Source of the DNA: a virus
Length of the DNA stretch: 61,053 bases
Direction: 5' to 3' (one strand)
IMG/VR virus record: IMGVR_UViG_3300027793_000007
Below are positions 1 through 61,053 of the stretch, one piece after another. The position numbers and the translations under genes are program-made. Numbering within the stretch: position 1 is the first letter of the stretch; the number at the start of each line of letters is the position of its first letter. Under the pieces are notes generated by a model that worked only from the letters and a program-made list of their open reading frames with translations, did not search any database and was not told the origin of the DNA.

Positions 1-127
1 CTACTGCAAACAGGTAAATGAAGATTTCATCATCTTCTGGTCATCTGGCGAGTTGGCGGAAGAAAACACGATGATTGGATACCACCGAGGTAAGCCAATA
101 ATCGTCACACGGCACGACTGCTACGGC
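1..127. repeat. terminal overlap, copy A (identical to 60927-61053)
   Basis: ctactgcaaacagg...cacgactgctacggc is present at both contig ends. The 127-nt length equals a common assembler k-mer, which implies a circular or circularly permuted genome. Confidence 0.9.
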
Positions 128-343
128 AGTCCCGTGTTCGATGTGGAAGGGTTGCAAAATCCTTCCGTCATCGAGGATGAAGATGGGGGGATCTTCATCA
201 ACGGAGTGCATTTCACCCCTATCGATAGGGGTGAATCGGCTGTATTCAATACAGTCGAAAACTGGGCGCGTCAGTGCGCCCACGCTGCTCAAGCGTTAGT
301 TGAGCAAAATGAAAAGGAGTTGATGATTGAACAATATGCTTAA
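1..343 (+). CDS. hypothetical protein, 3' part of the junction-spanning gene that starts at 60865
   Basis: The frame of track ORF 53..343 stays open back through the duplicated 127 nt to ATG 60865, which follows GGAGA. Confidence 0.6.
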   Translation, partial: YCKQVNEDFIIFWSSGELAEENTMIGYHRGKPIIVTRHDCYGSPVFDVEGLQNPSVIEDEDGGIFINGVHFTPIDRGESAVFNTVENWARQCAHAAQALVEQNEKELMIEQYA

Positions 344-572
344 TATCTTAGAAATCTTGGAAAAAAAGCGGAACATGGAAGATTTCGCAACATTCCGCAA
401 AAACATTTACCGCATTGGCAATGCGGTAAAGATGGTAGAAGCCACTGGCGACGTTCATCACCTTCGCATCGCCCTGGCCCAATCAGGGCTAGTGCAATTA
501 GAGGATGAGATCGCCGATCCTAAGTCCTTTTGCCGCAATTGGCGGCTGGCATTTGCACTTTTAATGCGCTAA
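327..572 (+). CDS. hypothetical protein (81 aa)
   Basis: Track ORF. TTG 327 lies 7 nt after AAGGAG; ATG 336 is an alternative start. Overlaps the upstream stop. Confidence 0.5.
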   Translation: MNNMLNILEILEKKRNMEDFATFRKNIYRIGNAVKMVEATGDVHHLRIALAQSGLVQLEDEIADPKSFCRNWRLAFALLMR

Positions 573-679
573 AGCCCTGACTCCACGGGCTTAAAACAAA
601 AGGAGTCGTCTCTGCGTCTGGCAGAGCGTGGCGGTATCACAACCCGCCGCAATGCAATTTTATCAGGAATACAAAAAAA

Positions 680-1216
680 ATGTTGCCAACCAAAAAGATT
701 GTAGTTACAGACCAATACATTGTAAAGCCCAATGGCGGCTGGAAAGGTGAAGCGCAGGACTACTGCGCTTGGGCGGTAGATTCTGAAGCCCAGGCTCTTG
801 CGAGAAGGATTTTGGACGAAGCTACCCTGCACGGGGGTTACTGGTTTACCCCAGTAACCGCTAAATCGGCTGCAATTGCAGCCGGGAGTGAGCACTCTGA
901 TGCTCTTAGAAGGAGCCCATTTTTGGGTGACTATCTCCTAGAAGGAGCAATCTTTGTCGGCTCCCACTGGGAGGCAGATGAAAATGGGGACTATCCCTAT
1001 GTAGACGAAAGCCAATTACTGGAAGCAGCCCAAAAAGCTGCCGAGCTGACGGGACTTCCGTTTGCCTTGGTGGAGCCTTGTGATTTCGTTGCAAGAACTG
1101 TTGAAGAGGCTGACCAAGCCCCTTGGAGAACGAGTCACTGGAGAAGGGGGGAGGCGTTTATGCTTTTCCACATTTGGGGAAAAAGCGAGATATTCCAGTA
1201 TCAGCGAGTCCGATGA
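680..1216 (+). CDS. hypothetical protein (178 aa)
   Basis: Track ORF with an ATG start. The competing antisense ORFs look like junk. Confidence 0.6.
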   Translation: MLPTKKIVVTDQYIVKPNGGWKGEAQDYCAWAVDSEAQALARRILDEATLHGGYWFTPVTAKSAAIAAGSEHSDALRRSPFLGDYLLEGAIFVGSHWEADENGDYPYVDESQLLEAAQKAAELTGLPFALVEPCDFVARTVEEADQAPWRTSHWRRGEAFMLFHIWGKSEIFQYQRVR

Positions 1217-1223
1217 TACAAAG

Positions 1224-1259
1224 ACCTATAGCATCACCACGATGTTGTAGGTTTTTTTT
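1224..1259 (+). terminator. weak hairpin plus T8 run between convergent genes
   Basis: accta...taggt followed by tttttttt. Confidence 0.3.
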
Positions 1260-1419
1260 ATTTCAGGTCATTACAAGCTGGCACTACATCAACAGCATTG
1301 CCCATTGTGTAATCACGTTTACGCTTCTTTTCGGTATGTGACACAGGAATTACATGGTCTAAACATTGCGCTGGAAGACCACAGTAAGTACAGAAAAGTT
1401 TAGTGTTGAGTTTTGCCAT
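1258..1419 (-). CDS. small HNH endonuclease
   Basis: CTYCG...LDHVIPVSH...GNAVDVVPACNDLK fits the C-x2-C / DH / N / CNxxK HNH pattern. Start moved to the internal ATG (MAKLNTK). Confidence 0.6.
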   Translation of the reverse strand: MAKLNTKLFCTYCGLPAQCLDHVIPVSHTEKKRKRDYTMGNAVDVVPACNDLK

Positions 1420-1494
1420 CTTAAAGCCTTTAGTTTTGAATATAAATTTACTACCACCCGAATTTAGAGTTACCTTGCCTCCTACCCCCATAAA

Positions 1495-2100
1495 CTAGCC
1501 CTCTCCGTTAATGTTTGTGTTGGCTAGTGAGTTCATAAGTTTCTCTAGTACGGCTAACACCTGATTAGTTAGGTTTATGTTTATGTTGATTGAGTCTATG
1601 ACAGTGACCTTTAGTTCTCTTAGGGATAGGAGTTCATTGTTGTGGGATTCGGAGTACTTTTTGAGTTCGTAGAGGATAGCGGTCTGGGCTTGTTGTGTTT
1701 CGCCTAGGAACCTAATTGCCTCAGTGAGAGTACCTATAGTTTCGATTAGGCTAGAGGTCTGTTCGCTATTAACCTCAGCTTGGTTAAGAGTTTTGGCGAT
1801 GAAGGTGTTGAGTAATTCGCCGGTAGACTTGACCGATGACTCTTGTTGCGAAAGGAGACTACCAAAGACACGACCTTCTAGCTCTAGCCCTTGCTGACCT
1901 TCCCTTAGCTTTAAAGCACGGTCTTCCATGGCTGCCTTAAGTTGGTAGTCAGCATACGCTTTGAGTATTGCGAGTAAGGCTGCTAGTCCAACACCGTACT
2001 GTCCTACCACAGACCAGAAAGGATCGGGTTGAGATATCTGACTATTTGCTGGTATTGGCTGTATTTGTTGGGTTGACTGAGCCATGATTGGATTGGACAT
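1495..2100 (-). CDS. hypothetical membrane-anchored coiled-coil protein
   Basis: Track ORF with an N-terminal hydrophobic segment (VGLAALLAILKAY) followed by heptad-like sequence. Confidence 0.55.
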   Translation of the reverse strand: MSNPIMAQSTQQIQPIPANSQISQPDPFWSVVGQYGVGLAALLAILKAYADYQLKAAMEDRALKLREGQQGLELEGRVFGSLLSQQESSVKSTGELLNTFIAKTLNQAEVNSEQTSSLIETIGTLTEAIRFLGETQQAQTAILYELKKYSESHNNELLSLRELKVTVIDSINININLTNQVLAVLEKLMNSLANTNINGEG

Positions 2101-2272
2101 TGGTATTCAGCCTAATTGTAGCAAGTTCAGCCCTTAAGTCTTCAATTTGTTGGGTTTGGTGGCTCATTTCGATGTGTTGTTGGAAGAGTACCACCACGAT
2201 GAAGATGGGTAGTACGGCGTTGAGTAGGAAAGACAAGAGTTCATAGTGGCGGCGTAAGTGTGGACGGCTCAT
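2042..2272 (-). CDS. hypothetical small membrane protein
   Basis: Track ORF with TM segment LLSFLLNAVLPIFIVVVLF. Confidence 0.45.
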   Translation of the reverse strand: MSRPHLRRHYELLSFLLNAVLPIFIVVVLFQQHIEMSHQTQQIEDLRAELATIRLNTNVQSNHGSVNPTNTANTSK

Positions 2273-2359
2273 TGGTGTGTGGGGCTTAACGATACACTTA
2301 TGTTACTACCCTACGGGGGTTTGTAAATGTTAAGAGGATTTTGGGCGGCTTCTCTACAG

Positions 2360-2378
2360 GACGCTACGCTAAGGGGAG
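2360..2378 (+). promoter_or_regulatory. phage promoter-like motif, copy 1
   Basis: gacgctacgctaaggggag, 19 nt upstream of ATG 2398. Confidence 0.6.
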
Positions 2379-2397
2379 TAAAGAATGAGGGAAGTTT

Positions 2398-2730
2398 ATG
2401 AATGACCAAGAGCCAGATGCACCAGATTACTACTACGACTGGATTAACACAAGCAATTTAACTTGGAAACAAAGGCTACAAGTTCGCGTAATGATTGGCT
2501 ATTTGGTAGCAAGAGGCTTTTCTGAATGGGGTACAGCCGATAGTCCAGAGTCAGAAGGCTCTTTTCTGTTGGTCTTATCTCGCCAAGCTAGATTTACCAT
2601 CGACTTTGCCGAATGGCCTACTAAGCTAGTCTTAAACCTTGGAGAAGGCTTGGGGACTGACTTTACAGTTGTCGTAGATGCTAATTCCATCCATGACAGC
2701 TACGAGTCTTTGAAAAAGCTACTTCCTTAA
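2398..2730 (+). CDS. hypothetical protein (110 aa)
   Basis: Track ORF with a motif copy and GGGAAG upstream. Confidence 0.6.
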   Translation: MNDQEPDAPDYYYDWINTSNLTWKQRLQVRVMIGYLVARGFSEWGTADSPESEGSFLLVLSRQARFTIDFAEWPTKLVLNLGEGLGTDFTVVVDANSIHDSYESLKKLLP

Positions 2731-2941
2731 ATGGGTCGTTTTATGGGACATGGGTCGTTTTGTTTTAAGAGAAACGACCCATGTCTATCCACCACAGAGC
2801 TTGGGTTTAAGGGTGATTGGGTCGGATGGGTCGGGGGTCTATACCCTTTTAGGATAGGGGTGAAATATGCTTTCGTTTCACTTTGTGTTTTGACCCTTTT
2901 TATATAAAGAATAAAGAATATATAACGACCCAACGACCCAT
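2731..2941. repeat. iteron cluster (ATGGGTCGTT-type, about 7 copies in both orientations); candidate replication origin
   Basis: Direct atgggtcgtttt at 2731 and 2750. Inverted aaacgacccat at 2772, giving a 12-bp perfect hairpin with 2749-2760. tgggtcgga/tgggtcggg at 2817-2836. aacgacccaacgacccat at 2924-2941. Confidence 0.6.
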
Positions 2942-2947
2942 TTTGCT

Positions 2948-5038
2948 CTAATCCTTACTCCATATACGTCTGTCGCGATAAACAGCTAATTTACATGGCT
3001 TTGAAGAATAACCCATGTTAGTCAGAATTGCCTTGACTTCAGCCGTGAAACCTTTTGGTATGGCTTTTCCTTGCCATATCTGAGCATTAAGAGCAGGGAT
3101 GAACACAAAGTCATAGCCCGTAGTATGCATGAACGTCTCAACAGCATTTCTTACCACTTCAAAGTAATCAGACTGGCAAATGTACTGCTGATTATCCCTA
3201 GTGGTGGTAGCAATTAGTCTATCGAAAGAACCTAGAGATGGGTTGGTTAATGCTTCTTGATAAGCGCTTGCCCAAATAGCATCAACATCAATTCTTAGCT
3301 GAGGAATGTTAACTCTAGTGCCAGTTGGAATCTTGCAGACCATCCATCTACGCTGTGAATAGGTATCAGAAAGAAACTGATAGTCTGTGGTAGTACCACC
3401 TATAACAAATGGGGTAGGTTTTTGTTCATCTCTCGATACATACATTACATTGTAATTAACGCATGGTTTAGTAATGAACTCGTTGATTTTGTCCCTGTTT
3501 TCTGCCTTGAGAACTAGAACCATTTCATCCCAAAAACATAGCCAGCTCTTAGTAAGTGCAGACTCGACTCCACTGTGGAAGCTAGACATAGAGTATATCC
3601 AAGACTTGAAGAATGCACTAAATGTAGCAGTCTTGCCACAGCCTGAGTTGCCAATTAATACTAGGCAAAAGGGGAAGTCAGTAAACTCTTCTTCATTGAT
3701 TTGCCTAAGCACTGCTGCCTTCAGAAACAAAGAGAAATACTCGTCCTCTTGCTCAGTCCCACCCCAGTATTTACTAGCAATATTAGTGTGGGAAATCCCT
3801 TGTTTAACCTTGCAAGACTGCAGGTATTCAATAATAGGATTGTAACTATTCTCTAGGGCTACATGGTCAACAATTAAAGGTGCATCCCATCTAGGCATAG
3901 AAATATTAGTCTGAGTTCTAACCTTGGCAATGATTTGGTTAATAGTCTTTTTCTCACCTTTGAACTCATGCCTATTGAGAAGCTTGTTGTATCTGATAGA
4001 GCCTTTAGCCCATTCAGTTAAGGCGTTGACAGCATTGCTAAATGGGTTGTCAATAACTTCAGTAGGATCGTTGTCTAGATGATCCCATGTACCACTAGAG
4101 CTAGGTAGATACTTAGCATTAGTAGAGCGCCAGCCACAGTCATAAGCCCATCTAAAGATAGATTTGTAGGTATAGCCACCTTGATAGCCTTCACCTTGCC
4201 ATTGTGACCATCTATAGGCAAAGTTACATCTAATAGACTTAGGTGACTGCTCAGACCATCTAACCCAATCATCAAAGAGTGATTCAGATGTAGCTTTAAG
4301 AGCCATTCCCACCTTGTGCCACCCATCCTCATCGTCAAGGTACTGAGGTGAGTTAATAGCCATTAATGCTGACCTAACTTCATCTAACAACTCACTCTCA
4401 GACTTAGTTGTTTTGACCTTAGACGGCTTAGTTTTAGTTGTAGGAGTAATAGGTTGGTAGTGCCGTTCTAGCGGCTTAGCAATTTCGTCTAGTGTGTAGG
4501 TATAGCCAGTGTGTTTAGCAATGGTAGATACATAGCCCGTCTTAGGGTGGACACCACCAGCTAGCCTCATTAGCCGAGCAGGGTTAACTAGTTTTGTATC
4601 AGCTTTAAGTACATTAACTAGCATTGTCTGAACTAATACCCATTGTTCAGGGTCTACAGGTTTAGATAGGACATAGTAGGAATGAACAGATTTACCACCC
4701 GTGTCTACTTGGATGGTAGGTTCTGGCAGTCCATACTTTTGCCACATAGACATAGACTCTTCCTTAGAAATGTCATCATGCTCATAGAACAGGGCATAGC
4801 TTTGGGTAACATCTTTGTCCTTATAAGCGCGGTTAGGACAATAAAATATATTGAGTTGCTTAGCCTCTTGCTGACTAATCCCTAGGTAATCAACATCAGG
4901 ATACACAAAAGATAGCTTTCTAGATGTCTTGCCTTTGCCACCATCTATAGGTAGGCAATTAAGAAGCACCGTATCCCCTTCAACAAAACCCAACGCACTC
5001 AAGTGAGTTAACGCATCTTGTACAGTAGTTTTATCCAT
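2948..5038 (-). CDS. bifunctional AEP primase-polymerase / SF3 (D5/P4-type) helicase
   Basis: AEP motifs FYEHDD, GGKSVHSYYVL and ARLMRLAGGVHPKTG. PriCT-like DDEDGWHKVGMALK. Walker A GNSGCGKT and Walker B CFWDE. Confidence 0.9.
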   Translation of the reverse strand: MDKTTVQDALTHLSALGFVEGDTVLLNCLPIDGGKGKTSRKLSFVYPDVDYLGISQQEAKQLNIFYCPNRAYKDKDVTQSYALFYEHDDISKEESMSMWQKYGLPEPTIQVDTGGKSVHSYYVLSKPVDPEQWVLVQTMLVNVLKADTKLVNPARLMRLAGGVHPKTGYVSTIAKHTGYTYTLDEIAKPLERHYQPITPTTKTKPSKVKTTKSESELLDEVRSALMAINSPQYLDDEDGWHKVGMALKATSESLFDDWVRWSEQSPKSIRCNFAYRWSQWQGEGYQGGYTYKSIFRWAYDCGWRSTNAKYLPSSSGTWDHLDNDPTEVIDNPFSNAVNALTEWAKGSIRYNKLLNRHEFKGEKKTINQIIAKVRTQTNISMPRWDAPLIVDHVALENSYNPIIEYLQSCKVKQGISHTNIASKYWGGTEQEDEYFSLFLKAAVLRQINEEEFTDFPFCLVLIGNSGCGKTATFSAFFKSWIYSMSSFHSGVESALTKSWLCFWDEMVLVLKAENRDKINEFITKPCVNYNVMYVSRDEQKPTPFVIGGTTTDYQFLSDTYSQRRWMVCKIPTGTRVNIPQLRIDVDAIWASAYQEALTNPSLGSFDRLIATTTRDNQQYICQSDYFEVVRNAVETFMHTTGYDFVFIPALNAQIWQGKAIPKGFTAEVKAILTNMGYSSKPCKLAVYRDRRIWSKD

Positions 5039-5183
5039 TGTCCATAGCCTCGACTCTAGACATTAAATCTTCAGCTACTTTGCCTTGTGTAGTCTTAACC
5101 TCGGCATTGTACTTATCAATAATCAAACGCACTACAGGCACAAGTGGCTCTGGGATTCGTATAGCAGGATTTCCCTTGCTCAT
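5031..5183 (-). CDS. hypothetical small protein (50 aa)
   Basis: Track ORF trimmed to internal ATG (MSKGNPAIRIP). Overlaps the primase start by 8 nt. Confidence 0.45.
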   Translation of the reverse strand: MSKGNPAIRIPEPLVPVVRLIIDKYNAEVKTTQGKVAEDLMSRVEAMDNG

Positions 5184-5223
5184 ATCTACCTCTGTTACAA
5201 TACTGTTGCACCAGTGTAGCACA

Positions 5224-5244
5224 GACGCTACGCTCTCAGGTTAA
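5224..5244 (+). promoter_or_regulatory. phage promoter-like motif, copy 2 (degenerate 3' half)
   Basis: gacgctacgctctcaggttaa, 73 nt upstream of ATG 5318. Confidence 0.45.
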
Positions 5245-5283
5245 TGGAGAATACTTAACTTTTAAGTGGGCTGATTGACCGTG

Positions 5284-5319
5284 ATAGGATTAGGTTTATT
5301 AACAACGACCTAATCCTAT
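5284..5319 (+). promoter_or_regulatory. perfect 12-bp inverted repeat that includes the start codon of the 760-aa gene
   Basis: ataggattaggt (5284-5295) pairs with acctaatcctat (5308-5319). The last two bases are the AT of ATG 5318. Confidence 0.6.
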
Positions 5320-7600
5320 GTATCGTTACTTCCTTAACACCTATCGCAACTCTATACCCACTGGACTACCAGCTAGATTGGTTGACCCTACTCTAAGGAC
5401 TATAGGTGAGCAACCACAGTTCTTGCGGATAGGTGAAGGCGACCATCCTACAAATGAGTTACTAAGGAAGGTCTATCAGCAACCTAGTAAGGATGTAGTT
5501 AGAACTAAGGTGTTGGGTGAGATATACCCGCCTACTGACACAGACCCATACCTTCGTAGACCAGATAACATTGCTGCTATTAGGACTGCATCAGAACAAT
5601 TAGGTATTCCATTAGAACGGACTGGTTTAAGGATAGCTACAAATCCTTTTAGGTTAGAGGGTGAAGTATCTGATGTGAATCTACTTGCACAGATAACTAA
5701 TAGGGCTGCTGGTAATCTACAGCGCAGTGGCAAGCCTGTACTTGCTAACGCCTTAACTCGCAAAGCTAAATTCTTTAGCCAACCTACAAGCTACAGCGAA
5801 ATAGCTGTAGATGGCACTGAAGGGGTTGAAGCTATTCTTGAGGCTTATAAAAAAGCTGAACCTAGAAGGACTGCCAACTCTCAGGGGAACAGACCTATCC
5901 TCATGCAAGCAGATGGGCTAGACCCTAACATTGGCATTCCTAGTGGTAGTCCTGAAAATATACCTTGGGATAACATTGAGGGCATGAGAGGTCATAATGC
6001 TTATAAACCAGCAGATGAACTTAAGCGTCCTAGATTTATTGACCTAGGCACGGGCATCTACACAAGGTCAGGTGAACGCATCAATGCAGAGCAGAAGAAC
6101 CTACTTGATATGGGATTGGCTGACCTTGAGGATAGAAGTTTTATATTGCGTGACCCTGCTAGTGTTAATCAAGTACCTGTTAGAGCAATGGCTTCAGCAC
6201 TACCTCCAAACTATTATTCTCAGAGAGATAGGAATATCCCTGCCACCCCAGAATCAATTCCCCCTACTAGAATGACTAGGGATATTAACAATACTCCTAT
6301 CTATTACAGTGAATTGCCAGCTAACTACTATGGTGTTAAGAGAGATATCCCTGATGAAGACAGGGCTAAGTATACTCTTCAGCCAGTCAAAGGTAATTGG
6401 GCTACAGGGGTAACAGTTATTGATGAAACCAAGGCATTAACAGATGAGATTGGTAGCATCATTGGCTATAGACCTACTGCTGAAGAGTATCGTAAATCCA
6501 AGAGACTTGGCTTTGAAGTACTTGGCGTAGGGCGGCAAGATACATCAACTCTTAATATCCCAGAGAAGGTTAGCTACTCTCTAGAAGATGGTGTAACTAC
6601 AAAGAATCTATGGGGGACAGAAGTAGAAATTCCTACAGGAAGACAAGCAATCAATACCTATGTTGAGCCTAGTCAGACTAAAGAGATAACTGCTGTTACT
6701 CCTGTTAGAAGAATGTCCGATAGTATGTCAGACCGTATTCTTGCTGACCCTAATTACCTTTTACATCTTAAGCAGAATGTTGAACCATTCAAGTCTGCTA
6801 GTACACCTCAATACTACCTAGACCAGAGCAAAGACTTTGTTGGCCCTATTCGTGTTGCTAAGAACAATACCTACGGAGTTACGCAAGGGAAGACACCTTG
6901 GAGAGAATACTACTCAGATCCATTTGTGTATGAAGATAAAGGATTAGATGGTGAAGTATCTAGACTAGTCAAAGCTGTCAATGAAGCACCAGCACAGCTA
7001 GAGAATGCTTTATCTGATCAAGCTTTAGCTAACCGTAAGGTCTTTGATATTGAACAAAAGATTGCGTATGTACCTTCTTTAAATAGGATAGCTAAAGGAT
7101 CAAAGAAAGGCGATCAATCCATAACAGCTAGTCCTGAAGCTATTATAGATTGGGTTGAAGCTCGTGAAACTATTAGACCTATTGTTGCCCCATTGCAAAA
7201 AGAAAGGCGTATGGCTGAGGTTGAAGCAGCTAAAGCACAAGATAGGATAGCAGAACTTAGAGCAGCACAAGAGCTAATGGGTGTTGAGTATATGGTTAAG
7301 CCTAAGCTATGGGGTGAGGACGTGCTAAGCGGCTATCAACAAGGCAGCAGAACTATTGGGGGCATTCGTGATTCTAATGAAACGCCTATCAACAACAAAT
7401 TTACAGAAGCTATTGATGATGAGATAAAAGTATCTAGGATTGCGTCTCAACCTACTATGCCTATTGAGATGCAAAGGAAAGCTATTAGTGTTAAACCTAA
7501 TGCAGTACAAGCATGGAGAGAAGCTATTCAACAAGAAGCTTTAGATAACCGCAGAGACTATGACATAGCATCACTCTTTGGTTTCTCAGGTAATTACTAA
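5318..7600 (+). CDS. hypothetical large protein (760 aa)
   Basis: Long uninterrupted track ORF. No motif recognised. Confidence 0.7.
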   Translation: MYRYFLNTYRNSIPTGLPARLVDPTLRTIGEQPQFLRIGEGDHPTNELLRKVYQQPSKDVVRTKVLGEIYPPTDTDPYLRRPDNIAAIRTASEQLGIPLERTGLRIATNPFRLEGEVSDVNLLAQITNRAAGNLQRSGKPVLANALTRKAKFFSQPTSYSEIAVDGTEGVEAILEAYKKAEPRRTANSQGNRPILMQADGLDPNIGIPSGSPENIPWDNIEGMRGHNAYKPADELKRPRFIDLGTGIYTRSGERINAEQKNLLDMGLADLEDRSFILRDPASVNQVPVRAMASALPPNYYSQRDRNIPATPESIPPTRMTRDINNTPIYYSELPANYYGVKRDIPDEDRAKYTLQPVKGNWATGVTVIDETKALTDEIGSIIGYRPTAEEYRKSKRLGFEVLGVGRQDTSTLNIPEKVSYSLEDGVTTKNLWGTEVEIPTGRQAINTYVEPSQTKEITAVTPVRRMSDSMSDRILADPNYLLHLKQNVEPFKSASTPQYYLDQSKDFVGPIRVAKNNTYGVTQGKTPWREYYSDPFVYEDKGLDGEVSRLVKAVNEAPAQLENALSDQALANRKVFDIEQKIAYVPSLNRIAKGSKKGDQSITASPEAIIDWVEARETIRPIVAPLQKERRMAEVEAAKAQDRIAELRAAQELMGVEYMVKPKLWGEDVLSGYQQGSRTIGGIRDSNETPINNKFTEAIDDEIKVSRIASQPTMPIEMQRKAISVKPNAVQAWREAIQQEALDNRRDYDIASLFGFSGNY

Positions 7601-7620
7601 GACGCTACGCTATAGGATAA
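7601..7620 (+). promoter_or_regulatory. phage promoter-like motif, copy 3
   Basis: gacgctacgctataggataa, 18 nt upstream of ATG 7639. Confidence 0.6.
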
Positions 7621-7638
7621 CTTTACTTTGGAGTTAAC

Positions 7639-8004
7639 ATGACAGTTAATGTAGAACTATTACAAAAGACCTTGGATGCTATCAAGGCTAACCCGCAACA
7701 CTGGAAACAATCACGATGGCATTGTGGTACATCGCATTGCTTTGCTGGTTTTGCTGAGTTGATAGATAGAGGGTTACCTATTGATACGCACGAAGACATT
7801 CTAAGAGACGAGCCTGAGTTCTTCTCCCCCTATTACTCAGATTGGAACACGCCATCTCATGCTAGAGAAATCCTAGGCTTAGAAAATAATGACGCTACAG
7901 AGCTATTCTGGAGTTACAACAGTTTGAGCCGCCTTGAGTCCCTTGTCGCTCACCTTATTGAACATGGCAATTTACAAGAGTATGAAGGAGGAAGAAGACA
8001 ATGA
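7639..8004 (+). CDS. hypothetical protein (121 aa)
   Basis: Track ORF; starts MTVN like several other small genes. Confidence 0.6.
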   Translation: MTVNVELLQKTLDAIKANPQHWKQSRWHCGTSHCFAGFAELIDRGLPIDTHEDILRDEPEFFSPYYSDWNTPSHAREILGLENNDATELFWSYNSLSRLESLVAHLIEHGNLQEYEGGRRQ

Positions 8005-8177
8005 ACAGTAGATACACAATAGAACAAATCACATCCCACCACATTCATCGCTACTCAAATGTCTCGCCTAGAGATATTGGACTGTGGGTGTACATCATTG
8101 ATGGTAGAGCCTATGGGTTTTCTATTACCAAAGAGGGCGCTAGGGATAAAGCTGAATTGGCGGTAGGGGCATTATGA
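8001..8177 (+). CDS. hypothetical small protein (58 aa), paralog of 8174..8344
   Basis: Hand-translated, below the track cutoff. ATGA overlap with the upstream gene. Shares DIGLW...G..YGF..TKE with its neighbour. Confidence 0.5.
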   Translation: MNSRYTIEQITSHHIHRYSNVSPRDIGLWVYIIDGRAYGFSITKEGARDKAELAVGAL

Positions 8178-8344
8178 CAATCCCCACTGTCTTCCAAATA
8201 ACACCTGAGATGGTTGAAGCTAGTTCTACCTTGGAAAAAGGGGATATAGGGTTATGGTGCTTCCTTGTTAAAGGTTGTTATCATGGCTTTTGTTCTACCA
8301 AAGGGGAGGCTTATCTTAGGGCTAAAGCTATCTTCACAGACTAA
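8174..8344 (+). CDS. hypothetical small protein (56 aa), paralog of 8001..8177
   Basis: Hand-translated; ATGA overlap; DIGLWCFLVKGCYHGFCSTKGEA. Confidence 0.5.
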   Translation: MTIPTVFQITPEMVEASSTLEKGDIGLWCFLVKGCYHGFCSTKGEAYLRAKAIFTD

Positions 8345-8347
8345 GGT

Positions 8348-8366
8348 AAGCTACGCGATTAGATAG
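8348..8366 (+). promoter_or_regulatory. phage promoter-like motif, copy 4 (variant)
   Basis: aagctacgcgattagatag, 15 nt upstream of ATG 8382. Confidence 0.5.
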
Positions 8367-8381
8367 AGTTTGGAAAACCCT

Positions 8382-8543
8382 ATGGTCGCAATTAATCCAA
8401 TGAGAGGTAAGCGTAATATCAAACAGCTTACCCTAGACTTCTTTGTCAATCCACATCAACTAGAACTAGATGAGTGTGAAGAGATTATCAATTTAAGAAG
8501 ACTAGCTAAGTGGAGAGAGAAAGATGCTAAGTCTGACTCTTGA
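8382..8543 (+). CDS. hypothetical small protein (53 aa)
   Basis: Hand-translated ORF directly downstream of a motif copy. Confidence 0.45.
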   Translation: MVAINPMRGKRNIKQLTLDFFVNPHQLELDECEEIINLRRLAKWREKDAKSDS

Positions 8544-8561
8544 GTATCATATCTATCCCGT

Positions 8562-8581
8562 AGCGCTACGCTATTGGATAG
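8562..8581 (+). promoter_or_regulatory. phage promoter-like motif, copy 5
   Basis: agcgctacgctattggatag, 17 nt upstream of ATG 8599. A left arm ctatcc lies upstream. Confidence 0.6.
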
Positions 8582-8598
8582 AACTATGGAGAACTACC

Positions 8599-8784
8599 AT
8601 GAACGCAATGAATTTAGCTATTACATTTCTTTTAGTGTTCTATTTTCTAGCAGTAGCAGAACGATTCACTCAACCAGAACTAATCAATGATGATGGTGAG
8701 TCTGAGGGTTTAGACCAATACTATGAGCAACAATATCGTGACTATACCTTAGCTGCTGACAAAGGCTATATAGGTGACTTCTAG
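8599..8784 (+). CDS. hypothetical small membrane protein (61 aa)
   Basis: Track ORF 8524 trimmed to the ATG after the motif. TM segment LAITFLLVFYFLAV. Confidence 0.55.
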   Translation: MNAMNLAITFLLVFYFLAVAERFTQPELINDDGESEGLDQYYEQQYRDYTLAADKGYIGDF

Positions 8785-8802
8785 TGTTAAGACTAATCTG
8801 CT

Positions 8803-8822
8803 AGCGCTACGCTGGTGGATAG
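8803..8822 (+). promoter_or_regulatory. phage promoter-like motif, copy 6
   Basis: agcgctacgctggtggatag, 24 nt upstream of ATG 8847. Confidence 0.6.
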
Positions 8823-8846
8823 TTTATTAAATTGCAAAGGAACAAT

Positions 8847-9230
8847 ATGTCTATTTACAACGCTACCCCACACCAAATCAACTTCTACTCAAAAGAAGAT
8901 GTTGCGTTTGATTCATCCCAACGCAAATACATCCTTAATGAAGGTTCTGCTCCTACATTTGTGGTAGCTTCAGGTACACCTGTCAATGCGAAGACCGCTA
9001 ATGCGCCAACCCCTGAAGCTGCTTTTGAAGTACCAGTGGTAGGCGCAGTACAATTTGTCAGCGTTGACCCATTGCCCGAAGGCTTTGACTTATATATTGT
9101 TTCTAACCTCTATCGTAGTGCAGTCCAAAGTTTAGGAGGAGATACTTCTAAACTTGCCACAGTAACTGATACCGTCTATACCAATGACACTATCAAACCT
9201 TGTGGCTGCCTTGCATTAGCGGTTGGCTAA
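8847..9230 (+). CDS. hypothetical protein (127 aa)
   Basis: Track ORF trimmed to ATG after AAAGGAA. Confidence 0.6.
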   Translation: MSIYNATPHQINFYSKEDVAFDSSQRKYILNEGSAPTFVVASGTPVNAKTANAPTPEAAFEVPVVGAVQFVSVDPLPEGFDLYIVSNLYRSAVQSLGGDTSKLATVTDTVYTNDTIKPCGCLALAVG

Positions 9231-9244
9231 CAATCAACTTCTCT

Positions 9245-9265
9245 AGCGCTACGCTAGGGAGTGAT
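9245..9265 (+). promoter_or_regulatory. phage promoter-like motif, copy 7
   Basis: agcgctacgctagggagtgat. No ORF lies directly downstream; copy 8 follows. Confidence 0.45.
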
Positions 9266-9305
9266 TAGAGTGTGAAAGTCCTGTTAGGCATCTCTAGTCC
9301 TATCT

Positions 9306-9325
9306 CATCCTACGGGGTGGGATAG
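9306..9325 (+). promoter_or_regulatory. phage promoter-like motif, copy 8 (UACG-hairpin variant)
   Basis: catcctacggggtgggatag, with left arm cctatctcatcc forming a roughly 12-bp hairpin closed by UACG. Lies 26 nt upstream of ATG 9352. Confidence 0.55.
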
Positions 9326-9351
9326 TTTATTAAATACTAAGGATTAAAGCT

Positions 9352-10107
9352 ATGCAAGGCTATCGCAATATCATCATCACACTTCAGTTTGGTTCTGCTA
9401 CTACTAATAGCAATGGAACTGAGGCAACATTCTATCATCGCTTTGCCGAATGGACTGGCAGTGAACAGATTGACAAGCTATTTCCTATCAGCGTGTGGAT
9501 TCCACAGAGTGATGCTGGTAGTACAGTAGTCATCTCTCAAGCTCAGGAAGGACAGTTGTTCGATATTGATGGCGACCTAGAAATGGGTGATATCAAGGGT
9601 GATTACAATGTCTATCATCCATACATCAAGATTCGCGCACACAATGTCTATCAGCACACAGCGCACAAACATTTTAACAAGGTAACTCTCTTTGGTAAAG
9701 CTCTACCAGCTACTAAGAAAGATGGTACTCCTTTGTTTGAGGTCTATGCTTCTAAGCCTAACCGCAATGGTCAAAGCGTACATCGCATGAAGTTTGCAGT
9801 TGAAAAGACTGGCTCTAAAAAGTTAGAAGATGGTAGCTACACTCAGTCAGAGAGCGTGTTCTTCAACATCAGTGCTAATGCTGATGAGAATGGCAAGGGC
9901 AAGTCTTCTAGCTTATTCCCTTACTTAGCAGGGCAACACATCTTTGCTACTGGCTCTCTAAGTATTAGTGGCTCTAAAGGCAAGATCTATACAACAGTGT
10001 TTGTTGGTGGCGCTCACGACTTTCTTCAGGGCATCTTAGCTCAGACTGGTGTTCGTAGTGAGCCAGTTAAGGTCAAGGTCTTTGGCGCTGATAACGAAGT
10101 GTTCTAA
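9352..10107 (+). CDS. hypothetical protein (251 aa); possible OB-fold ssDNA-binding protein
   Basis: Track ORF. FNKVTLFGKAL... resembles an SSB N-terminus, and the C-terminus ends acidic plus Phe (DNEVF). The functional call is weak. Confidence 0.5.
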   Translation: MQGYRNIIITLQFGSATTNSNGTEATFYHRFAEWTGSEQIDKLFPISVWIPQSDAGSTVVISQAQEGQLFDIDGDLEMGDIKGDYNVYHPYIKIRAHNVYQHTAHKHFNKVTLFGKALPATKKDGTPLFEVYASKPNRNGQSVHRMKFAVEKTGSKKLEDGSYTQSESVFFNISANADENGKGKSSSLFPYLAGQHIFATGSLSISGSKGKIYTTVFVGGAHDFLQGILAQTGVRSEPVKVKVFGADNEVF

Positions 10108-10159
10108 TGTTATAGGGGTGTGGCTATCTAAAGCCCACTCCATAACGTAGTGACTTTAT

Positions 10160-10192
10160 GGGAGTGTTCTGTGAGGATAGCTCCCTTTTTTT
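10160..10192 (+). terminator. rho-independent terminator candidate
   Basis: gggag...ctccc followed by ttttttt, downstream of 9352..10107. Confidence 0.5.
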
Positions 10193-10209
10193 CCCAATAG
10201 CGTAGCGTC
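10193..10209 (-). promoter_or_regulatory. the only reverse-oriented copy of the promoter-like motif
   Basis: cccaatagcgtagcgtc is the reverse complement of gacgctacgctattggg. It points into the 3' end of a forward gene. Confidence 0.4.
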
Positions 10210-10288
10210 TTTACTAGCGAGTTCTGTGAAGTGAGTCCAGCGCCGCAGGCATCCCTTTGAGTCCGAATACTGGAAACAAGTCTATCTC

Positions 10289-10307
10289 TAGCTACGCTAG
10301 GGGATAG
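10289..10307 (+). promoter_or_regulatory. phage promoter-like motif, copy 9
   Basis: tagctacgctaggggatag, 30 nt upstream of ATG 10338. Confidence 0.6.
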
Positions 10308-10337
10308 ATATTAATGGAATAAGGAAGTATTAAAGTA

Positions 10338-10457
10338 ATGACACAAGGACACAAAATTGCGTTAACCGTAGGAGTAATCCTAATTCCCTTTAATCCACCA
10401 CTAGGGTTAGCTGTGATTGCATTGACTGTATATGATAGCCGTAGGGAGTGGAAGTGA
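10338..10457 (+). CDS. hypothetical tiny membrane protein (39 aa)
   Basis: Hand-translated MTQGHKIALTVGVILIPFNPPLGLAVIALTVYDSRREWK. AAGGAAG RBS; TGATG coupling to the next gene. Confidence 0.5.
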   Translation: MTQGHKIALTVGVILIPFNPPLGLAVIALTVYDSRREWK

Positions 10458-11020
10458 TGACTGAACTACACCCTCTACTGACTACACCTACCAATGTTAA
10501 ACGAGCAGGGGGTGTAATGACCTTGGGTGCTTTACTCTCAGCACACATAGAGTTTCGTACTCGCTTACCCATGGGTTGGCAGCAACAGTATCAATTCACT
10601 GAGACTCATGCTAAGAACATATACCTTTGTCAATCCATAGCTAAGGAGTACATCACTTGTCAAACCTCATGCACTTGCGGTAGTTGGACTGAGCAAGTAT
10701 CCCTTAGTGAATGGTTACTCAATGAAGGTATTGAGTACAGTCCCATATGCAAACATCAAATGATGTTAGCCATAGGTCTATCTAATCAACTACCACGTAA
10801 GCCAGCGCACTCTATCCTATGGGAATTAGACGGCGATAAGGTTAAGGTATGGGCTACGCGAGATAATAGAACTGTTACTGAGTTAAAGGATAAGACCTTT
10901 GACATCAGAGACTTTGCTACTAATAAAGTAAAGTCCATTGCTGCTGGCTGGAACTTTATTAGGAAAAATCAGAATGGATTGGAAGTACTACAAACAACAA
11001 GTAGAGGAAAGAGAAGATGA
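10457..11020 (+). CDS. SWIM zinc-finger protein
   Basis: C-T-C-G-S-W ... I-C-K-H matches the CxCxnCxH SWIM signature. Start placed at the coupled ATG. Confidence 0.6.
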   Translation: MTELHPLLTTPTNVKRAGGVMTLGALLSAHIEFRTRLPMGWQQQYQFTETHAKNIYLCQSIAKEYITCQTSCTCGSWTEQVSLSEWLLNEGIEYSPICKHQMMLAIGLSNQLPRKPAHSILWELDGDKVKVWATRDNRTVTELKDKTFDIRDFATNKVKSIAAGWNFIRKNQNGLEVLQTTSRGKRR

Positions 11021-11376
11021 AACCAACTGAAGCTATTGATACAGGCTATACACCGCAACCAGCGCCTATTAAAAGAACTACCACACCTATCCATGACTTG
11101 GTAATCATTGACCTAATTACCTACACAACTGGTAATCATCTTCTAGCTAAGGAGATTGATGATAGGAAGAAGATTGGACTAGCAGAGTACGGTACTTATC
11201 TACAGGCTTTCAATGGTCGTGATTGCGAGACTGATGCTATTGAAGAGATAGTAGACATGATTTGCTATCTCAAGCAAGGAATCATGGAAGGTAAGGACTA
11301 TCTAGAACCTATCTACCACAGGGCTATAGCATTGGCTGTAGATGCCATTAACCTACGCGCTATCAACTCACCCTAA
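11017..11376 (+). CDS. hypothetical protein; weak resemblance to small MazG-like dNTP pyrophosphohydrolases
   Basis: Track ORF with ATGA overlap. The GLAEYGT...NGRD...EEIVDMICYL pattern is only suggestive. Confidence 0.5.
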   Translation: MKPTEAIDTGYTPQPAPIKRTTTPIHDLVIIDLITYTTGNHLLAKEIDDRKKIGLAEYGTYLQAFNGRDCETDAIEEIVDMICYLKQGIMEGKDYLEPIYHRAIALAVDAINLRAINSP

Positions 11377-11397
11377 CCTTCAAGTATCTATCCTCAA

Positions 11398-11417
11398 AGC
11401 GCTACGCTAGGGGATAG
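11398..11417 (+). promoter_or_regulatory. phage promoter-like motif, copy 10 (consensus)
   Basis: agcgctacgctaggggatag, 19 nt upstream of ATG 11437. Upstream ctatcctc is complementary to ggggatag. Confidence 0.65.
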
Positions 11418-11436
11418 AACTTATGAGATTAAAGTA

Positions 11437-11703
11437 ATGACTGAAGAACAAAAGTACTGCTACCTAGTAGAGCATCCCCATCACGGGACAAAAGTATTTT
11501 ACTCTGGTGAATACTATCAAACTGATGCTGCTAAGAATGCTGTTGATTATGCAGAGAACCTATGCATTGTATTTAAGCTCCCAATGCATGATAGCCCTAT
11601 TGAGAAGGTTCAAGACCTAAGCACTCAGTTCAGTGCTATCACTAAGTCCACTGTAGAGCTACCAAACATCCCAGTTGAAGCCCTGTTATCAGGTGTAGGT
11701 TAA
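11437..11703 (+). CDS. hypothetical protein (88 aa)
   Basis: Track ORF downstream of a motif copy. Confidence 0.6.
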   Translation: MTEEQKYCYLVEHPHHGTKVFYSGEYYQTDAAKNAVDYAENLCIVFKLPMHDSPIEKVQDLSTQFSAITKSTVELPNIPVEALLSGVG

Positions 11704-11838
11704 TTAAATCAAGCCGATGTCATCTTTAGTCCGAACGATTCCTAGACTCGTGTGGCACTCGGACGCAAGGCTTGTTATGACCGTGATGATGTCCTAGCAG
11801 AGACGTGCTGTAATTAGGTATGGAGCAATCCGTACCTA

Positions 11839-11858
11839 GTCCCTACGGGGTGGGATAA
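11839..11858 (+). promoter_or_regulatory. phage promoter-like motif, copy 11 (UACG variant)
   Basis: gtccctacggggtgggataa, 8 nt upstream of ATG 11867. Confidence 0.5.
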
Positions 11859-11866
11859 CTTTAAAG

Positions 11867-12460
11867 ATGACGGTAATGCCACAATACATCCATGAACTAG
11901 CCCTAGTACGCTCTACCATTCATCAAGCCGATGAGTTGGTAGAGTTGCTAAGCGATGAAGATACAGACCAATCTCAACTCCTTAATCAAATACATTCTAT
12001 CCTTGAACAAAACCAAGCAGGAGTAGACTTACTCATTGAGTTAAGAAACAAGCTAGAAGCAAATAGCGTATTCTACAATGAGCGAGCAGAAGCCTATCGA
12101 GAGTTCTCTACTCAAATGGCTGGTGCTTTGTCCTTCGTTAATGAGTCCATCCTTGAACTCTATGAAGTTGGCGAAATCCCTAACCGATTAGAAGGTAGTG
12201 CTGAGTCATTGTGTATTCAGAACAATCCTGTTAAAGCTCAACCACTATTTGATATTTCTGACTCTGAAGAAATGGAGCGTCTATGTGCAGAGTATCCACA
12301 CATCTTTAAGAAGAAGGTGATAGTGGAATATTCCTATGACAGTGCATACGTCAAAGCTAACCAAGATAAACCAGAAGTGCACAAGTACTTTAACTTTACT
12401 CAAGGCAAACACATAAGAGTTAGGCGCTCACAGAATCCAAAGTCTTTACCCAAAGGTTAA
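11867..12460 (+). CDS. hypothetical protein (197 aa)
   Basis: Track ORF. Confidence 0.6.
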   Translation: MTVMPQYIHELALVRSTIHQADELVELLSDEDTDQSQLLNQIHSILEQNQAGVDLLIELRNKLEANSVFYNERAEAYREFSTQMAGALSFVNESILELYEVGEIPNRLEGSAESLCIQNNPVKAQPLFDISDSEEMERLCAEYPHIFKKKVIVEYSYDSAYVKANQDKPEVHKYFNFTQGKHIRVRRSQNPKSLPKG

Positions 12461-12463
12461 GCC

Positions 12464-12649
12464 ATGAAATACATTATTCAAGGTAATCCTAAGAACAGAG
12501 GTGAACATTGGGGCGACTCATGGAGTCACGAAAGTGAGCATCTATCATTAGAGTTTGCCAGAGACCAACTGGCTTCTTTAAAGAAAAGAGATCCTATCGT
12601 ACAATACAGAATCGTTACCCAAGAACTTGTGACTACTGTTATAGAATGA
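12464..12649 (+). CDS. hypothetical protein (61 aa)
   Basis: Track ORF, 3 nt after the upstream stop. Confidence 0.5.
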   Translation: MKYIIQGNPKNRGEHWGDSWSHESEHLSLEFARDQLASLKKRDPIVQYRIVTQELVTTVIE

Positions 12650-12689
12650 CTCTGCCTAAAGGCTAACCTTCTAGCGCTCTCCCCTCAAG

Positions 12690-12711
12690 GACGCTACGCT
12701 ACTAGGGGAAG
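12690..12711 (+). promoter_or_regulatory. phage promoter-like motif, copy 12, facing ORF-free sequence
   Basis: gacgctacgctactaggggaag, with left arm tcccct upstream. No ORF lies downstream before copy 13. Confidence 0.5.
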
Positions 12712-12918
12712 AAGATAGGATTGCCTTACTCAACTCCTAGTTTCTTCGCAAAGGGTTGAAAGGTTGGGTAAGCCTCTATGAGGACAACTTAGTCAGCCTA
12801 CTCCTTTGCTCTCCGTCTCACACCACATCCTTATCCTCTAATGTATAGTCCTCATAACGAGTGTGCCGTCAATGCCCCACAAGCGCATCTACTTAACAGT
12901 AGTTCGATAAGAGTCATG

Positions 12919-12938
12919 GCTACTACGTTAGGGGATAG
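12919..12938 (+). promoter_or_regulatory. phage promoter-like motif, copy 13 (variant), abutting a CRISPR-type repeat
   Basis: gctactacgttaggggatag is followed immediately by the repeat at 12939. Confidence 0.5.
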
Positions 12939-12976
12939 GGATTCAAAGCCTCTAAAACCCTTTTAGGGATTGAAAC
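12939..12976 (+). CRISPR. solitary CRISPR-type repeat unit (38 nt)
   Basis: ggattcaaagcctctaaaacccttttagggattgaaac. Identical over 41 nt to 16190-16230. Ends in the ATTGAAAC 5'-handle sequence typical of Cas6-type crRNAs. No second repeat occurs downstream. Confidence 0.6.
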
Positions 12977-13032
12977 TCAATTCAGCAGAGGACAGATTAG
13001 AGTTCTCCCTTTCTCGTAACATCATCTCCCAA

Positions 13033-13051
13033 AGCGCTACGCTAGGGAATG
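13033..13051 (+). promoter_or_regulatory. phage promoter-like motif, copy 14
   Basis: agcgctacgctagggaatg, 200 nt upstream of ATG 13252. The leader holds long inverted repeats (tcctttgcgta/tacgcaaagga; gttataca/tgtataac). Confidence 0.5.
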
Positions 13052-13251
13052 CTTAACGTTAAGCCGTGCGTCCTTTGCGTACCTCGCAGTTATCACCAGA
13101 GTCTGAGCTAGCTCGCGGCGACAGACCGTGCTATGGCGCTTGTGCTACGCAAAGGGATGCTTATAAGCCATTGTGGTGTTATACAATAGCAACGCCAATG
13201 AGTCTGGTGTATAACATCAGTTTCCAGTTCAACTAACTTAACAGTAACAGT

Positions 13252-13983
13252 ATGACCATTGTATTTACCAAGCCCAGCACTGGTGACATTAAGGTATCAG
13301 TACCACCATTTCCTTTGCGTTATAACAATAAGGAAAGATGTTTTGCTTTTCAAGCTGATGGATTTATTCGTGATGAGAACGAGAATCCTATCATGCCTGA
13401 TGCGGCTGTCGTAGGACTCTCTCACTTCTATGGTGAACTTCGTACTAGAGAAGATGAACAGACCAAAGAAGTAACTCCCATCACTGAGAAGATTTGGGTA
13501 TTGTATTGGATTGTCCTTCCCACTGCTAAGAACAAGCATGAGTTTCTCCCAGTTGGTAACCTCATCGCAACGTACCTTGTCACAAAGGCTCAACAGAACT
13601 TTGAGAAGCACATGGCAGTAGTTCAGAACTCTGGTAAAGCTCTCTATGAAGTTGTCACCACATTCAAGCCAGCTAAGTACGAAACAAAAACTCGTAAGGG
13701 TATTGACACTTTAGAGTTTGCTATTGTTGATGACGCTAAGGTTGACAAGGCTACTAAGGAATACATGAAGAAGGTAGCAGCTTGGATTGAAGGCGAAGGC
13801 AGGGATGTTGTATCTAAGATTGGTGAACAAGCTTACGATGGTAGTCTAGTTCCCATTAGTGGTAATGCAACTATTGATGCTGCTGCTATCTCTCAGTACC
13901 ATGCACTTAAGGGTAATGCACCCGTAATGCTATCTGCTGCTGTAGATGATGGCGCTGACTTTGATACTACTGTAGACGTTTAG
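13252..13983 (+). CDS. hypothetical protein (243 aa)
   Basis: Track ORF. The antisense ORF 13297..13611 looks spurious. Confidence 0.65.
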   Translation: MTIVFTKPSTGDIKVSVPPFPLRYNNKERCFAFQADGFIRDENENPIMPDAAVVGLSHFYGELRTREDEQTKEVTPITEKIWVLYWIVLPTAKNKHEFLPVGNLIATYLVTKAQQNFEKHMAVVQNSGKALYEVVTTFKPAKYETKTRKGIDTLEFAIVDDAKVDKATKEYMKKVAAWIEGEGRDVVSKIGEQAYDGSLVPISGNATIDAAAISQYHALKGNAPVMLSAAVDDGADFDTTVDV

Positions 13984-14110
13984 GATAATGAGGTTCGCAA
14001 TCCGTCAACACCATGCGCTAACAGTTTAGTGTGGTAGTCAAACGGGAGCTATAAATAATCTACCTAAGCTAACCACTTGGAGTAAGGATTTACCTCTCAA
14101 CACTCAATTA

Positions 14111-14129
14111 ATGCTACGCGATTAGATAA
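14111..14129 (+). promoter_or_regulatory. phage promoter-like motif, copy 15 (variant)
   Basis: atgctacgcgattagataa, 17 nt upstream of ATG 14147. Confidence 0.5.
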
Positions 14130-14146
14130 ACAACTAATCCGAGACC

Positions 14147-14272
14147 ATGAGAATACTTAGCATCCTTTGCGTCATAGTTGTGCTGTTGGCTAGCTGTGAC
14201 GCAAAGGATGATTCTTGTGTTCCCGGCTATCCAGACTGTCCAACTAAGCCTCAACCACGTGAATCTAAATGA
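14147..14272 (+). CDS. small putative lipoprotein (41 aa)
   Basis: Hand-translated MRILSILCVIVVLLASCDAKDD... with lipobox LLASC. ATGA overlap with the next gene. Confidence 0.55.
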   Translation: MRILSILCVIVVLLASCDAKDDSCVPGYPDCPTKPQPRESK

Positions 14273-14964
14273 CAAATCTATTTGAAACTGACCCACTACA
14301 TCCTTCCGAAGTCCACGCTGGTGCTGTAGTTTATTATGCAGACTCTCACACTCATGGTAATCAATACCTTCACGGTTTACAGACTACTAAGGTAATGGTG
14401 AGTGATGACAAGTCCTTTATCCTAGACAATGGTAAGCGTTTTAACCCTACCACAGGTAGAGAGATTACCCGTGGGAATGAAGGTTATCTATACCCCTACA
14501 CATCAGTAACTAAGGCTATGGTACTAGACGCTGAGACTAAGCTATTCCTAGTTAATGAAGTTCTATCCATTGACTTTAGCGCTCTCACAACACAGCAACT
14601 ATCCATGATCCTTGATGTAGCCCGTGGTGCATTTACCCAAATCACAGCGCCTACTCCTTGTGGTGGTGGTTGTGGTGATACGGTGAAGGTTGCTGGCATG
14701 GATGTTGAAGTAGAGCAGGCAAATACTTTACGCGCTGCTCAACGAGTAGTTACTGCTGACGAAGTCTCAGCATCTATTGCTAATGATGTAGCTAGAGTCA
14801 CTGAGTCAATGCGTGATAGACCCTTGCTTACTAACATTGCCCCTGTCGAAGTCTCAGCTACCATTGGCTTCAATGATGCTACCTATGAGTTATCTGACTC
14901 TGAGTTAGATGATATTGATGAAGATGATGAAGATGATGAAGATGATGACACTGAGCAAGATTAG
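14269..14964 (+). CDS. hypothetical protein with a poly-acidic C-terminus
   Basis: Track ORF ending DDIDEDDEDDEDDDTEQD. Confidence 0.65.
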   Translation: MTNLFETDPLHPSEVHAGAVVYYADSHTHGNQYLHGLQTTKVMVSDDKSFILDNGKRFNPTTGREITRGNEGYLYPYTSVTKAMVLDAETKLFLVNEVLSIDFSALTTQQLSMILDVARGAFTQITAPTPCGGGCGDTVKVAGMDVEVEQANTLRAAQRVVTADEVSASIANDVARVTESMRDRPLLTNIAPVEVSATIGFNDATYELSDSELDDIDEDDEDDEDDDTEQD

Positions 14965-14966
14965 AT

Positions 14967-14986
14967 AGCGCTACGCTATTAGATAG
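14967..14986 (+). promoter_or_regulatory. phage promoter-like motif, copy 16
   Basis: agcgctacgctattagatag, 27 nt upstream of ATG 15014. Confidence 0.6.
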
Positions 14987-15013
14987 AACTAAAACTATCT
15001 AATAGCTAAACGT

Positions 15014-15589
15014 ATGACACAATTCATTGCGCCCCCTACATCCCCTATTGCTCTATTGGTATTGTCTCTCCTCTCAACTGGTGGTCAACATCATGAGAAA
15101 GAGATTGAGAAATTTGCTCATACCAATAGAGCATCACACTTTATTTCTGTGCTTCGTAAAGATGGCTGGGAGATACAGACTATTAAGGGTAAGCAAGGTG
15201 AAGGCTCTAGTTACATGATGACTAATTCCGACCAAGCATCTAAAGTACAAGAGTCCCCTGACTTTGATATTACTAGCGCATTAGCAACTATGGAAAACCC
15301 ACCAGCCGAATTGACTAAGTTTGAAGACTATCAGTTTGCTGCTAGTAAAGTAGCTAGTCAGCTAAGCCTATTTACTCCTGCTAATTTAGAGCGTGACAAG
15401 CGCTTTGACATGACAGACCTTATCGAAGGTTGTGTTGATGTACTTCGCAAAGTTCAGATTGAAATCCTTGGTGGCAAAGCTCCTAGCATTAAAGAACTCA
15501 AAGCTCAAGGGAAACTCTCTAAAGCTCTAGTTGAAGTACTTGGTGCTATCGATATTCTTAATGGGAAAGAAAAGCCTGAATCTTTCTAA
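15014..15589 (+). CDS. hypothetical protein; possible winged-helix DNA-binding N-terminus
   Basis: Track ORF. LLSTGGQHHEKEIEKFAHTNRASHFISVLRKDGWEIQT is wHTH-like (weak). Confidence 0.6.
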   Translation: MTQFIAPPTSPIALLVLSLLSTGGQHHEKEIEKFAHTNRASHFISVLRKDGWEIQTIKGKQGEGSSYMMTNSDQASKVQESPDFDITSALATMENPPAELTKFEDYQFAASKVASQLSLFTPANLERDKRFDMTDLIEGCVDVLRKVQIEILGGKAPSIKELKAQGKLSKALVEVLGAIDILNGKEKPESF

Positions 15590-15612
15590 CCATCTAGTAC
15601 TCTATCCTCAAG

Positions 15613-15634
15613 GACGCTACGCTACTGGGGGACG
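15613..15634 (+). promoter_or_regulatory. phage promoter-like motif, copy 17
   Basis: gacgctacgctactgggggacg, with left arm ctatcctc upstream. Faces the 1.28-kb ORF-free region. Confidence 0.5.
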
Positions 15635-15666
15635 ATGCGGCACATTGTCCTGACCACTACCTCTAG

Positions 15667-15685
15667 CATCTACGCTAGGGGATAG
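15667..15685 (+). promoter_or_regulatory. phage promoter-like motif, copy 18
   Basis: catctacgctaggggatag, about 375 nt upstream of the tRNA-like element. Confidence 0.55.
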
Positions 15686-16059
15686 TGTTAGATAACCTCA
15701 ACCACTATCAAGAGTAGGTGCATATCAGCACTGTACGAGGAACTGCTCCGTTCTACTGTCACACTTGGATTTAGCAGTTGTTCATCCAAGCGCATACAGC
15801 AAGCAAGCTCTGGATTTAGCGGCGAAAGTGTAGAGGAGTCATGACCTTTGCTTAGTAGTGTTAGTCTATGTCTAACCTTGCCTCTTGATTAGTCTATCGA
15901 ACCATGCATCCGAACAGACTTTAAACAGGAAGGTATGGAGAGTTGTTGCTAAGCTCTTTAAACTGCAAGTGGCGCTATCCACATCCTAAACATGGCAACA
16001 GATGTTGAACTGTAAAGACAACTACGGCAAGCTATGGGCCGAGAAATATATTAGCGGTA

Positions 16060-16186
16060 AGATGAGTGGCGGAATTGGTAAACGCATAGGCTGGAACTTA
16101 ATATGTGGAATTAACCCCGTCCTCTGCTATGGCTGTATTGCCAGCTATCAGAGTGTTCCTTACAGGTTCAAATCCTGTCTCATCTA
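16060..16186 (+). tRNA. non-canonical tRNA-like element (127 nt) with an oversized anticodon-side domain
   Basis: 7/7 acceptor pairing agatgag/ctcatct. Leu-type D arm tg-gcggaattggtaaacgc. Canonical T arm acagg-ttcaaat-cctgt. The middle is about 40 nt too long. It holds the helix atag(g)ctgg/ccagctat and one anticodon-like hairpin ttaat-AUGUGGA-attaa (16098-16114, would read GUG). Confidence 0.5.
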
Positions 16187-16189
16187 TAA

Positions 16190-16272
16190 GGATTCAAAGC
16201 CTCTAAAACCCTTTTAGGGATTGAAACTCATCTATAAGGTCTAGGTGGATAACCCCTATTAGGGATTGAAAC
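16190..16272 (+). CRISPR. mini CRISPR-like array: full 38-nt repeat, 23-nt spacer-like segment, degenerate 22-nt repeat 3' half
   Basis: Repeat 16190-16227 is identical to 12939-12976. aacccctattagggattgaaac (16251-16272) matches the repeat's 3' end at 20/22. The array begins 3 nt after the tRNA-like 3' end. Confidence 0.6.
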
Positions 16273-16811
16273 AACAAAATGCTAGAAAACATCATACCCT
16301 TATCCACCAACGCCTCGGTAAGAATGCCCGTTATAACCTTAATAGAACCTTGCTTTCAGGGTAAAGCCATAACATGAAGCTGCCATAAGGAATGCAGTGT
16401 GCAGATTAAAATGGCGTCTACATAAGGGAGGGTATTAACACAGGATACTTAGGGAATAATCAATACCTAAGAAGTGGGTTCGTTCATGCTAAGCCTATCC
16501 GTTAGAACTTTAAAGTTGCAACTTTAAATCCCAATAGCCGATAGAGGTAGGACATGGCTATCCTGTGTAGATGATTTGTTGCTATATTGCACAATGCTGT
16601 GGGTATCCAAAGGCAGTGTAATAGAGATGGGGGAGTGCAAGTCGTCCCTGACTAGGAGCTAAGTGGGGTATCTAGCTAGCAATCAATCATCCATTCATTA
16701 CAGGGAAGTAATTAAAGTGGGAAGCAAAGGAATAGCTAATACTTTGCACTGACAACGGGTTAATAACCTAACTTAATAAGTGGTTTGCTTATATTCCCAC
16801 TGTCCATTCTA

Positions 16812-16870
16812 TGCTATAATCTATTCATTACTAATGACTCTTCGGAGTAGAGAGAACTGAATAGATTATG
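16812..16870 (+). promoter_or_regulatory. host-type extended -10 (TGcTATAAT) plus 9-bp inverted repeat and a UUCG hairpin before ATG 16868
   Basis: tgctataat at 16812-16820. atctattca (16819-16827) pairs with tgaatagat (16858-16866). Inner hairpin actc-ttcg-gagt. No phage motif copy here. Confidence 0.45.
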
Positions 16871-17791
16871 GCTACAACTAAGCCTAAGAAGAAAGCTGAG
16901 ACTAAACCTAAGCTTACCAACAGTGCTAGATTTTACCCTACTAAGTGGGGATTCAATGCGCCTAGCGTTACTACTATCCTAAGTGGAACTGAGTCTAGAG
17001 CAGCACAGACAAGGCTAGAGAACTGGTCTGAGAAGTGGCTAGCTGACCCAGAGAATAAGGGTAAGACAGAGCCAAAGGACAGAGGTTCATTAATAGATGA
17101 GCGCCTATCTAAGTACTTTGCCTTAGACCCAGAGTATCGCGTGCTTCCCACCACATGGGGATTACCAGAGGATGTAAAGCCATTCATGGATGCGATCCTT
17201 AAACCTATGAAGGCTACGGGTAAGTCTATCCTAGCTCAGATTACTGATGTGATGTGGAGTCAAGGGCTATTGGATTGTGTGGACATTCCTAGGAGTGAGC
17301 GTCAGTTCTACCAACCTGACATTAAGATTGCTAGGGAGCAAGAGTTCATTTCATCTAAGACTTATCGCTATGCTGGTGTCCCTGACTTTGTGGGGAATTA
17401 CACCAATGCTAAAGGTGAAACTAAACTATCCCTTATCTCTCTCAAGACTTCTGACAAGAACTATTCAAAGGTTAGCCCTGATTGGAAGGCGTTCAATGCT
17501 AGGCTAGCCGAGTGTCGTGCTCAAGGTATTGAGTTTGTACCACCCGAAGGATGGAGAGAGAACTATGGAGCTAACATGAAGTTCCGTAGAGCAGGGATGC
17601 AAGAGAGTGCTTATGACTTTGCTCTACAAGAGTCTTTAGGTATCTATGTTGAACAGTACATTGTTTTGGTAGTCACAACTAAAGGTATTCAAACTTTACC
17701 TATCGCTGGTATGGAGAAGGATTGGTTTAATCGGATGTGGCTAGAGAAGGTAGCTAAGTTCTATGAGATGTATCCACAACTAGGAGTTTAA
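16868..17791 (+). CDS. hypothetical protein; possible PD-(D/E)XK-type exonuclease
   Basis: Track ORF. GVPDFVG...LSLISLKTS loosely fits the PD...(D/E)xK pattern. The functional call is weak. Confidence 0.55.
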   Translation: MATTKPKKKAETKPKLTNSARFYPTKWGFNAPSVTTILSGTESRAAQTRLENWSEKWLADPENKGKTEPKDRGSLIDERLSKYFALDPEYRVLPTTWGLPEDVKPFMDAILKPMKATGKSILAQITDVMWSQGLLDCVDIPRSERQFYQPDIKIAREQEFISSKTYRYAGVPDFVGNYTNAKGETKLSLISLKTSDKNYSKVSPDWKAFNARLAECRAQGIEFVPPEGWRENYGANMKFRRAGMQESAYDFALQESLGIYVEQYIVLVVTTKGIQTLPIAGMEKDWFNRMWLEKVAKFYEMYPQLGV

Positions 17792-17792
17792 G

Positions 17793-18002
17793 ATGAAGAA
17801 GAAATACATTCTAAGACCAGGGTATGTGACAAGCATTAATGATGGTCAACTTCATTGGATAACAGCAGAGAAGTTAATGGCTTTGTATGGAGTAAGTAAA
17901 GATGAATGCTATACAATGGACTCTATTAGAGGTGTTGATGTAACAGGGCTAATTAACCTGCGCGCAGACCCGCTAGGCAACTACTCTCTCGCTAAACCAT
18001 AA
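17793..18002 (+). CDS. hypothetical protein (69 aa)
   Basis: Track ORF, tightly packed. Confidence 0.55.
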   Translation: MKKKYILRPGYVTSINDGQLHWITAEKLMALYGVSKDECYTMDSIRGVDVTGLINLRADPLGNYSLAKP

Positions 18003-18271
18003 TGACTAAGGGTGATATCGTACTATTCAAACCAGCTAAGACTGCCACTAAGGGTAGTGATGGATTAGCACGCATGGTCAAACAGTACGATTCGCCTTGT
18101 GTTGTGTATCAAATCATAGGCTATTGGGCATACCTTTATAGACTAATGGATGGTGGTATTCATGTAGCACCGCGAAGCGAACACTGGGCTTGTATTGATA
18201 TAGATTTGTCTGTGTATGCAGATAAGTTAGATATGGTAAGTCATTTATTAGAGGTTGGAAGTAATGAGTAA
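18002..18271 (+). CDS. hypothetical protein (89 aa)
   Basis: Track ORF. Its last 32 codons are duplicated as a remnant at 18476-18571. Confidence 0.55.
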   Translation: MTKGDIVLFKPAKTATKGSDGLARMVKQYDSPCVVYQIIGYWAYLYRLMDGGIHVAPRSEHWACIDIDLSVYADKLDMVSHLLEVGSNE

Positions 18272-18467
18272 AAGAATGTCGATTAGCCTTGATAATCAAG
18301 CAGAGGCTATGCTTAAGAAAATGGCTGAAAATATGGGAATAACTCAGAATGAAGTTATAAATAAAGCTATTAAGGTAGAACACTTTGTACAAGAAGCTAT
18401 TGCAGGAGGCGCTACTGTAGTTGTTAAGTATAAAGATGGGCAGACAACACAGATACTATTTAGATGA
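18255..18467 (+). CDS. ribbon-helix-helix (CopG/Arc-like) protein
   Basis: MSKRMSISLDNQAEAMLKKMAENMGITQNEVINKAIKVE fits the strand-helix-helix RHH pattern. Confidence 0.6.
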   Translation: MEVMSKRMSISLDNQAEAMLKKMAENMGITQNEVINKAIKVEHFVQEAIAGGATVVVKYKDGQTTQILFR

Positions 18468-18475
18468 CTCGCTGA

Positions 18476-18571
18476 CGCGGTGAACATTGGTGTTGTGTTG
18501 ATGTAGACCTTGATATGTATGCAGATAAGTTGGACTTGATAGGACATTTACTTGAAGTAGGGATAGGATGA
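18476..18571 (+). pseudogene. remnant copy of the 3' end of gene 18002..18271
   Basis: Translates RGEHWCCVDVDLDMYADKLDLIGHLLEVGIG* versus RSEHWACIDIDLSVYADKLDMVSHLLEVGSNE*. A stop lies immediately upstream (18473-18475) and there is no start codon. Confidence 0.65.
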
Positions 18572-18795
18572 TGGCAACAATGAGTAGTGACAAAGGCTTG
18601 AAGTCTGAGAGCCAAAAGTATAGCTGGATGATAGAGGCTAGGATTGAGGATGGCTCTATACATTGCATAGACAAAGGTAATGCTCATTCCTTACATCAAG
18701 CTTGTTGGGCTAGTGAATTTGCTGCTAATAATGCTCAAAGGTTATACCCAGAGATTACAATAGTGCAGATAGCTATACAAATCAGTAACAACTAA
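18568..18795 (+). CDS. hypothetical protein (75 aa)
   Basis: Track ORF. Its start overlaps the remnant's stop, just as the RHH start overlaps the intact copy. Confidence 0.55.
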   Translation: MMATMSSDKGLKSESQKYSWMIEARIEDGSIHCIDKGNAHSLHQACWASEFAANNAQRLYPEITIVQIAIQISNN

Positions 18796-19178
18796 TGGGT
18801 CAAACCCGCACGCAATTCATCCCCGATGTAACAGTTCAGTCTGACATCAAAAGATACCCTAGGTATATAGGTGAAGTGTTACCCCATCCTTTAATCCAAA
18901 ACACATTACTAGAAGTACTAGAAGTGTGGGATGGTAGTGAGGAGATATGGGGTAACTTAAATGAACCTATACCTTTCCCTTACGGTTCTGAGTCTAATCC
19001 TGCAACTAGGGACTGGAACAATCCGCCACCACGCAGAGATGAAAGTTCTAAGTACCCTATCTATAAGTGTCGTATCAATGGTGCTTATGACCAGTGGATT
19101 ATCTTTAAGTGGATATTACTTGATGAGAATATCCCTACTGACCTACTAGGTTATAGCACTGCTAGGACTGGGGGCTAG
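18795..19178 (+). CDS. hypothetical protein (127 aa)
   Basis: Track ORF with a TAATG junction. Confidence 0.55.
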   Translation: MGQTRTQFIPDVTVQSDIKRYPRYIGEVLPHPLIQNTLLEVLEVWDGSEEIWGNLNEPIPFPYGSESNPATRDWNNPPPRRDESSKYPIYKCRINGAYDQWIIFKWILLDENIPTDLLGYSTARTGG

Positions 19179-19665
19179 TCTGCAATCTAGGCTTAGATGC
19201 CTCAAACACTGAAGGAATCTTAATGCCTAGCTCAGCACGATAGAAGTACGCTTTCTTATAGTGGTAGTTCTGACGTTCAGCTAAGTAGTTGGCAATGTCA
19301 TTAGCACCACACTCTTCTGCTATAGGGAATACGCCCTTGATTAGTTCACCTAAGATATTGTGTCCACTGTAGGCTATGTGTAACATTTTCTCACCATCAT
19401 CTACCTTGGGTAGTTCCTTGATAGATGTGGATAGGGCTAGGTAGTCGCATAGTCTAGTTGGTGGTTCATAGTTGAGGGTTAGTATTTCTTCTGCGTAGGT
19501 ATCTACTGAAGCATTGACACTCTCATAGTCCTCGCCTAGGAATGGGTGTAGGTAGATGAAACCAGCACCAGTATACGTCCAGTGAAAGCCGTGTAGTTGT
19601 TGACTAAAGACAAAGGTGTTAGCTAGTAGGGTTGATAGTTGTTGAGCTAGGGGTAGTGCTGACAT
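19162..19665 (-). CDS. dps: Dps / ferritin-like DNA-protection protein
   Basis: LHGFHWTYTGAGFIYLHPFLGEDYESVNASVDTYAEEILTL matches the Dps signature HW..G..F..LH....Y......D..AE.I. Confidence 0.75.
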   Translation of the reverse strand: MSALPLAQQLSTLLANTFVFSQQLHGFHWTYTGAGFIYLHPFLGEDYESVNASVDTYAEEILTLNYEPPTRLCDYLALSTSIKELPKVDDGEKMLHIAYSGHNILGELIKGVFPIAEECGANDIANYLAERQNYHYKKAYFYRAELGIKIPSVFEASKPRLQTSPQS

Positions 19666-19697
19666 TGTGGCGGTAGTATTAGTTAAATGTATTATAG

Positions 19698-20516
19698 CTA
19701 GAAAGGAATGTCATCATAATCATCCATTGCTGAGGGTCTTGATGGGGCAGGGATGTTAGCTGTGAATGCAAATGGGCTAGGTTCTGGAGCAAAAGATTCA
19801 GGAGTTCTTTGCCTAGCTCTACTCATCCTTTCAGCCATCCTTTGCCTCATGCTTTCTTCTGCTTGTCTTGACCTCATGGTGAGGTAGTCAGGATAATTCA
19901 TCCCTAACCTTGCTGCTTCTAGTTTCTGCCCCTGCTTGACTTCTTCATCAATAATACGCAATTCTCTTTCTCTAGGAGTTTCGCTTGATGAAAATCTTCT
20001 CCCGTTTACCCAAGACTCTAAATCATACCTCCCAGTTATATTTTCTATTTGCCTAGGATTGATATTCCCTAAAGCTTTGTTCACTCCACTGGTTTGAAGT
20101 AATCCGTCTAATGCTTGGACATACGGCAAGTCTTCAGGCAGTATAATTCTTCTGTCAATTGCTTGCCCACCATTTGGCACATCTTTAAACCCAATTCTTC
20201 TATATAGTTTTGCTCTTGATTCTGAGGTTGGACTATTTGTATATATATTTGGGTACTGAGAAGTGTAGTTATTAAAATCTGACTGCAATTTCCTTAGGTC
20301 AGCCATTACTTGCGCATTAAGCCCTCCCCCACCTTTTAAGCTTCCTTGACTATCGGTAAACATCACAGAATTGTTTTCTACTCTTCCTGTAAATGAAGGG
20401 CTTTCATGCCATACGCCAAACCTAGGTTCGGGATAATACTTGCCAAACCTCTCTATAGCTTCATCTATACCTATAGGCGGCAAACCTTTAACCATTAATG
20501 CAATACGACTAGACAT
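19698..20516 (-). CDS. hypothetical protein carrying a bacterial SSB-like C-terminal tip (…AMDDYDDIPF)
   Basis: Track ORF. A Pro/Ser-rich linker is followed by DDYDDIPF (compare E. coli SSB …MDFDDDIPF). The N-terminal 200 aa are not recognisably OB-fold. Confidence 0.6.
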   Translation of the reverse strand: MSSRIALMVKGLPPIGIDEAIERFGKYYPEPRFGVWHESPSFTGRVENNSVMFTDSQGSLKGGGGLNAQVMADLRKLQSDFNNYTSQYPNIYTNSPTSESRAKLYRRIGFKDVPNGGQAIDRRIILPEDLPYVQALDGLLQTSGVNKALGNINPRQIENITGRYDLESWVNGRRFSSSETPRERELRIIDEEVKQGQKLEAARLGMNYPDYLTMRSRQAEESMRQRMAERMSRARQRTPESFAPEPSPFAFTANIPAPSRPSAMDDYDDIPF

Positions 20517-20517
20517 A

Positions 20518-20536
20518 CACTACGCTACGGGATAAC
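20518..20536 (+). promoter_or_regulatory. phage promoter-like motif, copy 19
   Basis: cactacgctacgggataac, 20 nt upstream of ATG 20557. Starts 2 nt from the divergent start codon at 20516. Confidence 0.55.
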
Positions 20537-20556
20537 AATAATAGGTTAAGTATACT

Positions 20557-20838
20557 ATGTCAGAACAAGTAGTTGAGTATGATGCACTTGAGGCTAGCTA
20601 TCGTAGAGACAACGCAGCACCTTTAGTAATGGACAAGCCTAAGTTTGGTATAGGTGACTTGCTCAAGGATAGTGATGGTGACTTAGTACAAGTCATTGGT
20701 ATGGAGTGGGATATTCTTGATAAGTATAGAGAACCCTACTGGAAGTACGTGATATGGGATATAGCGCTAGGTTGTGTACTAGATATAGATGACCTGTTAC
20801 TCAACTCCTATACCCTATCTAAAGACGCTACGCTATAG
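20557..20838 (+). CDS. hypothetical protein (93 aa)
   Basis: Track ORF. Its last codons (DATL*) are encoded by motif copy 20. Confidence 0.6.
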   Translation: MSEQVVEYDALEASYRRDNAAPLVMDKPKFGIGDLLKDSDGDLVQVIGMEWDILDKYREPYWKYVIWDIALGCVLDIDDLLLNSYTLSKDATL

Positions 20839-20844
20839 GGTAAC
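20824..20844 (+). promoter_or_regulatory. phage promoter-like motif, copy 20
   Basis: gacgctacgctatagggtaac, 19 nt upstream of ATG 20864. Confidence 0.6.
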
Positions 20845-20863
20845 AGTATACATAAGGATAACA

Positions 20864-21199
20864 ATGACCGATAGACAAGATTATTTAAACAAACTGATTG
20901 ACTACAAAACTTACTATGCCCGCATAGCTCATCACTATAACTATGAAGAACTAGAGAAGTTAGTCAGTGAGTGGCTAGGGACTAAGTTTAGTTCTGTCAC
21001 AAAGGAACTGAAGCAATCACTTAAGAATGATGCTCTGCTCAATAACATCAGTGGTTGGGTTGACCTAGTACCTCTAATTAACTCTAAGCAAATGAGTACC
21101 GCTTTCCGAAAAGCTGGTGGTGTTATGGCTAGGGGTGAAGTTGTGTGCGTGTTGAAGGAAGTGGCTCGTTCCATTGCAGAGCCTAAGACGCTACGCTGA
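20864..21199 (+). CDS. hypothetical protein (111 aa)
   Basis: Track ORF 20789 trimmed to the ATG after the motif (MTDRQDYLNK). Confidence 0.6.
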   Translation: MTDRQDYLNKLIDYKTYYARIAHHYNYEELEKLVSEWLGTKFSSVTKELKQSLKNDALLNNISGWVDLVPLINSKQMSTAFRKAGGVMARGEVVCVLKEVARSIAEPKTLR

Positions 21200-21206
21200 T
21201 AGATAA
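21187..21206 (+). promoter_or_regulatory. phage promoter-like motif, copy 21
   Basis: gacgctacgctgatagataa, only 4 nt upstream of ATG 21211 (would give a near-leaderless mRNA). Confidence 0.5.
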
Positions 21207-21210
21207 AACT

Positions 21211-21660
21211 ATGAGTAAGGCTATGGACAACATTAAATACCCTAGAGTATTTCTAGGGACTTCTATTGAAGGAAAACGCATATACTTAACACCGCCAAAC
21301 TGGTCTTGTAGCTGGTATTGGAGTTGGGGATGGATTGGTAACCATCATTGCCATTACCACTTAGACTCTCTATTCAGAGATACTAATATGCATGATGGTA
21401 TTAAAGCCCACTTTAAGACTTTTGCTATTACCAATGACAATGACTTATGGACATTCTGTGAGCTAGTAAGAACTTTCTACCATCTTAGAGACGCATCTGA
21501 TGTGCTAACTAGAGGTAGTAGTAACTACACCACTAACCCATGTCGAGAGCTAATCAAAGATGCTGACTATGCTAACCACATTAATACTGTGTTAATGCCA
21601 GCTATCTTTGCTGAGACATATAAACTATTTGAGAAGAAGAATAATGCCAAAGATATTTAA
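21211..21660 (+). CDS. hypothetical Trp-rich protein (149 aa)
   Basis: Track ORF; WSCSWYWSWGWIGNHHCHYH. Confidence 0.6.
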   Translation: MSKAMDNIKYPRVFLGTSIEGKRIYLTPPNWSCSWYWSWGWIGNHHCHYHLDSLFRDTNMHDGIKAHFKTFAITNDNDLWTFCELVRTFYHLRDASDVLTRGSSNYTTNPCRELIKDADYANHINTVLMPAIFAETYKLFEKKNNAKDI

Positions 21661-22375
21661 AGGATGTGATGTACTAGATGCATCAAAGCTAACTAATGAT
21701 GAGTTCCTACCACAAGTAGGACGCACATCTACTTACTATCCATTGCCTCATATTGGATTCTACATGAATGCTGCTACTGTCCTTACAGAGCTTGGCATTG
21801 GTATAGTATCTAACTCCTTTGGGCTTACTCCTAAGAGAGATAGAATGTTCATGTGGTTGGAGACTGATGCTAAGATCAACGATATGCCATTGTGTATCGG
21901 TGGACGCAACTCATACGATAAGTCTATGAGTGCTGGATTGTGTGTAGGAACTAAGATACTAGTCTGTTCTAATAAGGTGCTTGCGTCTTATGAGAATGGT
22001 GGTGTTGTGTCTAGGAAACATACCAGTGCTGAGAATATAGATGAGTTGAGTAGGGAGTTTTCTGAGTTAGTTAAAGTTCAACAACTACCTAATCGCAAAA
22101 CTCTATTTGAAGGGCTGTCTGTAGCTAAAGAGACTGGGCTTAGTGACAGGGCTGCAAAGGAGTTATTAGTAGACCTTGTTCTATCTAACGTCATTGCTCC
22201 CACAGACATCCCCCTTATCTGGAAAGAGTTCTATGAGCCTAGCTACTCAGAGTTTAAGTCTACTAGCAGAACATGGCGTATGTTGATGGCTTGCACAGAA
22301 GTATTTAAACTCCACAAAGGAGTTGATTACCAAATCAAGGCTTATGATGGTGTGGCTAGGGCGCTAGGACTCTAA
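21644..22375 (+). CDS. DUF932-like phage/plasmid protein
   Basis: GGRNSYDKSMSAGLCVGTKILVCSN resembles the conserved DUF932 core (NSHDKS...G..VFVCSN), recalled from memory. Confidence 0.55.
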   Translation: MPKIFKGCDVLDASKLTNDEFLPQVGRTSTYYPLPHIGFYMNAATVLTELGIGIVSNSFGLTPKRDRMFMWLETDAKINDMPLCIGGRNSYDKSMSAGLCVGTKILVCSNKVLASYENGGVVSRKHTSAENIDELSREFSELVKVQQLPNRKTLFEGLSVAKETGLSDRAAKELLVDLVLSNVIAPTDIPLIWKEFYEPSYSEFKSTSRTWRMLMACTEVFKLHKGVDYQIKAYDGVARALGL

Positions 22376-22390
22376 CCCGCAACTATCTAT

Positions 22391-22409
22391 CTCCTACGGG
22401 GATGGATAG
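22391..22409 (+). promoter_or_regulatory. phage promoter-like motif, copy 22 (UACG variant)
   Basis: ctcctacggggatggatag, 17 nt upstream of ATG 22427. Confidence 0.5.
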
Positions 22410-22426
22410 TATATAGAGGATTGAGA

Positions 22427-22741
22427 ATGGAATACGATGAGTACAAAAGATTGAAAGAAGACCTTGAAATGAAGTTAAGAGATTTAAGGACTTACTACAT
22501 TAACACCAATGGACTGCCTATAGGAACTCCTGTCATTCCTCTTCAAAGAAATGATGGTTATTCTTGCCAATTTACGGGTCAGTTATGTCATGTATTTGAC
22601 AGACAGATTGGCCGTGACGGGCGCATTGACCACACTATCATTAAAGCCAGAAAAGATGGCACTATGGCAAGAGGCGGAAGACAAGAAATTCTGTTTGACA
22701 AAAAAGACTTGCAAGTGGTTGAGGAAGCGAATGAACTTTAA
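22427..22741 (+). CDS. hypothetical protein (104 aa)
   Basis: Track ORF; ATG 6 nt after AGAGGA. Confidence 0.6.
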   Translation: MEYDEYKRLKEDLEMKLRDLRTYYINTNGLPIGTPVIPLQRNDGYSCQFTGQLCHVFDRQIGRDGRIDHTIIKARKDGTMARGGRQEILFDKKDLQVVEEANEL

Positions 22742-23063
22742 AGAATATCAAGAACAAGCATTTCGCACTGATGGCGGTAATCTAACTGCACACTTTCTAG
22801 GGTTAGGTGGTGAAGCTGGCGAAGTGATGGAACTGTACAAAAAACACATAGCACATGGACATCCGCTAGAACCCCATAAACTATACAAGGAACTAGGTGA
22901 TGTGCTTTGGTATATCAGTGCTATTGCTACTGGGCTTAACCTATCTCTAGAAGACATTGCCATTGCTAATATTGACAAGCTCAAAGCTAGATATCCCGAC
23001 AAGTTTAGTGCTGAGAGGAGTATTAATAGGGTTGAGGATGATGACATACTAGGAGAGGACTAG
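22731..23063 (+). CDS. mazG: MazG-family nucleoside triphosphate pyrophosphohydrolase
   Basis: EAGEVMELYKKH...ELGDVLWYISAIA...NIDKLKARYPDKF. Start moved to ATG 22731 after GAGGAAG. Confidence 0.85.
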   Translation: MNFKEYQEQAFRTDGGNLTAHFLGLGGEAGEVMELYKKHIAHGHPLEPHKLYKELGDVLWYISAIATGLNLSLEDIAIANIDKLKARYPDKFSAERSINRVEDDDILGED

Positions 23064-23323
23064 TGACTTGGAAAGACAAGGCTTTAGAAGTAATCATTCC
23101 AGTTCTTGCTCAACACAGGCAATTTTGCAGGGATGGACTAATGAATCGCTCTGAACTTAGAAGAGAGTTAAACAAAGTCTATCCCTTTGGTCAGCGCGTC
23201 AATCACCCTTATAAAGTATGGTGTGCTGTAGTTAATGAAGCAATAGAAGACGTGTTTGGAGTTGAGCAGACTGAGATAGAGGAATTGCCATTATTAAATC
23301 AATCAAATTACTCAATTCTTTGA
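23063..23323 (+). CDS. hypothetical protein (86 aa)
   Basis: Track ORF; GTG start overlapping the TAG stop. Confidence 0.5.
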   Translation: MTWKDKALEVIIPVLAQHRQFCRDGLMNRSELRRELNKVYPFGQRVNHPYKVWCAVVNEAIEDVFGVEQTEIEELPLLNQSNYSIL

Positions 23324-23362
23324 ACTAATGGATTTGTAGAACCTAATACAGAGTTCTAAATA

Positions 23363-23381
23363 ATGCTACGCAATTAGATAA
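23363..23381 (+). promoter_or_regulatory. phage promoter-like motif, copy 23 (variant)
   Basis: atgctacgcaattagataa, 21 nt upstream of ATG 23403. Confidence 0.5.
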
Positions 23382-23402
23382 CACATTATTTTAATTGCAC
23401 GC

Positions 23403-23642
23403 ATGAACTTAAGAACACAAGTAGCTCAACTGATTAGGGAGTTGAGGATAGAAGCTGGAATGACTCAATCTGATTTAGCTCGTAAGCTAGGATGCGGTCA
23501 TTCTAGAATTTCTTTAATAGAAGACGCAAAAAGAGGCATTGGCTTAGAAGATATTGAACAGATAGCGGAAGCATTAAACCTTGATATTCAAATTACTGTT
23601 ACTTGGAAAAAGGAACCAGTAGTGAGGAAGATTGATGTTTAA
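23403..23642 (+). CDS. XRE-family helix-turn-helix transcriptional regulator
   Basis: LRIEAGMTQSDLARKLGCGHSRISLIEDAKRGIGLEDIEQIAEAL is a textbook HTH_XRE pattern. Confidence 0.85.
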   Translation: MNLRTQVAQLIRELRIEAGMTQSDLARKLGCGHSRISLIEDAKRGIGLEDIEQIAEALNLDIQITVTWKKEPVVRKIDV

Positions 23643-24540
23643 TATGCTTGACCACATTGACTTACTTACTCATAGGTTAGTCAAAGAGTCTCCAAGTGAG
23701 TATCGTTATCTATGCCCTGTATGTGATAACGATACTTTAACAGTTAAGAAGCATACTAGCCCTACCTTTACTGCAGGAGCTTACCAATGTTGGGCTGGCT
23801 GTCAATGCCATGAGATACGAGAGGCTATGGGTGTTAGAACTTACAACTCTAACACCGTATCTCTTAATAAGTGGAAAGCATCTAAACCTAAAGAATACCC
23901 ACCTGTAATACCACCACAACATTTGAGCTTTATCCCAGTAGAGCCTAGAGCGCCTAGCTTTAGGTGGGATGGTCGCAAGAGAGTGATGAGATATAACTAT
24001 AGCCCCACTCAATACACAGAGCGCATAGAGTCTATGCAAGTATCGGATGATGGTGAGTTAGTTAGAGATAAGACTTTTAGGCAGTACTCCAATGGGCGAA
24101 TAGGCAAAGGTAATGAGCCTTGGGATATGTATTTATGGAACAAGATCCCTTTGGACGAGGGTAATCTAGTTGTAGTTCCAGAGGGTGAGAAGTCAGTACA
24201 AGCATGGTGGTTACATGGCATAGCAGCTACTTGCCCTCAAGGTTCATGTTGGACTTCCACAGACCTTAAGAGATATGCACAACAGTTCAAAGACAAAAGC
24301 CTCTATCCTTTACTTATTCCTGATACTGACCTTGCGGGTGAGCGTAAGAGAGATAAGTGGCTAGAGGCTTGTCGTGAAGTTGGTCTTTGGTCTATGGTAC
24401 TTGACCTTAGAGAGTTGGTCTATTGGCAGGAAGGATGGGATAGCTATGAGTTGTTGATGCTACACACTACCTATACTTTGGGCTTTGTCAAAGACTTGTG
24501 TAACATCCAAACCCAAAGCCCCAGACAAGCTAACTACTAA
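23635..24540 (+). CDS. zinc-finger / Toprim domain protein (DnaG-like primase relative)
   Basis: CPVCDN...CWAGCQCHE zinc-binding pattern, then Toprim VVVPEGEKSV...LIPDTDLAGER. Confidence 0.65.
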   Translation: MFNMLDHIDLLTHRLVKESPSEYRYLCPVCDNDTLTVKKHTSPTFTAGAYQCWAGCQCHEIREAMGVRTYNSNTVSLNKWKASKPKEYPPVIPPQHLSFIPVEPRAPSFRWDGRKRVMRYNYSPTQYTERIESMQVSDDGELVRDKTFRQYSNGRIGKGNEPWDMYLWNKIPLDEGNLVVVPEGEKSVQAWWLHGIAATCPQGSCWTSTDLKRYAQQFKDKSLYPLLIPDTDLAGERKRDKWLEACREVGLWSMVLDLRELVYWQEGWDSYELLMLHTTYTLGFVKDLCNIQTQSPRQANY

Positions 24541-24918
24541 AGGATAATCTTCTCTAATAATTGTTGCGTACTCCCAATCTATCTGGGCTGCCTTTGGGAG
24601 ATTAGATAATGCTAACTCAACCGTATCTAGCAGCCCTAACTCTAGTAATGCAAGCCTAAGCCTACGAGCATCAATTTCTCTGATAGGCTTAGGCGTTTCA
24701 TTGATTATGGTGTTGTCCACAATTACAGCGCCATTGCTAATTCTCCATTGATTGCGATATTGCCTATCTGGTAATTCGGAATCATCAATAATTAAATATT
24801 CTTTTCCATCAGGGACATCCTTTGCGGCGACTTCTTCAATAGAAAGTCCGCAGTCGGGAATAGGGATAAGAATTGATGCACCACCATCTTCATTTTCAAA
24901 AACAATTACTTGAGACAT
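24460..24918 (-). CDS. hypothetical protein; possible tail-fibre assembly/chaperone-like
   Basis: Track ORF, last gene of the reverse-strand structural block. Its 3' end overlaps the convergent gene by 81 nt. Confidence 0.5.
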   Translation of the reverse strand: MSQVIVFENEDGGASILIPIPDCGLSIEEVAAKDVPDGKEYLIIDDSELPDRQYRNQWRISNGAVIVDNTIINETPKPIREIDARRLRLALLELGLLDTVELALSNLPKAAQIDWEYATIIREDYPLVVSLSGALGLDVTQVFDKAQSIGSV

Positions 24919-24920
24919 GG

Positions 24921-25301
24921 TTAACCAAAGATAGCGACGTTTACAAAATCCATATCAACATTTGTTAAAGCATCAAAAGCAAGGCAATTAAACCTTAAAG
25001 CAGTAGTAGTAGGATCGGCTGTTGAATACCCGAGAAGTGCCCCTTGAGCAGGATTTCCTGTACGCTTGGCAGGAGTAATGACAGCCGCGTAATTTACATT
25101 AGGCATTGCTGTAGTGAAATTTACTGTGTAATCACCTAAACCATTATCAGTAATGCTGCTTACATTGCCACTTCCTCGGATTGTAACAGTACCACCACCG
25201 TTGAAATTTACCCAAGCTCGACAAGCATAAGCAGGGGCAGATCCAGATTGCCCACCATCTAGTTGAACGGCTGATACACGATTCTCTAGAAGTGTTGCCA
25301 T
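24921..25301 (-). CDS. putative tail fibre / structural protein
   Basis: AWVNFNGGGTVTIRGSGNVSSITDNGLGDYTVNFTTAMP is a sequence type common in phage fibre proteins (from memory). Confidence 0.5.
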   Translation of the reverse strand: MATLLENRVSAVQLDGGQSGSAPAYACRAWVNFNGGGTVTIRGSGNVSSITDNGLGDYTVNFTTAMPNVNYAAVITPAKRTGNPAQGALLGYSTADPTTTALRFNCLAFDALTNVDMDFVNVAIFG

Positions 25302-25660
25302 TATGTACCTTCCTCTATTCTCATAAAGCCATTAGCACTAGCCCATATAGCACTAACAACTCCAGTGTAATCATCAAAGTAGAGATAGCCTTGTGGTTGT
25401 AGTAGATACACAGATGAGGTAGTTGCAGTACCACTCTTAGCTATGTACGCAACCGATGTGCTGTCATTTCTAAAGGATGCCCATTTACGAGATGTATTCA
25501 AGGCTAGCAAAGTTACTGATGTCGCACTACTAGCTACTGATGTGGTAGGGGCAGACGTGGCTTGGGGAGCAGCACCACCAGGGACTACTTGCCCAGTGCT
25601 TGGGTTTACATTTGTTACTAGGAGATATCTTTGCCCATTAGAGCCTACAATATCGCTCAT
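25301..25660 (-). CDS. hypothetical structural protein
   Basis: Track ORF coupled to its neighbours. Confidence 0.5.
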   Translation of the reverse strand: MSDIVGSNGQRYLLVTNVNPSTGQVVPGGAAPQATSAPTTSVASSATSVTLLALNTSRKWASFRNDSTSVAYIAKSGTATTSSVYLLQPQGYLYFDDYTGVVSAIWASANGFMRIEEGT

Positions 25661-25667
25661 GATTCAC

Positions 25668-26003
25668 CTATGGCTTTAGAACTAAGATATTGAATACTAA
25701 AGCACCTGGGGTAATACCAGCAGCAGTTGCATTACCAATACGAACAGTTACAGTGTTAGCAGCGCTTACAAAAGCAGTTAACTCTAAACCAGCTACTAAG
25801 GCAGTAGTAGGAGTTGCTAGTACAAAGTCTCCTAGAGAAGCGCCCGATACTGTAGCCGTTTGGTCATTGGTTACGTTGGTAGCAATTAAGGGAAAAGTTA
25901 GGGTTGTTTGAAGTGGGAGAAGAGAACCAAGGATTAAACCTCTTTGAGTCCCAGACAATTCATTGGTATTAGAGAGGGCGCGTTGTCCACCAGTAAAGCT
26001 CAT
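25668..26003 (-). CDS. hypothetical structural protein
   Basis: Track ORF trimmed to internal ATG (MSFTGGQRAL). The track start is a GTG inside motif copy 24. Confidence 0.5.
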   Translation of the reverse strand: MSFTGGQRALSNTNELSGTQRGLILGSLLPLQTTLTFPLIATNVTNDQTATVSGASLGDFVLATPTTALVAGLELTAFVSAANTVTVRIGNATAAGITPGALVFNILVLKP

Positions 26004-26039
26004 AAGTTTAGGGCAATAGTTGTAATTCCAATATACTAT

Positions 26040-26059
26040 CACGCTACGCTATGGGGTAG
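26040..26059 (+). promoter_or_regulatory. phage promoter-like motif, copy 24
   Basis: cacgctacgctatggggtag, 17 nt upstream of ATG 26077. Confidence 0.55.
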
Positions 26060-26076
26060 AAATATGTGAGGATGAT

Positions 26077-26181
26077 ATGGATATCGACTTAATCCTAAAG
26101 CTAGTTATCATTGGATATACAGCATTAGGTTTCCTAATTTGCTTAGGAATGTTTATTCTTATTCTAGTAGGTGAACTATGA
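26077..26181 (+). CDS. tiny membrane protein (34 aa)
   Basis: Hand-translated MDIDLILKLVIIGYTALGFLICLGMFILILVGEL, downstream of a motif copy. Confidence 0.45.
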   Translation: MDIDLILKLVIIGYTALGFLICLGMFILILVGEL

Positions 26182-26264
26182 CCTTATTCGTTTGGATTGT
26201 TATGGCTGGTAGTTTCGTAGTTGCGGGCTGGTACGCTAGAGGTTTATGGGACTTCTATAATTGA
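26178..26264 (+). CDS. tiny membrane protein (28 aa)
   Basis: Hand-translated MTLFVWIVMAGSFVVAGWYARGLWDFYN; ATGA coupling. Confidence 0.4.
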   Translation: MTLFVWIVMAGSFVVAGWYARGLWDFYN

Positions 26265-26297
26265 TGAGTCTAAGTTGGATGGTAAGGAGAAGTGGGA

Positions 26298-27089
26298 TTA
26301 AACCCATTTAACTCTACCCTTGCCACCACGATTAGACACTTCCTTAACACCTGTCCAATTGACCTTTCTATTGGACTCAGGTTCTAGAGTTGGAGGTGCT
26401 TGTGGCACTGATACTACATCACCTCTGATTAGCCTTACAGACATCACGTGTTTGCATATACCCCTAGAGCCTAGTACACCAAATACCTTTTGTTGTTCAC
26501 CTAAGAGTGTGGGGAGAAGGTCGGCTTGTTGTCCTAGGTAGTCAGGGCAAGTGCATCTATAGCCTAGCGCCCTACCAGTAGCTATAGACTGAGTTACTGT
26601 CTCTGGTGTGCCTATCGGTACAATCTCACCTACTGTGGTGACTAGCGCTATGGATTGCCCTTGGTCATTTAGGACAGTATATTGTCCATCTATACCTTTG
26701 CCTTGCGCTTCTAGTAGTTGTTCTGGTGTTAGTGGTTGATTATTCGGTATCGTATAAAAGTATCGCCCTAGTGACTTAACAGTACGCCCTTCGACCTTAA
26801 CAGCATAGGTAGTTGATTGTAGGGCTACCGTTGAGCTATCAATTACTCTAGCGGTTACTCGATAGTCAAAGGATTCGGCATTGGCAGTAAATTGTTGAGA
26901 GTCGGGTCTAATGAATCTAGCATCTAGAGTTAGCCCACTATCAGGGTCAGGCTTCTCAAACTTAACAGAGTCACTAGTATACTCAAGCGCTTTCATGTAA
27001 CGCTTGTACTGGTTAGATATGGTCTGTTGTTGGTCTGGGCTAAGGACAACCTTAGAGCCAAGGGAATAGTCGTTAGTACGATAGGTCAT
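26298..27089 (-). CDS. SWIM zinc-finger protein in the structural block
   Basis: YRCTCPDY...GICKHVMSV matches CxCxnCxH. Confidence 0.6.
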   Translation of the reverse strand: MTYRTNDYSLGSKVVLSPDQQQTISNQYKRYMKALEYTSDSVKFEKPDPDSGLTLDARFIRPDSQQFTANAESFDYRVTARVIDSSTVALQSTTYAVKVEGRTVKSLGRYFYTIPNNQPLTPEQLLEAQGKGIDGQYTVLNDQGQSIALVTTVGEIVPIGTPETVTQSIATGRALGYRCTCPDYLGQQADLLPTLLGEQQKVFGVLGSRGICKHVMSVRLIRGDVVSVPQAPPTLEPESNRKVNWTGVKEVSNRGGKGRVKWV

Positions 27090-27163
27090 TGCAAATACCT
27101 TACAAGTAGAACACTGAATCGAAGACTAGGACTCTTTGTACGCATGGCTTTAAGTCTTACAAG

Positions 27164-28666
27164 CTACGGACAGGAAGAAGAAACAGATATACTAACAGCG
27201 CCTTGACCAATCATAGAACAACTTACTCCATCAAAGCAAGTTACCCCCTGATCTACTCTATTGCCAAGCGAATCGACTACGATCACCGTATATCGTCCTC
27301 CGCAAATTCCATCTAAATATGTATAGACTGGGGTAAATGGAGCAACAGCTGAAGGGCTTAAAGTAAAAGTGTAAGTTTCTGGGGAACAATTAGCACATCC
27401 ACAAATGGGATTCCAAAAGTTTGCAGAAAGAGTAATAGTGCGGACAAGCGCCGCTTCACATTGTGCTTGCGAACTGTATGAGCCGAAAGCATCAATTACG
27501 CAGACACCTCCACTGCATGAATACCTGTTAAGAGAAGAACACCCTAGATTGTTAGGTGGGAATGTAGCAGGAGTGCAACAAAGGACAAACGAGCCAGCAG
27601 TCTCAAAATCGACCACCCCTCTAGCTATGGTTCCCGCAGGACATAGGTTGGTTCCCCCATTGAGGTTCATATCTACCTGTGCTGATTGAGCGCTAGTCAC
27701 GGTGTGCCAAGTACAGTTTTGGATAGGGGTACATCCACCAGCAGTAGGAGGTGGGACACTGTCACTAGGACTTGGGCTAGGCGCTGTAGGTGAGGATGGA
27801 CTACTAGGGTTAGGCGATCCCGGGTTAGGGTCTGGACTAGGAGAACTTGTGCCCGTGGGCGGTGTTGGTAATGGGGTAGGAGGAGGCGGAGTTACAGTGA
27901 AATCTGCTACTCCTTTCTTCCAAGTGGCAGAAGCAAAAGAGATGGGTAACACAAATTGTGTATCGACAGGAGTATTTGGATTTTCTTCAATCAAATCATT
28001 ACCACTACTAACAGTGGGCGATCCTCCTATAGATGCTGATACGCCACTACCGACTAGAGTGTTGGCTTGTAAATCCCACATCTCAAAGCTGCAAGTATAG
28101 GGTTGTGGTATTGCTAGTCCTAGATAAAGGTTCTGTGCTGGTGGGACATATACTCCTGCTTTGACAGGGAAGCTTCTAGGTATATCAGCCCTAGTAAGTG
28201 CGGGTATAGATATCTCAGCTAGGAGTGTGTAGGTATTGCGAACATTGGCTCTACCAGTGCCATCTTCTCTATATCCCTTCTGCCCGCCCGCAAAGATGCG
28301 TAGTGTATTAGCGATGAAGGATTGTGGTTCGGTTTGCTCAATGAATTCGTCAAGGGCATGAAGTGTTATTGTATCTATCCACTTACCAGCAAAATCTTGC
28401 TGCTCTGTGAGTTGAGGTATTGAATTAGCTATGTTTGATAGATTAGCGCTACTAAGAGATGGGGCTATAGCAGCATCTTGGTTGGCAGGAGTGAAAGCAT
28501 ATCCACCGCTAGAATCTCCATACCCCGTTAGCCTTAGATTACCATTACCAAACCTATCGCACTGAGTACCACGCAAGTCATAGCCAAGGAAAGAGCGCCC
28601 CTGTGGTTGAAAGGGTGTGACAAATTCTTTATAGTACTGGGATTCTTGAGGGGAGATTGTACTCAT
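27164..28666 (-). CDS. putative tail fibre / receptor-binding protein with a Pro-rich linker and Cys-rich C-terminal domain
   Basis: PPPPTPLPTPPTGTSSPSPDPNPGSPNPSSPSSPTAPSPSPS linker; about 20 Cys in the last 180 aa. Confidence 0.5.
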   Translation of the reverse strand: MSTISPQESQYYKEFVTPFQPQGRSFLGYDLRGTQCDRFGNGNLRLTGYGDSSGGYAFTPANQDAAIAPSLSSANLSNIANSIPQLTEQQDFAGKWIDTITLHALDEFIEQTEPQSFIANTLRIFAGGQKGYREDGTGRANVRNTYTLLAEISIPALTRADIPRSFPVKAGVYVPPAQNLYLGLAIPQPYTCSFEMWDLQANTLVGSGVSASIGGSPTVSSGNDLIEENPNTPVDTQFVLPISFASATWKKGVADFTVTPPPPTPLPTPPTGTSSPSPDPNPGSPNPSSPSSPTAPSPSPSDSVPPPTAGGCTPIQNCTWHTVTSAQSAQVDMNLNGGTNLCPAGTIARGVVDFETAGSFVLCCTPATFPPNNLGCSSLNRYSCSGGVCVIDAFGSYSSQAQCEAALVRTITLSANFWNPICGCANCSPETYTFTLSPSAVAPFTPVYTYLDGICGGRYTVIVVDSLGNRVDQGVTCFDGVSCSMIGQGAVSISVSSSCP

Positions 28667-28667
28667 G

Positions 28668-28689
28668 GACGCTACGCTATGGGGGAAAG
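28668..28689 (+). promoter_or_regulatory. phage promoter-like motif, copy 25
   Basis: gacgctacgctatgggggaaag. Starts 1 nt from the divergent start codon (28666) and ends 17 nt upstream of ATG 28707. Confidence 0.6.
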
Positions 28690-28706
28690 ATTAAGAGGGT
28701 CGGATT

Positions 28707-28877
28707 ATGACTGATAGAGAGAAAGCTTTATTTATCCTAGGGTACTCTCAAGGCAATCAAGAAACAGTAATGAAGTTAATGTTGTTACTAGGTATCAGTA
28801 TTGACTTGCTTGAATCTTGGCATGATGAAATAGCTGAATTAAAGAAAATAATCTTTACTAGGATAGAGAATAAGTAG
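28707..28877 (+). CDS. hypothetical small protein (56 aa)
   Basis: Hand-translated; motif copy upstream. Confidence 0.45.
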   Translation: MTDREKALFILGYSQGNQETVMKLMLLLGISIDLLESWHDEIAELKKIIFTRIENK

Positions 28878-29703
28878 CAGTACTGAAACTAATAGGCATC
28901 GTAAAGCCAAGTTGTGCTTGAGGTATTACTACAGGTTCAGTCTGGGTTACTAAAGTAGTAGAGCCATTGGTAGTACCTAGAATGTCTGTACCGCTATCTC
29001 CAATTATGATTCCGCTAGATTCTTGGATTGAGCGTAAACCTGATGTCGGGTCAGTGCCAGTGTGTCTAAAGTTACGTGCATCTATAATACCAGAACTCTG
29101 TGCCCACAAAGTAGCAGTTAACCAGTTCAAAGCACCTGTAGCTGTTACTTGCCTATTCTGAAGTACTATCTTCCCAGAGCTTCTAGCAAAGGCTAAGGTA
29201 GGTAGTACACCAGTTGTATAGGTAAGGGCAAAGTCATTCATTACCCTAATCACACCATCTAGCTCTGATACTAGGAGTGCTGGCGATGTAGCTTGAGTAA
29301 TGTTGTAGGTGATACCTTCGGCTAGTTCTATGTATCCATTGACAGCAGATACAGCAAAGGTGTTTTCAGGGGCAAACGTTAAGTTCTTGAGGATATATCT
29401 AGTGCGTCTTTGATTGACTTGGATGTTACCCTTGATAATAGTGCCTGCCCCATTCCCAGTAATTGTAATGCTACCACCACCAGTTACTTCAGTTAACGTA
29501 GCACCGTTATAGTATCCATCAGCTAGTTTAATAGTGTGGTCATAGCCTCCAGTATCATACTTAGTACTAAAGGCTAGTATTGCTGCTTGTATAGTTTGAA
29601 AAGCTGTTTGTGGTGCTAGTCCATTATTAGTATCCGAACCCCACCAGTTGACGTAGAGCGTTAGGGATGAGGTAAGAAGTTGCCTGCAAGGGATGATGGA
29701 CAT
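28858..29703 (-). CDS. putative right-handed beta-helix tailspike-like protein
   Basis: The N-terminus LYVNWWGSDTNNGLAPQTAFQTIQAAI resembles pectate-lyase-fold proteins. Gly/Thr/Asn-rich repeats follow. Confidence 0.45.
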   Translation of the reverse strand: MSIIPCRQLLTSSLTLYVNWWGSDTNNGLAPQTAFQTIQAAILAFSTKYDTGGYDHTIKLADGYYNGATLTEVTGGGSITITGNGAGTIIKGNIQVNQRRTRYILKNLTFAPENTFAVSAVNGYIELAEGITYNITQATSPALLVSELDGVIRVMNDFALTYTTGVLPTLAFARSSGKIVLQNRQVTATGALNWLTATLWAQSSGIIDARNFRHTGTDPTSGLRSIQESSGIIIGDSGTDILGTTNGSTTLVTQTEPVVIPQAQLGFTMPISFSTATYSLS

Positions 29704-29705
29704 AA

Positions 29706-29725
29706 GACGCTACGCTAGGGGATAG
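29706..29725 (+). promoter_or_regulatory. phage promoter-like motif, copy 26 (consensus)
   Basis: gacgctacgctaggggatag, 2 nt from divergent start 29703 and 18 nt upstream of ATG 29744. Confidence 0.65.
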
Positions 29726-29743
29726 TTTAAATATACTGTGAAC

Positions 29744-29905
29744 ATGGAAGTATCGCTAGAATTTCTTTACCACTACAACTGCGACAGTTGCAGCAAATGG
29801 TGGACGTGTGCTGATATTAAGCCACAAGAGGGGAGCCTTGTGTTTTGCCCTCATTGCGGTTATGTCAACGAAGTTGAATCAATTACAGAATATACAGTGA
29901 ACTAA
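29744..29905 (+). CDS. small zinc-ribbon protein (53 aa)
   Basis: Hand-translated; CDSC...CPHC. Confidence 0.5.
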   Translation: MEVSLEFLYHYNCDSCSKWWTCADIKPQEGSLVFCPHCGYVNEVESITEYTVN

Positions 29906-30184
29906 ATGCTACAAGTTAAAGACCCGCATGACATGAAAATTAAAACAGTTGACGAAGCATTCAAAGATGGAATTTTACATCAAGTGCCAGTCCCATCTGG
30001 CGAAGAAGCAAAGGAGAGCTATATTAAGGTCATGAAATTTAATCGTGCTTTGTTTCTCATGGCATACCGTCTTGGAGTTGCAACAGTGCTGCTAAATCAA
30101 TCAACAGAAACACTTGAAAGCCTATTGGCTGACCAGTGGATTAAAGACAATCTAATTACAGAGGACTCCAATGCTACAAGTTAA
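29906..30184 (+). CDS. hypothetical protein, MLQVKDP family member 1
   Basis: Track ORF. Its first 21 nt are repeated at 30171. Confidence 0.55.
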   Translation: MLQVKDPHDMKIKTVDEAFKDGILHQVPVPSGEEAKESYIKVMKFNRALFLMAYRLGVATVLLNQSTETLESLLADQWIKDNLITEDSNATS

Positions 30185-30503
30185 AGACCCACAAGAAGTG
30201 TTTGATGAAAATATCAAACCTCTATTGCTAGAAGAAGGCGCTGCACAAGATATTGAGCTAACAGATGAGATGCTTAACACTCCCTACTCCATCTTTGTCC
30301 TAGGCGAGATGTATGGAAGTATCAGCACTTGCCTAGCCCAGAACATTCCTATCCCTAAGGAAATGTGGGATATGCCTGTAGTTCAGAGCTTTGTTAGAGG
30401 TGATGTTGATGATGTGGTTGTGGTAGATGGGGTTGAGGCGTTAACCAATGATGATGTTATAGCCAAGATGCAATCCTCTGAACAATCTATCATCATCCTT
30501 TAA
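30171..30503 (+). CDS. hypothetical protein, MLQVKDP family member 2
   Basis: Track ORF. Confidence 0.55.
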   Translation: MLQVKDPQEVFDENIKPLLLEEGAAQDIELTDEMLNTPYSIFVLGEMYGSISTCLAQNIPIPKEMWDMPVVQSFVRGDVDDVVVVDGVEALTNDDVIAKMQSSEQSIIIL

Positions 30504-30956
30504 TTACTGCCCTAGGAATATAGCCCCAGCCGTATTCCACACAAAGGTAAATGTAGCAGGACTTGGGCTAGGCGATGTAGGAGGTGTGTAGGCTGGTACT
30601 AGTTCAACAAAGCCTAGTGCAATGTCAGTGCTAGCCGAAGTCCCTACAGTCCCCTTGAAGATAACACCACCAACAATGGGGGCAGCAGTAGCAGCCCATA
30701 GTGCTGTCCATACGGTGTTATCAAATCTCAGGGATGAGGCATTAGAAAGATAGGTGTTGGGATTAGTACCACTAGATTTAACTAGGTCTTTCCGCACATA
30801 GGAACCGCCACTAACCTCGTTAGTCAAATCAGCCCTTGTTGATACTGATGTTGAGGGCAGTGCGGTTACTAGTGCGATGTAGAAAGAGTCTGAGAGTAAG
30901 TTGACATTGACTCTAGCAATGTCGTTAGGAAATCGATTAAAGCGGTAGGAAGCCAT
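30504..30956 (-). CDS. hypothetical structural protein
   Basis: Track ORF trimmed from TTG 31007 to ATG 30956 (MASYRFNRF). Confidence 0.5.
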   Translation of the reverse strand: MASYRFNRFPNDIARVNVNLLSDSFYIALVTALPSTSVSTRADLTNEVSGGSYVRKDLVKSSGTNPNTYLSNASSLRFDNTVWTALWAATAAPIVGGVIFKGTVGTSASTDIALGFVELVPAYTPPTSPSPSPATFTFVWNTAGAIFLGQ

Positions 30957-31188
30957 GATAGTAGATAAGTTAAAAGGTAAGGTTGTTAAATCTGCAAAGT
31001 TTACCAATGAACATAGCGGGTATTACCCTGATATGGCTGGTGAAGTATCAATACTATTTGAGGATGGCAGTGAGTTAATCATTGAACCATTTGATTGCAA
31101 CTATGTAGATACAACCCTAATAGAACCCACCCTGAACAGTGATGTTATACCCATTGGGACTAACACTTTGGGAGAGGGCAGCGTATAA
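30955..31188 (+). CDS. hypothetical protein (77 aa), uncertain
   Basis: Track ORF with a plausible sequence but no motif copy upstream. Overlaps the 3' end of 31117..31581. Confidence 0.3.
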   Translation: MIVDKLKGKVVKSAKFTNEHSGYYPDMAGEVSILFEDGSELIIEPFDCNYVDTTLIEPTLNSDVIPIGTNTLGEGSV

Positions 31189-31581
31189 GGATTCGTTAGG
31201 GCCAAGTAGTAATGCTTTGGTTCCTAACACTCCTTGTATTGAGTCAGGTAAAGGGACGTTGATGGTTACTAGGGCAGTAGCGTCATTAACTGATGCACTA
31301 TCAATAGATACTAACTGTACTTCTGGTAGAGCTAGGGTTAATCGTGTACTGTTAGCCCCTTTCTTAAATAGTCTAAGTACAGTGGTAGGTACAGTGCCAC
31401 TAGTAGCTACAGGTATTGCTTGAATAGATTCTATGATGAGTCCATTCTCACCAGCTTGGACTAAGAGCAATGCAGAGCTAGTTGTGTCACCACCATTACG
31501 AGGGATGACTTGATTACTCAAAGATACTACTGCTTTAAAGGGTATCTTCTTAAAGATTGGCTCAGTGTTGGGGGATGCCAT
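31117..31581 (-). CDS. hypothetical structural protein
   Basis: Track ORF. Confidence 0.55.
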   Translation of the reverse strand: MASPNTEPIFKKIPFKAVVSLSNQVIPRNGGDTTSSALLLVQAGENGLIIESIQAIPVATSGTVPTTVLRLFKKGANSTRLTLALPEVQLVSIDSASVNDATALVTINVPLPDSIQGVLGTKALLLGPNESLYAALSQSVSPNGYNITVQGGFY

Positions 31582-31589
31582 GAGGGATG

Positions 31590-31609
31590 GACGCTACGCT
31601 AGGGGATAA
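31590..31609 (+). promoter_or_regulatory. phage promoter-like motif, copy 27
   Basis: gacgctacgctaggggataa, 21 nt upstream of ATG 31631. Confidence 0.65.
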
Positions 31610-31630
31610 TATCTATAGTACCTTACTTAA

Positions 31631-31849
31631 ATGACTGACAAAGAAATTACGCTAGCTTTATTTGGCTTGCTTGGTGATGACACAAAAACTGTGTTAGAGG
31701 CATTAGTCTTTTTAAGGCGAGAAATTCCCTTAGAGACTATTACTGAATGCCGCAAAGAAATGATGCAAATGATTAATAATCTAAGCGCACTTCTTGAGCC
31801 TAAGATGAAAGTTGCAATTAAAGATTTACTTGATAAGTTAGGGCTTTAA
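31631..31849 (+). CDS. hypothetical protein (72 aa)
   Basis: Track ORF. Confidence 0.55.
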   Translation: MTDKEITLALFGLLGDDTKTVLEALVFLRREIPLETITECRKEMMQMINNLSALLEPKMKVAIKDLLDKLGL

Positions 31850-31920
31850 CATGGACGCACGACTACTACTCATAGTCCTAATATGGATTGCAAAAGCTTT
31901 ATTTTGGGAGAAACACAAAG

Positions 31921-32256
31921 ATGACTAGAGCACAAGTACTTTATGATGCAATTCATAAGCAACAAGCTAAACAAGATGAATTGATTATCGCTAATGTTGA
32001 AGACAATCAATTATCTCTCCATCACGACTTGCACACATTCCTATCTAAGCTAGACCCAGATCTTTGCTACTACAGTGGCATTAGATATAAGTCAGAGCTA
32101 GATGATTGTGGTGTTAGTGTTGATGGTCATACCAAAGGTAATGGTTGGAAGCTAAGGATATCTTGGGATAATGACACTACTGTTCTATGGAGTCCTAACC
32201 TTAAGGCTTTACTGAATGGCGCATTGGACTTTCTTAAGGAGAGGGTGACACCGTGA
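31921..32256 (+). CDS. hypothetical protein (111 aa)
   Basis: Track ORF trimmed to the ATG after GGGAG. Confidence 0.55.
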   Translation: MTRAQVLYDAIHKQQAKQDELIIANVEDNQLSLHHDLHTFLSKLDPDLCYYSGIRYKSELDDCGVSVDGHTKGNGWKLRISWDNDTTVLWSPNLKALLNGALDFLKERVTP

Positions 32257-32513
32257 AATGGCATTTATCAATTGATGATTGGCAAACATCCGAAGACTGG
32301 TTAAATGCAAGTGACTGTGACCTTGTTATTCTTGATATCAGAACTCTTGGCTATAACACCAATATTGTTTTATCATTTCAACCTATCTGTAATTGGCTAT
32401 GGCAATGGGATGTAGATGTATTTAACCCTAGACCTTTTGGCGAAATAATACGGGTCAACCACAAGTTCCCGTCTTTTGATTTTGGGATAGTAGTTAAGAA
32501 GGTGAAAGTATGA
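32253..32513 (+). CDS. Trp-rich small protein, tandem family member 1
   Basis: MKWHLSIDDW...FQPICNWLWQWDVDVF; GTGA coupling. Confidence 0.55.
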   Translation: MKWHLSIDDWQTSEDWLNASDCDLVILDIRTLGYNTNIVLSFQPICNWLWQWDVDVFNPRPFGEIIRVNHKFPSFDFGIVVKKVKV

Positions 32514-32773
32514 GATGGCATTTATCCATTACTGATTGGCGAAAAGATGAGGAAGAAATGTTGTTTACTATTGCCGATTTTGACCTTGTTATTCTTGTTC
32601 TTTGGGCTTGGGGCTATAGAGTTATCTTCCAATGGTCATTTCAACCTATATATAATTGGCTATGGCAATGGGAGGTACAAGTATTTGGCTCTAGACCTGT
32701 TAATGAGTTAATTAGGATTTATCATAAACTGCCATCGTTAAACTTTCTTGTCATTGTTCACGGAGAAGACTGA
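32510..32773 (+). CDS. Trp-rich small protein, tandem family member 2
   Basis: MRWHLSITDW...FQPIYNWLWQWEVQVF; ATGA coupling. Confidence 0.55.
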   Translation: MRWHLSITDWRKDEEEMLFTIADFDLVILVLWAWGYRVIFQWSFQPIYNWLWQWEVQVFGSRPVNELIRIYHKLPSLNFLVIVHGED

Positions 32774-33060
32774 TGGAACTTAGAACATCCATTATTGGTT
32801 TCGATCCAACTAACCCTTATTCAGGGTCAGATGATGCTGACTGTATTGAGCTTTATCTAGGGTTAAGTCAATGGCTGCATATAACAATTCAGATGTATTT
32901 CTTCCCCTTATCTTTATGGAATATGACCAACAATGAGTTCAAGTCTTATAAAACGCAACTTAGTTTTGGATTATCAGTTAATCTACCTACTTTCTGGTTT
33001 AGGTTTAACTGTCTGATGTTTCCAAAACATCCAAGGAGGAACATTAACTTTGAAGATTGA
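32773..33060 (+). CDS. Trp-rich small protein, diverged family member 3
   Basis: Track ORF of the same size with a similar hydrophobic/Trp pattern. Confidence 0.45.
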   Translation: MELRTSIIGFDPTNPYSGSDDADCIELYLGLSQWLHITIQMYFFPLSLWNMTNNEFKSYKTQLSFGLSVNLPTFWFRFNCLMFPKHPRRNINFED

Positions 33061-33265
33061 ACTAACAAAAGACTGGGATTCCAGAGGAATAAAGCTAGTT
33101 ACCAAAACCTTTGCTATTGAACTTATGTTTCATCAGCTTAGTAGTTGGGCTTGGGAATGGAGAATAGAACCAGAGCAGCCTTTAGACAATATCCCTTTAT
33201 ATATTTGCTTGCCAACTATGAGCATATATTTATGGGCTAATGTCAAGCTAAATAAGAGTGCATAA
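33050..33265 (+). CDS. Trp-rich small protein, diverged family member 4
   Basis: HQLSSWAWEWRIEPEQP resembles the NWLWQWDV motif. Confidence 0.45.
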   Translation: MKIELTKDWDSRGIKLVTKTFAIELMFHQLSSWAWEWRIEPEQPLDNIPLYICLPTMSIYLWANVKLNKSA

Positions 33266-33707
33266 AGATACGCGATCCTATGTTTGGCACTGCCATACCC
33301 GGGACTGCGTTGATATAGGCGCTACCACTCCTAGAGAATCTATAGGCGTAGTCTTTGTTCCTAAAGTTTGTGACAAATAGAGTGTTAGCTAACTCATCAC
33401 AGTACTGACGATAAATCTCACCCCATTGCTTCATTGTGGTAATGGGGGATTTGTCAGTGCGGGTACGGTTGATATCACCAGCAAAGAGTTGTATCTGAGT
33501 AAAGCTATCAGGGTTAGTAGGATCTTTAGCTAGGAATATTGCATCTAAAGTATCTAAGTAACTACGGATATAGGTAAGTACTACCTCATCCCTGATAGTA
33601 GACATAGCCATTTCTAGCTGCTCGCACTCCCCCGCTTGGATACCAGCATAGTCTGCATAACCTAGATGAAATCTGGTTCTTGATTTATCACGTTCTGACA
33701 ATTCCAT
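33243..33707 (-). CDS. hypothetical structural protein
   Basis: Track ORF. Its first 13 codons are duplicated at 33940-33996. Confidence 0.55.
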   Translation of the reverse strand: MELSERDKSRTRFHLGYADYAGIQAGECEQLEMAMSTIRDEVVLTYIRSYLDTLDAIFLAKDPTNPDSFTQIQLFAGDINRTRTDKSPITTMKQWGEIYRQYCDELANTLFVTNFRNKDYAYRFSRSGSAYINAVPGMAVPNIGSRIFMHSYLA

Positions 33708-33718
33708 TAATTACTACC

Positions 33719-33943
33719 ATGAAAGAATATTTAATACAGTCTAAGTATATAAGAACTGAATCCTATAAGGGTGAGGATAGATGGTACACAGTCATGACTA
33801 CTAGCGCACAAGACGATGATAGCTTTACTGGTGCTTACAGTAGATTACTAGCAGAGTTCTTGTCTACTAGAGACGAGTTTGTTCATGCTGAGTTTAGAGG
33901 CATTAGAAGAGAAACTATCACTACTGATACAGTCCTTGTCTAG
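33719..33943 (+). CDS. hypothetical small protein (74 aa)
   Basis: Track ORF trimmed to ATG 33719 (MKEYLIQSKY). Flanked by the duplicated gene start. Confidence 0.45.
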   Translation: MKEYLIQSKYIRTESYKGEDRWYTVMTTSAQDDDSFTGAYSRLLAEFLSTRDEFVHAEFRGIRRETITTDTVLV

Positions 33944-33996
33944 TATTGCCTACGGCAGAAGCGTACCCTAGATTTATCACGTTCAGAAAGTTCCAT
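33940..33996 (-). pseudogene. truncated duplicate of the 5' end of gene 33243..33707
   Basis: The reverse strand reads MELSERDKSRVRFCRRQY* versus MELSERDKSRTRF... for the intact gene. Confidence 0.6.
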
Positions 33997-34005
33997 GAGG
34001 TTATT

Positions 34006-34203
34006 ATGTCCTATCGTTTAGATGAATCAATATTTTATAGAAACCTACATGGAATATTTGACCATAGACGTGTAGGTAGAGTTAAAAGAGTTGTCTGGGT
34101 AGAGCCTGTTATTGATGGTGTTTGCACAGAACGTTATAAGCAAATTGATTTAGCGGCTACTCTGAAACTACATTCCCAAACACAAGAGAATTATCAGCTT
34201 TGA
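34006..34203 (+). CDS. hypothetical small protein (65 aa)
   Basis: Track ORF trimmed to the ATG after GAGG. Confidence 0.4.
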   Translation: MSYRLDESIFYRNLHGIFDHRRVGRVKRVVWVEPVIDGVCTERYKQIDLAATLKLHSQTQENYQL

Positions 34204-34594
34204 TAGCATCAATAGTAGCTTGGTTGAAGTTGACTTTAGCTAAGGTTAGTACTTCAACTAAGTGTTCAATACTTGTATACCCACCACTAGGGCGGTTGTT
34301 TACAATACCCTTAGCAATAGCACGCCCTATTCCTCTAACTAACTCAGCTAAGTCAGTTGCAGTTAAGGACTCATCATTAATGTTGACCTGTACTTGTGCA
34401 GGGCTACCAGCAATAGTGGGTGTAGGTGTGACTATGACGGGTGTGGTTGAGGTAAAGGTTTGGATGATATCACCTAAGCCTGATTCAAACCTATTACCAC
34501 TAGAGTCTTGTAGATACACGTAGGTGCTGAACTCATTGAGTAAGGTACATAGTCCTCTAGTGCGATGTTGTACGGTTGGTGGATTCATTGTCAT
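34157..34594 (-). CDS. virion-module protein with a ComEA-like helix-hairpin-helix motif, paralog A
   Basis: TATDLAELVRGIGRAIAKGIVNNRPSGGYTSIEHLVEV resembles the ComEA HhH (L..LPGIG...A..I...R...G.F.S.EDL). Confidence 0.5.
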   Translation of the reverse strand: MTMNPPTVQHRTRGLCTLLNEFSTYVYLQDSSGNRFESGLGDIIQTFTSTTPVIVTPTPTIAGSPAQVQVNINDESLTATDLAELVRGIGRAIAKGIVNNRPSGGYTSIEHLVEVLTLAKVNFNQATIDAIKADNSLVFGNVVSE

Positions 34595-34624
34595 TAATAG
34601 TAATTTGCTTATCTAATCTTACTC

Positions 34625-35062
34625 TTAATACAACTCTTCAACACCACCAAACACCACCAATTGCAGAGACTTGAAATGCTCTAAAGTTTTGTGGTCTAGG
34701 TGTACGCCATTAGTAGTGAGGATAGTAGTTAGATGTGGGTAGTCTAGATAGCCTTGATTGGGGCGATTCATGACTATCACTCTAGCTACATCCTCATCTA
34801 CTCCTAGAGCTTTAACTACATCCTCAGTAATGATGGATAGGTCATTGATATCTATAGGATATCTTTGTACGTCAGCTTTAAAGCATGACTCTAGGAAAGA
34901 TAGATTAGGCGATACTTCAGTAGCATTAACATCTATAGGTCTTGTGAACTCATGAGCTTGTGCTTGGAACTTCTTGCCATTAGCATCTACCAGTACGAAA
35001 TAGTCATAGAACTCTGACCAAATACTACATAGTCCTTTTGTTTTGTGGATAACTTTTTCCAT
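34625..35062 (-). CDS. paralog B of 34157..34594 (145 aa each)
   Basis: Shares TKGLCSIWSEF / TRGLCTLLNEF and the HhH-like C-terminus VVKALGVDEDVARVIVMNRPNQGYLDYPHL. Confidence 0.5.
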   Translation of the reverse strand: MEKVIHKTKGLCSIWSEFYDYFVLVDANGKKFQAQAHEFTRPIDVNATEVSPNLSFLESCFKADVQRYPIDINDLSIITEDVVKALGVDEDVARVIVMNRPNQGYLDYPHLTTILTTNGVHLDHKTLEHFKSLQLVVFGGVEELY

Positions 35063-35103
35063 ATCGGGATCGGGTCAATAATAGTGATGTTCTAATGATA
35101 CCC

Positions 35104-35123
35104 TACGCTACGCTATGGGGGAG
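35104..35123 (+). promoter_or_regulatory. phage promoter-like motif, copy 28
   Basis: tacgctacgctatgggggag, 15 nt upstream of ATG 35139. Confidence 0.6.
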
Positions 35124-35138
35124 ATTTAGGGTTAAGAG

Positions 35139-35372
35139 ATGAGTGAGACTAAAGTTTTTTTATACGTTGTTGAAGTTTGCTTTAAGGATGATAGATGGCT
35201 GCTAAGTGATTACAGTTTAAACACTCCAAGAATAGATAATATTCACGATGCTAGGCTGCTTCTTCAAAAGGCAAGGCGTGAGAATGAAAGTGCTGTTTGT
35301 CTTAATAGTCGGGCTGTTGCAAAATATCGAATTATGAAAGCTACAACTACATTTGAGGTACTAGACTTTTAA
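35139..35372 (+). CDS. hypothetical protein (77 aa)
   Basis: Track ORF. Confidence 0.55.
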   Translation: MSETKVFLYVVEVCFKDDRWLLSDYSLNTPRIDNIHDARLLLQKARRENESAVCLNSRAVAKYRIMKATTTFEVLDF

Positions 35373-35441
35373 AGTCTATACAGAGAAGCCCCATCCATAA
35401 TAGATAGGGCTTTCTGAAATCTTCTTGACCTAAGAGGCGAT

Positions 35442-36143
35442 CTAGATAATTTGACCACGGATGTAGGACAGTGCATCCACAGTAGGAGCTAACCAGTACT
35501 TGATTTGGATAGGGATGTCTACCCATTGTGGGAAGCCAAAACCTACAGGGATGTTAGCTACAGAGATACCACTACCAACTGATGTACCAGCAGTAACCGT
35601 AGAGTATAAGTTAACAGTACGGTCAGCATCAGTACCAGTGTAAGCACCTAAGCCAGTTACCGCCACTGCTTCATTAGCAAATGGGTTAATCACTTTACCT
35701 AGTACGCTGAAGTGGTCAGCAGCTAGGAAGTTGCCATTAGCTTGAACTTGTGCTGATAGACCGCCAAGTGAGTTAGCAACAGTACTAGCAACACCTTGTG
35801 CAGCCGTAGCCACCTTGAGTGTGTTAGTAGAAGTACCAGTCAGCACGTTGAATACAAAGGATTGTTGATTAGGGCTAAATGCACTACCAGGGAGCATCCA
35901 AGACACTTCAGTAACGTAAGCGTTAAGAGGGATGATTAAGTTAGGGGAGATTGTGAGGAGTTCAGAACCCGCTACTTGGTCAGTGCCTAGAGGGTTCGCG
36001 GGGATACGAGCAGTAATGACGGTCTGAGGTGTGGTGGTTACTCGGAATACTCCATCAATAGCGCCTATTACGCCACTGATAGGAGAGTTAACGAGGTTAC
36101 CAGCATTCTCAGAACCAATATAGTTTCCAAATGTTGCAGACAT
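35442..36143 (-). CDS. hypothetical structural protein (233 aa)
   Basis: Track ORF downstream of the capsid gene. Ala/Gly/Thr/Val-rich. Confidence 0.55.
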   Translation of the reverse strand: MSATFGNYIGSENAGNLVNSPISGVIGAIDGVFRVTTTPQTVITARIPANPLGTDQVAGSELLTISPNLIIPLNAYVTEVSWMLPGSAFSPNQQSFVFNVLTGTSTNTLKVATAAQGVASTVANSLGGLSAQVQANGNFLAADHFSVLGKVINPFANEAVAVTGLGAYTGTDADRTVNLYSTVTAGTSVGSGISVANIPVGFGFPQWVDIPIQIKYWLAPTVDALSYIRGQII

Positions 36144-36180
36144 AGTTCTTTAGGGTTAGGGAGGTGATGGGAAGGATGAG

Positions 36181-36474
36181 CTATAGTTTGCCCACAAGTT
36201 TGTTTTGAAGGAGATAACCTTCTAGTTGCCACAACTGGTTTTCAGCTTGTTCTCGCGCTACTTGTCTGCCAATCTCAATATTAAAGTTAGCAGGGTCAAC
36301 ACAAGCGCCTCTACCAAGCAGGGTAAAGCCTGAAGATAGTTTATAGGACACCACGACTTCTTTATCCCAAAACACTGCTTCTTGGGTTTCAGCAGTGTCA
36401 AGCAATTCCTTGATTTGGGTAAGAGTTACTCGGTTAGAGTTGTGACTAGAATAGTCAATATTGCAGTCTGGCAT
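36181..36474 (-). CDS. N4 gp49 / Sf6 gp66-family protein
   Basis: FTLLGRGACVDPANFNIEIGRQVAREQAENQLWQLEGYLL matches my recollection of that family's conserved core. Confidence 0.55.
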   Translation of the reverse strand: MPDCNIDYSSHNSNRVTLTQIKELLDTAETQEAVFWDKEVVVSYKLSSGFTLLGRGACVDPANFNIEIGRQVAREQAENQLWQLEGYLLQNKLVGKL

Positions 36475-36547
36475 AAGTGTTTAAGCAAAAATTATAGTCA
36501 AGAGTTTTAAGGTTCTCGCAAAACTAGAGAACCTTAATTAAGTGAGT

Positions 36548-37774
36548 TTAGAAGGGTTGGAAGGTACGCATAACAGTGATGTTATTAGAGTTGAGTAGTG
36601 AGTAACCACCGTACTCCTGCCAGATAGCCATTAGGAAGCGGTCATAGTCAGTGTTGTTGTTAAGCTTGACTCTTGGCCCTTCACCCCAGATAGCTTCACC
36701 AATGGCATTAGTACCAATGATGATTGCACATTCTGCTTGACGTACTACAGAAGTACCATCAGCATAACCTTGTGAGGCTAGACCAGAGGTAGTTAGGGTA
36801 ACTGGGATAGTAGGTAGGTTAGTTGCTTCAAACCAACGTACACCACCCATGATGAACCCTAGTGGCATAACCATAGAGTGCATGAATCCAGTTTGACCAT
36901 AGAAGCCACCACTCTTGACAAGGTCATTAGGTGACATTGTCCAGTCTTGTAGAGGCATCATCTGAGGTAGGGTTGCAGATTGTGCGCTCATGGGAAGCAT
37001 GGATACTGGAACACCTGGGTACTGTGTTACCTGTAAGAAGCGTGAGTCTTGTTGTAGTTGCAACATGAACCCGGGGCTAGCCAATCCATGATACACATCA
37101 CCGAAGTTAGATTGGAAAGGAGGGACTAAACGAGAGCGCATATCAGCGACTACCTTAAGTACATCTCTAGTGAAGTCTAGTCGAGGTGCACCTGTAGCTG
37201 TGTTATAAGTACCACCATTAACTATACCTGCGGGGTTATAGTATCCACCCACTAGGTTGTTAGCAACTTGTCCAGTGGTTGCTGTTGCGGGGTTAGCAGA
37301 TAGAGCTAGACCGATGTAGACGCTATCCTTCCAACGGCGATAGTCTTCAAATAGGGTTTCACTACCGATGGATTGATGGAACTGGTCAGCGCGGCTCATG
37401 TCATACAGGTTACGCTGCATGGTCATGAGGTCGAACATATTAATCTTTAACACCCCGGGTTCATTGGGGTTGGTGCTATTACCAGTGGATGGGCCAGTAA
37501 ACTCTTGAAGAGTAATGGTGACTGCTTCTTCTGGCAAGCCACGACCACCACCAGTACCGATGACTTGTGATTTATCGCGTGCACGGGCAGAGAGTGTGTA
37601 TGACCCTGGATCGTTCCAGAAGCCAAAGCGCTTCATACGTGCAGTAGAACCCGGTTGAGCAGCCCAGTCATGTACGATTTGGGGTTGTACAACATACCGA
37701 GCAATGTACTGCGGGCGGGGGCGATATAGCTCCACACCCATAATGATTTCTAACTGAGAACTAAATGTTGCCAT
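36548..37774 (-). CDS. major capsid protein (probable HK97 fold)
   Basis: 408 aa, in the portal-scaffold-capsid order. A stable hairpin lies just downstream (36509-36535). Confidence 0.6.
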   Translation of the reverse strand: MATFSSQLEIIMGVELYRPRPQYIARYVVQPQIVHDWAAQPGSTARMKRFGFWNDPGSYTLSARARDKSQVIGTGGGRGLPEEAVTITLQEFTGPSTGNSTNPNEPGVLKINMFDLMTMQRNLYDMSRADQFHQSIGSETLFEDYRRWKDSVYIGLALSANPATATTGQVANNLVGGYYNPAGIVNGGTYNTATGAPRLDFTRDVLKVVADMRSRLVPPFQSNFGDVYHGLASPGFMLQLQQDSRFLQVTQYPGVPVSMLPMSAQSATLPQMMPLQDWTMSPNDLVKSGGFYGQTGFMHSMVMPLGFIMGGVRWFEATNLPTIPVTLTTSGLASQGYADGTSVVRQAECAIIIGTNAIGEAIWGEGPRVKLNNNTDYDRFLMAIWQEYGGYSLLNSNNITVMRTFQPF

Positions 37775-37803
37775 TTCTTAGGAGTGGGTAAGGTGTAAGC
37801 GGA

Positions 37804-37823
37804 GTCCCTACGGTAAGGGATGA
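37804..37823 (+). promoter_or_regulatory. phage promoter-like motif, copy 29 (UACG variant)
   Basis: gtccctacggtaagggatga, 18 nt upstream of ATG 37842. Confidence 0.45.
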
Positions 37824-37841
37824 TGTTATGAGAAATGAGCT

Positions 37842-38126
37842 ATGTTCAATCATGCCGAAGCAATGATGATTATCGAAAGGCAAAAGGCTGAGATGGAAAG
37901 GCTAGGAGAAAACAACGAATATCTAAAGGCTCTTGTTAAAGATATGTCAGACAAGGTTGCCTTCACAGGACTAACCACTGAGGAACTACAAGGTATTCAT
38001 GGATTGATTCAAGGTCAGATTGCTTTAATATCTAGCCTTCAAACGTCTGATGATGTACTCAAGGTTCACTCAGCAGTAACGCCTTTAGCTCTCCTTGTCT
38101 CTCTAGTCTCTAAGCCAACTGACTAA
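37842..38126 (+). CDS. hypothetical coiled-coil protein (94 aa)
   Basis: Track ORF. Confidence 0.5.
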   Translation: MFNHAEAMMIIERQKAEMERLGENNEYLKALVKDMSDKVAFTGLTTEELQGIHGLIQGQIALISSLQTSDDVLKVHSAVTPLALLVSLVSKPTD

Positions 38127-39012
38127 CGAGCTGACCAAAGTGACCTGAATCAAGTTGGCGTAGTACATCAGTCATACGTCCACGACCACTACCTTGAGTA
38201 GCACCTTGACCCAAGCCCATATTCATTTGATTGAATGTGGGTCGTTGTGGTTCAGGAGCATACTCATAGCCTAAAGGTGCGGGAGGACGTTCTTGAACTT
38301 GTCCTTGTGGTTGATTAGAGCGTACTAGGTAGTCGTAGTATTGCTCAAAGGTTGCTTTAGGGTAAGCAGTGCGGAAGTTAATTACTTCAGGTAGTTGAGC
38401 AAGATGGAACTCTTGGTATTGGAGCCAATAACCAGTGTTTTCAGGGCTAGATAGAATCTGACCCATTTGAATAGCTTCCTTCTCAAGAGCTTGAGTATAG
38501 GCAACTACTTCACCTAATTGGTCTTCACGATGGATGAGTTGTTGATGGATGCGTGCAATGGCTAGCTCAGGCGATCCATTGCCAAAGCTATTGATTAGTT
38601 CGATTACCGAGGCGAGAGGATTACCCTGACTATCCTTTCCGCTTGGGGCGTTTAGGTCTAGCTTGGGGCTGTACTGTCTCGTTGGCGAGGTGACTTGGGG
38701 GGAGTACTGTGGTTGTACTGAAGTTGGGTTTGGTAAATAGCTGTTGGGAACCAAGCCGTTCAGGGTCAGGTAATCCGTAACTGGATTCGCTTGCTGAGTA
38801 GGAGCTACCACTGACTGAGGGGTTGTTTGTATCCAACCGCCCGTTGTCGGTGCGAATTGCTGAGGATGGGAGTACTGGGGGGTTAGCCCAGTCGAAGGGT
38901 AAGGGCTCACCAGTTGAGGTGCTGACTGCCACTGTGGGGCTACCGTTTGAGGAGCTACCTGTGGTGATGGGGCTTGTTGAACCTGATAGTTCTGAGGGAG
39001 TGCTTGTACCAT
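38110..39012 (-). CDS. putative scaffolding protein (Q/P-rich N-terminus, helical C-terminus)
   Basis: Lies between the portal and capsid genes. Its first 127 codons overlap the portal ORF in another frame. Confidence 0.4.
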   Translation of the reverse strand: MVQALPQNYQVQQAPSPQVAPQTVAPQWQSAPQLVSPYPSTGLTPQYSHPQQFAPTTGGWIQTTPQSVVAPTQQANPVTDYLTLNGLVPNSYLPNPTSVQPQYSPQVTSPTRQYSPKLDLNAPSGKDSQGNPLASVIELINSFGNGSPELAIARIHQQLIHREDQLGEVVAYTQALEKEAIQMGQILSSPENTGYWLQYQEFHLAQLPEVINFRTAYPKATFEQYYDYLVRSNQPQGQVQERPPAPLGYEYAPEPQRPTFNQMNMGLGQGATQGSGRGRMTDVLRQLDSGHFGQLVSQLA

Positions 39013-40735
39013 TAGTTAAGGGATTATCCTTGTTGTCAGCTTCATCATAGGATGCGCCGTAGGAGAACTCACGTTTCAGTACCGTGTACACTGAGTCCAT
39101 TAGATAAGTCATATCATAGCGCAAACTTAGAGCTTTACCCGGATTATATGGATCTTCTACCTGAGAAAGTTGCATATGTTGTTGTAAAAGATTATTGAAC
39201 AACCCTAAGTACTCACCTCCAATCCTAAAAGGAATGCCTGATAACTTAGCCTTCTTTTCTTTGAGGGATAGGTCAGGGAATACAGCATCAAGGGCTTCTA
39301 GACTTCCTACTCCTAGCTCTTGAAGGTTACGAGTATAGATAGTGCGGTCTAGTTTGTCTTGGGGTGAGTCCTCAAATACATCACCGTTATAGCGATAGTA
39401 GACATTGACTTCACCAAAGGGTTGTAGTCCTACGCTAATGGGTGCTTCGATACCGTCTTGCCAGATTAGTTGTTCAATCTGTTGTTGGGTAACTTGAGTG
39501 ATGTCAATCTTAGGGTCTTCCGATAGGAGCCACTGCTTGAATTGATCCATATATAGACGTTCTTCATGCATGATGCACAACTCAAGGACTCGGGATAGTC
39601 CATGTTGCCATAGGGTCAGGGACTTCATGTTGGCAGTAGCAGCCACTTTCCCATAGAGAGATTTGACCTCACCAAAGGTACTGAAAGACTGGTCATTCGG
39701 GTCAATGCCTCCTAAAGCTCCATGAAGCGCAGTGCGGTAAGTGTCAGCAAATCTAGCTTGGTCAGGAGATACGGGGTCAGGCACTACATAGCCAAATCTT
39801 TCATCAGCGTTTACATTTCCAATGACGGGAACAATCTTTTCGTGTTGACGCGCTGCCCATCCGCCATCATTACGTCTACCGCCAATACGCACAGAAGTTA
39901 GATCTTTGAAACCTTGTGAAGCAGCCCATGACTGAGTACCTATCTCAGTAGTCTTTTGCATCACTTCTTCACGGGAACGAGTAGTGATAAGGGTAGGATT
40001 GCCAAAGGTGAAGATATTTTGCATGATAGCGCCCCTTACCGTATCTTCGGCTTCTATCTGGTCACTAACCATAGCAAAGTCAGACCTACCACTATCCCCG
40101 GGGAAGTATGGGAGGTTGGGTGATTCTACACAAGGGATGTAGCCTAGTGTGTTGATGAAGGAGTTGACCTGAAGTGGGGGGGCGTAGTTAGAGCTAGTTG
40201 AGTAGATGTCTAGTGGTGGCTCGGCATTGAAGAACTCTTGGGTTACCGTGTCAGTCTTTACTCGTAGACGCACCCATCTCTCAGAACCTAGAGATGATTG
40301 AGCGTAGTACATTTGACTGGGTGAACGGTCATAGTACTTATATCTAATGATCACTTCTTGCATCTCCCTGCCATTGGGAGAGTAGAAGACCATGTATTGA
40401 GACTTAACATCATCTATTGAGTTATTCTCTTTACCGCTATGGAACCAATAGATTGAGTATCCGTCTAAGGTAGGTTGCATTAACCATAGAACACCACCAG
40501 TAGCTATGAAGAGTGAGGCGATCCCTTGGTAGTACATATCTAGCTTGTTAGCTTTGATAATCTTGTCTATGAATTTACGTCTTCGCTCATCAGGAGTATC
40601 TTGGTCTACAAGGAACTCTAAGCCCTGCCTAGTCATAAATAAGACAATCTGTTTGATATGGTTAGGTACTACCATACTTTCAGAGCCGCTATTCTTCCTG
40701 TCGATAAACGCCTGAACTACGCTACCTGTTTCCAT
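38630..40735 (-). CDS. putative portal protein (701 aa)
   Basis: Called from size and position next to the terminase and scaffold. The last ~130 aa are low-complexity S/T/P-rich. Confidence 0.6.
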   Translation of the reverse strand: METGSVVQAFIDRKNSGSESMVVPNHIKQIVLFMTRQGLEFLVDQDTPDERRRKFIDKIIKANKLDMYYQGIASLFIATGGVLWLMQPTLDGYSIYWFHSGKENNSIDDVKSQYMVFYSPNGREMQEVIIRYKYYDRSPSQMYYAQSSLGSERWVRLRVKTDTVTQEFFNAEPPLDIYSTSSNYAPPLQVNSFINTLGYIPCVESPNLPYFPGDSGRSDFAMVSDQIEAEDTVRGAIMQNIFTFGNPTLITTRSREEVMQKTTEIGTQSWAASQGFKDLTSVRIGGRRNDGGWAARQHEKIVPVIGNVNADERFGYVVPDPVSPDQARFADTYRTALHGALGGIDPNDQSFSTFGEVKSLYGKVAATANMKSLTLWQHGLSRVLELCIMHEERLYMDQFKQWLLSEDPKIDITQVTQQQIEQLIWQDGIEAPISVGLQPFGEVNVYYRYNGDVFEDSPQDKLDRTIYTRNLQELGVGSLEALDAVFPDLSLKEKKAKLSGIPFRIGGEYLGLFNNLLQQHMQLSQVEDPYNPGKALSLRYDMTYLMDSVYTVLKREFSYGASYDEADNKDNPLTNGTSTPSELSGSTSPITTGSSSNGSPTVAVSTSTGEPLPFDWANPPVLPSSAIRTDNGRLDTNNPSVSGSSYSASESSYGLPDPERLGSQQLFTKPNFSTTTVLPPSHLANETVQPQARPKRPKRKG

Positions 40736-40769
40736 GTATATCTCTATCTAATATTAGTTACTCTTACTA

Positions 40770-40789
40770 TACGCTACGCTAGGAGAAAG
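40770..40789 (+). promoter_or_regulatory. phage promoter-like motif, copy 30
   Basis: tacgctacgctaggagaaag, 14 nt upstream of ATG 40804. Confidence 0.55.
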
Positions 40790-40803
40790 AGTTAATAACA
40801 ACT

Positions 40804-41562
40804 ATGTATCAAAAGCCTTGGCTAATCCCTAACAACATTTATAGCAAAAGCCCTGACGTGTTTCTTCAGGCTCTTACTAATCCCACTCTAAGAGCTTCTA
40901 AACTAAAGAGACAATATCCAGTTGAGTACGCAGGGTATAACTTTGCTGATGCTGACAGTGCATTCTTTGGGTTAAGAGAGATGTTGCCTGAAACGTCTAA
41001 CCTAATGCTGTTGTCAGACATTAATGCTGCTAAGTTTATGCAACATCCTAGACTTATGGATGAGCTGTACAAAAGGGCTGGTCAAGGCGAAGTATCTAGT
41101 TATCTGAATACTTTAACTCATCGCACTGGCAAGGGTAGTCCTAAGTGGGAAGGCGATGGTCTACAGTCTAGAGCTATCCAAGCTTTGAATACTGGGTTTA
41201 AACAAGCTGCTCAAGTAGGTAAGTTAAGCATGGAGGATGAGATAGGTGATCTGCTATCCAGTGGATACAACCCTTTAACTTCTAACAGCCTAATTCGTTA
41301 TGCATCTCAACTGCGTAGACCTATAGATAGTATGGGTAGACGCATGGCTATAGACTTATCACAACCTCAAGTAGCACCTAACCCACAGCCTTCAATGAGT
41401 GCTATGGCAAGTGATGTACTAGAGCCATTAGGGGAGAGGCTACCACGGGGGATAAGCGATGACTTAGGGCAACAGTACTTAGCTATGCAAGAAACCATGA
41501 AAGCTAGACAGGCTCTACAGTCTCTAGCTGCCTTTGCTAATCAGTATGACATTCCCTACTAA
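40804..41562 (+). CDS. hypothetical protein; very weak NADAR (YbiA/DUF1768)-like pattern
   Basis: Track ORF. YPVEYAGYNFADADSAFFGL...AAKFMQHPRLMDELYKRAG...KWEGDG loosely recalls NADAR motifs. Confidence 0.5.
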   Translation: MYQKPWLIPNNIYSKSPDVFLQALTNPTLRASKLKRQYPVEYAGYNFADADSAFFGLREMLPETSNLMLLSDINAAKFMQHPRLMDELYKRAGQGEVSSYLNTLTHRTGKGSPKWEGDGLQSRAIQALNTGFKQAAQVGKLSMEDEIGDLLSSGYNPLTSNSLIRYASQLRRPIDSMGRRMAIDLSQPQVAPNPQPSMSAMASDVLEPLGERLPRGISDDLGQQYLAMQETMKARQALQSLAAFANQYDIPY

Positions 41563-41717
41563 GGCATGAGTAGCTAGGGCATATGGCTATAGACTTAGAA
41601 CCTTTGTATGGGTATGGATTAAACAATATGACTAGTGCATATTACCCATAGATTCTCCCCCTACAGTGTACCCTATCCTTAAGACGGCTGAGTTTGATGT
41701 TGAGTACGGTACTGAGC

Positions 41718-43382
41718 CTAAGATAGAGGCAAGCGATAACCCAATCCAATAACACCACAAGTAAGTGAATCAACAAAGTCATCGTGTAGAGTACTGCCGA
41801 AGAACAGCAACTCCTTAATAGTGGACTGAGAGGGACTGTACTTAAACTTATTGAAAGTGATGTTGCCAACTTGCAATGCACCTGATATAGCCATAAGTCT
41901 TTCCCTCTTATCTCCTTTGAGCTTAAGTGGTCGAGGGTGTATAGAGTGGATGCCCATAGCTACTTTGATTAGTGCATTGAAGTCAGCCATGATGCTCAAC
42001 TGTTGTGATACGTCCTCTAGATATAGGTCAATGTATACGTTAGGACGAGACTTATACTTGATGGGAAACTGTTGCGCTACAGGGTCATCTGGATTAGTCC
42101 AGCCTTCTTCATCTATGTCTAGAAGGTCATGGTCATAGAGGAGCATTAGTAGTTGGTTGAGTTTAGCTATGTTCCCAGAAGCCTTAAACCTTGCACTACC
42201 AAGTAGGTCAATACGTCCATTGGATGTACTACCATAACGCCCCATTAGAGTGAATACAGTGAAGTCAGCTTTCTTTTTAACACTATCGGCAAGGTCAGTA
42301 CCAATGGCGAAGCGGGAGTAAGCACTTACCTTCTCTGGGTAATCGTACTTAATCCACTCGGGAGGTATAGCTAGTCCACCAATTGAGACAATCTTATTTT
42401 GATACTGGAAACTAAAGGAGATAGGGTCGCCACCTTTATCTGGGTCTCGCAAGGTGAGTAGGTGCTTGAGTGGTATGAACTCTTCCCAGTAGCTTATCTC
42501 CTTACCATCATCACTTTCGACTATGGCTTGTTGTTCAATTACCTTCCAGCGCTTCTCAGTGTTGAACTCAGTTGCGTATAGGTCATCAGCACTCATTCGA
42601 GTACCAATACATATTTGTCTACCACCAGGGAACATAGTAGGTTTAATAGCGTTGTGGTAAGTACTAGCCATCTTCTCTCTAACTGTGGGATTCTCGATAT
42701 CCGCAGGTGATTTGATAAGGTCATCAAAGAGAATGATGTGCGCTCTACGAGAGGTGACACTACCAACAATGCCAGCACAGGCTAGGGTATATGGCTCACC
42801 TAGTGCTTGTAGTCCTGCCTTACGCTTATCTATTTCCCATACCTCATCAGACCATCTCTTACCCTTAGAGACGTTAGGGAATACTTGTTGGAATCTATCA
42901 GACTCAATGATTTGTTTTATCTCTATGGACTTTTGAGTACTAATGGTGATTGAGTAAGAGATAACCAGTACTTTGATAGGAATACCAGCCTCAGTCTGCA
43001 CACCTATCTGATGCGCGATCCACTCGGTCATGAATCTAGACTTAGCGCTTAGTCGTGGAGCTAGGATTAGAGTGTTAGAACCACCAATACCTTTAAGACA
43101 ACGCGAGTCTTCTCCTGTGAATAGCTCATCCATCCACTCAGAGTGGTGCTTAGGTCTTGCATACTTATGTGCTGCTAAGTCATTGATGTCCTCTACACCT
43201 TCTTCATTAGCAGATATTTGAGGGAAGCACACATACTCCCTGAAGGCTGTGAACCCTTCCTTGGTATTTTGTCTAGCCTTGAGGACTAAGGGCTGAGTAG
43301 CTTGTGTTGCAGCCTTGGCATGGTAAGTGACATCAGCTTGTATCTGAAGTCCAAGGGATGTGGATGGTCTGAATCGAGCCAT
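41718..43382 (-). CDS. terL: terminase large subunit
   Basis: Walker A-like LILAPRLSAKSRF, Walker B AHIILFDDLI, nuclease-domain GTDLADS, 554 aa. Confidence 0.85.
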   Translation of the reverse strand: MARFRPSTSLGLQIQADVTYHAKAATQATQPLVLKARQNTKEGFTAFREYVCFPQISANEEGVEDINDLAAHKYARPKHHSEWMDELFTGEDSRCLKGIGGSNTLILAPRLSAKSRFMTEWIAHQIGVQTEAGIPIKVLVISYSITISTQKSIEIKQIIESDRFQQVFPNVSKGKRWSDEVWEIDKRKAGLQALGEPYTLACAGIVGSVTSRRAHIILFDDLIKSPADIENPTVREKMASTYHNAIKPTMFPGGRQICIGTRMSADDLYATEFNTEKRWKVIEQQAIVESDDGKEISYWEEFIPLKHLLTLRDPDKGGDPISFSFQYQNKIVSIGGLAIPPEWIKYDYPEKVSAYSRFAIGTDLADSVKKKADFTVFTLMGRYGSTSNGRIDLLGSARFKASGNIAKLNQLLMLLYDHDLLDIDEEGWTNPDDPVAQQFPIKYKSRPNVYIDLYLEDVSQQLSIMADFNALIKVAMGIHSIHPRPLKLKGDKRERLMAISGALQVGNITFNKFKYSPSQSTIKELLFFGSTLHDDFVDSLTCGVIGLGYRLPLS

Positions 43383-43387
43383 AGGGG

Positions 43388-43407
43388 AACGCTACGCTAG
43401 GGGAGGA
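43388..43407 (+). promoter_or_regulatory. phage promoter-like motif, copy 31
   Basis: aacgctacgctaggggagga, 18 nt upstream of ATG 43426. Confidence 0.6.
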
Positions 43408-43425
43408 TTAATAACTGAGGGACTA

Positions 43426-43599
43426 ATGAAACTATACATGATTCTTTACAGGTCGCACTATTCTAAAAACTGGTCTGTTATTGGTGAATACTTTGAGAGC
43501 CTAGATGCTGTTAAAACACATATTGCCCTATGTAGAAAAGCTTATAAAGGGACTGAATACAAATTAGTGGCAGGAGAGGTTGAGGTATTAGATGATTAA
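43426..43599 (+). CDS. hypothetical small protein (57 aa)
   Basis: Track ORF 43360 trimmed to the ATG after the motif. Confidence 0.5.
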   Translation: MKLYMILYRSHYSKNWSVIGEYFESLDAVKTHIALCRKAYKGTEYKLVAGEVEVLDD

Positions 43600-43792
43600 C
43601 TACACCCTAGAGCGTTGCATCACCAATGATGATAACTGGGAGCATTACTGTGACCTTGGATGTGATGAGACTACAGCTATTGAGATGTGGCATTACTGGC
43701 AAGAGAAACAACCTAACTATGCATTTAGGATGTATAAGGTCACCAAACAACTAGTAGCTATGATTGGGCATCCTAATGGAGGTGGACGATGA
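43592..43792 (+). CDS. hypothetical small protein (66 aa)
   Basis: Track ORF with overlapping start. Confidence 0.5.
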   Translation: MINYTLERCITNDDNWEHYCDLGCDETTAIEMWHYWQEKQPNYAFRMYKVTKQLVAMIGHPNGGGR

Positions 43793-43959
43793 CAGTTAAT
43801 GAATTGTACTTACAACTTGAAGCACTCATTAATGAGGGGTATGAAGGATTAGAAGTAGGAGTTGTTGATACTGTTAACAACAAACTTACCTTTAGCCTTT
43901 CACTAACCTTGCTTCAACAAGGAGATGAGATGTTTATAGGAGTTAAGCATGACAGTTAA
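43789..43959 (+). CDS. MTVNEL-family small protein (56 aa)
   Basis: Hand-translated; ATGA coupling; MTVNELYLQLEALINEGYEG. Confidence 0.45.
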   Translation: MTVNELYLQLEALINEGYEGLEVGVVDTVNNKLTFSLSLTLLQQGDEMFIGVKHDS

Positions 43960-44179
43960 TGAAGCTATTGAAACAACGACTTATCACATTGAGTATTGCC
44001 CTAAAACTAATAGCGAATACAGTCAGCACAAAGTAGGTGACTGGAAGACTGATTCTTCCTGCAAAGACTTAGATGAGGCTTCAGCCAAGTCTGCTTTAGA
44101 GTGGAGTCGTGAGAACTTTCATTACAACAACTACAGGGTTGTTAAGACCGTAAGTACACAAACTATATTGGATTGGTGA
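43949..44179 (+). CDS. MTVNE-family small protein (76 aa)
   Basis: Track ORF. The 5' sequence atgacagttaatgaa is shared with 43789, 44182 and 7639. Confidence 0.5.
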   Translation: MTVNEAIETTTYHIEYCPKTNSEYSQHKVGDWKTDSSCKDLDEASAKSALEWSRENFHYNNYRVVKTVSTQTILDW

Positions 44180-44181
44180 TT

Positions 44182-44442
44182 ATGACAGTTAATGAATTGA
44201 TTGCTAGATTGCAGTCATTAGCGGAGCAAGGCTATGGCGAGTCAAGCGTACATTTATATTTAGAGGGAAAGAAAGATGTGTCTGCAGTCATTTGCTATCC
44301 AGCTAAAGTTACTGAGACAGGGCTAAGTGGATGGGATGGGACTATACCTCCCTATATCCTCTTGAGAGAACCTGACAAATCTAATAAATGGCTAGAATAT
44401 GGGCTGACGATCCCTAAACCTCTTCCGCGATCCTTTGAATAG
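44182..44442 (+). CDS. MTVNEL-family small protein (86 aa)
   Basis: MTVNELIARLQSLAEQGYGE. 53459..53671 has a related N-terminus. Confidence 0.5.
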   Translation: MTVNELIARLQSLAEQGYGESSVHLYLEGKKDVSAVICYPAKVTETGLSGWDGTIPPYILLREPDKSNKWLEYGLTIPKPLPRSFE

Positions 44443-45052
44443 CAGCTTGAAAATACTGCTCAAGTGCTGGTCTAAAGGGTGAGTTCTTCTCAAGCATATT
44501 GAGTACTAAAGACTTCACCCTATCAGCACCAGCTAGTAGTAGCTCCCTCTCTCCTGTACGTTCCTTTACTTGTGCTAGGGCTTGTAGTATCTGCTTAGTC
44601 TGTCCTACCACTGCTGGATACTGAGCGATGATTGATTGCATCTGAGAGTCAGTTATCTCTCCCCCGTCTAACTTGTTTTGGATTAGACCACCATAATCGA
44701 ATGCTAGGTTAGCAGTCCTAACGGCTAATGATTCAAGACCCCCTACTACATCAATGCCCGCGTACTCTTCTAGCTTACGGTTAAGGGTATCAGCTTCAGT
44801 ACCAGCCTTAATGCCCTTGACCTTTAGCCATGCCTTGATTTGAGGTATTGAACACACACATCCATTCTTGACCAACCAAGCTAGTTGTTGACCGTACTCA
44901 GTAGGGTTGCGTCTACAAAGTAGGGTGAATTGAGACTCTAGCTCAGAGTCAAGCTGTTGATTGAAGAACCCTTGGATTACCTGATGTGCTGGTATAGCAT
45001 CGGGATACTTCTTAGGTCTATTAGCGGGATTCCGCATTGATGATGATGCCAT
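44414..45052 (-). CDS. hypothetical protein; candidate small terminase subunit by position
   Basis: 212 aa, upstream of terL on the same strand (separated by a forward island). No motif support. Confidence 0.5.
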   Translation of the reverse strand: MASSSMRNPANRPKKYPDAIPAHQVIQGFFNQQLDSELESQFTLLCRRNPTEYGQQLAWLVKNGCVCSIPQIKAWLKVKGIKAGTEADTLNRKLEEYAGIDVVGGLESLAVRTANLAFDYGGLIQNKLDGGEITDSQMQSIIAQYPAVVGQTKQILQALAQVKERTGERELLLAGADRVKSLVLNMLEKNSPFRPALEQYFQAAIQRIAEEV

Positions 45053-45061
45053 TTCATCTCC

Positions 45062-45508
45062 TTACTTCCTAGGCAATACTGATAGCGCACGTTTCAAGTC
45101 AGCATCTCTAGTTTGACCAGTGGTATTGACTTGAACTTGTCCTCTATTCTTTTCTTCAGCAATGTTCTGAGTTGACTGTAATCGCATACGGTCTTTAGTT
45201 AGGTTAGAGTTTTGTTCTCTAGCTCTAGTATCAATACCCTCTGTGCGACCAGCAGCCTCGGTATCAAAGTCTTGATAGATACGTGATTGGAATGGCAAGT
45301 CTTCTCTAAAGCGTCTTTGGTCGTTTTGAGCTTTTGTTTCAGCTATGTTGCCTAGAGAGGTGAATACATTTTGAAGATCACCACTAAAGCCAGAGTTAAC
45401 GCTAGAAGTTGAAGTACTAGAGCTACCATTTTGGCTAAAAGATGATTGATCAAAGGATGAAATGGGTTTGTTCATCCAAGAGCTATTAACAGGCAAAGAA
45501 AAAGACAT
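45062..45508 (-). CDS. hypothetical S/N/Q-rich virion-module protein
   Basis: Track ORF in a tightly packed operon. Confidence 0.55.
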   Translation of the reverse strand: MSFSLPVNSSWMNKPISSFDQSSFSQNGSSSTSTSSVNSGFSGDLQNVFTSLGNIAETKAQNDQRRFREDLPFQSRIYQDFDTEAAGRTEGIDTRAREQNSNLTKDRMRLQSTQNIAEEKNRGQVQVNTTGQTRDADLKRALSVLPRK

Positions 45509-45510
45509 GG

Positions 45511-46086
45511 CTATCTATTGAATGAAGGACGATATTGTTGTGAGTTAAGAGTAGCAGTGCCAGCACCAAGCAGTGCAGAGAACCTATTAGCGTCAGCACT
45601 AATACGAGCCACATCTACGCCTCTATCAGCACTGTATTTAGAACCTTCTAATCCTCTGTCAGCACCATATCTATTAGCATCAGCACCAATCTGAGTAGAC
45701 TTAACACCAGCATCAGCATTGTATCTAACACCTGATAGTAAGTTGTCTGATTGATAACGTAGGGTTGATTGCTCGTTAGCTTTAACGCCTAAGCCAGCAT
45801 TAAATCTACGCTGGTCTTCAGTAAAGTTGCGGCTATCGTTAAGTTGTGTTTGCTTAAACATAGGATTGTTAGCTAAGGCTTCATTAGCATTAGCATAACC
45901 TTGTCGCTCTGCTTGACTTGCGTTATTAGTAGCGTTACTAGTGAAAGTATTAACTGATGGAGTTTTAGATGTATCTCCTAGCCCCATCCTCTGAGTAACA
46001 GTATTTGTGTTGGATGCTCTACCACTTAAAGAAGCAGCAGCATTCTTAAAGGCATCAGAGGCAAAGGTCATTTTTGCTTGTGTCAT
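45511..46086 (-). CDS. hypothetical protein with about five 11-aa tandem repeats (x-Y-x-A-D-x-G)
   Basis: VRYNADAGVKS TQIGADANRYG ADRGLEGSKYS ADRGVDVARIS ADANRFSALLG. Confidence 0.55.
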   Translation of the reverse strand: MTQAKMTFASDAFKNAAASLSGRASNTNTVTQRMGLGDTSKTPSVNTFTSNATNNASQAERQGYANANEALANNPMFKQTQLNDSRNFTEDQRRFNAGLGVKANEQSTLRYQSDNLLSGVRYNADAGVKSTQIGADANRYGADRGLEGSKYSADRGVDVARISADANRFSALLGAGTATLNSQQYRPSFNR

Positions 46087-46088
46087 AG

Positions 46089-46679
46089 TTATAGGCTCAT
46101 AGATACTGGATTGAGCTTAGATACAGAACTATTGTAAGCTCCTGAGATGGAGTTAGTCATGTTAGCTGCATTAACACCAGCTTGTCTCATTGAAGTAAGG
46201 TTTTGCTCGAAGGAGGCATAGGGTAGTCTAGTTGCTAGTTCCATGCCCAAGGCACGATTAGCTTCATTGTTAGCTAGAGTATTGACTTCCTTGATCTTAC
46301 GTTTGGATAGGTCAATGTCTTGGTTGCCATATAGACCACGATATTTGTAGTCAATATCATAAGCACCTTTGAGCCTATCTAAATCACTTGGCTCAGTCTT
46401 CGCTGGTTGAGATGATTTAGCTGTAGTTCCTATTGATTGAACGCCAGACTTAGCTACATCACTTAAAGGCAAAGCCATTCTAGACTGAGTAGCATTTGAA
46501 CTCAAGGTACGCAATCCTAACCCTGAAGCAGCTTTGACAGATCCAAATGTTTTGTCTGCGTTAAAGGGTTTAGGTTTATTGTCCCTAGCTGCGGCTCTCC
46601 CAGCTTCGGTATAGTTGATGTACCCTGGAGTGTCAGGGCGTAATTGCATAAAGTCTTCAGGTGTCATTATCCTAACCAA
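46089..46679 (-). CDS. hypothetical virion-module protein
   Basis: Track ORF. Confidence 0.55.
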   Translation of the reverse strand: MVRIMTPEDFMQLRPDTPGYINYTEAGRAAARDNKPKPFNADKTFGSVKAASGLGLRTLSSNATQSRMALPLSDVAKSGVQSIGTTAKSSQPAKTEPSDLDRLKGAYDIDYKYRGLYGNQDIDLSKRKIKEVNTLANNEANRALGMELATRLPYASFEQNLTSMRQAGVNAANMTNSISGAYNSSVSKLNPVSMSL

Positions 46680-47197
46680 TTGATAGGTGTACCAATGCGC
46701 TTAGATGCCGCATCAAACATAGACTGTCTTAGGTTAAGTTTACCTTGTTGTTCAGCTAATTCCTTATTCCCTTGCAAAGACTTGTCAGCCATCTTAGAGC
46801 CAAAGTCAAATTGCATTTGAGCTTGGTCACGTTGGAGGTCTTGCTGCCTATCAATTTGGTATTGCTGTAGTTTAAACTGTCTATCCTCGACAGCTTTAGC
46901 CATTGGCAGTTCAAGTTGTGCGGCACGTTCTCTAGGCTTGATTGCGTCTAAGGCTTTCCACTTGCCAAAAGAAAAGAAGTCTAGGTCAGTAATAGCTCCT
47001 GTATCGATACCTAGTTGTGCTGCTTTAAGCCTGTCTTCTGGGGATAAGCTACTACCACCAAACCTGAGACCAAATAGATTAAGGTTAGGAGCAGCATCGT
47101 ATAGCCTTTGCCTAAAGCCAGCATCATTAGCAGTATTTAGTAGACTTTCTCTATACTCGTCTTTAGGTGGGCTAGGAAATCCTTGCTGATATTCCAT
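46667..47197 (-). CDS. hypothetical virion-module protein
   Basis: Track ORF. Confidence 0.55.
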   Translation of the reverse strand: MEYQQGFPSPPKDEYRESLLNTANDAGFRQRLYDAAPNLNLFGLRFGGSSLSPEDRLKAAQLGIDTGAITDLDFFSFGKWKALDAIKPRERAAQLELPMAKAVEDRQFKLQQYQIDRQQDLQRDQAQMQFDFGSKMADKSLQGNKELAEQQGKLNLRQSMFDAASKRIGTPINWLG

Positions 47198-47787
47198 TAC
47201 AATCCTCCTGTCATTTGCATATATCTAGTAACTGGACTAGGTGATTGACCTTGCAGCATTTGAGTCTCAAAGTCAGTAGGTTTAGGTTTATTCATCCCAG
47301 AGGTTAGAGTGTACAGCCCAGTGTCAGCAGCAAATCCTATGGGCATATTGTATCCTTGACGGGAAGTCTGAGGATTACTCAATAGGTCTTTCTCTCTACT
47401 TCCCAGCCTTTCATTCACATAAGCTTTTCTTAGGGATTTAGGCTGGCTAGAGGATAAAGTGTTAAAGGTATCTCTAGAGTTTCTTAGTCTAGACTCTCCT
47501 ACTTTATTTAACTCTCTACCACCAAACTTAGTTCCTAACATCGTCCCACCAAAGGAACTGAAGGACTTTAAGCCAACATCATTGTTAGCTATGTCCATTG
47601 CTAGAGGGATAGCATCCATACCCAAGTTCATTAAGCCCATAGCATTAGGAGTGTAGGCTTGCTTAAGGAGGTTCAATGCACCAGCACCAGCACGAGCAGC
47701 ACCAACGGGAGCGCCCCCCATAAGTCCTAGCCCAGTAGCGCCTAACTTAAATCCTTTCATTAATGCGGCAACAAGTGGAAATGCCAT
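47197..47787 (-). CDS. glycine-zipper-rich protein 1 (putative internal/ejection protein)
   Basis: GATGLGLMGGAPVGAARAGAGA. Confidence 0.55.
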   Translation of the reverse strand: MAFPLVAALMKGFKLGATGLGLMGGAPVGAARAGAGALNLLKQAYTPNAMGLMNLGMDAIPLAMDIANNDVGLKSFSSFGGTMLGTKFGGRELNKVGESRLRNSRDTFNTLSSSQPKSLRKAYVNERLGSREKDLLSNPQTSRQGYNMPIGFAADTGLYTLTSGMNKPKPTDFETQMLQGQSPSPVTRYMQMTGGL

Positions 47788-49103
47788 TAGTTATCTCCTT
47801 GTTTAGCTATTCTCATAGGTCTTTTGCTTACGCTGTAGTCTTTGTTGTATTGGGGGTAATATGTTTGTTTAGGGATAGATGGTGCTGTGGGAGTATAAGC
47901 ACCTATGCCTGTCAACCCTAAAGCATCTAAGTAAAGGTCATTCTGTTCCACAGTATCCAATGGCTTCATGTTGTTTAAGTTAACAGCAATTCTACCACCC
48001 CTATCTTTGACCATAGAGCTTATTTCTTCTGGGTTTAGGGACTGCTCCCATTGCCAAGTATTGTTATCAGCTTTGTTGTAATAACCTAATGGATTCATAG
48101 CACTAGGGGATGTGCTAGAACCCTTGGCTAATTCATTGATAGTTTCAATACCATAGGCTCTGACGTTAGGATGTGGTTGACCAGCTTTAGCCAGTCCTTG
48201 CTTGACTAGTTCAGAATGACCAGCATCTAATGTAGATGGTGTTATTTGAACTACTGGTTGATTAAGTAAGTCAGTCCTATTCTCAAGTAATCGCCTATCT
48301 ACTAACATCCCGCTAGGATTAATTACCACTGTGTTTAGCCCATAGCTCTTGAATAAGTCTTCAGGGTCTACAAGGTTATCAAAGTAATCAGTAGGACTGT
48401 CATAAGATAATTGAGCCTTCCTTTGAGGTGTCTCATTAGCATAGTTACCTAGGTTTTCTATACCTTTCTTGGATAACTTAGATGACATCACGCCTAAGTT
48501 GCGGGCTAGATACATTCTGCTTTGGTCAGGTACTACCACTGATGGCTGACCTGTACTTGGATTGTTAGGCACTTCATCAGCAGGCTTAGCACCCCTAGGC
48601 TTAGGTGTAGGTCTATTAGGTTTGGTAGGTGGCGGTGGGGCAGCTACTACATCATCGATAGGTGTAGTAGCACTAGGCTTTCCCAAGTCTTGAGCCATCC
48701 GTCCTACAGGGAATCCAGCTTCAGGATAAGTTAGTACACCTCTCCTCAATGCTTCCCTCAACCCTAAAGTACCAGCACCAATGCCCATAGCAATTAGGGG
48801 TGATGCTTCAGTATCACTAGAGTTAGTGAATGCATTGTTAAGGTATCTAGCACCCTCTAATCCTAGTGCGCCAATACCAGCATAGTTATAGGGTGTACGT
48901 CCTTGTGTGCCTAGAGCTAGACCACTACCAACCGCTAAGCCGATAGGGTCAACATCTAAAGGTGCTACAACATTATAGGCAAGTGCGCCTAGACCAGTAG
49001 TAGCGCCAATAGCGGCTGGCAGGGCTAATCTAAGTGCTGTCTCATTATTAGCTAACTCTGGGATGAGTTCAGCTAAACGTCTGCGTAGTGGGGAGTAGGT
49101 CAT
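47787..49103 (-). CDS. glycine-zipper-rich protein 2
   Basis: AAIGATTGLGALAYN, GLAVGSGLALG, AMGIGAGTLGL; Pro-rich linker PPPPTKPNRPTPKPRG. Confidence 0.55.
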   Translation of the reverse strand: MTYSPLRRRLAELIPELANNETALRLALPAAIGATTGLGALAYNVVAPLDVDPIGLAVGSGLALGTQGRTPYNYAGIGALGLEGARYLNNAFTNSSDTEASPLIAMGIGAGTLGLREALRRGVLTYPEAGFPVGRMAQDLGKPSATTPIDDVVAAPPPPTKPNRPTPKPRGAKPADEVPNNPSTGQPSVVVPDQSRMYLARNLGVMSSKLSKKGIENLGNYANETPQRKAQLSYDSPTDYFDNLVDPEDLFKSYGLNTVVINPSGMLVDRRLLENRTDLLNQPVVQITPSTLDAGHSELVKQGLAKAGQPHPNVRAYGIETINELAKGSSTSPSAMNPLGYYNKADNNTWQWEQSLNPEEISSMVKDRGGRIAVNLNNMKPLDTVEQNDLYLDALGLTGIGAYTPTAPSIPKQTYYPQYNKDYSVSKRPMRIAKQGDN

Positions 49104-49105
49104 GT

Positions 49106-50050
49106 TTAACGCATCCTAGGAGAGTTTGCATATAATCCAGCCAGCCCTGCTTCTAACGGGAACTCTTTGCCGACATTCCATCCTCTACCTCTAGTAGTAT
49201 TTAAGGCTAACTCGTTTATCGTCAAAGGCGGCACTACAACTCTACTTGTAGTAGGCAAGTTAGGGTCGCGCACAGCTAAATCACCACCACGCTGATAGGG
49301 TAAAGCACCCATCACTGAAGGGCGAGCTACTGGTTCAGTCGATACATTGACTACACGAAAAGGGGTTGTTGGATCGGGTCTATTAGCTTGATACGTGTTA
49401 TCAGGATTAGCACTTGCTCTAGGGTAGCCAGAAGGAACACCATGATATTCGTCAGTACGATATCTACCTGTAGAGTTTTCTGGAATATTGTATACAGCTT
49501 TAGCGCTGTTAGCTACGTCAGCATTTCTACCCCTCAACATTGAGTATGCGATAGGTGCAAAACCGCCCAACGCTGCTAGCCCAACAGATGTAGCAGTAGC
49601 ATCATTATCAAATACACGACCTGACAAACCGCCAACAGTAGCAGCAGCACTACCAGCTAATGCAGCTTGCATATAAGGATTTTGCAATTGTCTTTCTGCA
49701 TAGCCTTGATTAGCTATTTGAACAGCAGCAGCTTTAAAACGGTTTAGGAACTTCTGATTCATCTCTGCTTCATTCAAACCTTCATACACGCCTCTAGCTG
49801 TACTAGCTCCTGTTCTATCAATGTATTGTTGACCAGCAAAACTCCTACCTTGTCTTAGAAGATTAGCTGCTAAAGGAGCGCTTAACACCCCCTGTAGCAA
49901 TACATTCTGGTCAGCACCATCCCCTAAATTGCCTACAGCAGTTAGACCGCCAACACCTAGAGCGCCTAGTCCGTAGTCAAGAGCTTCTTGCGCATACTGA
50001 TTGTCACCTACGCCAGCAAGGTAGCGTTTTGCGAGACTCATTGGATTCAT
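49106..50050 (-). CDS. glycine-zipper-rich protein 3
   Basis: YGLGALGVGGLTAVGNLG, AALAGSAAATVGGLSG. Confidence 0.55.
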   Translation of the reverse strand: MNPMSLAKRYLAGVGDNQYAQEALDYGLGALGVGGLTAVGNLGDGADQNVLLQGVLSAPLAANLLRQGRSFAGQQYIDRTGASTARGVYEGLNEAEMNQKFLNRFKAAAVQIANQGYAERQLQNPYMQAALAGSAAATVGGLSGRVFDNDATATSVGLAALGGFAPIAYSMLRGRNADVANSAKAVYNIPENSTGRYRTDEYHGVPSGYPRASANPDNTYQANRPDPTTPFRVVNVSTEPVARPSVMGALPYQRGGDLAVRDPNLPTTSRVVVPPLTINELALNTTRGRGWNVGKEFPLEAGLAGLYANSPRMR

Positions 50051-50058
50051 TGTTTTAC

Positions 50059-50532
50059 CTACTCAATAATAATTCTTTCTTTAGCAGCAGTCACAGGGAA
50101 TACATCAGCCCATATCTTCTTAGCTAGTGGCATAGCTTGACCGTAGTATCCCACAGAGCCAATCATGTTAGTGTCAATATCTTTACCACCAGTGATAGCG
50201 TTGCCAACATTGCCAAGTACACCACTATATAGTGATGCTTCACTACCACTTTCTAACATCTTGACGTATTCATTTCTAGCCCTTAGTTGATTAAGAGCAT
50301 CAGTGTTGATGATACGAGATACGCCTTGCCCTCCAAGGAGAGGAGCCATTTGTAATCCAGTAATTAAAGGATTAGCATTGTTAGTACCAGTAACAGCATT
50401 GTAGCCAGCTTGTCCAATAGCACCAATACCAGCACCTAATCCATAGTTAATACCTAGCTGAGTGTAGGGATTATCAATAAACTGGGGGATTACATTCTTT
50501 AACCCAGTAGGGTCAATACGAATAGGATTCAT
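50059..50532 (-). CDS. glycine-zipper-rich protein 4
   Basis: NYGLGAGIGAIGQAGYNAVTG. Confidence 0.55.
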   Translation of the reverse strand: MNPIRIDPTGLKNVIPQFIDNPYTQLGINYGLGAGIGAIGQAGYNAVTGTNNANPLITGLQMAPLLGGQGVSRIINTDALNQLRARNEYVKMLESGSEASLYSGVLGNVGNAITGGKDIDTNMIGSVGYYGQAMPLAKKIWADVFPVTAAKERIIIE

Positions 50533-50535
50533 GTC

Positions 50536-50922
50536 TTAGTTAAGATATTGTTGTCTCAAAGCTTCAGCTTGAAGTGCCATCAGTTGACCTTCAATCTCAG
50601 CATCACGTATAGCCTTCTCTTTCTTCTCAGGGAATTTATAGAGATTCCCTGATAACTTAGCTGCTTGTTGTAAAGCTTCCATGTCACTTAAAGGGTCGCC
50701 ATACACTTGTCTCCTCAAAGCTAAGTTAACGTTATCGCCAACCATAGCCATCTCATTAGCATTAGCTTGACCCGTTGCTTGAGTAGCTTGAATGGCTGGT
50801 TGTTGTGGATTACCCATCAATGCCATAGCTCCTAACCCTAGTCCAGCTACACCAACAGCAGGGATACCGTACTGTGCGTAGACAGGTAATGCATCCCACC
50901 TATCTCTTATTCCTTGCATCAT
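50536..50922 (-). CDS. glycine-zipper-rich protein 5
   Basis: GIPAVGVAGLGLGAMALMG. Confidence 0.55.
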   Translation of the reverse strand: MMQGIRDRWDALPVYAQYGIPAVGVAGLGLGAMALMGNPQQPAIQATQATGQANANEMAMVGDNVNLALRRQVYGDPLSDMEALQQAAKLSGNLYKFPEKKEKAIRDAEIEGQLMALQAEALRQQYLN

Positions 50923-50960
50923 AAGTTAATACCTTGTCTTTGCTTTAATCATACTATGTA

Positions 50961-52169
50961 TTACTTAAAGGATTGCGTATCAACATAATCCCATCCTTTG
51001 GTATTTGGGTTGTACCTGACATTAAGCCCTTTAACCGAATCTTGAGTGTCATGCCTCTTAGTTTGGAATTGATCAATGGCAGCTTCAACATCTTCAGTAT
51101 TAAAGTCATTAGGCTTAAAGTGTTTTCTAGCCCAATAGTTAAGACCAACACCAGCCCCAGTAGTTAATAATGCTGCACTCATAGGTACTTCATATCCTAA
51201 GAGGCTTATCGAATCTTCACCACTTAAACTCTTTTGTGTTTTAATAGCGCCTAACTCGGCTAGGCTAGGAACTACAGCACCTACAAGCCCCCCTATAGCA
51301 CCCCCTTTGAGCGCACCAGCTACTAAGTCCTCAGGTCTACCCATCTCAACCCTTTTAGGCGAATCAACCCAGAACCTACCTATAGCCTCAATATCAGCAG
51401 CTACAGGTTGTTTCTCATCAGTCCACTTAGATATAGGTATGTTCTCAGGATCAGTTACTACCCTAGGCTCTACCTTAATCTTACCGTCAGCGCCCCTTGA
51501 GTACTTACCTCTACGACTATAAGCCCCAAGTAAAGCACCCGCACCTAATCCAAGTGCTATTGACTTAGTAGGGTCATCTTGTAATCCAAAGAAGTCTTTA
51601 CTCATGAACCCACTACTCTGAACAGCAGCAGCATACTTCTCAGGTGTAACGTCAGGTCTTTCTTTGACTAGCTCCTCATAAGGCAAGATATTACCTTTCC
51701 TACCAATGAAGTACCTACCAGCAAACTCGCCCAATGGATTAGTAGTCTTAGTCTTATCAGTAGGGTCAGCAAATAGAGCCTGATATCCTTTAGGTCTACC
51801 AAACTCTCCTAGGTTACTTATATCTAAATTACCCGATGCTATAGGCATAACACCTAATGCTAAAGCAGCACCACCCAAAGCTTGATAACCCACAGGCATA
51901 CCAGTCACCTTTAGTGCATCACTACCAGCAAATGACGATACTGCCAAAGGATGGTTGTATCGCCAATAGGTATTTCTAGTCTCATCTCCTATAACATCAG
52001 ACGCTACCCTACCCGCAAAGCCTCCTATGTTCTGAGCAGCAGTTCTACCTTCACTCTTACCTAAGTTCTCATAAGCAGCTTTCCTATCTAATCGCGCTGT
52101 ATTAAAGTCACTCTTAAACCCATCTATCAGGTCATCTAGTATTGAAGCTGTACGGTTGGGAGTTGCCAT
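50961..52169 (-). CDS. glycine-zipper-rich protein 6
   Basis: LGGAALALGVMPIASG, ALGLGAGALLGAY, GALKGGAIGGLVGAVV. Confidence 0.55.
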   Translation of the reverse strand: MATPNRTASILDDLIDGFKSDFNTARLDRKAAYENLGKSEGRTAAQNIGGFAGRVASDVIGDETRNTYWRYNHPLAVSSFAGSDALKVTGMPVGYQALGGAALALGVMPIASGNLDISNLGEFGRPKGYQALFADPTDKTKTTNPLGEFAGRYFIGRKGNILPYEELVKERPDVTPEKYAAAVQSSGFMSKDFFGLQDDPTKSIALGLGAGALLGAYSRRGKYSRGADGKIKVEPRVVTDPENIPISKWTDEKQPVAADIEAIGRFWVDSPKRVEMGRPEDLVAGALKGGAIGGLVGAVVPSLAELGAIKTQKSLSGEDSISLLGYEVPMSAALLTTGAGVGLNYWARKHFKPNDFNTEDVEAAIDQFQTKRHDTQDSVKGLNVRYNPNTKGWDYVDTQSFK

Positions 52170-52173
52170 AGTT

Positions 52174-52590
52174 TTAATCAGTTAAAGTAGAACCTAAGAG
52201 TGACGCAGTAATTGGGAGTCCTGCCATATAAAGTAACTTAGCAGCATTAGCGTAAGGTATTGCTCTTTGGGCGGCATTGTTCATTTTGTCATAAATAGCG
52301 TTCCTTCTTGCCCTAGCAGCTTCCATCTCTGTATACCTAGGGTGTTGCTTGTCGCTAAATGAGATGCCCTCTCTTTTTGCTTTAGCTGCCGCACTAGCTA
52401 CATCTTGCCTAGAGTCAACATAAGCATTTTCATATGCATCAAACTCTTTAGCGTACTTATCTGCATTAGAGAATCTGTTTAAAGCAAAGCCCTCTACAGC
52501 GTTCCTACCAAAGTAAGCTCCCGCACCTCCTAACCCTAATCCAATGCCACCACCTATCAGTCCATTACCTTGACTATCTTGAGTATTCAT
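52174..52590 (-). CDS. glycine-zipper-rich protein 7
   Basis: GNGLIGGGIGLGLGGAGAYFG. Confidence 0.55.
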   Translation of the reverse strand: MNTQDSQGNGLIGGGIGLGLGGAGAYFGRNAVEGFALNRFSNADKYAKEFDAYENAYVDSRQDVASAAAKAKREGISFSDKQHPRYTEMEAARARRNAIYDKMNNAAQRAIPYANAAKLLYMAGLPITASLLGSTLTD

Positions 52591-52597
52591 ATAAAAA

Positions 52598-52617
52598 GAC
52601 GCTACGCTATGGGGAAG
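52598..52617 (+). promoter_or_regulatory. phage promoter-like motif, copy 32
   Basis: gacgctacgctatggggaag, 28 nt upstream of ATG 52646. Confidence 0.6.
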
Positions 52618-52645
52618 AATAAACTAAGTATATCTCTAAACTTCT

Positions 52646-53455
52646 ATGACAAACGCACTAGACTTAGCACTTGCCAATGCAGCATCTAATATGCCTAAAG
52701 GTGAAGAACTACATCTCGAAAACCTAGATTCAATTGCTGACCCTACTATTGATAAACCTCTCCCAATTTTAGGCGACCATGTTGATAGTATTGGAGCATC
52801 CGTACTCCCCAAACCATTTGCTGACAAATACAATGAGTTCATGCAAGAGCAATACCAAAACGTAAGCACTGGGTTTAAAGGTGCATATTTAGTCAACGAC
52901 CCTGAGCAAGATGGTTTATTGCTATCAAGCATCAAAGTTGCTATTGCTAAAGTTGACCTAGCCAACATTCGTCTCGACGCTCTAGCCGACATGATTACCG
53001 CAATCTCTAATACCAATACAGCTATTTGCCTTACTATTGAAAAAGCAGCATCTATGTCCTCAGAACCAAACCACAAACATCGCTCTCTCCACGAATGGGA
53101 TGACTCAGCCCTCCTCAACGAACTGGTAGAACGTGAGAACGACCTTATGCCTTTCTACTACGAACTACTCAAGCGTATTGGATCGCCTGAACTACAATCC
53201 CTTGTCATGTCTTCCATGCAAGGAAAGAACGCATCTATGGTAACTCTAGCCCAATTGTGTTCTGCATTAGCTCCTAAGCCTATCAACGCCCAATCCAGCT
53301 ATCAATCAAGTAGTTTGGCTGAAGATCAAATGGCTAAACTACAGCAAATGAGCGCTGAAGAAGCAAATCATTTTGCACAACAAATGAACACTGTAGTCCC
53401 AAAAGCCCCTTATCCTACTCGTTCACAACCCTACAATCCATACAGCGCGTCATAA
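52646..53455 (+). CDS. hypothetical protein (269 aa)
   Basis: Track ORF, preferred over the antisense 52636..53118, which is S/R/C-rich junk. Confidence 0.6.
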   Translation: MTNALDLALANAASNMPKGEELHLENLDSIADPTIDKPLPILGDHVDSIGASVLPKPFADKYNEFMQEQYQNVSTGFKGAYLVNDPEQDGLLLSSIKVAIAKVDLANIRLDALADMITAISNTNTAICLTIEKAASMSSEPNHKHRSLHEWDDSALLNELVERENDLMPFYYELLKRIGSPELQSLVMSSMQGKNASMVTLAQLCSALAPKPINAQSSYQSSSLAEDQMAKLQQMSAEEANHFAQQMNTVVPKAPYPTRSQPYNPYSAS

Positions 53456-53458
53456 ACT

Positions 53459-53671
53459 ATGAAAATCTCTGAACTCATTGCAGAACTAACTAAACATTTA
53501 GAACAACATGGCGATGTACCAGTAGCCCTTGCTGATTGGCAAGAACAATGGGCAAGTCCTAACCTAGATATTGTCAATAAGGACAGTATATATGTTGACC
53601 ATCGTTTTCAACGATGGGAGAACAGAGGTACTGACAAAGTAGAATCTGTTTTAATCATTGGCTGGGTCTAA
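53459..53671 (+). CDS. hypothetical small protein related to the MTVNEL family
   Basis: MKISELIAELTKHLEQHGDVPV. Confidence 0.5.
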   Translation: MKISELIAELTKHLEQHGDVPVALADWQEQWASPNLDIVNKDSIYVDHRFQRWENRGTDKVESVLIIGWV

Positions 53672-53847
53672 GGTAGTATTCTCTGATTAAGTTGAGCTAA
53701 CTTAATCCTAACCATTTGCTCATTGACTTCCCTCAAACCCATACTCGAAAGTAGAGGTACTGTAGTCCTATCTCCCCTTAGATAAGATTCCAATACCTCT
53801 ATCTTTCTCTTAGCCATTCTTCTTTGTTGTGCCGCCCGACCTGCCAT
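53668..53847 (-). CDS. hypothetical small basic protein (59 aa)
   Basis: Track ORF trimmed to MAGRAAQQRRMAKRK, so it no longer overlaps the upstream gene. Confidence 0.45.
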   Translation of the reverse strand: MAGRAAQQRRMAKRKIEVLESYLRGDRTTVPLLSSMGLREVNEQMVRIKLAQLNQRILP

Positions 53848-53848
53848 C

Positions 53849-54388
53849 TTATCTACTACCCATAAATCTAGACACCATCTCACTTATAGGCGATCTATTC
53901 ATCTCTATCATATTGCCTATCTGTTCAGGGCTATACTGCTTCATTCTACTATGCAATACAGGAGCAGATGCCATTGCCAATACATCAGTAGGTATTCCTA
54001 GCCGATGCCCTATACCATAGCTAGTGCCTTCAGCTTGTATTTCCTGAAGTGCTGTTGGCAAATCACTCCCACTATGATTGAAACCTATATGCGCTAGTTC
54101 ATGATTAAGTATCTTTTGCTGATAAGGTAAATCATCCTTCAGCCACACATTCTTGTCCCATGCTAACCCTCTAGTCGTAGGGCTACTCTCAACTATTCTC
54201 AACTGGCTAGGATATTGTATCAAGTCTTTAACTATATTCACCCCTAACTCATCAAGCATCCTTGAGTTAACATCACTATACCTATCAGCATACTTAGCCA
54301 TTCCTTGAGTCATAGCTTCTCTATAGTTGACTTTACCAACATCATCAAGAGTCCGTATTAACTGTATCTCTCGCGCTATCCTACTCAT
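53849..54388 (-). CDS. HExxH zinc metallopeptidase (ImmA/IrrE- or SprT-like)
   Basis: ILNHELAHIGFNH. Start moved to ATG 54388 (MSRIAREIQ); the track start is a GTG inside hairpin element H0. Confidence 0.55.
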   Translation of the reverse strand: MSRIAREIQLIRTLDDVGKVNYREAMTQGMAKYADRYSDVNSRMLDELGVNIVKDLIQYPSQLRIVESSPTTRGLAWDKNVWLKDDLPYQQKILNHELAHIGFNHSGSDLPTALQEIQAEGTSYGIGHRLGIPTDVLAMASAPVLHSRMKQYSPEQIGNMIEMNRSPISEMVSRFMGSR

Positions 54389-54389
54389 T

Positions 54390-54418
54390 ACAGGGGACAC
54401 CCCTGTACGACCCCGCAC
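54390..54418 (+). repeat. hairpin element H0 (diverged member of the H family)
   Basis: acagggg-aca-cccctgt-acgaccccgcac. Aligns with acgggg-aga-ccccgt-gacaccccc of H1-H3. Confidence 0.5.
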
Positions 54419-54450
54419 AGGTGATAACTTTACATCAAGAGTCTACCACA

Positions 54451-54470
54451 CAGCGCCTCGGAAGAGGTGA
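54451..54470 (+). repeat. R element copy 1 (cagcgcctcggaagaggtga)
   Basis: Identical 20-mer at 54701. Contains the cctc-ggaa-gagg hairpin. Confidence 0.7.
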
Positions 54471-54522
54471 ATGTTTTAGTATCAGCGCTATTATCCTAGC
54501 AACGGTCATTGTATCCTCACAC

Positions 54523-54542
54523 CAGTGCCTCGAAAGAGGTGA
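54523..54542 (+). repeat. R element copy 2 (cagtgcctcgaaagaggtga)
   Basis: 18/20 match to R1. A half copy (cagcgcccc) sits at 54574-54582. Confidence 0.6.
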
Positions 54543-54700
54543 GTATTTGCAGATACTACGTCTATACCAACAACAGCGCCCCTTAATACCTGAAATACTC
54601 TGGAATAATGGGGCGATATCACTATATTAGACCCTATCCCCCACACTTCAGCGCATCGTAGATGCAAGAGTTTTGAGATAGACTTATCTACTGCGCTCAA

Positions 54701-54720
54701 CAGCGCCTCGGAAGAGGTGA
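54701..54720 (+). repeat. R element copy 3 (cagcgcctcggaagaggtga)
   Basis: Identical to 54451-54470. Confidence 0.7.
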
Positions 54721-54767
54721 GATTCTTTGGATAGGCTCTATTTACTCTTTCTTCCATTCCATTTGAA

Positions 54768-54806
54768 CCACGACGGGGAGACCCCGTGACACCCCCTTAC
54801 TTGATT
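54768..54806 (+). repeat. hairpin element H1
   Basis: ccacgacggggagaccccgtgacacccccttacttgatt, nearly identical to H3. Confidence 0.7.
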
Positions 54807-54834
54807 TTATACTTTCGCTTAAACCAAATTACTT

Positions 54835-54913
54835 CTGTCTTATTCATTGTCTTCTCTAATCTCTGTTCTATTCATTATCTTCTCTAATTACTGTAGTTCT
54901 ATCCATTATAACT
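54835..54913 (+). repeat. tandem repeat of about 27 bp, 2.5 copies
   Basis: ctgtcttattcattgtcttctctaat / ctctgttctattcattatcttctctaat / tactgtagttctatccattataact. Confidence 0.65.
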
Positions 54914-55047
54914 TACCTACGGCTCTGATATAGCTTCCTTTTTGGCTGTACTGGCTTTATATTTTTACTAAATGGAAGTACTTTATACAGGTTTTTGTTT
55001 ATCTGTTATACTCTACCCCACAACAACCTAAACCGCAGAACAAAAAA

Positions 55048-55080
55048 GGTACGGGGAGACTCCGTGACACTCCCTAAGAC
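55048..55080 (+). repeat. hairpin element H2
   Basis: ggtacggggagactccgtgacactccctaagac. Confidence 0.6.
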
Positions 55081-55132
55081 CAGCGCGTCTTACGCAAGTG
55101 TAGTCTTTCGTTCCACGCGCTGATGCTCATCA

Positions 55133-55170
55133 CACCACGGGGAGACCCCGTGACACCCCCTTACTTGATT
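55133..55170 (+). repeat. hairpin element H3
   Basis: caccacggggagaccccgtgacacccccttacttgatt; 7-bp GC stem with a 3-nt AGA loop. Confidence 0.7.
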
Positions 55171-55354
55171 ATACGTTTCCGTATGATACTCATTTGTACT
55201 AGTTGAGGGTGCGGTTGTTACATTGGCACATACATCGGCACATACATCGCACTACTTTGTAGCACATACACACTGCACGCAGAGGCTCTAGCACACCAGT
55301 TAGCTCTCACCTATCTACACAGTTGCCGACACATAGTGACTTGCATTCCATGCT

Positions 55355-55514
55355 CTGAGTTACTAGCACAGCACAGGTATATCGCCCTCAACAGTTGTAT
55401 CGTGTGTGAATTCCTTACCTTTCAGGCGCTGAGATGCTAGCACAGCACGGGTATCTGCTCCTCAACAGATATGTCTTCTACGAATTTCCTTGCCTAAAGG
55501 CGCTGGGATACTAG
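55355..55514 (+). repeat. 74-bp tandem repeat, 2.2 copies (about 70 percent identity)
   Basis: Units start ctgagttactagcacagcacagg (55355), ctgagatgctagcacagcacggg (55429) and ctgggatactag (55503). Confidence 0.65.
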
Positions 55515-55624
55515 TTATAGCCTAGAGCAGGGGGCGTTGCGGGGGGCGGCTAGCCATCCCGCACAGTGACTTAACTTTTTTACCTTCGGTCTGTGGGAGG
55601 CATACTTTATTTGGGATTAATCCT

Positions 55625-55951
55625 ATGTCTACTTTATTCTCTCTTGTTGGTTTCTGCGTTCAGTTGGTTGTTATCTTCTCCTCTATTGCACTCATCATTG
55701 ATACGCATGAGTATCTCTGCTCTCAAGACACTGCCGATGAGTCTGACGCTACGCTACCTATGACCACAAGCCACTGTGCTAAGTCAATGACAACTCCCGC
55801 TATTGTGACTACCATCAGTGAGTTTGAGCTTTACCCCGATATTAACTCTATGACTGTTAAGCAACTCAAGTCCTATGCCAAGGCTTCTGGCTTTACAGGA
55901 TACAGCGCACTCCGCAAGGCTGAGTTAATCAGCTTACTCTCAGAATTCTAG
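55625..55951 (+). CDS. membrane-anchored protein with a Rho-N/SAP-like C-terminal domain
   Basis: N-terminal TM segment LVGFCVQLVVIFSSIALII. The C-terminus MTVKQLKSYAKASGFTGYSALRKAELISLL fits the Rho_N/SAP pattern. Confidence 0.55.
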   Translation: MSTLFSLVGFCVQLVVIFSSIALIIDTHEYLCSQDTADESDATLPMTTSHCAKSMTTPAIVTTISEFELYPDINSMTVKQLKSYAKASGFTGYSALRKAELISLLSEF

Positions 55952-56046
55952 CCTATCTCGACAGCCACTTGTGATAAGCATGAGTGGCTTAACTCTCTTA
56001 ACTTCGTTTTGTTAATCATTGTATTTTATTAATTTGGAGATTAACC

Positions 56047-56592
56047 ATGTCTATTACTGCTAAGTCTAACAAGTCTGACATTTATGCTGCATACCTCGCC
56101 TCTCAAGAACGTATTGCACAGTTGGAGCGCAATGCTGAGGATGACCGCCGCAGAATTGGCGTGATGATGTATGAGCAGAATGTAGCTGCTCAACGCATTG
56201 TCGAATTAGAAGCTGAGGTTGAGCGCCTTAGCGATGAGCTTGCTGAAGCCAATGATGATGCTGACGCTCTTGACGATGCTCGTGATGTCATTAAGACGCA
56301 AGCCGCACGTATTAAATTGCTGTCTCAGAAGGTTGCGGCTCAGTCTAAGACAGCACCTCCTGCACAATCCAAGAAGCCAGCGCTTAAGCCAGAAGTGCCT
56401 GCGTCAGAACTTGAGTCCCAGCCCGTAGTTCAAGTCACCGATACTGACCGCCGCATCTGGTCAGCATTCAAAGCTCTCCCCCGCGAGAAGCGTCAGTCCT
56501 ATTACGACTTTGCCCGTGCAACCGTAGGTCATCTCGGTATCCACAATATCGTAGCTGTGCGCGAAGCTTACCTAGCTCAGCAAGCAGCGTAA
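56047..56592 (+). CDS. hypothetical coiled-coil protein (181 aa)
   Basis: Track ORF; GGAGA RBS. Confidence 0.6.
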   Translation: MSITAKSNKSDIYAAYLASQERIAQLERNAEDDRRRIGVMMYEQNVAAQRIVELEAEVERLSDELAEANDDADALDDARDVIKTQAARIKLLSQKVAAQSKTAPPAQSKKPALKPEVPASELESQPVVQVTDTDRRIWSAFKALPREKRQSYYDFARATVGHLGIHNIVAVREAYLAQQAA

Positions 56593-56600
56593 CCACCACA

Positions 56601-56649
56601 GCATCAGATGTCTAGCTCCTTAGTTAGATGTCTGATGCATTTTTTTTTC
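56601..56649 (+). terminator. rho-independent terminator
   Basis: 14-bp stem gcatcagatgtcta/tagatgtctgatgc (2 G-U pairs) followed by a T9 run. Confidence 0.8.
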
Positions 56650-56658
56650 TTATTCGCA

Positions 56659-56747
56659 GTCATGACCCTATGCAAATCTTGCATTATACACCTTCGTATA
56701 ATCAGGCTGTCAATTATACGCTTTCGTATAATCCTTTGCGTCATGAC
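56659..56747. promoter_or_regulatory. symmetric operator/promoter array: gtcatgac, 2 x (attatac-N6-gtataat), gtcatgac
   Basis: Palindromes at 56659-56666 and 56740-56747 bracket two 20-bp palindromes at 56683-56702 and 56713-56732. Each 20-bp palindrome ends in TATAAT. Confidence 0.6.
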
Positions 56748-56852
56748 GATAATGATGACGATGATGAAGGTTAAGTTGCTTAGTTCTAGGTAACTTAACT
56801 TTCTTAGCTACGCTTTGATGATTGTGTAAATTGTTTAGTTTTGGAGATTGCT

Positions 56853-57077
56853 ATGTATTCATATTGGAATCAATTTCGTTCAGTTCAATACTCACCTGAG
56901 TTTATTCAAGAACTTGAGCGTAGAGCTAATGCACCTCAAGTTTACATCAATACTACCACGATGAAGAAGATTGTAGTTTCTGCTAATCAGTTAGCTTTGC
57001 GTAAAGAGAGTCGTGACTTTAGGAACTACATTCCTTACGCCACGAGATTTTCTTCTTCTTCCTATATCGGTGATTAA
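56853..57077 (+). CDS. hypothetical protein (74 aa)
   Basis: Track ORF trimmed to the ATG 6 nt after GGAG. Confidence 0.55.
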   Translation: MYSYWNQFRSVQYSPEFIQELERRANAPQVYINTTTMKKIVVSANQLALRKESRDFRNYIPYATRFSSSSYIGD

Positions 57078-57142
57078 TCCCGCAGTCCTAAGCATGACTC
57101 TAAACTGCTTCCCTCATAGACCCTGCGTTACCCGAAAGGTAT

Positions 57143-57164
57143 GACGCTACGCTATGAGGGTGAC
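57143..57164 (+). promoter_or_regulatory. phage promoter-like motif, copy 33, upstream of the RNA polymerase gene
   Basis: gacgctacgctatgagggtga, 40 nt upstream of ATG 57205. Confidence 0.55.
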
Positions 57165-57204
57165 TTCTGATGTTTAGTTCATATCTAGTAAGGAGATATT
57201 GGTG

Positions 57205-60054
57205 ATGAATGTAGCCAAGTACGAGTTTATTGACGGGCAGTTTAAGCGCACGATGGAAGTTCCATTGCGAATGACTCTCTTAGAGCAAGTGTGCGTCAAC
57301 TTGGGGGTTTCGCCAACCTCTATTGTCATTCTTGAGTTGGGCGGTATCGCGCCCAAAGAGCTAAGGAAGGACGGCGATAAAGGCAAGGAACTTCTTGCTC
57401 AACAGATGGAAGTCCTTGCTTCTGCAAGTCAATCTCTAGCTGACAATGGTATTACCTTGGATGGTGTGCATTACTCACTTCTCCAAGCAACTAGTGGTGC
57501 TAAGACCTCTGCTTCTATGTTGCTGTCGAGTGACATTCGTCTTATTGAATACTTTAGAGGTAATGACCAACACAAAGGTTTGATGTGTCATCCCAGCAAG
57601 TCATACGAGCAGCTAATGATGGGATACCAGCTTCCACTCACTCCCAACAAGGCTGTTGTTACAGCCAAGTTACGGGTTCTCATTGTGGATGATGAGTTTG
57701 ATAACTATCAGGTACACGCTGGTTCTATCAGCCAGTGTGTTGGCGCAAACCCTGATGGCAGCCCCAAGTGGGAGGTTATCTCGTCTTGGCAGGATGAGAC
57801 TATTCGCCATTATGATACCCGTCAGTCCGTTGCTGGTGTGGGCGACTGTCACATCAAAATCTCTCAAGGCTTGGCTAACTATCTCAGCACTAAAGTCACG
57901 GGCTTCAACAGCACGACTGGACAACCCATGACATTCCTTGACAGCGCTAATCAAGGCTGTCAATTCAGGCTAATGGTGGGTGAATGCCCTGCAATGGCTA
58001 AGGGAACATTCGTGGTAGAGCCTAGCCTTGCAGAGGATTACCACATGGTAATCCCTAAATCATGCTTTAAGTTGGGCTATCCTAACTTGTTAACTCTTGA
58101 TGGTGTATTGACTATCACGCTAGGAGCAACCATGCAGGCTGTGGATGGCAAGGCAGCATTTGGCTCTCAGTTTGCTCGCTCCATGAGTAAGTCAGTGCTG
58201 GAAGTTCGCAAACCTTACATTGCAGAACAGATGGCTCGCCTTAATACTGCTGGTTCTTCTATTCAAGAAGCGGCTAAGTTCTTCAATGCAGAAGCCAACT
58301 CTAAGGTTATCTGGTTTGAGGAGAACGAAGATGGTGAAGAAGTGGAGCAGTCCCGTGACGACTGGTTCTACAAGGCTATGCACTCCATAGCAACTAGTGA
58401 GCATCTAAGTTGGGCGCTCAAAGACCCAACCATCATTCAACGCATCCTCTCTAGCATTAGCAAGAGGAAGATGAAGTTAGCTCTAGGCATGGGCTTTGAG
58501 GGTAGAGTTCGTACTGCATTACCTGATGATACCCTTCCACTCCATGTAATCAGTGCATCTGATGCAAGAGTTCTTAAGTGGAAGGATGGGAAGTGGTTCA
58601 ACGGCAAGAAGGCACTACCACATGGTGCTGTTGGTATGGTTGAGTCTAATGGAACTCAACACATTGGCTTGTTAGTGGTTAGGGGCAAAGCGCCTATCAT
58701 GAACCATGCCGAGCAATGCTTGGGCGTTCTTGTCCATCGTCCTGATGGTATTGGATCGGGTTGCGAGTTTATGAGCCATCAATCAGCATCGGTCTGCACT
58801 ATGGACTTTGATGGTGATAGGAATAGTACTCTAGTCTGGAAGGATGAAGTTGGCTATCTCGAAGCTATCAATCACTTTGTCAAGATTCAGAGACATTGCC
58901 CAATTACTCCTGTTATCAAGGAGAAGTCCAAGGTTAATCGTGGATGGGGTGAGTTAACTCGCTTAGTCTATGAAAGCGCCTTCGAGATGGGTTGTAGTGG
59001 CATTACCTCTATGTATTGCCAAGCGACAGAAGCTAGTGGTGTTAAGGGATTCAACTCTTGGTTGGAGTCTATTGCGACATTGACTGGTGCTACTCAACTA
59101 TACCTTGACTGTCAGAAGTATGCACCTCAGAACCCTGATGAGTTGAAGTCTATCATTGATGGTGCTATGGAGTACTTTCAAGCATGGCAGACTGACCAAC
59201 GCTCTAGTGATTTAAGGTCTATGCCTTATATCCATCGTGGGCTTAACACATGGAAGATGGCTGGGTTTTGTGACAATGCTAAACCCAAGCATGATGTTGG
59301 TACTATTGCTGCTTGCATCAACTATGTCAATGGATTGCATGAAGTGCCAGCGTTGTTAGATGGTATGAAGCCTCTAACTCACCTTCGTGGTATCTGGGGT
59401 GATTACTCAGCCCATGATAAGCAAGTGGCTATCGACTTTAAGGCTTCACTTAGAGCTTTTGATGCACTATGCAAGGAAGGTGATGCTGATACTAAGAAGG
59501 TATCGGCTCTCATTGACGATGCTAGAGTGCGTTGTGAGTCATTCACCGATGCTCAGTTCAGTGCGTTCTGGGATTTGTCCTATAACAAAGACTGTCTCAT
59601 TGAGGTTGGGCAAGACAAGAAAGAGTACATTCCCACAGCTAACAAGCCTTGGATGCTGTTCACACAGCGCATTCTTGAGAACACTCCTGAGTTGTTGCTT
59701 AAGAAAGAGACTGTGTTATTTAAGCATGGTGGTAAATCCCCTCACGCTATTGATGCAGTAACTCGTACTCAACTGTTGGAGAAACTCACTAAGGAGTCTT
59801 TTAAGACAGTGTGTGAGGTATCTCCTGAGTTCGTAGTCTTCCATGAGAAGAACAAGACTCTTGAGATGTTTCCAGTCATCAGTGTCAAGCGTGGCATTGT
59901 GATTGGTTACGTTGGTACTCATGTAGTGCCAGATACCTATGAGGTCGAACTATCTGCTATCCGTAAGCAGAAGATTGACAAGCCAACTGGACTTACCTAT
60001 ATGGAAGTCTATGAGTCTGGCTTTATGATGCGTATCATCGACATTGACTTTTAA
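57205..60054 (+). CDS. single-subunit two-double-psi-beta-barrel RNA polymerase (YonO / RdRP-like)
   Basis: VVRGKAPIMNHAEQCLGVLV...MSHQSASVCTMDFDGDRNSTLVW parallels beta-prime LLNRAPTLHRLGIQAF...NADFDGDQMAVHV. QFRLMVGECPAMAKGTFVVEP parallels the Lys-bearing barrel. GVGDCHIKISQGLANYL resembles the RdRP DGxGxIS..LA motif. ATG lies 8 nt after AAGGAGA. Confidence 0.8.
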   Translation: MNVAKYEFIDGQFKRTMEVPLRMTLLEQVCVNLGVSPTSIVILELGGIAPKELRKDGDKGKELLAQQMEVLASASQSLADNGITLDGVHYSLLQATSGAKTSASMLLSSDIRLIEYFRGNDQHKGLMCHPSKSYEQLMMGYQLPLTPNKAVVTAKLRVLIVDDEFDNYQVHAGSISQCVGANPDGSPKWEVISSWQDETIRHYDTRQSVAGVGDCHIKISQGLANYLSTKVTGFNSTTGQPMTFLDSANQGCQFRLMVGECPAMAKGTFVVEPSLAEDYHMVIPKSCFKLGYPNLLTLDGVLTITLGATMQAVDGKAAFGSQFARSMSKSVLEVRKPYIAEQMARLNTAGSSIQEAAKFFNAEANSKVIWFEENEDGEEVEQSRDDWFYKAMHSIATSEHLSWALKDPTIIQRILSSISKRKMKLALGMGFEGRVRTALPDDTLPLHVISASDARVLKWKDGKWFNGKKALPHGAVGMVESNGTQHIGLLVVRGKAPIMNHAEQCLGVLVHRPDGIGSGCEFMSHQSASVCTMDFDGDRNSTLVWKDEVGYLEAINHFVKIQRHCPITPVIKEKSKVNRGWGELTRLVYESAFEMGCSGITSMYCQATEASGVKGFNSWLESIATLTGATQLYLDCQKYAPQNPDELKSIIDGAMEYFQAWQTDQRSSDLRSMPYIHRGLNTWKMAGFCDNAKPKHDVGTIAACINYVNGLHEVPALLDGMKPLTHLRGIWGDYSAHDKQVAIDFKASLRAFDALCKEGDADTKKVSALIDDARVRCESFTDAQFSAFWDLSYNKDCLIEVGQDKKEYIPTANKPWMLFTQRILENTPELLLKKETVLFKHGGKSPHAIDAVTRTQLLEKLTKESFKTVCEVSPEFVVFHEKNKTLEMFPVISVKRGIVIGYVGTHVVPDTYEVELSAIRKQKIDKPTGLTYMEVYESGFMMRIIDIDF

Positions 60055-60064
60055 GAGCGACTCG

Positions 60065-60110
60065 GAAGATGTAAGTATTTAGGGAGTTATCTTTGAGTAC
60101 TTACATCTTC
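60065..60110 (+). terminator. 13-bp perfect hairpin after the RNAP gene (no strong T run)
   Basis: gaagatgtaagta / tacttacatcttc, then tctt. Confidence 0.4.
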
Positions 60111-60190
60111 TCTTATCTACTAGTTTGTCCCTTGATGGACTAGGCTTTGACGCTTCGCTATTTGATAATAATATTTGTTTGGAGTTAAAT

Positions 60191-60325
60191 ATGTGCTTCC
60201 AGTTTAACAGAGAACAGTGGCTCTCTGATTGTTGGGAAATGGCTAGATATCAAGACTTAATGGAGTATGAAGCTCAGGAAGTTTTGAATGGTGCTGACCC
60301 GTTAGACTTCCATAGACATTGCTAG
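60191..60325 (+). CDS. hypothetical small protein (44 aa)
   Basis: Track ORF trimmed to the ATG after GGAG. Confidence 0.4.
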   Translation: MCFQFNREQWLSDCWEMARYQDLMEYEAQEVLNGADPLDFHRHC

Positions 60326-60328
60326 ATA

Positions 60329-60377
60329 GGCTGTATAGGTTAGGGGGTTATCCTCTAGTCTATACAGCCTTTTTTTT
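60329..60377 (+). terminator. rho-independent terminator
   Basis: ggctgtatag / ctatacagcc 10-bp stem followed by T8. Confidence 0.8.
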
Positions 60378-60403
60378 GCTTTGTCCTCTACGTTCTAAGT
60401 TAG

Positions 60404-60423
60404 GACGCTACGCTAGTAAGTAA
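60404..60423 (+). promoter_or_regulatory. phage promoter-like motif, copy 34 (first of a tandem pair)
   Basis: gacgctacgctagtaagtaa, part of a duplicated ~47-bp unit tctacgtt..aag.taggacgctacgcta. Confidence 0.5.
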
Positions 60424-60451
60424 TAGCCTATCTGTCTACGTTTGAAGGTAG

Positions 60452-60471
60452 GACGCTACGCTATTAGATAA
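60452..60471 (+). promoter_or_regulatory. phage promoter-like motif, copy 35 (second of the tandem pair)
   Basis: gacgctacgctattagataa. No ORF for about 150 nt downstream. Confidence 0.55.
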
Positions 60472-60581
60472 CTCAAGGGTTTTGATGCTTTTACCTGAGT
60501 TCTATGACAAAGCATCCTAAAGTTCTCAGCGCTCACTTGAGTAGTGCTACCGTTTGTGTTAACAACATAATTATCCTTTTG

Positions 60582-60600
60582 CTGCTACGCAATGGGATAA
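60582..60600 (+). promoter_or_regulatory. phage promoter-like motif, copy 36 (variant)
   Basis: ctgctacgcaatgggataa, 28 nt upstream of ATG 60629. Confidence 0.5.
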
Positions 60601-60628
60601 GTTATCTATTCTATTTGTGAGTTCTATT

Positions 60629-60817
60629 ATGTCATTCTTTAATCATTACATGGCTACATACAGTGCATACATTAGCTCTCCTGAGTTGTATGTATTTGCT
60701 ATTCCAGCAGTTATTCTATGGGCATATCTGTTTTCTAATGGAAAGTATGCTCAATCAATTGGCTTGTCTTTTATCTCATCTGCATTTGCAACAGTTCTAT
60801 TCTGGTCTAAGTGGTAG
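60629..60817 (+). CDS. hypothetical small membrane protein (62 aa)
   Basis: Two hydrophobic segments (VFAIPAVILWAYLF; LSFISSAFATVLFW). Confidence 0.55.
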   Translation: MSFFNHYMATYSAYISSPELYVFAIPAVILWAYLFSNGKYAQSIGLSFISSAFATVLFWSKW

Positions 60818-60864
60818 ATGACGCTATCCATCACCCCACACATACATCTACACATGGAGAAAAT

Positions 60865-61053
60865 ATGCTAACTCTTAGATATCCCTGCGACTATCGTTTT
60901 TCAAGCAATGGTGGGGACTACGCCCACTACTGCAAACAGGTAAATGAAGATTTCATCATCTTCTGGTCATCTGGCGAGTTGGCGGAAGAAAACACGATGA
61001 TTGGATACCACCGAGGTAAGCCAATAATCGTCACACGGCACGACTGCTACGGC
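60865..61053 (+). CDS. 5' part of the junction-spanning hypothetical gene (continues at 128..343)
   Basis: ATG 4 nt after GGAGA. MLTLRYPCDYRFSSNGGDYAHYCKQVNEDF... reads in frame into the track ORF 53..343. Confidence 0.6.
   Translation, partial: MLTLRYPCDYRFSSNGGDYAHYCKQVNEDFIIFWSSGELAEENTMIGYHRGKPIIVTRHDCYG
60927..61053. repeat. terminal overlap, copy B (identical to 1-127)
   Basis: See copy A. Confidence 0.9.

Follow-up and report, generated by a model that had tools for sequence, protein, structure and literature searches.

Organization of the late gene block

The window, i.e., the whole stretch of 61,053 nucleotides that was analysed, is a circular permutation of an uncultured phage genome of ~61 kb, whose nearest cultured relative, a distant one, is Synechococcus phage S-EIVl. 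Positions 24460-54388 contain head and packaging genes on the minus strand, broken up by ten plus-strand islands, all of which were found where the original prediction had placed them. The reverse genes lie in clusters, here R1 to R11. R1 (24460-26042) consists of four late-strand genes, recognized by ORFs and coding scores, R2 (26298-28666) of genes for 263 and 500 aa, conserved in relatives, R3 (28858-29703) of one gene for 281 aa, R4 (30504-31581) of genes for 167 and 154 aa, R5 (33243-33707) of one gene for 154 aa, and R6 (34157-35062) of two 145-aa paralogues. R7 (35442-37774) includes the gene of the major head protein (36548-37774; phrog_1357 match), and R8 (38110-40735) that of the portal (38630-40735; phrog_20475, with PF05133 on homologues), the 3′ end of which is overlapped out of frame by a 300-aa ORF (38110-39012). 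The terminase large subunit (phrog_38) is encoded in R9 (41718-43382). R10 (44414-52590) comprises twelve closely packed genes and is island-free in the window genome, but relatives carry islands at two junctions of this cluster. R11 (53668-54388) contains two genes, and a conserved hairpin is located 1 nt upstream of its ATG at 54388.

The islands hold 24 ORFs in 6.6 kb, ~22% of the block. Island 1 (26077-26264) is composed of two tiny hydrophobic, membrane-like ORFs of 34 and 28 aa (26077-26181 and 26178-26264), and island 2 (28707-28877) of a single 56-aa ORF with the 3′ end overlapping the reverse gene at 28858-29703. Island 3 (29744-30503) encodes 53, 92, and 110 aa, with dN/dS of 0.11-0.39. 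Six ORFs are found in island 4 (31631-33265), including tandem paralogues (32253-32513 and 32510-32773), and only the first two of the six are common to relatives. Island 5 (33719-34203) contains two ORFs; islands 6 (35139-35372), 7 (37842-38126), and 8 (40804-41562) contain single ORFs of 77, 94, and 252 aa, respectively; island 9 (43426-44442) contains five small ORFs; and island 10 (52646-53671) contains ORFs of 269 and 70 aa, conserved in the relatives L013, L016, and L017.

The claim that these ORFs are real antisense genes was borne out. Their codon-usage scores (0.11-0.26 per codon) are like those of the adjoining reverse genes (0.12-0.40), and dN/dS, calculated for ORFs with homologues, ranges from 0.06 to 0.69 and is mostly below 0.5, compared with ~1.1-1.3 in the out-of-frame control. 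Island ORFs are shorter than late genes (median 76 vs. 171 aa) and lower in GC (38.3% vs. 43.2%, P ~1e-6), and Pfam and PHROG searches assigned no function to them. Judged by these coding signatures, the islands are genuine, fast-evolving, low-GC accessory genes. At their 3′ side, five of the ten run 4-47 nt into the 3′ end of a reverse gene and one abuts a reverse gene; the remaining four are followed by gaps of 33-155 nt. Terminator-like hairpins were not in excess at the convergent island ends, and no terminator was detectable on any island.

A strand-biased motif heads the islands

The islands start with ACGCTACGCTA(T)GGG in eight cases and with a variant in one; island 5 has no copy, so the expectation that nearly every island is headed by a motif held. 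Perfect ACGCTACGCTAnGGG copies begin at 26041, 28669, 29707, 31591, 35105, 43389, and 52599, all on the plus strand. The copy of island 1 (26041-26055) reads ACGCTACGCTATGGG, with 25 nt between the end of the 10-nt core and the ATG; those of islands 4 (31591-31605) and 6 (35105-35119) are likewise perfect. The copies of islands 2 (28669-28683), 3 (29707-29721), and 10 (52599-52613) lie 2, 3, and 8 nt from the reverse ATGs at 28666, 29703, and 52590, respectively, and that of island 9 (43389-43403) lies 6 nt from the terminase ATG. Island 8 is preceded by a copy with one mismatch (40771-40785, plus strand), and island 7 by the variant CCCTACGGTAAGGG / CCCTACGGTAA (37806-37816, plus strand), a version common to the relatives L029 and L030. 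A placement directly against the reverse start codon, as originally proposed, is seen at six islands (0-9 nt) but not at three others (31-42 nt). Counted from where the 10-nt core CGCTACGCTA ends, island ATGs follow after 20-36 nt.

In the window, 22 motif matches were found against 0.22 expected from shuffles. Genome-wide, 30 copies of the core C[GC]CTACG[CG] were counted on the plus strand and 4 on the minus strand, and 23 of the 30 plus-strand copies lie outside ORFs in a genome of which only 14% is non-coding (P ~3e-14). The motif heads plus-strand genes throughout the 61-kb genome and is not peculiar to the late block. In the late-block loci of relatives, the 9-mer core was found 35 times antisense and never sense. 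We infer from this sequence pattern that the motif acts like a promoter, read by a phage RNA polymerase (RNAP). Transcription of island 5 would then have to come from 31591 on the plus strand, reading through R5.

The putative phage RNA polymerase

Outside the late block, the plus strand encodes a 951-aa protein (57199-60054), predicted to be a two-barrel single-subunit RNAP. It contains DFDGD at residues 536-540, and the surrounding CTMDFDGDRNS is retained by 15 of 20 homologues; the five most distant ones have SFDEG in place of DFDGD. Sequence-level searches of Pfam and PDB gave no match. The AF2 model, which is of medium quality (pLDDT 67 overall, <50 around DFDGD), has QDE-1 (E 1.7e-9, probability 1), RDR2, and Thermus phage P32 gp64 RNAP as top Foldseek matches in PDB, with TM-scores of ~0.32, and matches in BFVD include P23-45 A7XX94. 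This resemblance of the predicted fold to QDE-1 and to gp64 of Thermus phage makes the protein a probable two-barrel single-subunit RNAP. A T7-family polymerase was ruled out (no PF00940 hit). The 951-aa protein is likely to be the polymerase that reads the motif; a relative whose RNAP is only 51% identical uses a different motif, CCCTACGGGTA.

The original prediction also raised the possibility of two polymerases, an idea strengthened by the encoded two-barrel RNAP-like protein and by the confinement of its presumed promoter to one strand. However, a related phage (L030/L031) has its own motif version on both strands and antisense islands too; strand exclusivity is thus a feature of the clade, not a rule of the family, and the architecture does not require two polymerases.

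Turnover of the islands among relatives

In close relatives, the same junctions are occupied by islands of different content, and independent gene calls in L028-L030 gave the same island pattern. In the distant relatives L010 and L009, the late genes are contiguous and islands are absent; most late-gene junctions of L010 have gaps of only 4-20 nt. The segment 37807-38108 of island 7 is a clean indel relative to L003, L004, L007, and L028 and begins at the motif edge. Between the window and L012, the crossover falls within an 11-nt motif, the copy preceding island 8; the sequence just past it is wholly different, although the portal gene downstream shows 99% identity, and a second breakpoint coincides with the 5′ edge of a motif. 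This comparison gave the single recombination junction with a crossover inside the motif. Over all pairs, 16 homology breakpoints fall at island 3′ ends and 16 at motif ends. The main point, overlooked originally, is that the islands are best read as variable, mobile promoter–ORF cassettes with borders coinciding with the motif.

Expression of the late strand

A promoter for the late (minus) strand was searched for in the window and none was found. Upstream of reverse genes, no motif recurred except the reverse complement of the plus-strand motif, sigma-70-like sites were rarer than in shuffles (22 vs. 41.9 and 27 vs. 40.5), and the terminator search gave no enrichment. Minus-strand -10-like hexamers occur in AT-rich island leaders, e.g., TATAGT at 40766 and TATACT before 52590, and a perfect TATAAT precedes 36474. 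The original argument that the gaps leave no room for reverse promoters was overstated, as it overlooked promoters within the coding sequence of islands.

Because late genes are contiguous without islands in L010 and L009, and island contents differ between near-identical relatives, late-gene expression cannot depend on island-borne promoters, which makes read-through across the islands the economical inference. With cassettes devoid of terminators and a late strand devoid of the phage promoter, late transcripts would have to read through the cassettes, and cassette transcripts would run antisense into late genes. As the cassettes are set backwards between structural genes, two transcription programmes would probably meet head-on within this 30-kb block. 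Collisions between them, sense/antisense RNA pairs, a temporal separation or polymerase switch, and any role of host RNAP are predictions.

Origin of the arrangement and alternative explanations

We favour, with moderate confidence, an explanation in which a phage RNAP reads the motif, mobile promoter–ORF cassettes resembling morons and PeSLs sit antisense in an ancestral late operon, and late transcription reads through them. The phage-encoded single-subunit two-barrel RNAP would recognize (G)ACGCTACGCTA(T)GGG as promoter. The minus-strand head and packaging genes would derive from a contiguous, closely packed operon, the junctions of which would have been colonized in this clade, always antisense, by cassettes of a promoter and 1-6 accessory ORFs. 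Turnover of cassettes would be fast and proceed at least partly via recombination between motif copies, which would keep their orientation and could leave solo promoters. Late transcripts would probably be made by a different polymerase form, e.g., host RNAP.

The antisense promoters might instead be a selected regulatory device in which head-on transcription and island antisense RNA keep the late genes off for as long as the phage polymerase works, until a polymerase switch releases them; the ORFs would be secondary cargo. The island promoters are the genome's best consensus matches, the phage promoter is absent from the late strand in this clade, and antisense run-on is likely because island ends have no terminators; moreover, in LUZ19 an antisense phage-specific promoter overlaps structural genes (PMC10914365). 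In L009, L010, and L028, solo antisense copies with no ORF lie close against the start codons of late genes; these would also suit such a device, but they can equally well be scars of motif–motif recombination. We consider it unlikely overall, since islands change in number, position, and content from one close relative to another and an island-free relative retains the same late genes, a pattern more typical of passengers than of a tuned timer, and since the 8-kb cluster at 44414-52590 has no island.

It is rather improbable that each reverse cluster is a separate unit, transcribed from a weak promoter of host type or dependent on a factor that lies in or beside the adjacent island, with little transcription across islands. 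The -10-like hexamers in island leaders and the TATAAT before 36474 could be parts of such promoters, and degenerate ones would evade k-mer searches. However, sigma-70-like matches fall below shuffles, reverse genes share no upstream minus-strand element except the reverse complement of the plus-strand motif, the sequence past the motif differs between the window and L012 despite the nearly identical portal gene, and most L010 junctions are too tight for promoters. A motif that is not a promoter at all, but a strand-polar replication, recombination, or packaging signal or an RNA element on the minus-strand late transcript, with the islands expressed otherwise, seems very improbable. The extreme strand bias, as in polar sequences, the reverse complement lying only 0-9 nt ahead of the ATG of many late genes, and the recombination breakpoints at the motif would be accounted for. 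Against this, the distance to the reverse ATG varies (0-42 nt), whereas intergenic copies are fixed 20-36 nt before plus-strand starts genome-wide, also where minus-strand genes are absent; the terminal G run resembles known phage RNAP start sites, and the motif version switches along with the RNAP lineage.

Comparison with known systems

PeSL (promoter-early stem-loop) cassettes of T4-type phages (PMC2839356, PMC4122927) likewise have a short conserved phage promoter motif before a small novel ORF or ORF group, contents that differ between close relatives, and insertion, deletion, or replacement junctions at the motif. Unlike them, the window cassettes have no stem-loop or terminator half. 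PeSLs are read by host sigma-70 and grouped in hyperplastic regions, whereas the window motif is presumably read by the phage two-barrel RNAP and its cassettes stand singly between structural genes, always antisense. Morons were reportedly described in lambdoid phages by Juhala and Hendrix in 2000; classic morons have their own terminator, are usually few, and are mostly co-oriented. In phiKZ, single-gene transcription units are embedded on the opposite strand (PMC10914365). Both lambdoid morons and phiKZ units resemble the islands in being additional, autonomous genes that carry a promoter of their own, lie between conserved late genes, have an atypical base composition, and are missing from relatives. 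In contrast to morons, the window has ten in 30 kb, with no detectable terminators, all antisense, and sharing one phage-specific promoter.

P23-45 gp64, a non-virion two-barrel RNAP, reads its own conserved promoters at early and some middle genes, and host RNAP makes late RNA (PMC10770324). Like the 951-aa protein, gp64 and SPbeta YonO (PMC5467207) are single-chain RNAPs akin to cellular RNAPs and QDE-1 with a DxDGD-type motif, and gp64 also has its own conserved promoter class; however, similarity to the 951-aa protein is detected only at the fold level, not in sequence. The P23-45 promoter sequence differs from the window motif, YonO has the opposite assignment, with the late genes transcribed by it as a single operon (PMC5467207), and neither system is described with antisense cassettes in the late operon.

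Promoters of T7/phiKMV-type RNAPs are, like the motif, many, near-identical, and short, with a G-rich start. The LUZ19 promoter P001 fires antisense across structural genes (PMC10914365), but it is one such promoter compared with nine in the window. Coding in T7-like genomes is essentially single-stranded, unlike in the window. In coliphage N4, early and middle genes dependent on phage RNAP lie on one strand and late structural genes, transcribed by host RNAP, on the other; the strands are segregated there into large blocks, whereas they are interleaved in the window. The N4 RNAPs belong to the T7-like family, unlike the 951-aa protein.

Antisense islands within the late block

The main biological point about the late block (minus-strand genes at 24460-54388) is that it probably contains mobile promoter-ORF cassettes fixed in antisense orientation. 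The original prediction, in which late transcripts read through the antisense islands and meet island transcription head-on, was right about the architecture, the scarcity of reverse-strand signals and, likely, the two transcription regimes, but it missed the mobile cassettes. The collisions, RNA duplexes, and timing switch that it also put forward stand as predictions. The ORF map of this region shows all ten plus-strand islands listed there, with starts at 26077, 28707, 29744, 31631, 33719, 35139, 37842, 40804, 43426, and 52646 (islands 1-10), comprising 24 ORFs in 6.6 kb. The island ORFs are short (median 76 aa vs. 171 aa for the late genes) and poorer in GC (38.3% vs. 43.2%; Mann-Whitney P about 1e-6); island 1 consists of two tiny hydrophobic ORFs, and one island ORF pair is a tandem duplication. 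In a codon model trained on the long ORFs of the window, the island ORFs score as coding, with 0.11-0.26 per codon vs. 0.12-0.40 for the neighbouring reverse genes. For island ORFs with homologues in relatives, dN/dS is 0.06-0.69, mostly below 0.5; late genes give mostly 0.04-0.25, although some near-identical or tail-region pairs reach about 0.6. The out-of-frame control gives about 1.1-1.3. No function of the island proteins was recognised in Pfam or PHROG. The possibility that the islands are free-standing homing endonuclease genes was rejected, as the same two databases show no nuclease domain (HNH, GIY-YIG, LAGLIDADG or related). Five islands run at their 3' ends into the 3' end of the convergent reverse gene, a sixth ends directly next to it, and the remaining four are separated from it by 33-155 nt. 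There is no enrichment of terminator-like hairpins (9 found vs. 12.5 expected), and none stands above chance at island ends.

The window, 61,053 bp long, is a phage genome in which PHROG profiles find three minus-strand virion or packaging genes: the major head protein (36548-37774), a portal-like virion protein (38630-40735, with PF05133 found on some homologues), and the large terminase (41718-43382). A 300-aa minus-strand ORF (38110-39012) shares the final 383 nt of the portal gene, read in another frame. Its entire frame is open in 14 relatives, with 42-100% identity; it is either an overlapping gene with a long out-of-frame stretch or the product of a frameshift. No part of the window yielded a recognisable DNA polymerase. 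Megablast with 8 kb of the window found no nucleotide match among GenBank phages, and the sole cultured relative is the distant Synechococcus phage S-EIVl (protein identity of 31% for the portal and 37% for the terminase). The same genes are found on lake-metagenome contigs of 52-64 kb, where their order is circularly permuted, and thus the window is essentially a whole genome. A portal-profile scan of metagenomes returned nothing but short contigs.

The motif heading the islands

The original prediction placed a motif copy at the head of nearly every island, and this is the case for nine of the ten: eight carry ACGCTACGCTA(T)GG(G/A), one carries the variant CCCTACGGTAAGGG, and only island 5 (33719) has no copy. 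The proposed position of the motif against the start codon of the neighbouring reverse gene is found at six islands, where 0-9 nt separate the codon from the motif's 5' edge, but at three others the distance is 31-42 nt. With up to two mismatches, ACGCTACGCTANGGG has 22 matches vs. 0.22 expected. The 30 plus-strand copies within one mismatch of the 10-nt core CGCTACGCTA are distributed genome-wide and not confined to the late block, and the degenerate core is found 30 times on the plus strand vs. four times on the minus strand. As many as 23 of the 30 plus-strand copies lie outside ORFs in a genome that is 14% non-coding (P about 3e-14). In the islands, 20-36 nt lie between the end of the core and the ATG, often with a GAGG-like ribosome site in between. 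The motif also heads plus-strand replication-type genes, namely an exonuclease (16868-17791), a primase-like gene (23632-24540), and MazG. Upstream of the 11-nt core the flanks are not conserved; the motif terminates in a G run, similar to the promoters of phage single-subunit polymerases. All relatives keep the motif, and in the loci covering late blocks its 9-mer core occurs 35 times in antisense vs. 0 times in sense orientation. A putative promoter is the only reading that covers every motif copy.

No ORF follows the copies at 15614 and 12691, which may be promoters of non-coding RNAs. Minus-strand motif-like copies cluster only in the 340-nt gap at 10108-10447 (10205-10208, 10371, 10444), where they face a plus-strand copy at 10289. 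A plus-strand Rfam tRNA match at 16060-16186 (127 nt, 40.4 bits), not called by ARAGORN, is possibly an interrupted tRNA.

A different motif, CCCTACGGG(T/G)A, occupies the same positions in the phage on contig Ga0672968_0000328, the RNA polymerase (RNAP) of which is 51% identical to the candidate enzyme of the window. Both motif versions occur together on one related contig (L029), and the second is also the version found at island 7 of the window. The relative with the 51% identical RNAP (loci L030 and L031) carries its version on both strands (1400, 6841, and 7139 on the plus strand of L030; 1934, 4530, 7263, and 8242 on the minus strand of L031), also ahead of late genes, with antisense islands still present. 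Strict confinement to one strand is therefore specific to the clade of the window.

A candidate two-barrel RNA polymerase

The plus-strand ORF at 57199-60054 encodes a 951-aa protein with no sequence or profile match in Pfam, PHROG, or PDB; the search of an RNAP-family profile against PDB sequences was also blank, and tblastn against GenBank phages gave no match. The family has at least 40 metagenomic homologues. The 951-aa ORF is the sole large ORF in the window with a DxDGD-type motif: DFDGD (residues 536-540), located inside CTMDFDGDRNS, the metal-binding signature of cellular-type RNA polymerases. This signature is kept in 15 of 20 aligned homologues, and DFDGD is replaced by SFDEG in the five most distant ones. 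These five (P0056-P0060), one of which comes from a Pseudanabaena MAG, are possibly inactive or repurposed copies. In the AlphaFold model, built on 20 homologues, the mean confidence is limited (pLDDT 67) and the active-site segment is of low confidence. Foldseek matched QDE-1 (2j7n) over the whole length of the model (E 1.7e-9, probability 1.0); further matches are Arabidopsis RDR2 (7eu1_M) and the RNA polymerases of Thermus phages P32 (gp64, 8f72, E 5e-4) and P74 (gp62), and P23-45 A7XX94 is found among the viral-model matches, all with TM-scores of only about 0.32. Based on the conserved DFDGD signature and the fold matches, the protein is placed with moderate confidence among the two-barrel (double-psi beta-barrel) single-subunit RNAPs, the class of YonO, P23-45 gp64, crAss gp66, and QDE-1. 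A T7-like single-subunit RNAP (PF00940) was also considered and rejected, since neither the 951-aa nor a 760-aa protein has a Pfam match. The latter (5318-7600, plus strand) is conserved, with 20 metagenomic homologues and no family match; it was dropped as a polymerase candidate, its AF2 model being unusable at pLDDT 44.

The 951-aa enzyme is proposed as the reader of the motif and would then be a DNA-dependent, promoter-specific RNAP. Its link to the motif is supported by the motif copy at 57144, which precedes the 951-aa gene itself, and by the phage with the 51% identical enzyme, which uses a different motif in the same positions. The results suggest that these phage two-barrel single-subunit RNAPs form a new, uncultured clade, with a sharply defined candidate promoter of 11-16 nt. 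To our knowledge, few such polymerase-promoter pairs have been described, and their practical interest lies in orthogonal expression tools. In the P23-45 system, gp64 reads its own conserved promoters and transcribes early and some middle genes, and late RNA is made by host RNAP (PMC10770324). In the case of SPbeta and its YonO, late RNA is made as one operon (PMC5467207).

Islands as inserted cassettes

The insertion of the islands is documented by a junction table in which 32 late genes were mapped onto 17 related loci. In the distant loci L010 and L009 (portal identity 54%), neither the set nor the order of the late genes differs, the gaps between them measure a few to tens of nt, and there is no antisense ORF; hence, the late operon was contiguous in the ancestor and the islands were inserted into it. 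Close relatives (L003, L006, L007, L012, and L028; late-gene protein identity 75-97%) have antisense islands at the same junctions, 200 to 1,700 nt long with 1-6 ORFs and often unrelated in content, and independent gene calls for L028-L030 give the same pattern. Some junctions closed in the window bear islands elsewhere (44414|45062 in L006 and 47787|49106 in L012). The portal-terminase interval contains one cassette in the window vs. three in L012, between flanks that are 99% identical. The window's interval is composed of the upstream flank of the first L012 cassette and the body of the second one, with the switch inside the shared ACGCTACGCTA at 40771; another L012 cassette starts exactly where homology to the window ends, which is the 5' edge of its motif. 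Judged from these alignments, the comparison of the window with L012 shows how cassettes are presumably exchanged. Compared with four relatives, island 7 (37842) is a clean 302-nt indel that begins, on the left, at the 5' edge of the motif variant. Solo antisense motif copies without an ORF lie 1-3 nt from late-gene start codons (L009 1144, L010 8004, L028 14682), even in the otherwise island-free L010, and would be the expected scars of motif-motif recombination. Homology breakpoints, taken as HSP endpoints, are enriched at motifs (58 vs. 7.6 expected), but this enrichment lacks specificity, since breakpoints are just as frequent at island 3' ends (16 against 16).

Similar to morons, the islands are inserted between genes that are adjacent in relatives, have an atypical composition, and in nine of ten cases carry a putative promoter of their own before the inserted genes (20-36 nt before the ATG); however, morons have their own downstream terminator, which the islands lack. 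The closest match is provided by the PeSL cassettes of T4-type phages (PMC2839356, PMC4122927). In both cases, a conserved promoter motif heads each variable cassette, and the breakpoints of indels or replacements fall at the motif, as in the window-L012 comparison and island 7. However, PeSL is a composite of a promoter and a stem-loop, and no conserved stem-loop was found by the islands' motif. Phages may gain accessory genes in this way: a promoter copy would be an expression signal and a portable recombination site at once, and would set the orientation of all inserts.

Precedents exist for the components: two-barrel phage RNAPs, promoter-bearing cassettes, and single antisense units, the last described in phiKZ and LUZ19 (PMC10914365). 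What is unusual is the presence of ten head-on units in 30 kb, all on one phage-specific promoter, the complete lack of this promoter on the late strand together with the lack of terminators, and the tie to a previously undescribed RNAP clade and its promoter.

Transcription of the late genes

Searches for a late-strand promoter gave little. According to k-mer counts, there is no second repeated motif on either strand, and enumeration of the 100 nt upstream of 24 reverse genes found the reverse complement of the plus-strand motif as the only common element; degenerate core scans for a late-strand motif gave nothing beyond this reverse complement. Sigma-70-like sites are rarer than in shuffled sequences (22 vs. 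41.9 and 27 vs. 40.5), and scans for extended -10 and TATAAT elements gave no late-strand signal. Just beyond the motif, the sequences of the window and L012 are unrelated, and the portal gene downstream is 99% identical. Since the islands differ among near-identical genomes, the sequence after the motif is unrelated, and island-free relatives have no intergenic room, late expression should not depend on island-borne promoters. Read-through from a few upstream starts would be the economical explanation. Island 5, with no promoter of its own, could presumably be reached only by plus-strand transcription across the reverse gene at 33243-33707, which implies read-through antisense to a late gene in the plus direction too. 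By analogy with precedents, the late RNA polymerase might be the host RNAP, possibly modified. If two programmes run, about ten head-on encounters would occur within 30 kb of one compact genome. The window would then be a natural test case for the long-standing question of how polymerases and their RNAs cope with convergent transcription.

The debatable issue is whether the antisense arrangement is itself regulatory. The nine phage-polymerase promoters that face the late genes head-on could, along with the relatives' solo copies, constitute a distributed brake on structural genes, acting by transcription interference and antisense RNA. The active two-barrel polymerase would then sweep the late block in the wrong direction, and the late genes, lacking any phage promoter in this clade, would stay silent until another polymerase activity replaces it. 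Such a brake is rather unlikely, and the antisense orientation can be explained without regulation, because a sense-oriented early or middle promoter with no terminator would switch downstream late genes on too soon, and because recombination between motif copies would keep the orientation of the first copy. It was also considered that late-sense RNA is copied from long plus-strand antisense transcripts, because the best fold matches of the 951-aa model, QDE-1 and RDR2, are RNA-dependent polymerases; this scenario is regarded as very unlikely. The third-position GC skew was examined as a footprint of dominant plus-strand transcription. It is positional regardless of the coding strand: from about 25 to 46.7 kb the plus strand is rich in G for genes of both orientations, and from about 47 to 56 kb it is rich in C. 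Island-free L010 has a similar, weaker codon skew. Either replication or dominant transcription may be its cause.

The early region and the non-coding stretch at 54389-55600

A conserved plus-strand element, GTRRCTTAACTYTYTTANCTWCG, is found at 55566-55588, 55984-56006, and 56790-56812 (three copies vs. 0.01 expected). Each copy lies 50-60 nt ahead of one of the three genes that precede the 951-aa RNAP gene, and the element likely represents the earliest-gene promoter class. The operator-like palindrome GATTATACGnnnnCGTATAATC is located near these early promoters (55167-55187, 56683-56703, and 56713-56733). Strong intrinsic terminators on the plus strand (56601-56638, 60065-60110, and 60328-60370; stems of 17-20 bp followed by T runs) delimit the RNAP gene and the early region on both sides, and phage-promoter copies come next at 60405 and 60453. 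With its GTRRCTTAACTYTYTTANCTWCG genes, RNAP gene, and terminators, the window resembles T7 in the layout of the early region and in the early-to-middle boundary.

The adjacent 54389-55600 is a 1.2-kb non-coding stretch with conserved hairpins and repeats. Only 1 nt separates the hairpin ACAGGGGACACCCCTGT from the ATG that starts the first minus-strand gene, which is also true for the related locus L014 despite a different gene at this position. Three hairpins of the type CGGGGAGACYCCGTGAC lie on the plus strand at 54774, 55052, and 55138, and three GNRA-type hairpins, GCCTCGRAAGAGGTGA, at 54455, 54527, and 54705. The geometry of the hairpins (5-7 bp stem, 3-nt loop) brings to mind the hairpin promoters of the N4 virion RNAP, and 54389-55600 is a candidate start region for late-strand transcription.

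Follow-up and report, generated by a model that had tools for sequence, protein, structure and literature searches.

The window, that is, the whole stretch of 61,053 nucleotides that was analysed, is a circular assembly of a genome of about 60.9 kb, whose ends overlap by 127 nt, a length equal to an assembler k-mer, at a site outside the 54.4–55.6 kb gap described here. The phage is uncultured, and its host is probably a freshwater cyanobacterium. About 40 homologues of its RNA polymerase (RNAP) were found, all of them metagenomic, with remote copies in Pseudanabaena MAGs. A search of 50,697 phage records with the gap (blastn) and the RNAP (tblastn) returned no match; the only match among phage records comes from the portal-like protein, to Synechococcus phage S-EIVl (31%). 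Comparisons were made with about 15 metagenomic relatives (designated by L numbers), and the plan of the gap is kept in L001, L003, L004, L005, L007, L018, L020, L021, L025 and L026. The distant relative among these is L020, with an RNAP 51% identical to that of the window. At the other extreme, L051 (JGI 3300064077) matches the window without a difference over 54380–55640, and the gap or an identical one is also present in ERZ25039512, SRR24099942 and SRR32678485.

The gap lies between two divergent operons (Table 1). The preliminary description had taken the gene starting at 54388 for the first late gene. It belongs instead to a small leftward operon encoding proteins of 179 and 59 residues, and two + strand genes stand between this operon and the structural block. 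The 179-residue gene is swapped or missing in some relatives, L003 being one that lacks it. The gene for the 59-residue protein is the last of the operon and is present in L001, L003, L004, L005 and L018; its product has no match in Pfam or PHROG.

Table 1. Features of the gap and of the genes on either side, with positions in the window
Feature	Position	Strand	Remarks
59-aa protein	53668..53847	-	conserved N-terminal Arg-rich motif GRAAQQRRMAKRK
179-aa gene	53849..54388	-	HELAH motif; ATG directly abuts H0
H0, left boundary	54390..54422	+	hairpin ACAGGGG-ACA-CCCCTGT, then ACGACCCCGCACAGGT
Left R array	54451..54721	+	CAG-CGCNN-loop-NNG[T/C]G-A
H1	54773..54800	+	hairpin ACGGGG-AGA-CCCCGT plus GACACCCCC; dispensable H0 paralog
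AT-rich core	54797..55047		lowest GC of all 200-250-bp windows of the genome
Putative sigma-70-like promoter, extended -10	54984..55012	+	TATACA-17-TGtTATACT, rightward
H2	55051..55078	+	variant H copy (CTCC/CTCCC); R element 7 nt downstream
Head-to-head R pair	55081..55122		CAGCGCGT...ACGCGCTG
H3	55137..55164	+	29-nt insertion relative to L003; almost the same as H1
Conserved block ACTTGATTATACGTTTCCGTATGATA	55163..55188	+	small hairpin ATACG-TTTC-CGTAT; TATRAT box
Degenerate class-M-like core GTTGTTACATTGG	55214..55249	+	CA-rich 12-mers downstream, in varying copy number
Tandem repeat, 74 bp x 2.2	55355..55514	-	one reverse R element per unit (55431, 55505)
H0', inverted partner of H0	55520..55563	-	hairpin GCGGG...CCCGC plus AACGCCCCC
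Class E cassette 1, 26 nt	55565..55590	+	AGTGACTTAACTTTTTTACCTTCGGT; 60 nt upstream of first RNAP-operon gene
First early gene, 108 aa	55625..55951	+	hydrophobic N terminus; C-terminal Rho_N/SAP-like domain
Class M motif upstream of RNAP gene	57140..57160		
RNAP, 951 aa, predicted two-barrel single-chain enzyme	57199..60054	+	MDFDGD; fold match

The RNAP matches nothing in Pfam, including its RNA_pol families, in PHROGs or among PDB sequences. A fold search retrieved RDR2 and QDE-1 at E values of 2e-9 to 1e-5 and gp64 of phage P32 at 4e-3, from a structural model of mediocre quality (pLDDT 68.8) whose active-site loops are poorly predicted. On this match and the DFDGD motif, we assign it to the two-barrel enzymes of the kind represented by QDE-1/RDR2 and the Thermus-phage gp64, rather than to the polymerases of T7 or N4 type. 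No other ORF of the genome carries an RNAP-type DxDGD motif, the largest ORFs being of 951, 760, 701 and 696 residues.

The absence of genes from the 1.2 kb between 54390 and 55624 is real. The longest ORFs within it, of 83 residues on the - strand and 69 on the + strand, overlap each other, and we rejected them as protein-coding: relatives match them only as broken, frame-shifted pieces, with the flanking genes intact. Each repeat family listed in the preliminary description was found again where it had been placed. The proposal that divergent operons are separated by a control region devoid of genes is supported, and the elements of this region are conserved in relatives. It had overlooked H0', the reverse copies of the R elements, the class E cassette at 55565 and the hairpin nature of R. 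With these included, the layout is roughly mirror-symmetric, with H0 at the left end, H0' at the right end, R elements facing inward and AT-rich DNA in the centre. Inversion of the segment that H0 and H0' enclose was ruled out, the orientation being identical in all relatives. Rfam covariance models gave nothing at gathering score (best E values 3–5).

H0 and H0', which bracket the gap, are two copies, in opposite orientation, of one unit made up of a GC hairpin and an ACGMCCCC element. H0 is an invariant block in every relative that carries it. H0', which stands back to back with class E cassette 1, is clearest in L005, is found also in L003, L004, L018 and L021, and is missing from L001 and L007. 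The four hairpins H0–H3 are present as first described, all on the + strand, with H1 and H3 95% identical over 41 nt. The motif of H1–H3, ACGGGGAGACCCCGTGACACCCCC, occurs at 54773, 55051 (two mismatches) and 55137, on the + strand only and nowhere else in the 61 kb; shuffled sequences are expected to hold none, and a scan of IMG/VR for the H core pattern gave 0 matches.

H1–H3 behave differently from H0 among relatives. They are missing from L003, L001, L005 and L007, L004 and L052 each have a single one, and in L018 a copy sits at another location; their number and position vary even between near-identical strains. H1 lies within a 56-nt insertion bordered by AACCA. All three coincide with mosaic or recombination breakpoints, identity to the window breaking at 55047, by H2, in strain L052 and at 55135, by H3, in strain L054. 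H1–H3 are supernumerary copies of H0, dispensable and liable to come and go. The conserved H0-type element may have a promoter role.

Of the R elements, two identical copies of CAGCGCCTCGGAAGAGGTGA at 54451 and 54701, a third with two mismatches at 54523 and a half copy at 54574 had been noted before and are all present, with a chance expectation of none. The complete left array comprises copies at 54451–54470, 54483–54501 (weak), 54523–54542, 54574–54616 (carrying a 27-nt loop), 54649–54666 and 54701–54720. Reversed copies start on the - strand at 55122, 55431 and 55505. The 8-bp inverted repeat at 55081–55122 is likewise confirmed and proves to be two R elements head to head, an arrangement kept in L018 and in part in L003 and L001. 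R-type elements number only 10 genome-wide, six of them in the gap, and their orientation always matches that of the nearest H0-type element.

Nothing but CAGCGC and the stem base stays constant across the copies. The stems differ within the window (CCTC/GAGG, GCATC/GATGC, GCCCC/GGGGC, GCGT/ACGC, GCCT/AGGT) and make up 19 types overall. At the second stem position 17 elements have G·T and 10 have G-C, and an A directly follows the stem in 23 of 27. Because any R alignment that could be built was pre-selected for pairing, we judged the structure by an unbiased comparison of CAGYGC sites inside and outside control regions: an adjacent hairpin accompanies 43 of the 59 sites inside, against 18 of the 205 outside (Fisher p = 6e-22). 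The left array folds as RNA with a z-score of -4.2 in the + sense and -1.5 in the - sense. Stem covariation within a single genome means that what is conserved is not the duplex sequence. This covariation, together with a G·T wobble confined to one strand, implies that R acts single-stranded and not as a duplex operator. The earlier proposal of duplex operators also fits poorly with the occurrence of R in both orientations. These data establish the anatomy of the gap, its conservation and the selection, on one strand, of the R hairpins as structures. Irregular spacing and variable stems rule out a CRISPR-like or ToxI-like array, and confinement to one region rules out REP/BIME-like elements. 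Nor do the R copies have the form of intrinsic terminators: T-runs, if any, begin 3–6 nt past the stem, and many copies have none.

Between the opposed R elements, the AT-rich core holds a tandem repeat and a conserved block (54947–55047). The repeat had been described as 27 bp x 2.5; it exists, with a size according to TRF of 28 bp x 2.6 (54834–54909). The putative promoter within the core matches the consensus at 9 of 12 positions plus TG, in a scan whose overall yield is no better than chance (8 found, 7.0 expected). Its -10 ATAC is invariant in nine genomes, L020 included, the TG is kept in most, and the -35 is not conserved.

To the right of the core, the class-M-like element at 55214 reads GTCGCTACGCTGG in L004, L021 and L052. 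Both tandem repeats reported for this side are confirmed by TRF, the 12-mer as 12 bp x 2.6 at 55219–55249. Tandem repeats differ in copy number between relatives, which have two to four reverse R copies of the 74-bp-unit type. Class E occurs three times, with further copies at 55983 and 56789, once before each gene of the RNAP operon, and it precedes each early gene in all relatives. The copies at 55983 and 56789 form the 3' arm of an 11–17-bp hairpin followed by a T-rich run (TTTYNTA). Folded sequence by sequence, their 5' arms being out of register for RNAalifold, these intergenic stems reach -12 to -28 kcal/mol, well under shuffles, and have the form of intrinsic terminators. Class E cassette 1 lacks the 5' arm. 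Class E is unlike a sigma-70 promoter, and no second RNAP that could read it was found. The class M motif, GACGCTACGCTATGGGG, has about 35 copies genome-wide, almost all on the + strand; in L020 both class E and class M are altered. Matches to the TTGATTATACG block and to class E in scans of IMG/VR were mostly due to chance.

The gap is a control hub, conserved yet evolving fast. As to what it controls, our leading, tentative reading, to which we give somewhat less than an even chance, is that it combines early promoters with a replication origin, the origin part being read from the architecture alone. Early rightward transcription would begin at the promoter in the core and at the class E cassettes and would switch on the phage polymerase, which would then presumably use the roughly 35 class M motifs. 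As an origin, the gap would work through the opposed R arrays, which would fold when single-stranded, either in RNA made inwards from both ends or in unwound DNA, and which flank an easily melted core. The Pri-Rep iteron origins of P4 alpha and SaPI likewise have two repeat sets around an AT-rich region. The corresponding architecture is found here, with R(+) at 54451–54720 and R(-) at 55122, 55431 and 55505 on either side of 54797–55047, where the genome is richest in AT, and the gene at 2948..5038 encodes a primase-helicase of the type serving those origins, with PriCT_2 and VapE-like domains. The repeats differ in kind: classical iterons are duplex sequence repeats, whereas those of the gap are hairpins with covarying stems rather than fixed duplex words, which counts against an origin. 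So does the GC skew, which lacks a clean origin signal; its cumulative curve is not closed and has only a shallow local minimum at 56–58 kb. The absence of H0 from the distant L020 also weighs against combined promoters and origin. A role of the repeats in replication origin, packaging or genome ends is plausible.

The one-strand selection of R could also reflect antitermination of the N/nut kind. R hairpins would be RNA sites in long leaders bound by the Arg-rich 59-residue protein; the leaders would start at both ends, with the H0-type elements as promoters, and the polymerase would read through the hairpin and U-rich class E cassettes and, leftwards, into the late genes. The gene for this protein, with its conserved GRAAQQRRMAKRK, always lies beside the gap in the leftward operon, and lambda places its N gene in a comparable adjacent leftward position. 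R consists of a conserved linear part and a small hairpin whose loop is often GNNA and in some copies GNRA-like, as in nut with its boxA and boxB; both the wobble pair, G·U, and the z-score of folding favour RNA of that sense; R orientation tracks the nearest H0-type element; and the intergenic class E copies resemble terminators in their 11–17-bp stems and T-rich run. The loops, however, vary freely (GGAA, GACA, GTA, TTT, CTT), unlike boxB, whose loop is the recognised part. There are six to 10 inward-facing R copies rather than one per operon, and L020 has R elements with no homologue nearby of the Arg-rich stretch, which we take to resemble an ARM; Pfam detects no homology to the lambda system. 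Face-to-face promoters and overlapping leaders of about 1.1 kb would be required, and no promoter was identified for inward transcripts, which an RNA version of the origin would also use, or for the leftward operon. We regard antitermination of this kind as unlikely.

A related proposal, which we hold to be rather improbable, is that R and the same-orientation H0-type hairpins preceding it form a new single-strand-recognised signal of a phage with a two-barrel RNAP. The H0-type elements would be promoters read by this enzyme in extruded or single-stranded form, or else R would provide RNA sites for the 59-residue protein in a new form of antitermination or priming.

The repeats might instead mark the termini of linear virion DNA, for example as a direct terminal repeat of about 200 bp at around 55008–55215, with the hairpin and tandem-repeat arrays serving concatemer processing and packaging and the RNAP operon entering the cell first. 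The terminal repeat of T7 is flanked by repeat arrays that act in these two processes. Two IMG/VR contigs of 41.8 and 13.6 kb, independent of each other, stop no more than about 20 nt apart at the equivalent of 55200–55218, 10–30 nt past the conserved block at 55163–55188, and a 26-kb contig begins at the equivalent of about 55008. A collapsed terminal repeat would fit the circular assembly, and early genes including that for the RNAP lie beside one end in T7 and P23-45 as they would here. Against this, contigs also stop at H0, at H1 (three of them), and at about 55280 and about 55714, that is, at repeats or at the start of hypervariable DNA, and at least four relatives were assembled straight across the gap. 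In the three Logan contigs the break falls on the 35 nt common to H1 and H3, an effect we attribute to the assembler, whose k we take to be 31. Termini within the gap seem to us an outside prospect, on a par with the new signal.

Insulation of the core on both sides, with the R hairpins terminating transcription by host or phage polymerase, is very doubtful. The hairpins do face inward on both sides and are strand-specific in the RNA sense, two were flagged as terminator-like, and some have TTTT within 4–6 nt. Yet the stems are of just 4–6 bp and are followed by A in 23 of 27 cases, an adjacent U-tract is mostly missing, R-type elements are not found at other operon ends in the genome, and the need for six terminators against strong inward transcription is hard to see.

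The original suggestion, that H0–H3 are N4-like promoters for a virion RNAP and R the duplex operators of a late operon, is now extremely improbable: the hairpins share with N4 early promoters a 6–7-bp GC stem, a 3-nt loop, a conserved 3' tail and several copies in one orientation, and an H0-type element abuts the - strand ATG, where + promoters sit at other divergent junctions, but the RNAP is not T7/N4-like, no virion-type RNAP candidate was found, several relatives lack H1–H3 so that only H0 is conserved, and the R stems covary within one genome. Transcription from N4 hairpin promoters begins about 11 nt downstream of the loop centre. For extrusion, these promoters depend on a loop of 3 nt that bears a 5'G and a 3'A and on a G:C loop-closing pair (PMC4496689). 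On the + strand the H loops read G[AGA]C in H1–H3 and G[ACA]C in H0, and the corresponding - strand readings are G[TCT]C and G[TGT]C, so neither loop nor closing pair is of N4 type.

Other phages offer closer parallels. A transcription scheme with two two-barrel RNAPs has been described for Thermus phage P23-45 (PMC10770324). The present phage resembles it in having a two-barrel single-chain RNAP, by fold similar to the gp64 homologues, two phage-specific motif classes, one AT-rich and confined to the genes around that of the RNAP, the other GC-rich and located elsewhere, and a conserved motif of about 26 nt between the first genes. It differs in that a second, virion RNAP was not found, HMM similarity is not detectable, the structural genes lie on the opposite strand, and the motif classes are known from sequence alone. 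At the left end of T7, a non-coding stretch with short repeat arrays precedes an early operon ending in the RNAP gene. The same arrangement is seen here, together with structured elements between early genes and a genome-wide promoter-like motif of about 20 nt ending in GGGG or GGGA; here, however, the polymerase fold is different, the gap lies between divergent operons and terminal repeats are only putative. The PeSL of T4-type phages are promoter-early stem-loop cassettes. Class E similarly places a stem-loop and a promoter-like motif before each early gene, and the H copies lie at mosaic breakpoints; the class E motif does not resemble sigma-70 promoters, and only the breakpoints suggest a part in recombination.

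To our knowledge, few two-barrel single-chain RNAPs of phages have been described (YonO, crAss-like gp66, P23-45 gp64 and gp96), and little is known of how they are regulated or of the promoters they use. The lineage studied here offers a compact system, in which candidate promoter classes are legible from the sequence and control elements covary clearly; its class M and class E motifs are ready templates for recombinant RNAP. If the gap is an ordinary hub of origin and promoters, its description would be useful for annotation of this phage group and unsurprising. If R and H0 are signals recognised in single-stranded form, hairpin-based control would reach past N4 and into a polymerase family that is unrelated.

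The largest non-coding gap in the window, 54389-55624, has a definite plan, and this plan is conserved. When relatives are aligned over the region, its overall plan, the GC hairpin H0 and the layout of a second hairpin family, R, are retained, but the H0-like elements H1-H3 are missing from several of them. All of the repeat families listed in a preliminary description are present, and the inverted repeat at 55081-55122 is real. The region also lacks a credible ORF, as stated there: its two longest ORFs overlap each other on opposite strands, and relatives match them in broken pieces only, with the flanking genes intact. The H hairpin ACGGGGAGACCCCGTGACACCCCC has three occurrences in the window, all on the + strand, at 54773, 55051 (two mismatches) and 55137; 100 shuffles gave no match. 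The R element CAGCGCCTCGGAAGAGGTGA occurs as identical copies at 54451 and 54701 and with two mismatches at 54523, none being expected.

Coordinates of the repeat elements and promoter-like motifs
Feature	Position	Strand	Remark
H0	54390-54422		
Left R copies	54451-54720 and 55081	+	
Tandem repeat, 28 bp x 2.6	54834-54909		TRF
Right R copies	55122, 55431, 55505	-	55431 and 55505 inside 74-bp repeat units
Tandem repeat, 12 bp x 2.6	55219-55249		TRF
Tandem repeat, 74 bp x 2.2	55355-55514		TRF
H0', inverted partner of H0	55520-55563		hairpin and AACGCCCCC on - strand
Class E	55565, 55983, 56789		only copies in window
Class M, examples	7604, 8565, 11401, 20827, 29709, 31593, 40773, 43391, 52601, 57146, 60407, 60455		

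The comparison set comprised control regions from ∼15 related contigs. Among those recovered, H0 is invariant (TACAGGGGACACCCCTGYACGACCCCGYACAGGT) wherever present and always directly adjoins the first leftward gene, whatever the identity of that gene. Its inverted partner H0' stands back to back with class E, a 26-nt cassette; the H0/H0' homology is plain in L005, and the window and the relatives L003, L004, L005 and L018 each carry one copy of the H0-type pattern on either strand. H1-H3 are built like H0, combining a G-run hairpin with GT(G/A)AC(A/G)CCCC on its 3' side, and are confined to the window and its closest strains, L018 (three copies, one elsewhere) and L004 (one copy). Relative to L003 they are insertions of 26-56 nt, and they are evidently dispensable. 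Because strains that match the window perfectly up to 55047, 55122 or 55135 lose identity right at the start of H2, the R pair or H3, the right half of the gap is evidently a mosaic, with variable copy numbers and a kept motif vocabulary of a class-M-like core, CA-rich 12-mers, two to four - strand R copies, H0' and class E.

The R elements share the consensus 5'-CAG-CGCNN(N)-loop-(N)NNG[T/C]G-A. An adjacent hairpin is present at 43 of the 59 CAGYGC sites in control regions versus 18/205 elsewhere (p = 6e-22). The 27 distinct elements comprise 19 stem types, including CCTC/GAGG, CATC/GATG, CCC/GGG, CCT/AGG, CGT/ACG and CGC/GCG; the second stem pair is G·T in 17 of them and G-C in the other 10, and an A directly follows the stem in 23. 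Since the opposite strand has an A·C mismatch wherever this one has G·T, the R elements would work single-stranded, in the CAGCGC sense. The folding of the left array relative to shuffles is consistent with this (RNA z = -4.2 for the + strand and -1.5 for the - strand), and the pattern as a whole indicates selection for R hairpin structure on one strand. Their convergent layout is common to all relatives, each R element taking the orientation of the nearest H0-type element. No Rfam family matches the region.

The interval between the R arrays, 54797-55047, exceeds every other 200-250-bp stretch of the genome in AT content. Within this core lie the 28-bp repeat and a conserved block of 100 bp carrying TATACA-17-TGtTATACT, a promoter-like site whose -10 ATAC is invariant even in the distant relative L020. 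Class E (AGTGRCTTAACTTTYNTANCTWCGNT) lies 52-64 nt upstream of each of the first three RNAP-operon genes. Relatives have two to four copies per genome, likewise placed ahead of the genes that precede the RNAP gene. Intergenic copies look like terminator-plus-promoter cassettes because each supplies the 3' arm of a hairpin (11-17 bp) that runs into a T-rich stretch; the first copy, within the gap, has no 5' arm. Class M (RACGCTACGCTAKGGGG), in ∼35 copies genome-wide, is nearly always on the + strand, 25-35 nt ahead of + strand start codons, with one copy immediately upstream of the RNAP gene. It is kept in relatives and is a T7-style promoter-like motif, presumably for the phage's two-barrel RNAP. 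The gap has only a degenerate version (55214-55226), whose counterpart is intact in L004, L021 and L052. A class M core (GACGCTACGCTAC) is found within the first early gene's coding sequence at 55748-55755; its position is conserved in six relatives, and it may serve as an internal promoter. At nine divergent junctions the class M reverse complement lies 0-10 nt from a - strand ATG; no promoter class could be assigned to the - strand structural genes (∼25 kb). In L020 (RNAP 51% identical) variants replace both class M and class E, which would make sense if one or both are read by the phage enzyme. P23-45 offers a parallel: its two two-barrel RNAPs use an AT-rich and a GC-rich motif, and terminators close to its RNAP gene are marked by a motif of 26 nt (PMC10770324).

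The 951-aa polymerase (57199-60054) has no sequence match in Pfam, PHROG or PDB and none among 50,697 phage records; ∼40 metagenomic homologues were found. It contains an MDFDGD motif, of a type absent from every other ORF of the window. Its AlphaFold model, of moderate confidence (pLDDT 68.8) and with poorly predicted active-site loops, matches RDR2/QDE-1 (E 2e-9 to 1e-5) and also Thermus phage P32 gp64 (E 4e-3). By its DFDGD motif and predicted fold, the protein is a two-barrel single-chain RNAP, not one of T7/N4 type. The first early gene (55625-55951) encodes a protein of 108 aa whose N terminus is hydrophobic and whose C-terminal part carries a Rho_N/SAP-like motif for nucleic-acid binding (Pfam 27.1 bits, cutoff 24.9); it might bind DNA or RNA while anchored in the membrane.

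Bases 1-127 and 60927-61053 of the window overlap exactly over 127 nt, so the assembly is circular and 60,926 bp long. It encodes a PriCT_2/VapE-like primase-helicase and, on the - strand, the large terminase, a portal-like protein and the major head protein. A 179-aa - strand gene adjoining the gap and the 59-aa gene form a small leftward operon, with two + strand genes between it and the structural block. Only the portal-like protein matches anything in the phage collection (Synechococcus phage S-EIVl, 31% identity), and distant polymerase homologues occur in Pseudanabaena MAG contigs; the phage is therefore likely a freshwater cyanophage. One homologue (40% identical; 4914-8842 of L017, a 294-kb contig of the Pseudanabaena sp. 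Salubria-1 MAG) is interrupted by a 380-aa IS-like ORF present twice in the locus, which is a decayed, prophage-like copy within a cyanobacterial genome and hints at host range. Elsewhere in the window, CRISPR-repeat-like sequences lie at 12939-12976, 16191-16227 and 16251-16272; GATTCAAAGCCTCTAAAACCCTTTTAGGGATTGAAAC occurs twice among them (45-mers 98% identical), with AACCCCTATTAGGGATTGAAAC as a third, partial copy. Their ...AGGGATTGAAAC end is typical of cyanobacterial type I/III repeats; isolated repeat units, a mini-array and RNA anti-CRISPRs are candidate explanations. An Rfam tRNA match at 16060-16186 (+; 40.4 bits, full model) ends exactly at the start of a CRISPR-like repeat; as it spans 127 nt, it would include a ∼55-nt insertion or long extra arm, and ARAGORN reports no tRNA there. 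Two pairs of diverged direct repeats (18179-18258/18482-18561 and 32373-32483/32636-32746; 80 nt and 111 nt, 74% identical) are probably duplicated small genes.

Judged from sequence, conservation and analogy, the region may tentatively be read as a combined early promoter and replication origin. Rightward early transcription would start at the core promoter and class E and switch on the phage RNAP, which, once made, would use class M; the symmetric hairpin arrays around the easily melted core would constitute the origin. The origin reading follows from a likeness to iteron origins, which are served by P4-alpha/SaPI-type primase-helicases and which the region resembles in architecture, or to T4/T7 origins, in which transcription into an unwinding element primes replication. 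The region was also compared with lambda N, T7 ends and PeSL.

An N/nut-like antitermination system is unlikely here: the conserved 59-aa protein beside the region begins with GRAAQQRRMAKRK, and intergenic class E hairpins would be terminators to overcome, but the R loops lack conservation and none of the promoters that such a system needs was found. It is rather improbable that the region represents genome ends or a packaging region. Two IMG/VR contigs end at most ∼20 nt apart at the equivalent of 55200-55218 and one begins at that of ∼55008, positions compatible with a terminal repeat of ∼200 bp. Against this, breaks in other contigs fall at H0 and elsewhere, and three contigs break at H1, where 35 nt are common to H1 and H3. 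We consider it very unlikely that R hairpins are insulating terminators, as they failed the test for intrinsic terminators, with A rather than a U-tract after the stem. The N4-like promoter and operator reading first proposed is scarcely tenable, since the polymerase is of another, two-barrel type, the H loop and closing-pair chemistry is unlike that of N4 promoters, the copies H1-H3 of the window are not conserved in relatives, and R sites, the supposed operators, are not identical within one genome.

Returning to the promoter and origin reading, a repeat-packed control or origin region is an already known kind of feature in phages, and it is doubtful that the hairpins here represent a new signal recognised in single-stranded form, whether for transcription, antitermination or priming. 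The novelty lies in the R family, whose stem base is conserved and contains a G·U pair, in the bracketing of the region by H0 and its inverted partner H0', and in the setting, a two-barrel-RNAP lineage with sequence-readable promoter classes.

Follow-up and report, generated by a model that had tools for sequence, protein, structure and literature searches.

The large open reading frame near the end of this viral DNA raises the question of whether it encodes a working RNA polymerase and, if so, which genes such an enzyme would transcribe. The window, by which we mean the whole stretch of 61,053 nucleotides that was analysed (IMG/VR record IMGVR_UViG_3300027793_000007), is a complete 60.9-kb genome. 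It belongs to an uncultured freshwater tailed phage that probably infects cyanobacteria of the Pseudanabaena type.

The ORF is located on the plus strand and can be read from a TTG at 57199 to 60054, which gives the 951 aa of an earlier, sequence-only reading of this DNA. A start at the ATG at 57205 is more likely, since the Shine-Dalgarno sequence AAGGAG (57190..57195, plus strand) lies 9 nt before it and the resulting protein agrees with the N-termini of the homologues (MN..KYEF). The polymerase gene would then be 57205..60054, stop codon included, and its single chain 949 aa; the ORF with its Shine-Dalgarno sequence and ATG, the 40 homologues and the fold all speak for the gene. Counted from this ATG, the motif DFDGD is aa 534-538, nt 58804-58818, exactly where it had been placed before, and it is the sole DxDGD within the large ORFs of the window. 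We estimate the probability of a chance DFDGD pentapeptide in the six-frame translation of 61 kb at a few per cent, and such an origin is disfavoured by the length of the ORF (949 codons), the 40 homologues and the invariance of D534, D536 and D538 in 36/36 phage-type members. These members are the window copy, whose ORF is intact, and 35 relatives with 51-89% identity. Five cellular homologues are found in Pseudanabaena chromosomes, one of them interrupted by an IS element; these copies have lost their catalytic residues and are decaying.

The AlphaFold (AF2) model of the protein has a pLDDT of 80.1 and a pTM of 0.75, with the catalytic loop below a pLDDT of 50. A comparison of a predicted structure with known polymerases had been suggested, and it bears the assignment out. 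All 18 PDB fold matches with E<=1e-3, aligned over about 850-1000 columns, are single-chain two-barrel polymerases: RDR2 (E 1e-12), QDE-1 (E 2e-10), the Thermus phage proteins gp64/gp62 and crAss gp66 (E 5e-4). The whole-chain matches to RDR2 and QDE-1 have E values of 1e-12 to 1e-9 and TM scores of 0.41-0.44 over about 940 aligned columns, and the gp64/gp62 matches are weaker (8f72, E 1.4e-6; 8f5m, E 2.4e-5; target TM 0.47-0.49). The viral library gave, as its best fold matches, RdRP-labelled phage proteins together with crAss proteins. The model has two beta-rich blocks, at aa ~205-320 and ~430-545, taken as two predicted DPBB domains in one chain, as had been claimed; it shows the beta-like barrel first and the beta-prime-like barrel second. 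A T7-type single-subunit RNAP (PF00940) was rejected, as there was no Pfam match and the fold matches are exclusively two-barrel enzymes.

Searches with the polymerase sequence directly against Pfam, PHROG, PDB sequences and GenBank phages gave no match. The profile PF05183, proposed as a check, failed to match the window protein even at E<=10, and the same was true of two other family members, P0019 and P0038. The closest sequence relative outside its own family (A1) is a second phage family, A2 (P0046-P0078), which is encoded among phage early genes on phage-like metagenomic contigs of about 50 kb and was not found in GenBank phages. The two families were aligned by hhalign with a probability of 100% (E 1.4e-43, 700 columns) and with all motifs in register; GDCH, QFR, AKGT, SxFK, MSHxTA and GDFDGD are shared. 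The A2 proteins are 23% identical to the window protein and shorter, ~720-750 aa as compared to 949 aa, and they lack an insert of about 45 residues between the first strand and GVGD as well as part of the C-terminal region. The A2 member P0069 passes PF05183 with 37.2 bits (gathering threshold 23.8 bits), covering QFR through DFDGD, and P0047 and P0048 reach 22.5 and 23.6 bits. QDE-1 and RDR2 are the only PDB sequence matches of A2, and GDFDGD is there aligned on GDYDGD / GDLDGD. Since the window protein itself has no direct match, its link to PF05183 is transitive, through A2, and structural. Of the earlier label, YonO / RdRP-like, the RdRP part is supported. The YonO part is not, as similarity of YonO to A1 and A2 was undetectable by hhalign (probability 0.08% and 0.44%, with YonO used as a single sequence and sensitivity therefore limited), which places the polymerase in the RdRP/QDE-1 branch.

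The eukaryotic RNA-interference RdRPs QDE-1 and RDR2 (PF05183) are the best whole-chain structural match. They share the barrel order, the DbDGD loop, the first-barrel pattern of Q-x-R and K..K and similar spacings with the phage polymerase, at only ~10% sequence identity. The first barrel (DPBB-B, beta-subunit-like) starts with GVGDCHIKIS (aa 211-220; 57835..57864, plus strand), the DGxGxIS-like RdRP motif of the earlier reading, which forms part of GVGDCHIKISQGLANYL (aa 211-227). Its D214 is kept in 35/35 sequences of the phage clade and replaced by N in 5/5 cellular copies, and GDCH is also kept in A2. By analogy we propose that D214 is a fourth catalytic Asp, equivalent to QDE-1 D709, the role of which has been described together with the Q736-x-R738 signature (PMC9508822). 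The strands QFRLMVGECPAMAKGTF (aa 253-269; 57961..58011, plus strand) carry Q253-x-R255 and K266; their Q, F, R, K, G and T are invariant across the A1 phage clade and A2, and R255 is replaced in 5/5 cellular copies. A Lys-bearing barrel had indeed been noted upstream of DFDGD, although the distance is not about 270 aa: QFRLMVGECPAMAKGTFVVEP (QFRL..AKGTF) begins at aa 253, 281 aa upstream. A second conserved lysine of the first barrel, K289 in PKSCFK (aa 284-289; 58054..58071, plus strand), occurs in 36/36 sequences of the phage clade, with Q in its place in 5/5 cellular copies. The spacing K266-K289 is 23, as compared to 24 for K743-K767 in QDE-1.

In the second barrel (DPBB-A, beta-prime-like) the metal-binding loop DFDGD (58804..58818, plus strand) is also in register with A2. 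It is found in 36/36 phage-clade sequences and reads S/N-F-D-E/K-G in the 5 cellular copies. Ahead of it lies the 'RAPTLH-like' strand RGKAPIMNHAEQ (aa 493-504; 58681..58716, plus strand), in which R493, P497, I498, E503 and Q504 are invariant in the family; it aligns to 'RYPVRSWAD' of A2, which in turn aligns to 'aRsPahfpsD' of QDE-1. The eight residues D214, Q253, R255, K266, K289, D534, D536 and D538 are invariant across the phage copies, and the first five of them in A2 as well. In the 5 cellular copies, full replacement affects five of these 8 residues, as compared to 42 of the 226 remaining invariant positions (Fisher p=0.009). From order, spacing and joint loss we infer that D214/Q253/R255/K266/K289 correspond one-to-one to QDE-1 D709/Q736/R738/K743/K767, first-barrel equivalences that a computed sequence alignment to QDE-1 did not reproduce. 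By analogy with QDE-1, D534, D536, D538 and the first-barrel D214 would hold two Mg2+ ions, and Q253, R255, K266 and K289 would bind the product RNA at its 3' end together with the incoming NTP. A single-chain two-barrel RNA polymerase is supported by the fold, by the order of the motifs and by their conservation.

What this enzyme may read is suggested by a motif, RRA-CGCTACGCTA-GGGGATAG, of which about 36 same-strand copies precede early-type genes, the polymerase gene among them. No other oriented word is over-represented in the genome. Its core ACGCTACGCTA occurs 29 times, with 0.65 expected, and 28 of the 29 are on the plus strand. A PWM scan at >=10 bits gave 36 copies on the plus strand and 3 on the minus strand, one of the latter strong (29.9 bits); at 10188-10211 one strong copy points in the antisense direction. 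For 27 of the 36 copies there is an ORF of at least 40 aa within the next 120 nt. The candidate promoter set of the earlier reading is thus there, in 36 oriented copies, but it leaves the transcription of the structural genes unexplained.

All of the following copies are on the plus strand. The candidate promoter of the polymerase gene itself is ATGACGCTACGCTATGAGGGTGAC (57141..57164, 25.2 bits), 40 nt upstream of the ATG. The copies in the first part of the genome are at 2358..2381 (23.8 bits), 5222..5245 (16.2 bits, with a variant tail and upstream of a 760-aa ORF), 7599..7622 (29.6 bits), 8345..8368 (21.2 bits), 8560..8583 (28.8 bits), 8801..8824 (25.3 bits), 9243..9266 (24.1 bits), 10286..10309 (23.1 bits), 11396..11419 (31.7 bits), 12688..12711 (26.5 bits, with no ORF of at least 40 aa after it), 12917..12940 (weak, 12.7 bits), 13031..13054 (22.6 bits), 13139..13162 (weak, 14.5 bits), 14108..14131 (20.9 bits) and 14965..14988 (29.3 bits). 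Two copies are found upstream of a tRNA-like element, 15611..15634 (27.0 bits) and 15664..15687 (20.9 bits), and further ones at 20822..20845 (29.5 bits), 21185..21208 (25.8 bits) and 23360..23383 (22.9 bits). Divergent junctions carry the copies at 20514..20537 (23.4 bits), 26038..26061 (31.1 bits), 28666..28689 (30.6 bits), 29704..29727 (33.1 bits, an exact match to the 20-mer of the sequence-only reading), 31588..31611 (32.0 bits), 35102..35125 (26.4 bits), 40768..40791 (26.1 bits, start of the portal-like gene), 43386..43409 (27.4 bits, start of the terminase) and 52596..52619 (31.1 bits, start of the tail module). A weak copy at 37802..37825 (11.1 bits) adjoins the major head protein unit at its start, and a weak match at 39424..39447 (11.2 bits), within the portal-like gene, is possibly due to chance. 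After the polymerase gene there are copies at 60147..60170 (a variant, 18.9 bits), 60402..60425 (27.2 bits), 60450..60473 (30.7 bits) and 60579..60602 (20.0 bits).

The motif sites are conserved in synteny in the related loci L001 and L002, and in L011 the polymerase gene is likewise preceded by an equivalent copy. In a relative with a 56%-identical polymerase the motif becomes GCTACGCA..GGGATAG, and in one with a 51%-identical polymerase it becomes CCCTACGGGKAT, which there is present on both strands and in each case has a co-oriented ATG 30-45 nt downstream. The motif was not found at the cellular polymerase loci of Pseudanabaena. It is probable, judging from these sequence comparisons, that the copies direct the phage polymerase, although the co-variation of motif and polymerase over three lineages is confounded by the overall divergence of the genomes.

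The polymerase gene is located in an early-type plus-strand block at a distance from the genes for head, portal and tail. Around it are small genes of early type and a gene for a Rho_N/SAP-domain protein, none of them structural. Upstream of the block the repeat ACGGGGAGACCCCGTGACACCCCC runs into a sigma70-like GTGACA-16-TATACT (54773..54813, plus strand), a candidate early promoter for the host RNA polymerase. A second copy of the repeat, with 2 mismatches, is found at 55051..55074, and a third at 55137..55177 with the same downstream sequence (…CTTACTTGATTATAC), both on the plus strand. The upstream early genes are separated from the polymerase unit by a strong terminator-like hairpin of 17 pairs and a T-run (56601..56648); a 20-pair hairpin directly follows the polymerase stop codon (60065..60110), and the unit ends in a terminator-like hairpin of 20 pairs and T8 (60328..60380), all on the plus strand.

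Taken together, we consider it probable from sequence and model that this tailed phage has a catalytically competent two-barrel RNA polymerase of the RdRP/QDE-1-like kind that is kept out of the virion and reads the motif. A non-virion, promoter-specific phage transcriptase is the most likely role; its non-virion part is favoured because the gene lies in the early-type block, outside the structural module, and has sigma70-like promoters upstream. The host RNA polymerase would start at these promoters, in the non-coding region at 54.8-55.2 kb, and read into the block at 55.6-60.3 kb, giving the first molecules of the phage polymerase. The phage enzyme would then recognise the ~20-bp motif RRA-CGCTACGCTA-KGGGRWAR and probably initiate in the G-run. 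Promoters of the T7 type also start in a G-run. The co-oriented genes after the ~36 copies would be transcribed in this way, that is, small early-type genes, replication genes and the polymerase gene itself, which implies a positive feedback. Since the phage has a dsDNA genome densely set with the promoter-like motif, promoter-directed transcription of DNA is expected, and not RNA-templated amplification as in the RdRPs. The model leaves late transcription, of the large minus-strand structural genes, unexplained; among the minus-strand units, 10/14 abut the reverse complement of the motif without a promoter-like element of their own.

The same enzyme could instead be carried in the virion, enter the host together with the DNA and so transcribe the motif-bearing early genes without the host RNA polymerase, which we regard as unlikely. 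Precedents for packaging are crAss gp66, N4 vRNAP and P23-45 gp96, and the fold matches include the crAss virion RNAPs. The motif copy ahead of the polymerase gene and the strong terminator between the gene and the sigma70-like promoters mean that either a pre-existing enzyme or read-through is needed, and they are equally compatible with a virion-delivered enzyme. Sigma70-like sites are also depleted in the region of 25-45 kb (24 as compared to 40.5+-7). Against this, 949 aa is far below the size of the known virion RNAPs, which have 2,000-3,500 aa or are fused to a tail protein, the gene is distant from the head, portal and tail genes, three sigma70-like promoter repeats precede its block, and the nearest fold matches (RDR2, QDE-1 and gp64) are free-standing. 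A virion RNAP of the gp66 type, with more than 2,000 aa and encoded among structural or ejection genes, was rejected on the same grounds of length and non-structural neighbours.

The gp66 of phi14:2, a crAss-like phage, has the two-barrel fold with QDE-1-like features, as the phage polymerase has, but it is a virion-packaged protein of 2,180 aa with the motif DFDID, and its transcripts have no common promoter motif (10.1101/2020.03.07.982082); the enzyme described here has 949 aa and is encoded outside the structural module. The best functional analogue is gp64 (gp62) of the Thermus phages P23-45/P32/P74-26, also a phage-encoded, free-standing, single-chain two-barrel enzyme, an early product that virions lack and that goes with a conserved promoter motif (PMC10770324). 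It is only ~600 aa long as compared to 949 aa, sequence similarity is undetectable, and published comparisons group it with gp96 and not with QDE-1/gp66. Its known promoters are GC-rich and only about 7, as compared to the ~36 motif copies here. YonO of SPbeta shares the concept of a single-chain two-barrel DNA-dependent RNAP of ~100 kDa for phage genes (PMC5467207), but it has a single mapped start site in front of one late operon, and not dozens of motif copies before early-type genes.

Somewhat less likely still is that the motif is read by the host RNA polymerase with a phage factor, or by a phage DNA-binding regulator, and that the two-barrel enzyme has another role in RNA synthesis, such as making antisense or double-stranded RNA on RNA or ssDNA templates, like QDE-1 and the RDRs. 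The enzymes with the best-matching folds are in fact RNA-dependent and copy ssDNA as well (PMC9508822), RdRPs of the RNAi type typically carry the Q-x-R signature, early transcripts of crAss gp66 have no common promoter motif (10.1101/2020.03.07.982082), and the strong antisense copy at 10188-10211 would suit such a role. With about 80% of the phage's genes lacking annotation, the motif could be read by a factor that went unrecognised. On the other hand, YonO, gp66 and gp64/gp96, the phage members of the superfamily that have been characterised, are all DNA-dependent transcriptases (PMC5467207, PMC10770324). The motif has no -35/-10 architecture, it shifts with the divergence of the polymerase and is absent where the polymerase is dead, and no sigma factor or sigma-like protein, T7-type RNAP or second DxDGD protein was found in the phage genome.

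It is very improbable that the enzyme is a replication primase or initiator that lays RNA primers at the one-strand motif sites. The copies do stay on one strand whatever the direction of the adjoining structural genes, the cumulative GC skew climbs over ~46 kb independently of the coding strand, and the two-barrel PolD is a precedent for this fold in replication. However, a PriCT_2/VapE primase-helicase and another primase-like protein are already among the phage's gene products, and the motif stands at a fixed short distance upstream of co-oriented genes with a Shine-Dalgarno sequence. In the related locus L010 copies occur on either strand, according to the orientation of the genes, and neither PolD nor a primase is among the PDB fold matches. 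Least credible of all would be a relic without activity, or a structural protein with a leftover polymerase-like fold, since the decay seen in the five Pseudanabaena copies stands against an intact ORF and predicted catalytic residues that are all invariant in the window copy and its 35 relatives.

A single-chain polymerase that comes with ~36 promoter-like copies in the same genome would make this phage a convenient model for a poorly understood class of enzymes.

The polymerase gene claimed in the sequence-only reading is real. The open reading frame lies on the + strand at 57199..60054, and the ATG at 57205 was taken as the start, giving 949 aa, on account of a Shine-Dalgarno sequence (AAGGAG, 57190-57195) and the N-termini of the homologues. 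The DFDGD loop sits exactly where it had been placed, at aa 534-538 (nt 58804-58818); in the same numbering GVGDCHIKIS starts at aa 211 and QFRLMVGECPAMAKGTF at aa 253. No other large ORF in the window has a DxDGD loop. The first 127 nt are identical to nt 60927-61053, either as a direct terminal repeat or as an overlap from circular assembly, which implies that the window is a complete phage genome of ~60.9 kb. It carries the genes of a tailed phage (large terminase, major head protein, portal-like virion protein) and replication-type genes (PriCT_2/VapE primase-helicase, exonuclease, a second primase-like protein), arranged in a series of divergent units, and the majority of the remaining genes are unannotated. 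The sole cultured relative is the polar freshwater cyanophage S-EIV1, with a portal-like protein that is 31% identical; neither a polymerase homologue nor a DxDGD ORF was found in it.

An AlphaFold2 model of the polymerase, made from a 41-sequence alignment, is confident (pLDDT 80.1, pTM 0.75). The DFDGD loop is below pLDDT 50, and low confidence is expected of a metal loop modelled without its ligand. Foldseek gave 18 matches in the PDB at E<=1e-3, and all 18 are single-chain two-barrel polymerases, among them maize and Arabidopsis RDR2 (E 1e-12 to 1e-9), QDE-1 (E 2e-10 and weaker), Thermus-phage P32 gp64 and P74 gp62 (E 1e-6 to 3e-5) and gp66 from phi14:2, a crAss-like phage (E 5e-4). Subunits of multisubunit RNAPs appeared in the PDB list with non-significant scores only. 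Among predicted viral structures, metagenomic phage proteins that carry the label RdRP ranked best, and crAss-like proteins came next.

Direct searches with the polymerase against Pfam, PHROGs and PDB sequences gave nothing significant, and the same was true of its family profile against PDB sequences. No relative of it, or of P0048 from a sister phage family, was found by tblastn among 50,697 GenBank phages. A database of 5.8 billion proteins held 40 homologues, all unnamed and all lacking Pfam domains; an HMM search of 1.84 billion cluster representatives returned only two full-length clusters, some fragments and four distant bridging proteins, and IMG/VR holds one relative. The signature strings of the family were absent from the supplement of PMC10770324. 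The negative direct searches and the few homologues show that the family is rare and unannotated.

A connection to known enzymes could be seen through the distant matches P0046-P0049, which retain GDCH/GDSH, QFR, AKGT, SxFK and GDFDGD, and two of which reach PF05183 at threshold. Expansion from P0048 gave the sister family, A2, whose members sit in phage-like contigs and in many cases have precomputed PF05183 matches; one of them, P0069, scores 37.2 bits against a cut-off of 23.8. The profile of the window polymerase's own family, A1, aligns to that of A2 with a probability of 100% (hhalign, E 1.4e-43) over 700 columns and with every motif in register. The sole matches of the A2 profile in PDB sequences were QDE-1 and RDR2, both weak (E 0.07), and these weak alignments put GDFDGD on GDYDGD of QDE-1 and GDLDGD of RDR2. 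Kinship with YonO was rejected at the level of detectable similarity, as neither A1 nor A2 has a detectable relation to it. The fold, the bridge between A1 and A2 and the negative result for YonO together identify the window polymerase as a divergent RdRP/QDE-1-like phage two-barrel RNAP. The earlier interpretation is thereby kept as far as a single-chain two-barrel enzyme of the RdRP/QDE-1 type is concerned, and its YonO-like part is given up. A Pfam profile search for RdRP (PF05183) had been proposed as a check, and the window polymerase itself fails that model. The kind of enzyme is already known from earlier reports: within a superfamily of 23 described families, the eukaryotic RNAi polymerases share a clade with the single-chain two-barrel RNAPs of phages and plasmids (PMC10770324), a phage origin has been proposed for the RNAi polymerases (10.1101/2020.03.07.982082), and DxDGD RdRP-like proteins have been found in other phage groups (10.1101/842583). 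The family of the window polymerase is an unannotated, uncultured new addition to it.

Complexes of QDE-1 have four catalytic aspartates, D709 in the first double-psi beta-barrel and D1007, D1009 and D1011 in the second, as well as K743, K767 and the Q736-x-R738 signature typical of RNAi-type enzymes (PMC9508822). In the window polymerase the order is the same, D214, Q253-F-R255, K266, K289 and D534/D536/D538, and the distances are similar: 23 between the lysines as compared to 24 in QDE-1, 245 from lysine to DxD as compared to 240, and, in the homologue P0033, which lacks an insert, 27 from D to Q as in QDE-1. When PDB sequences were searched with a profile confined to the first barrel (A3), neither QDE-1 nor RDR2 came up, so the one-to-one mapping of first-barrel residues is one that we infer. 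All eight predicted active-site residues are invariant across 36 phage-clade sequences. The five most distant homologues, P0036-P0040, serve as a natural control: they carry D214N, R255S/N/C, K289Q, D534S/N, G537E/K and D538G, with neighbouring structural residues retained. Full replacement is seen at five of the eight positions predicted for the active site, as compared to 42 of 226 other phage-invariant positions (Fisher p=0.009). These five are full-length homologues in Pseudanabaena chromosomes (L003/L004 291-3281; L013; L014 6001-9902), and their neighbours are cellular: GTPase, HxlR, protoglobin, MOSC and arginine decarboxylase. The copy of Pseudanabaena sp. Salubria-1 is interrupted by a DDE-transposase IS and lies in a transposase-rich island on a 294-kb chromosomal contig. 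The substitutions are common to all five, and the copies are only 72-88% identical to each other, which implies that the inactivation is old. They are decaying or domesticated relics, and, judged from the sequences, their pattern of loss marks residues important in the phage enzyme. They also suggest a host group for the uncultured phage lineage.

The candidate promoter set proposed earlier was found as ~36 oriented copies of one motif (also given as GACGCTACGCTAGGGGATAG), including a variant copy (57141-57164, +) in front of the polymerase gene. The original 20-mer has nine matches at <=3 mismatches, all nine on the + strand, where none was expected, and the core ACGCTACGCTA has 29, of which 28 are on +, as compared to 0.65 expected. 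A scan with a PWM derived from 30 copies gave 36 sites of at least 10 bits on the + strand (32 of at least 15 bits) and three of at least 10 bits, one of them strong, on the - strand. The consensus is AGGA-CGCTACGCTA-GGGGATAG, and no other oriented word is over-represented in the genome. Within 120 nt downstream of 27 of the 36 copies there is an ORF of at least 40 aa, typically with a Shine-Dalgarno sequence. The motif does not have a -35/-10 shape; we take the junction of CTA and GGGG to be akin to the initiation region of T7-group promoters, as a lead only. The lone strong minus-oriented copy (10188-10211, -, 29.9 bits) lies in the intergenic gap 10108-10447, faces antisense to the gene at 9352-10107 and might drive transcription of an antisense or small RNA.

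Two sub-classes of the motif were seen. In the all-plus region at 8.5-15 kb the copies at 8560-8583, 8801-8824, 9243-9266, 11396-11419, 13031-13054 and 14965-14988 are preceded by (C)TAGCG, forming a TAGCG-CTA-CGCTA hairpin or palindrome, and RGACG stands before the copies at divergent junctions. The two sub-classes may differ in timing or in strength. Copies at 15611 and 15664 (+) come ~375-450 nt before a tRNA-like element of 127 nt (16060-16186, +; Rfam tRNA match 40.4 bits), in which the acceptor, D and T arms are intact, the anticodon region contains an insert of ~43 nt and the variable region is long. It overlaps a doubtful 71-aa ORF, ARAGORN made no call on it, and it may be an intron-containing or degenerate tRNA. 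A variant copy is also found upstream of a 760-aa ORF in the replication region (5318-7600, +), which has no Pfam or PHROG match, is conserved in the phage loci L001 (866+ aa) and L002 (740 aa), and could be an unrecognised replication enzyme.

The motif is kept at syntenic positions in L001 and L002, where the polymerases are 79% and 64% identical, and is absent from the cellular loci. In L011 (polymerase 56% identical) it has become GCTACGCA-TTGGGATAG (GCTACGCA..GGGATAG), also in the copy before the polymerase gene, and in L010 (51% identical) it reads CCCTACGGGKAT and is present on both strands, with all intergenic copies 30-45 nt upstream of a co-oriented start codon. By its placement and variation, the motif behaves as a directional promoter that appears to co-evolve with a reader encoded by the phage. 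Searches of the window turned up neither a sigma factor nor a T7-type RNAP nor a second two-barrel (virion) RNAP, which makes the two-barrel enzyme the obvious reader, and we infer that it reads the motif. A word enriched in L010, CAGCGCC[CT], was considered as a promoter substitute and rejected, as it belongs to small GC hairpins in the non-coding region. All related phages that were examined have such hairpins (CAGCGCC[TC]-NNNN-GRGGYG) repeated on a single strand close to the non-coding region (window 54450-54470, 54522-54542 and 54700-54720; L010 7679-8010; L011 7945-8030).

The left edge of a + oriented motif copy lies 0-40 nt from the first start codon in 10 of the 14 minus-strand units; the units for the portal-like protein, the terminase and the tail module are among them. 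Minus-unit start codons at divergent junctions, mostly of structural units, are thus abutted by the motif's reverse complement, in several cases at 0-12 nt (20516/20518, 26042/26044, 28666/28670, 29703/29708, 31581/31592, 43382/43390 and 52590/52600), and in front of these units there is neither a Shine-Dalgarno sequence nor a separate element resembling a promoter. When a second motif or a host-type promoter was sought upstream of the minus-strand units, this reverse complement was the sole shared word. At the major head protein unit the adjoining copy is a weak variant only (37802-37825, 11.1 bits). Sigma70-like matches in 25000-44900 number 24, fewer than the 40.5 +/- 7 in shuffles, which suggests that host-type promoter sequences are avoided in this structural region. 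In the window and in L010 the motif goes with small early-type genes and not with large structural genes. Late transcription may depend on the host polymerase with weak -10-only promoters, on long read-through transcripts, or on coupling to the divergent motif.

The + block that holds the polymerase gene (55.6-60.3 kb) comes after a non-coding region of ~870 nt (54760-55620). Three copies of the repeat ACGGGGAGACyCCGTGACACyCCC (54773, 55051, 55137), which combines a hairpin with a sigma70-like promoter, are found here; two of them continue into a sigma70-like GTGACA-16-TATACT pair, and the repeat is conserved in L002. They are candidate early promoters for the host RNAP. The region also has 28-nt (54834-54889) and 74-nt (55340-55487) tandem pairs and short direct repeats GGCACATACATCG, and the cumulative GC skew has its minimum nearby (~56 kb); the region may serve as a cluster of early promoters, as an origin of replication, or as both. 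The polymerase unit is set between a strong terminator upstream (56601-56648, +) and hairpins downstream (60065-60110 and 60328-60380, +). The sigma70-like repeats and this layout favour a first expression by host RNAP, which would read through into the gene, after which the gene's own motif copy would give positive feedback. Delivery of the polymerase in the virion is a real alternative, but an improbable one beside host-driven expression.

Other features of this region were observed. A 28-nt repeat, GTRRCTTAACTYTYTTA.CT.CG..TG, occurs ~30-35 nt upstream of three successive genes of the block (55566-55593, 55984-56011 and 56790-56817, before starts at 55625, 56047 and 56841) and may be either a third element of regulation or a leader common to the three. 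The first gene of the block, 55625-55951 (+), is kept in the same place in L001 and L002. Its 108-aa product has at the C-terminus a nucleic-acid-binding domain of the Rho_N/SAP type (Pfam 27.1 bits) and could be a transcription or DNA-binding cofactor. Over the whole window the cumulative GC skew (2-kb bins) climbs from ~0 to ~46 kb and drops only over 48-56 kb. At 36-40 kb the skew is +0.10 to +0.12 despite the minus-strand head and portal genes, so it does not simply track the coding strand, and replication may be largely unidirectional, in the orientation of the motif.

It is conceivable, though as a whole rather doubtful, that four further proposals hold together. No viral proteins seen so far would be closer to the eukaryotic RNAi polymerases than A1 and A2, which would already carry the 'RNAi-specific' Q-x-R product-binding signature. 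The window polymerase would be a transcriptase that is promoter-specific in the T7 style, needs no further factor and has ~36 promoters per genome, a kind without a characterised example among two-barrel single-chain enzymes. Three natural steps would mark the divergence of its specificity, from CGCTACGCTA to GCTACGCA to CCCTACGG. Finally, the structural operons that adjoin divergent junctions might also be under the control of the motif copies there, and such bidirectional or coupled control would be undescribed for phage RNAPs.

Single-chain two-barrel RNAPs are seen as models of the ancestor of all cellular RNAPs, and the eukaryotic RNAi polymerases are regarded as likely to derive from them. 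To our knowledge only four have been studied (YonO, crAss gp66, P23-45 gp64 and gp96), and we know of essentially no work on how they recognise promoters. The promoter of YonO is undefined (PMC5467207). YonO has one mapped start site, gp66 no motif and gp64 about seven sites, whereas the window phage has ~36 candidate sites. The value of the system is its tractability: a small enzyme, a 61-kb genome with ~36 candidate promoters that are nearly identical, naturally occurring promoter variants in sister phages that follow the divergence of the polymerase, and naturally inactivated copies that mark catalytic residues. Specificity, initiation and the relation to QDE-1 and RDR are therefore testable with cloned parts and without phage culture. 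A 'dark' protein family gains an annotation, and an uncultured phage lineage gains a suggested host, Pseudanabaena.
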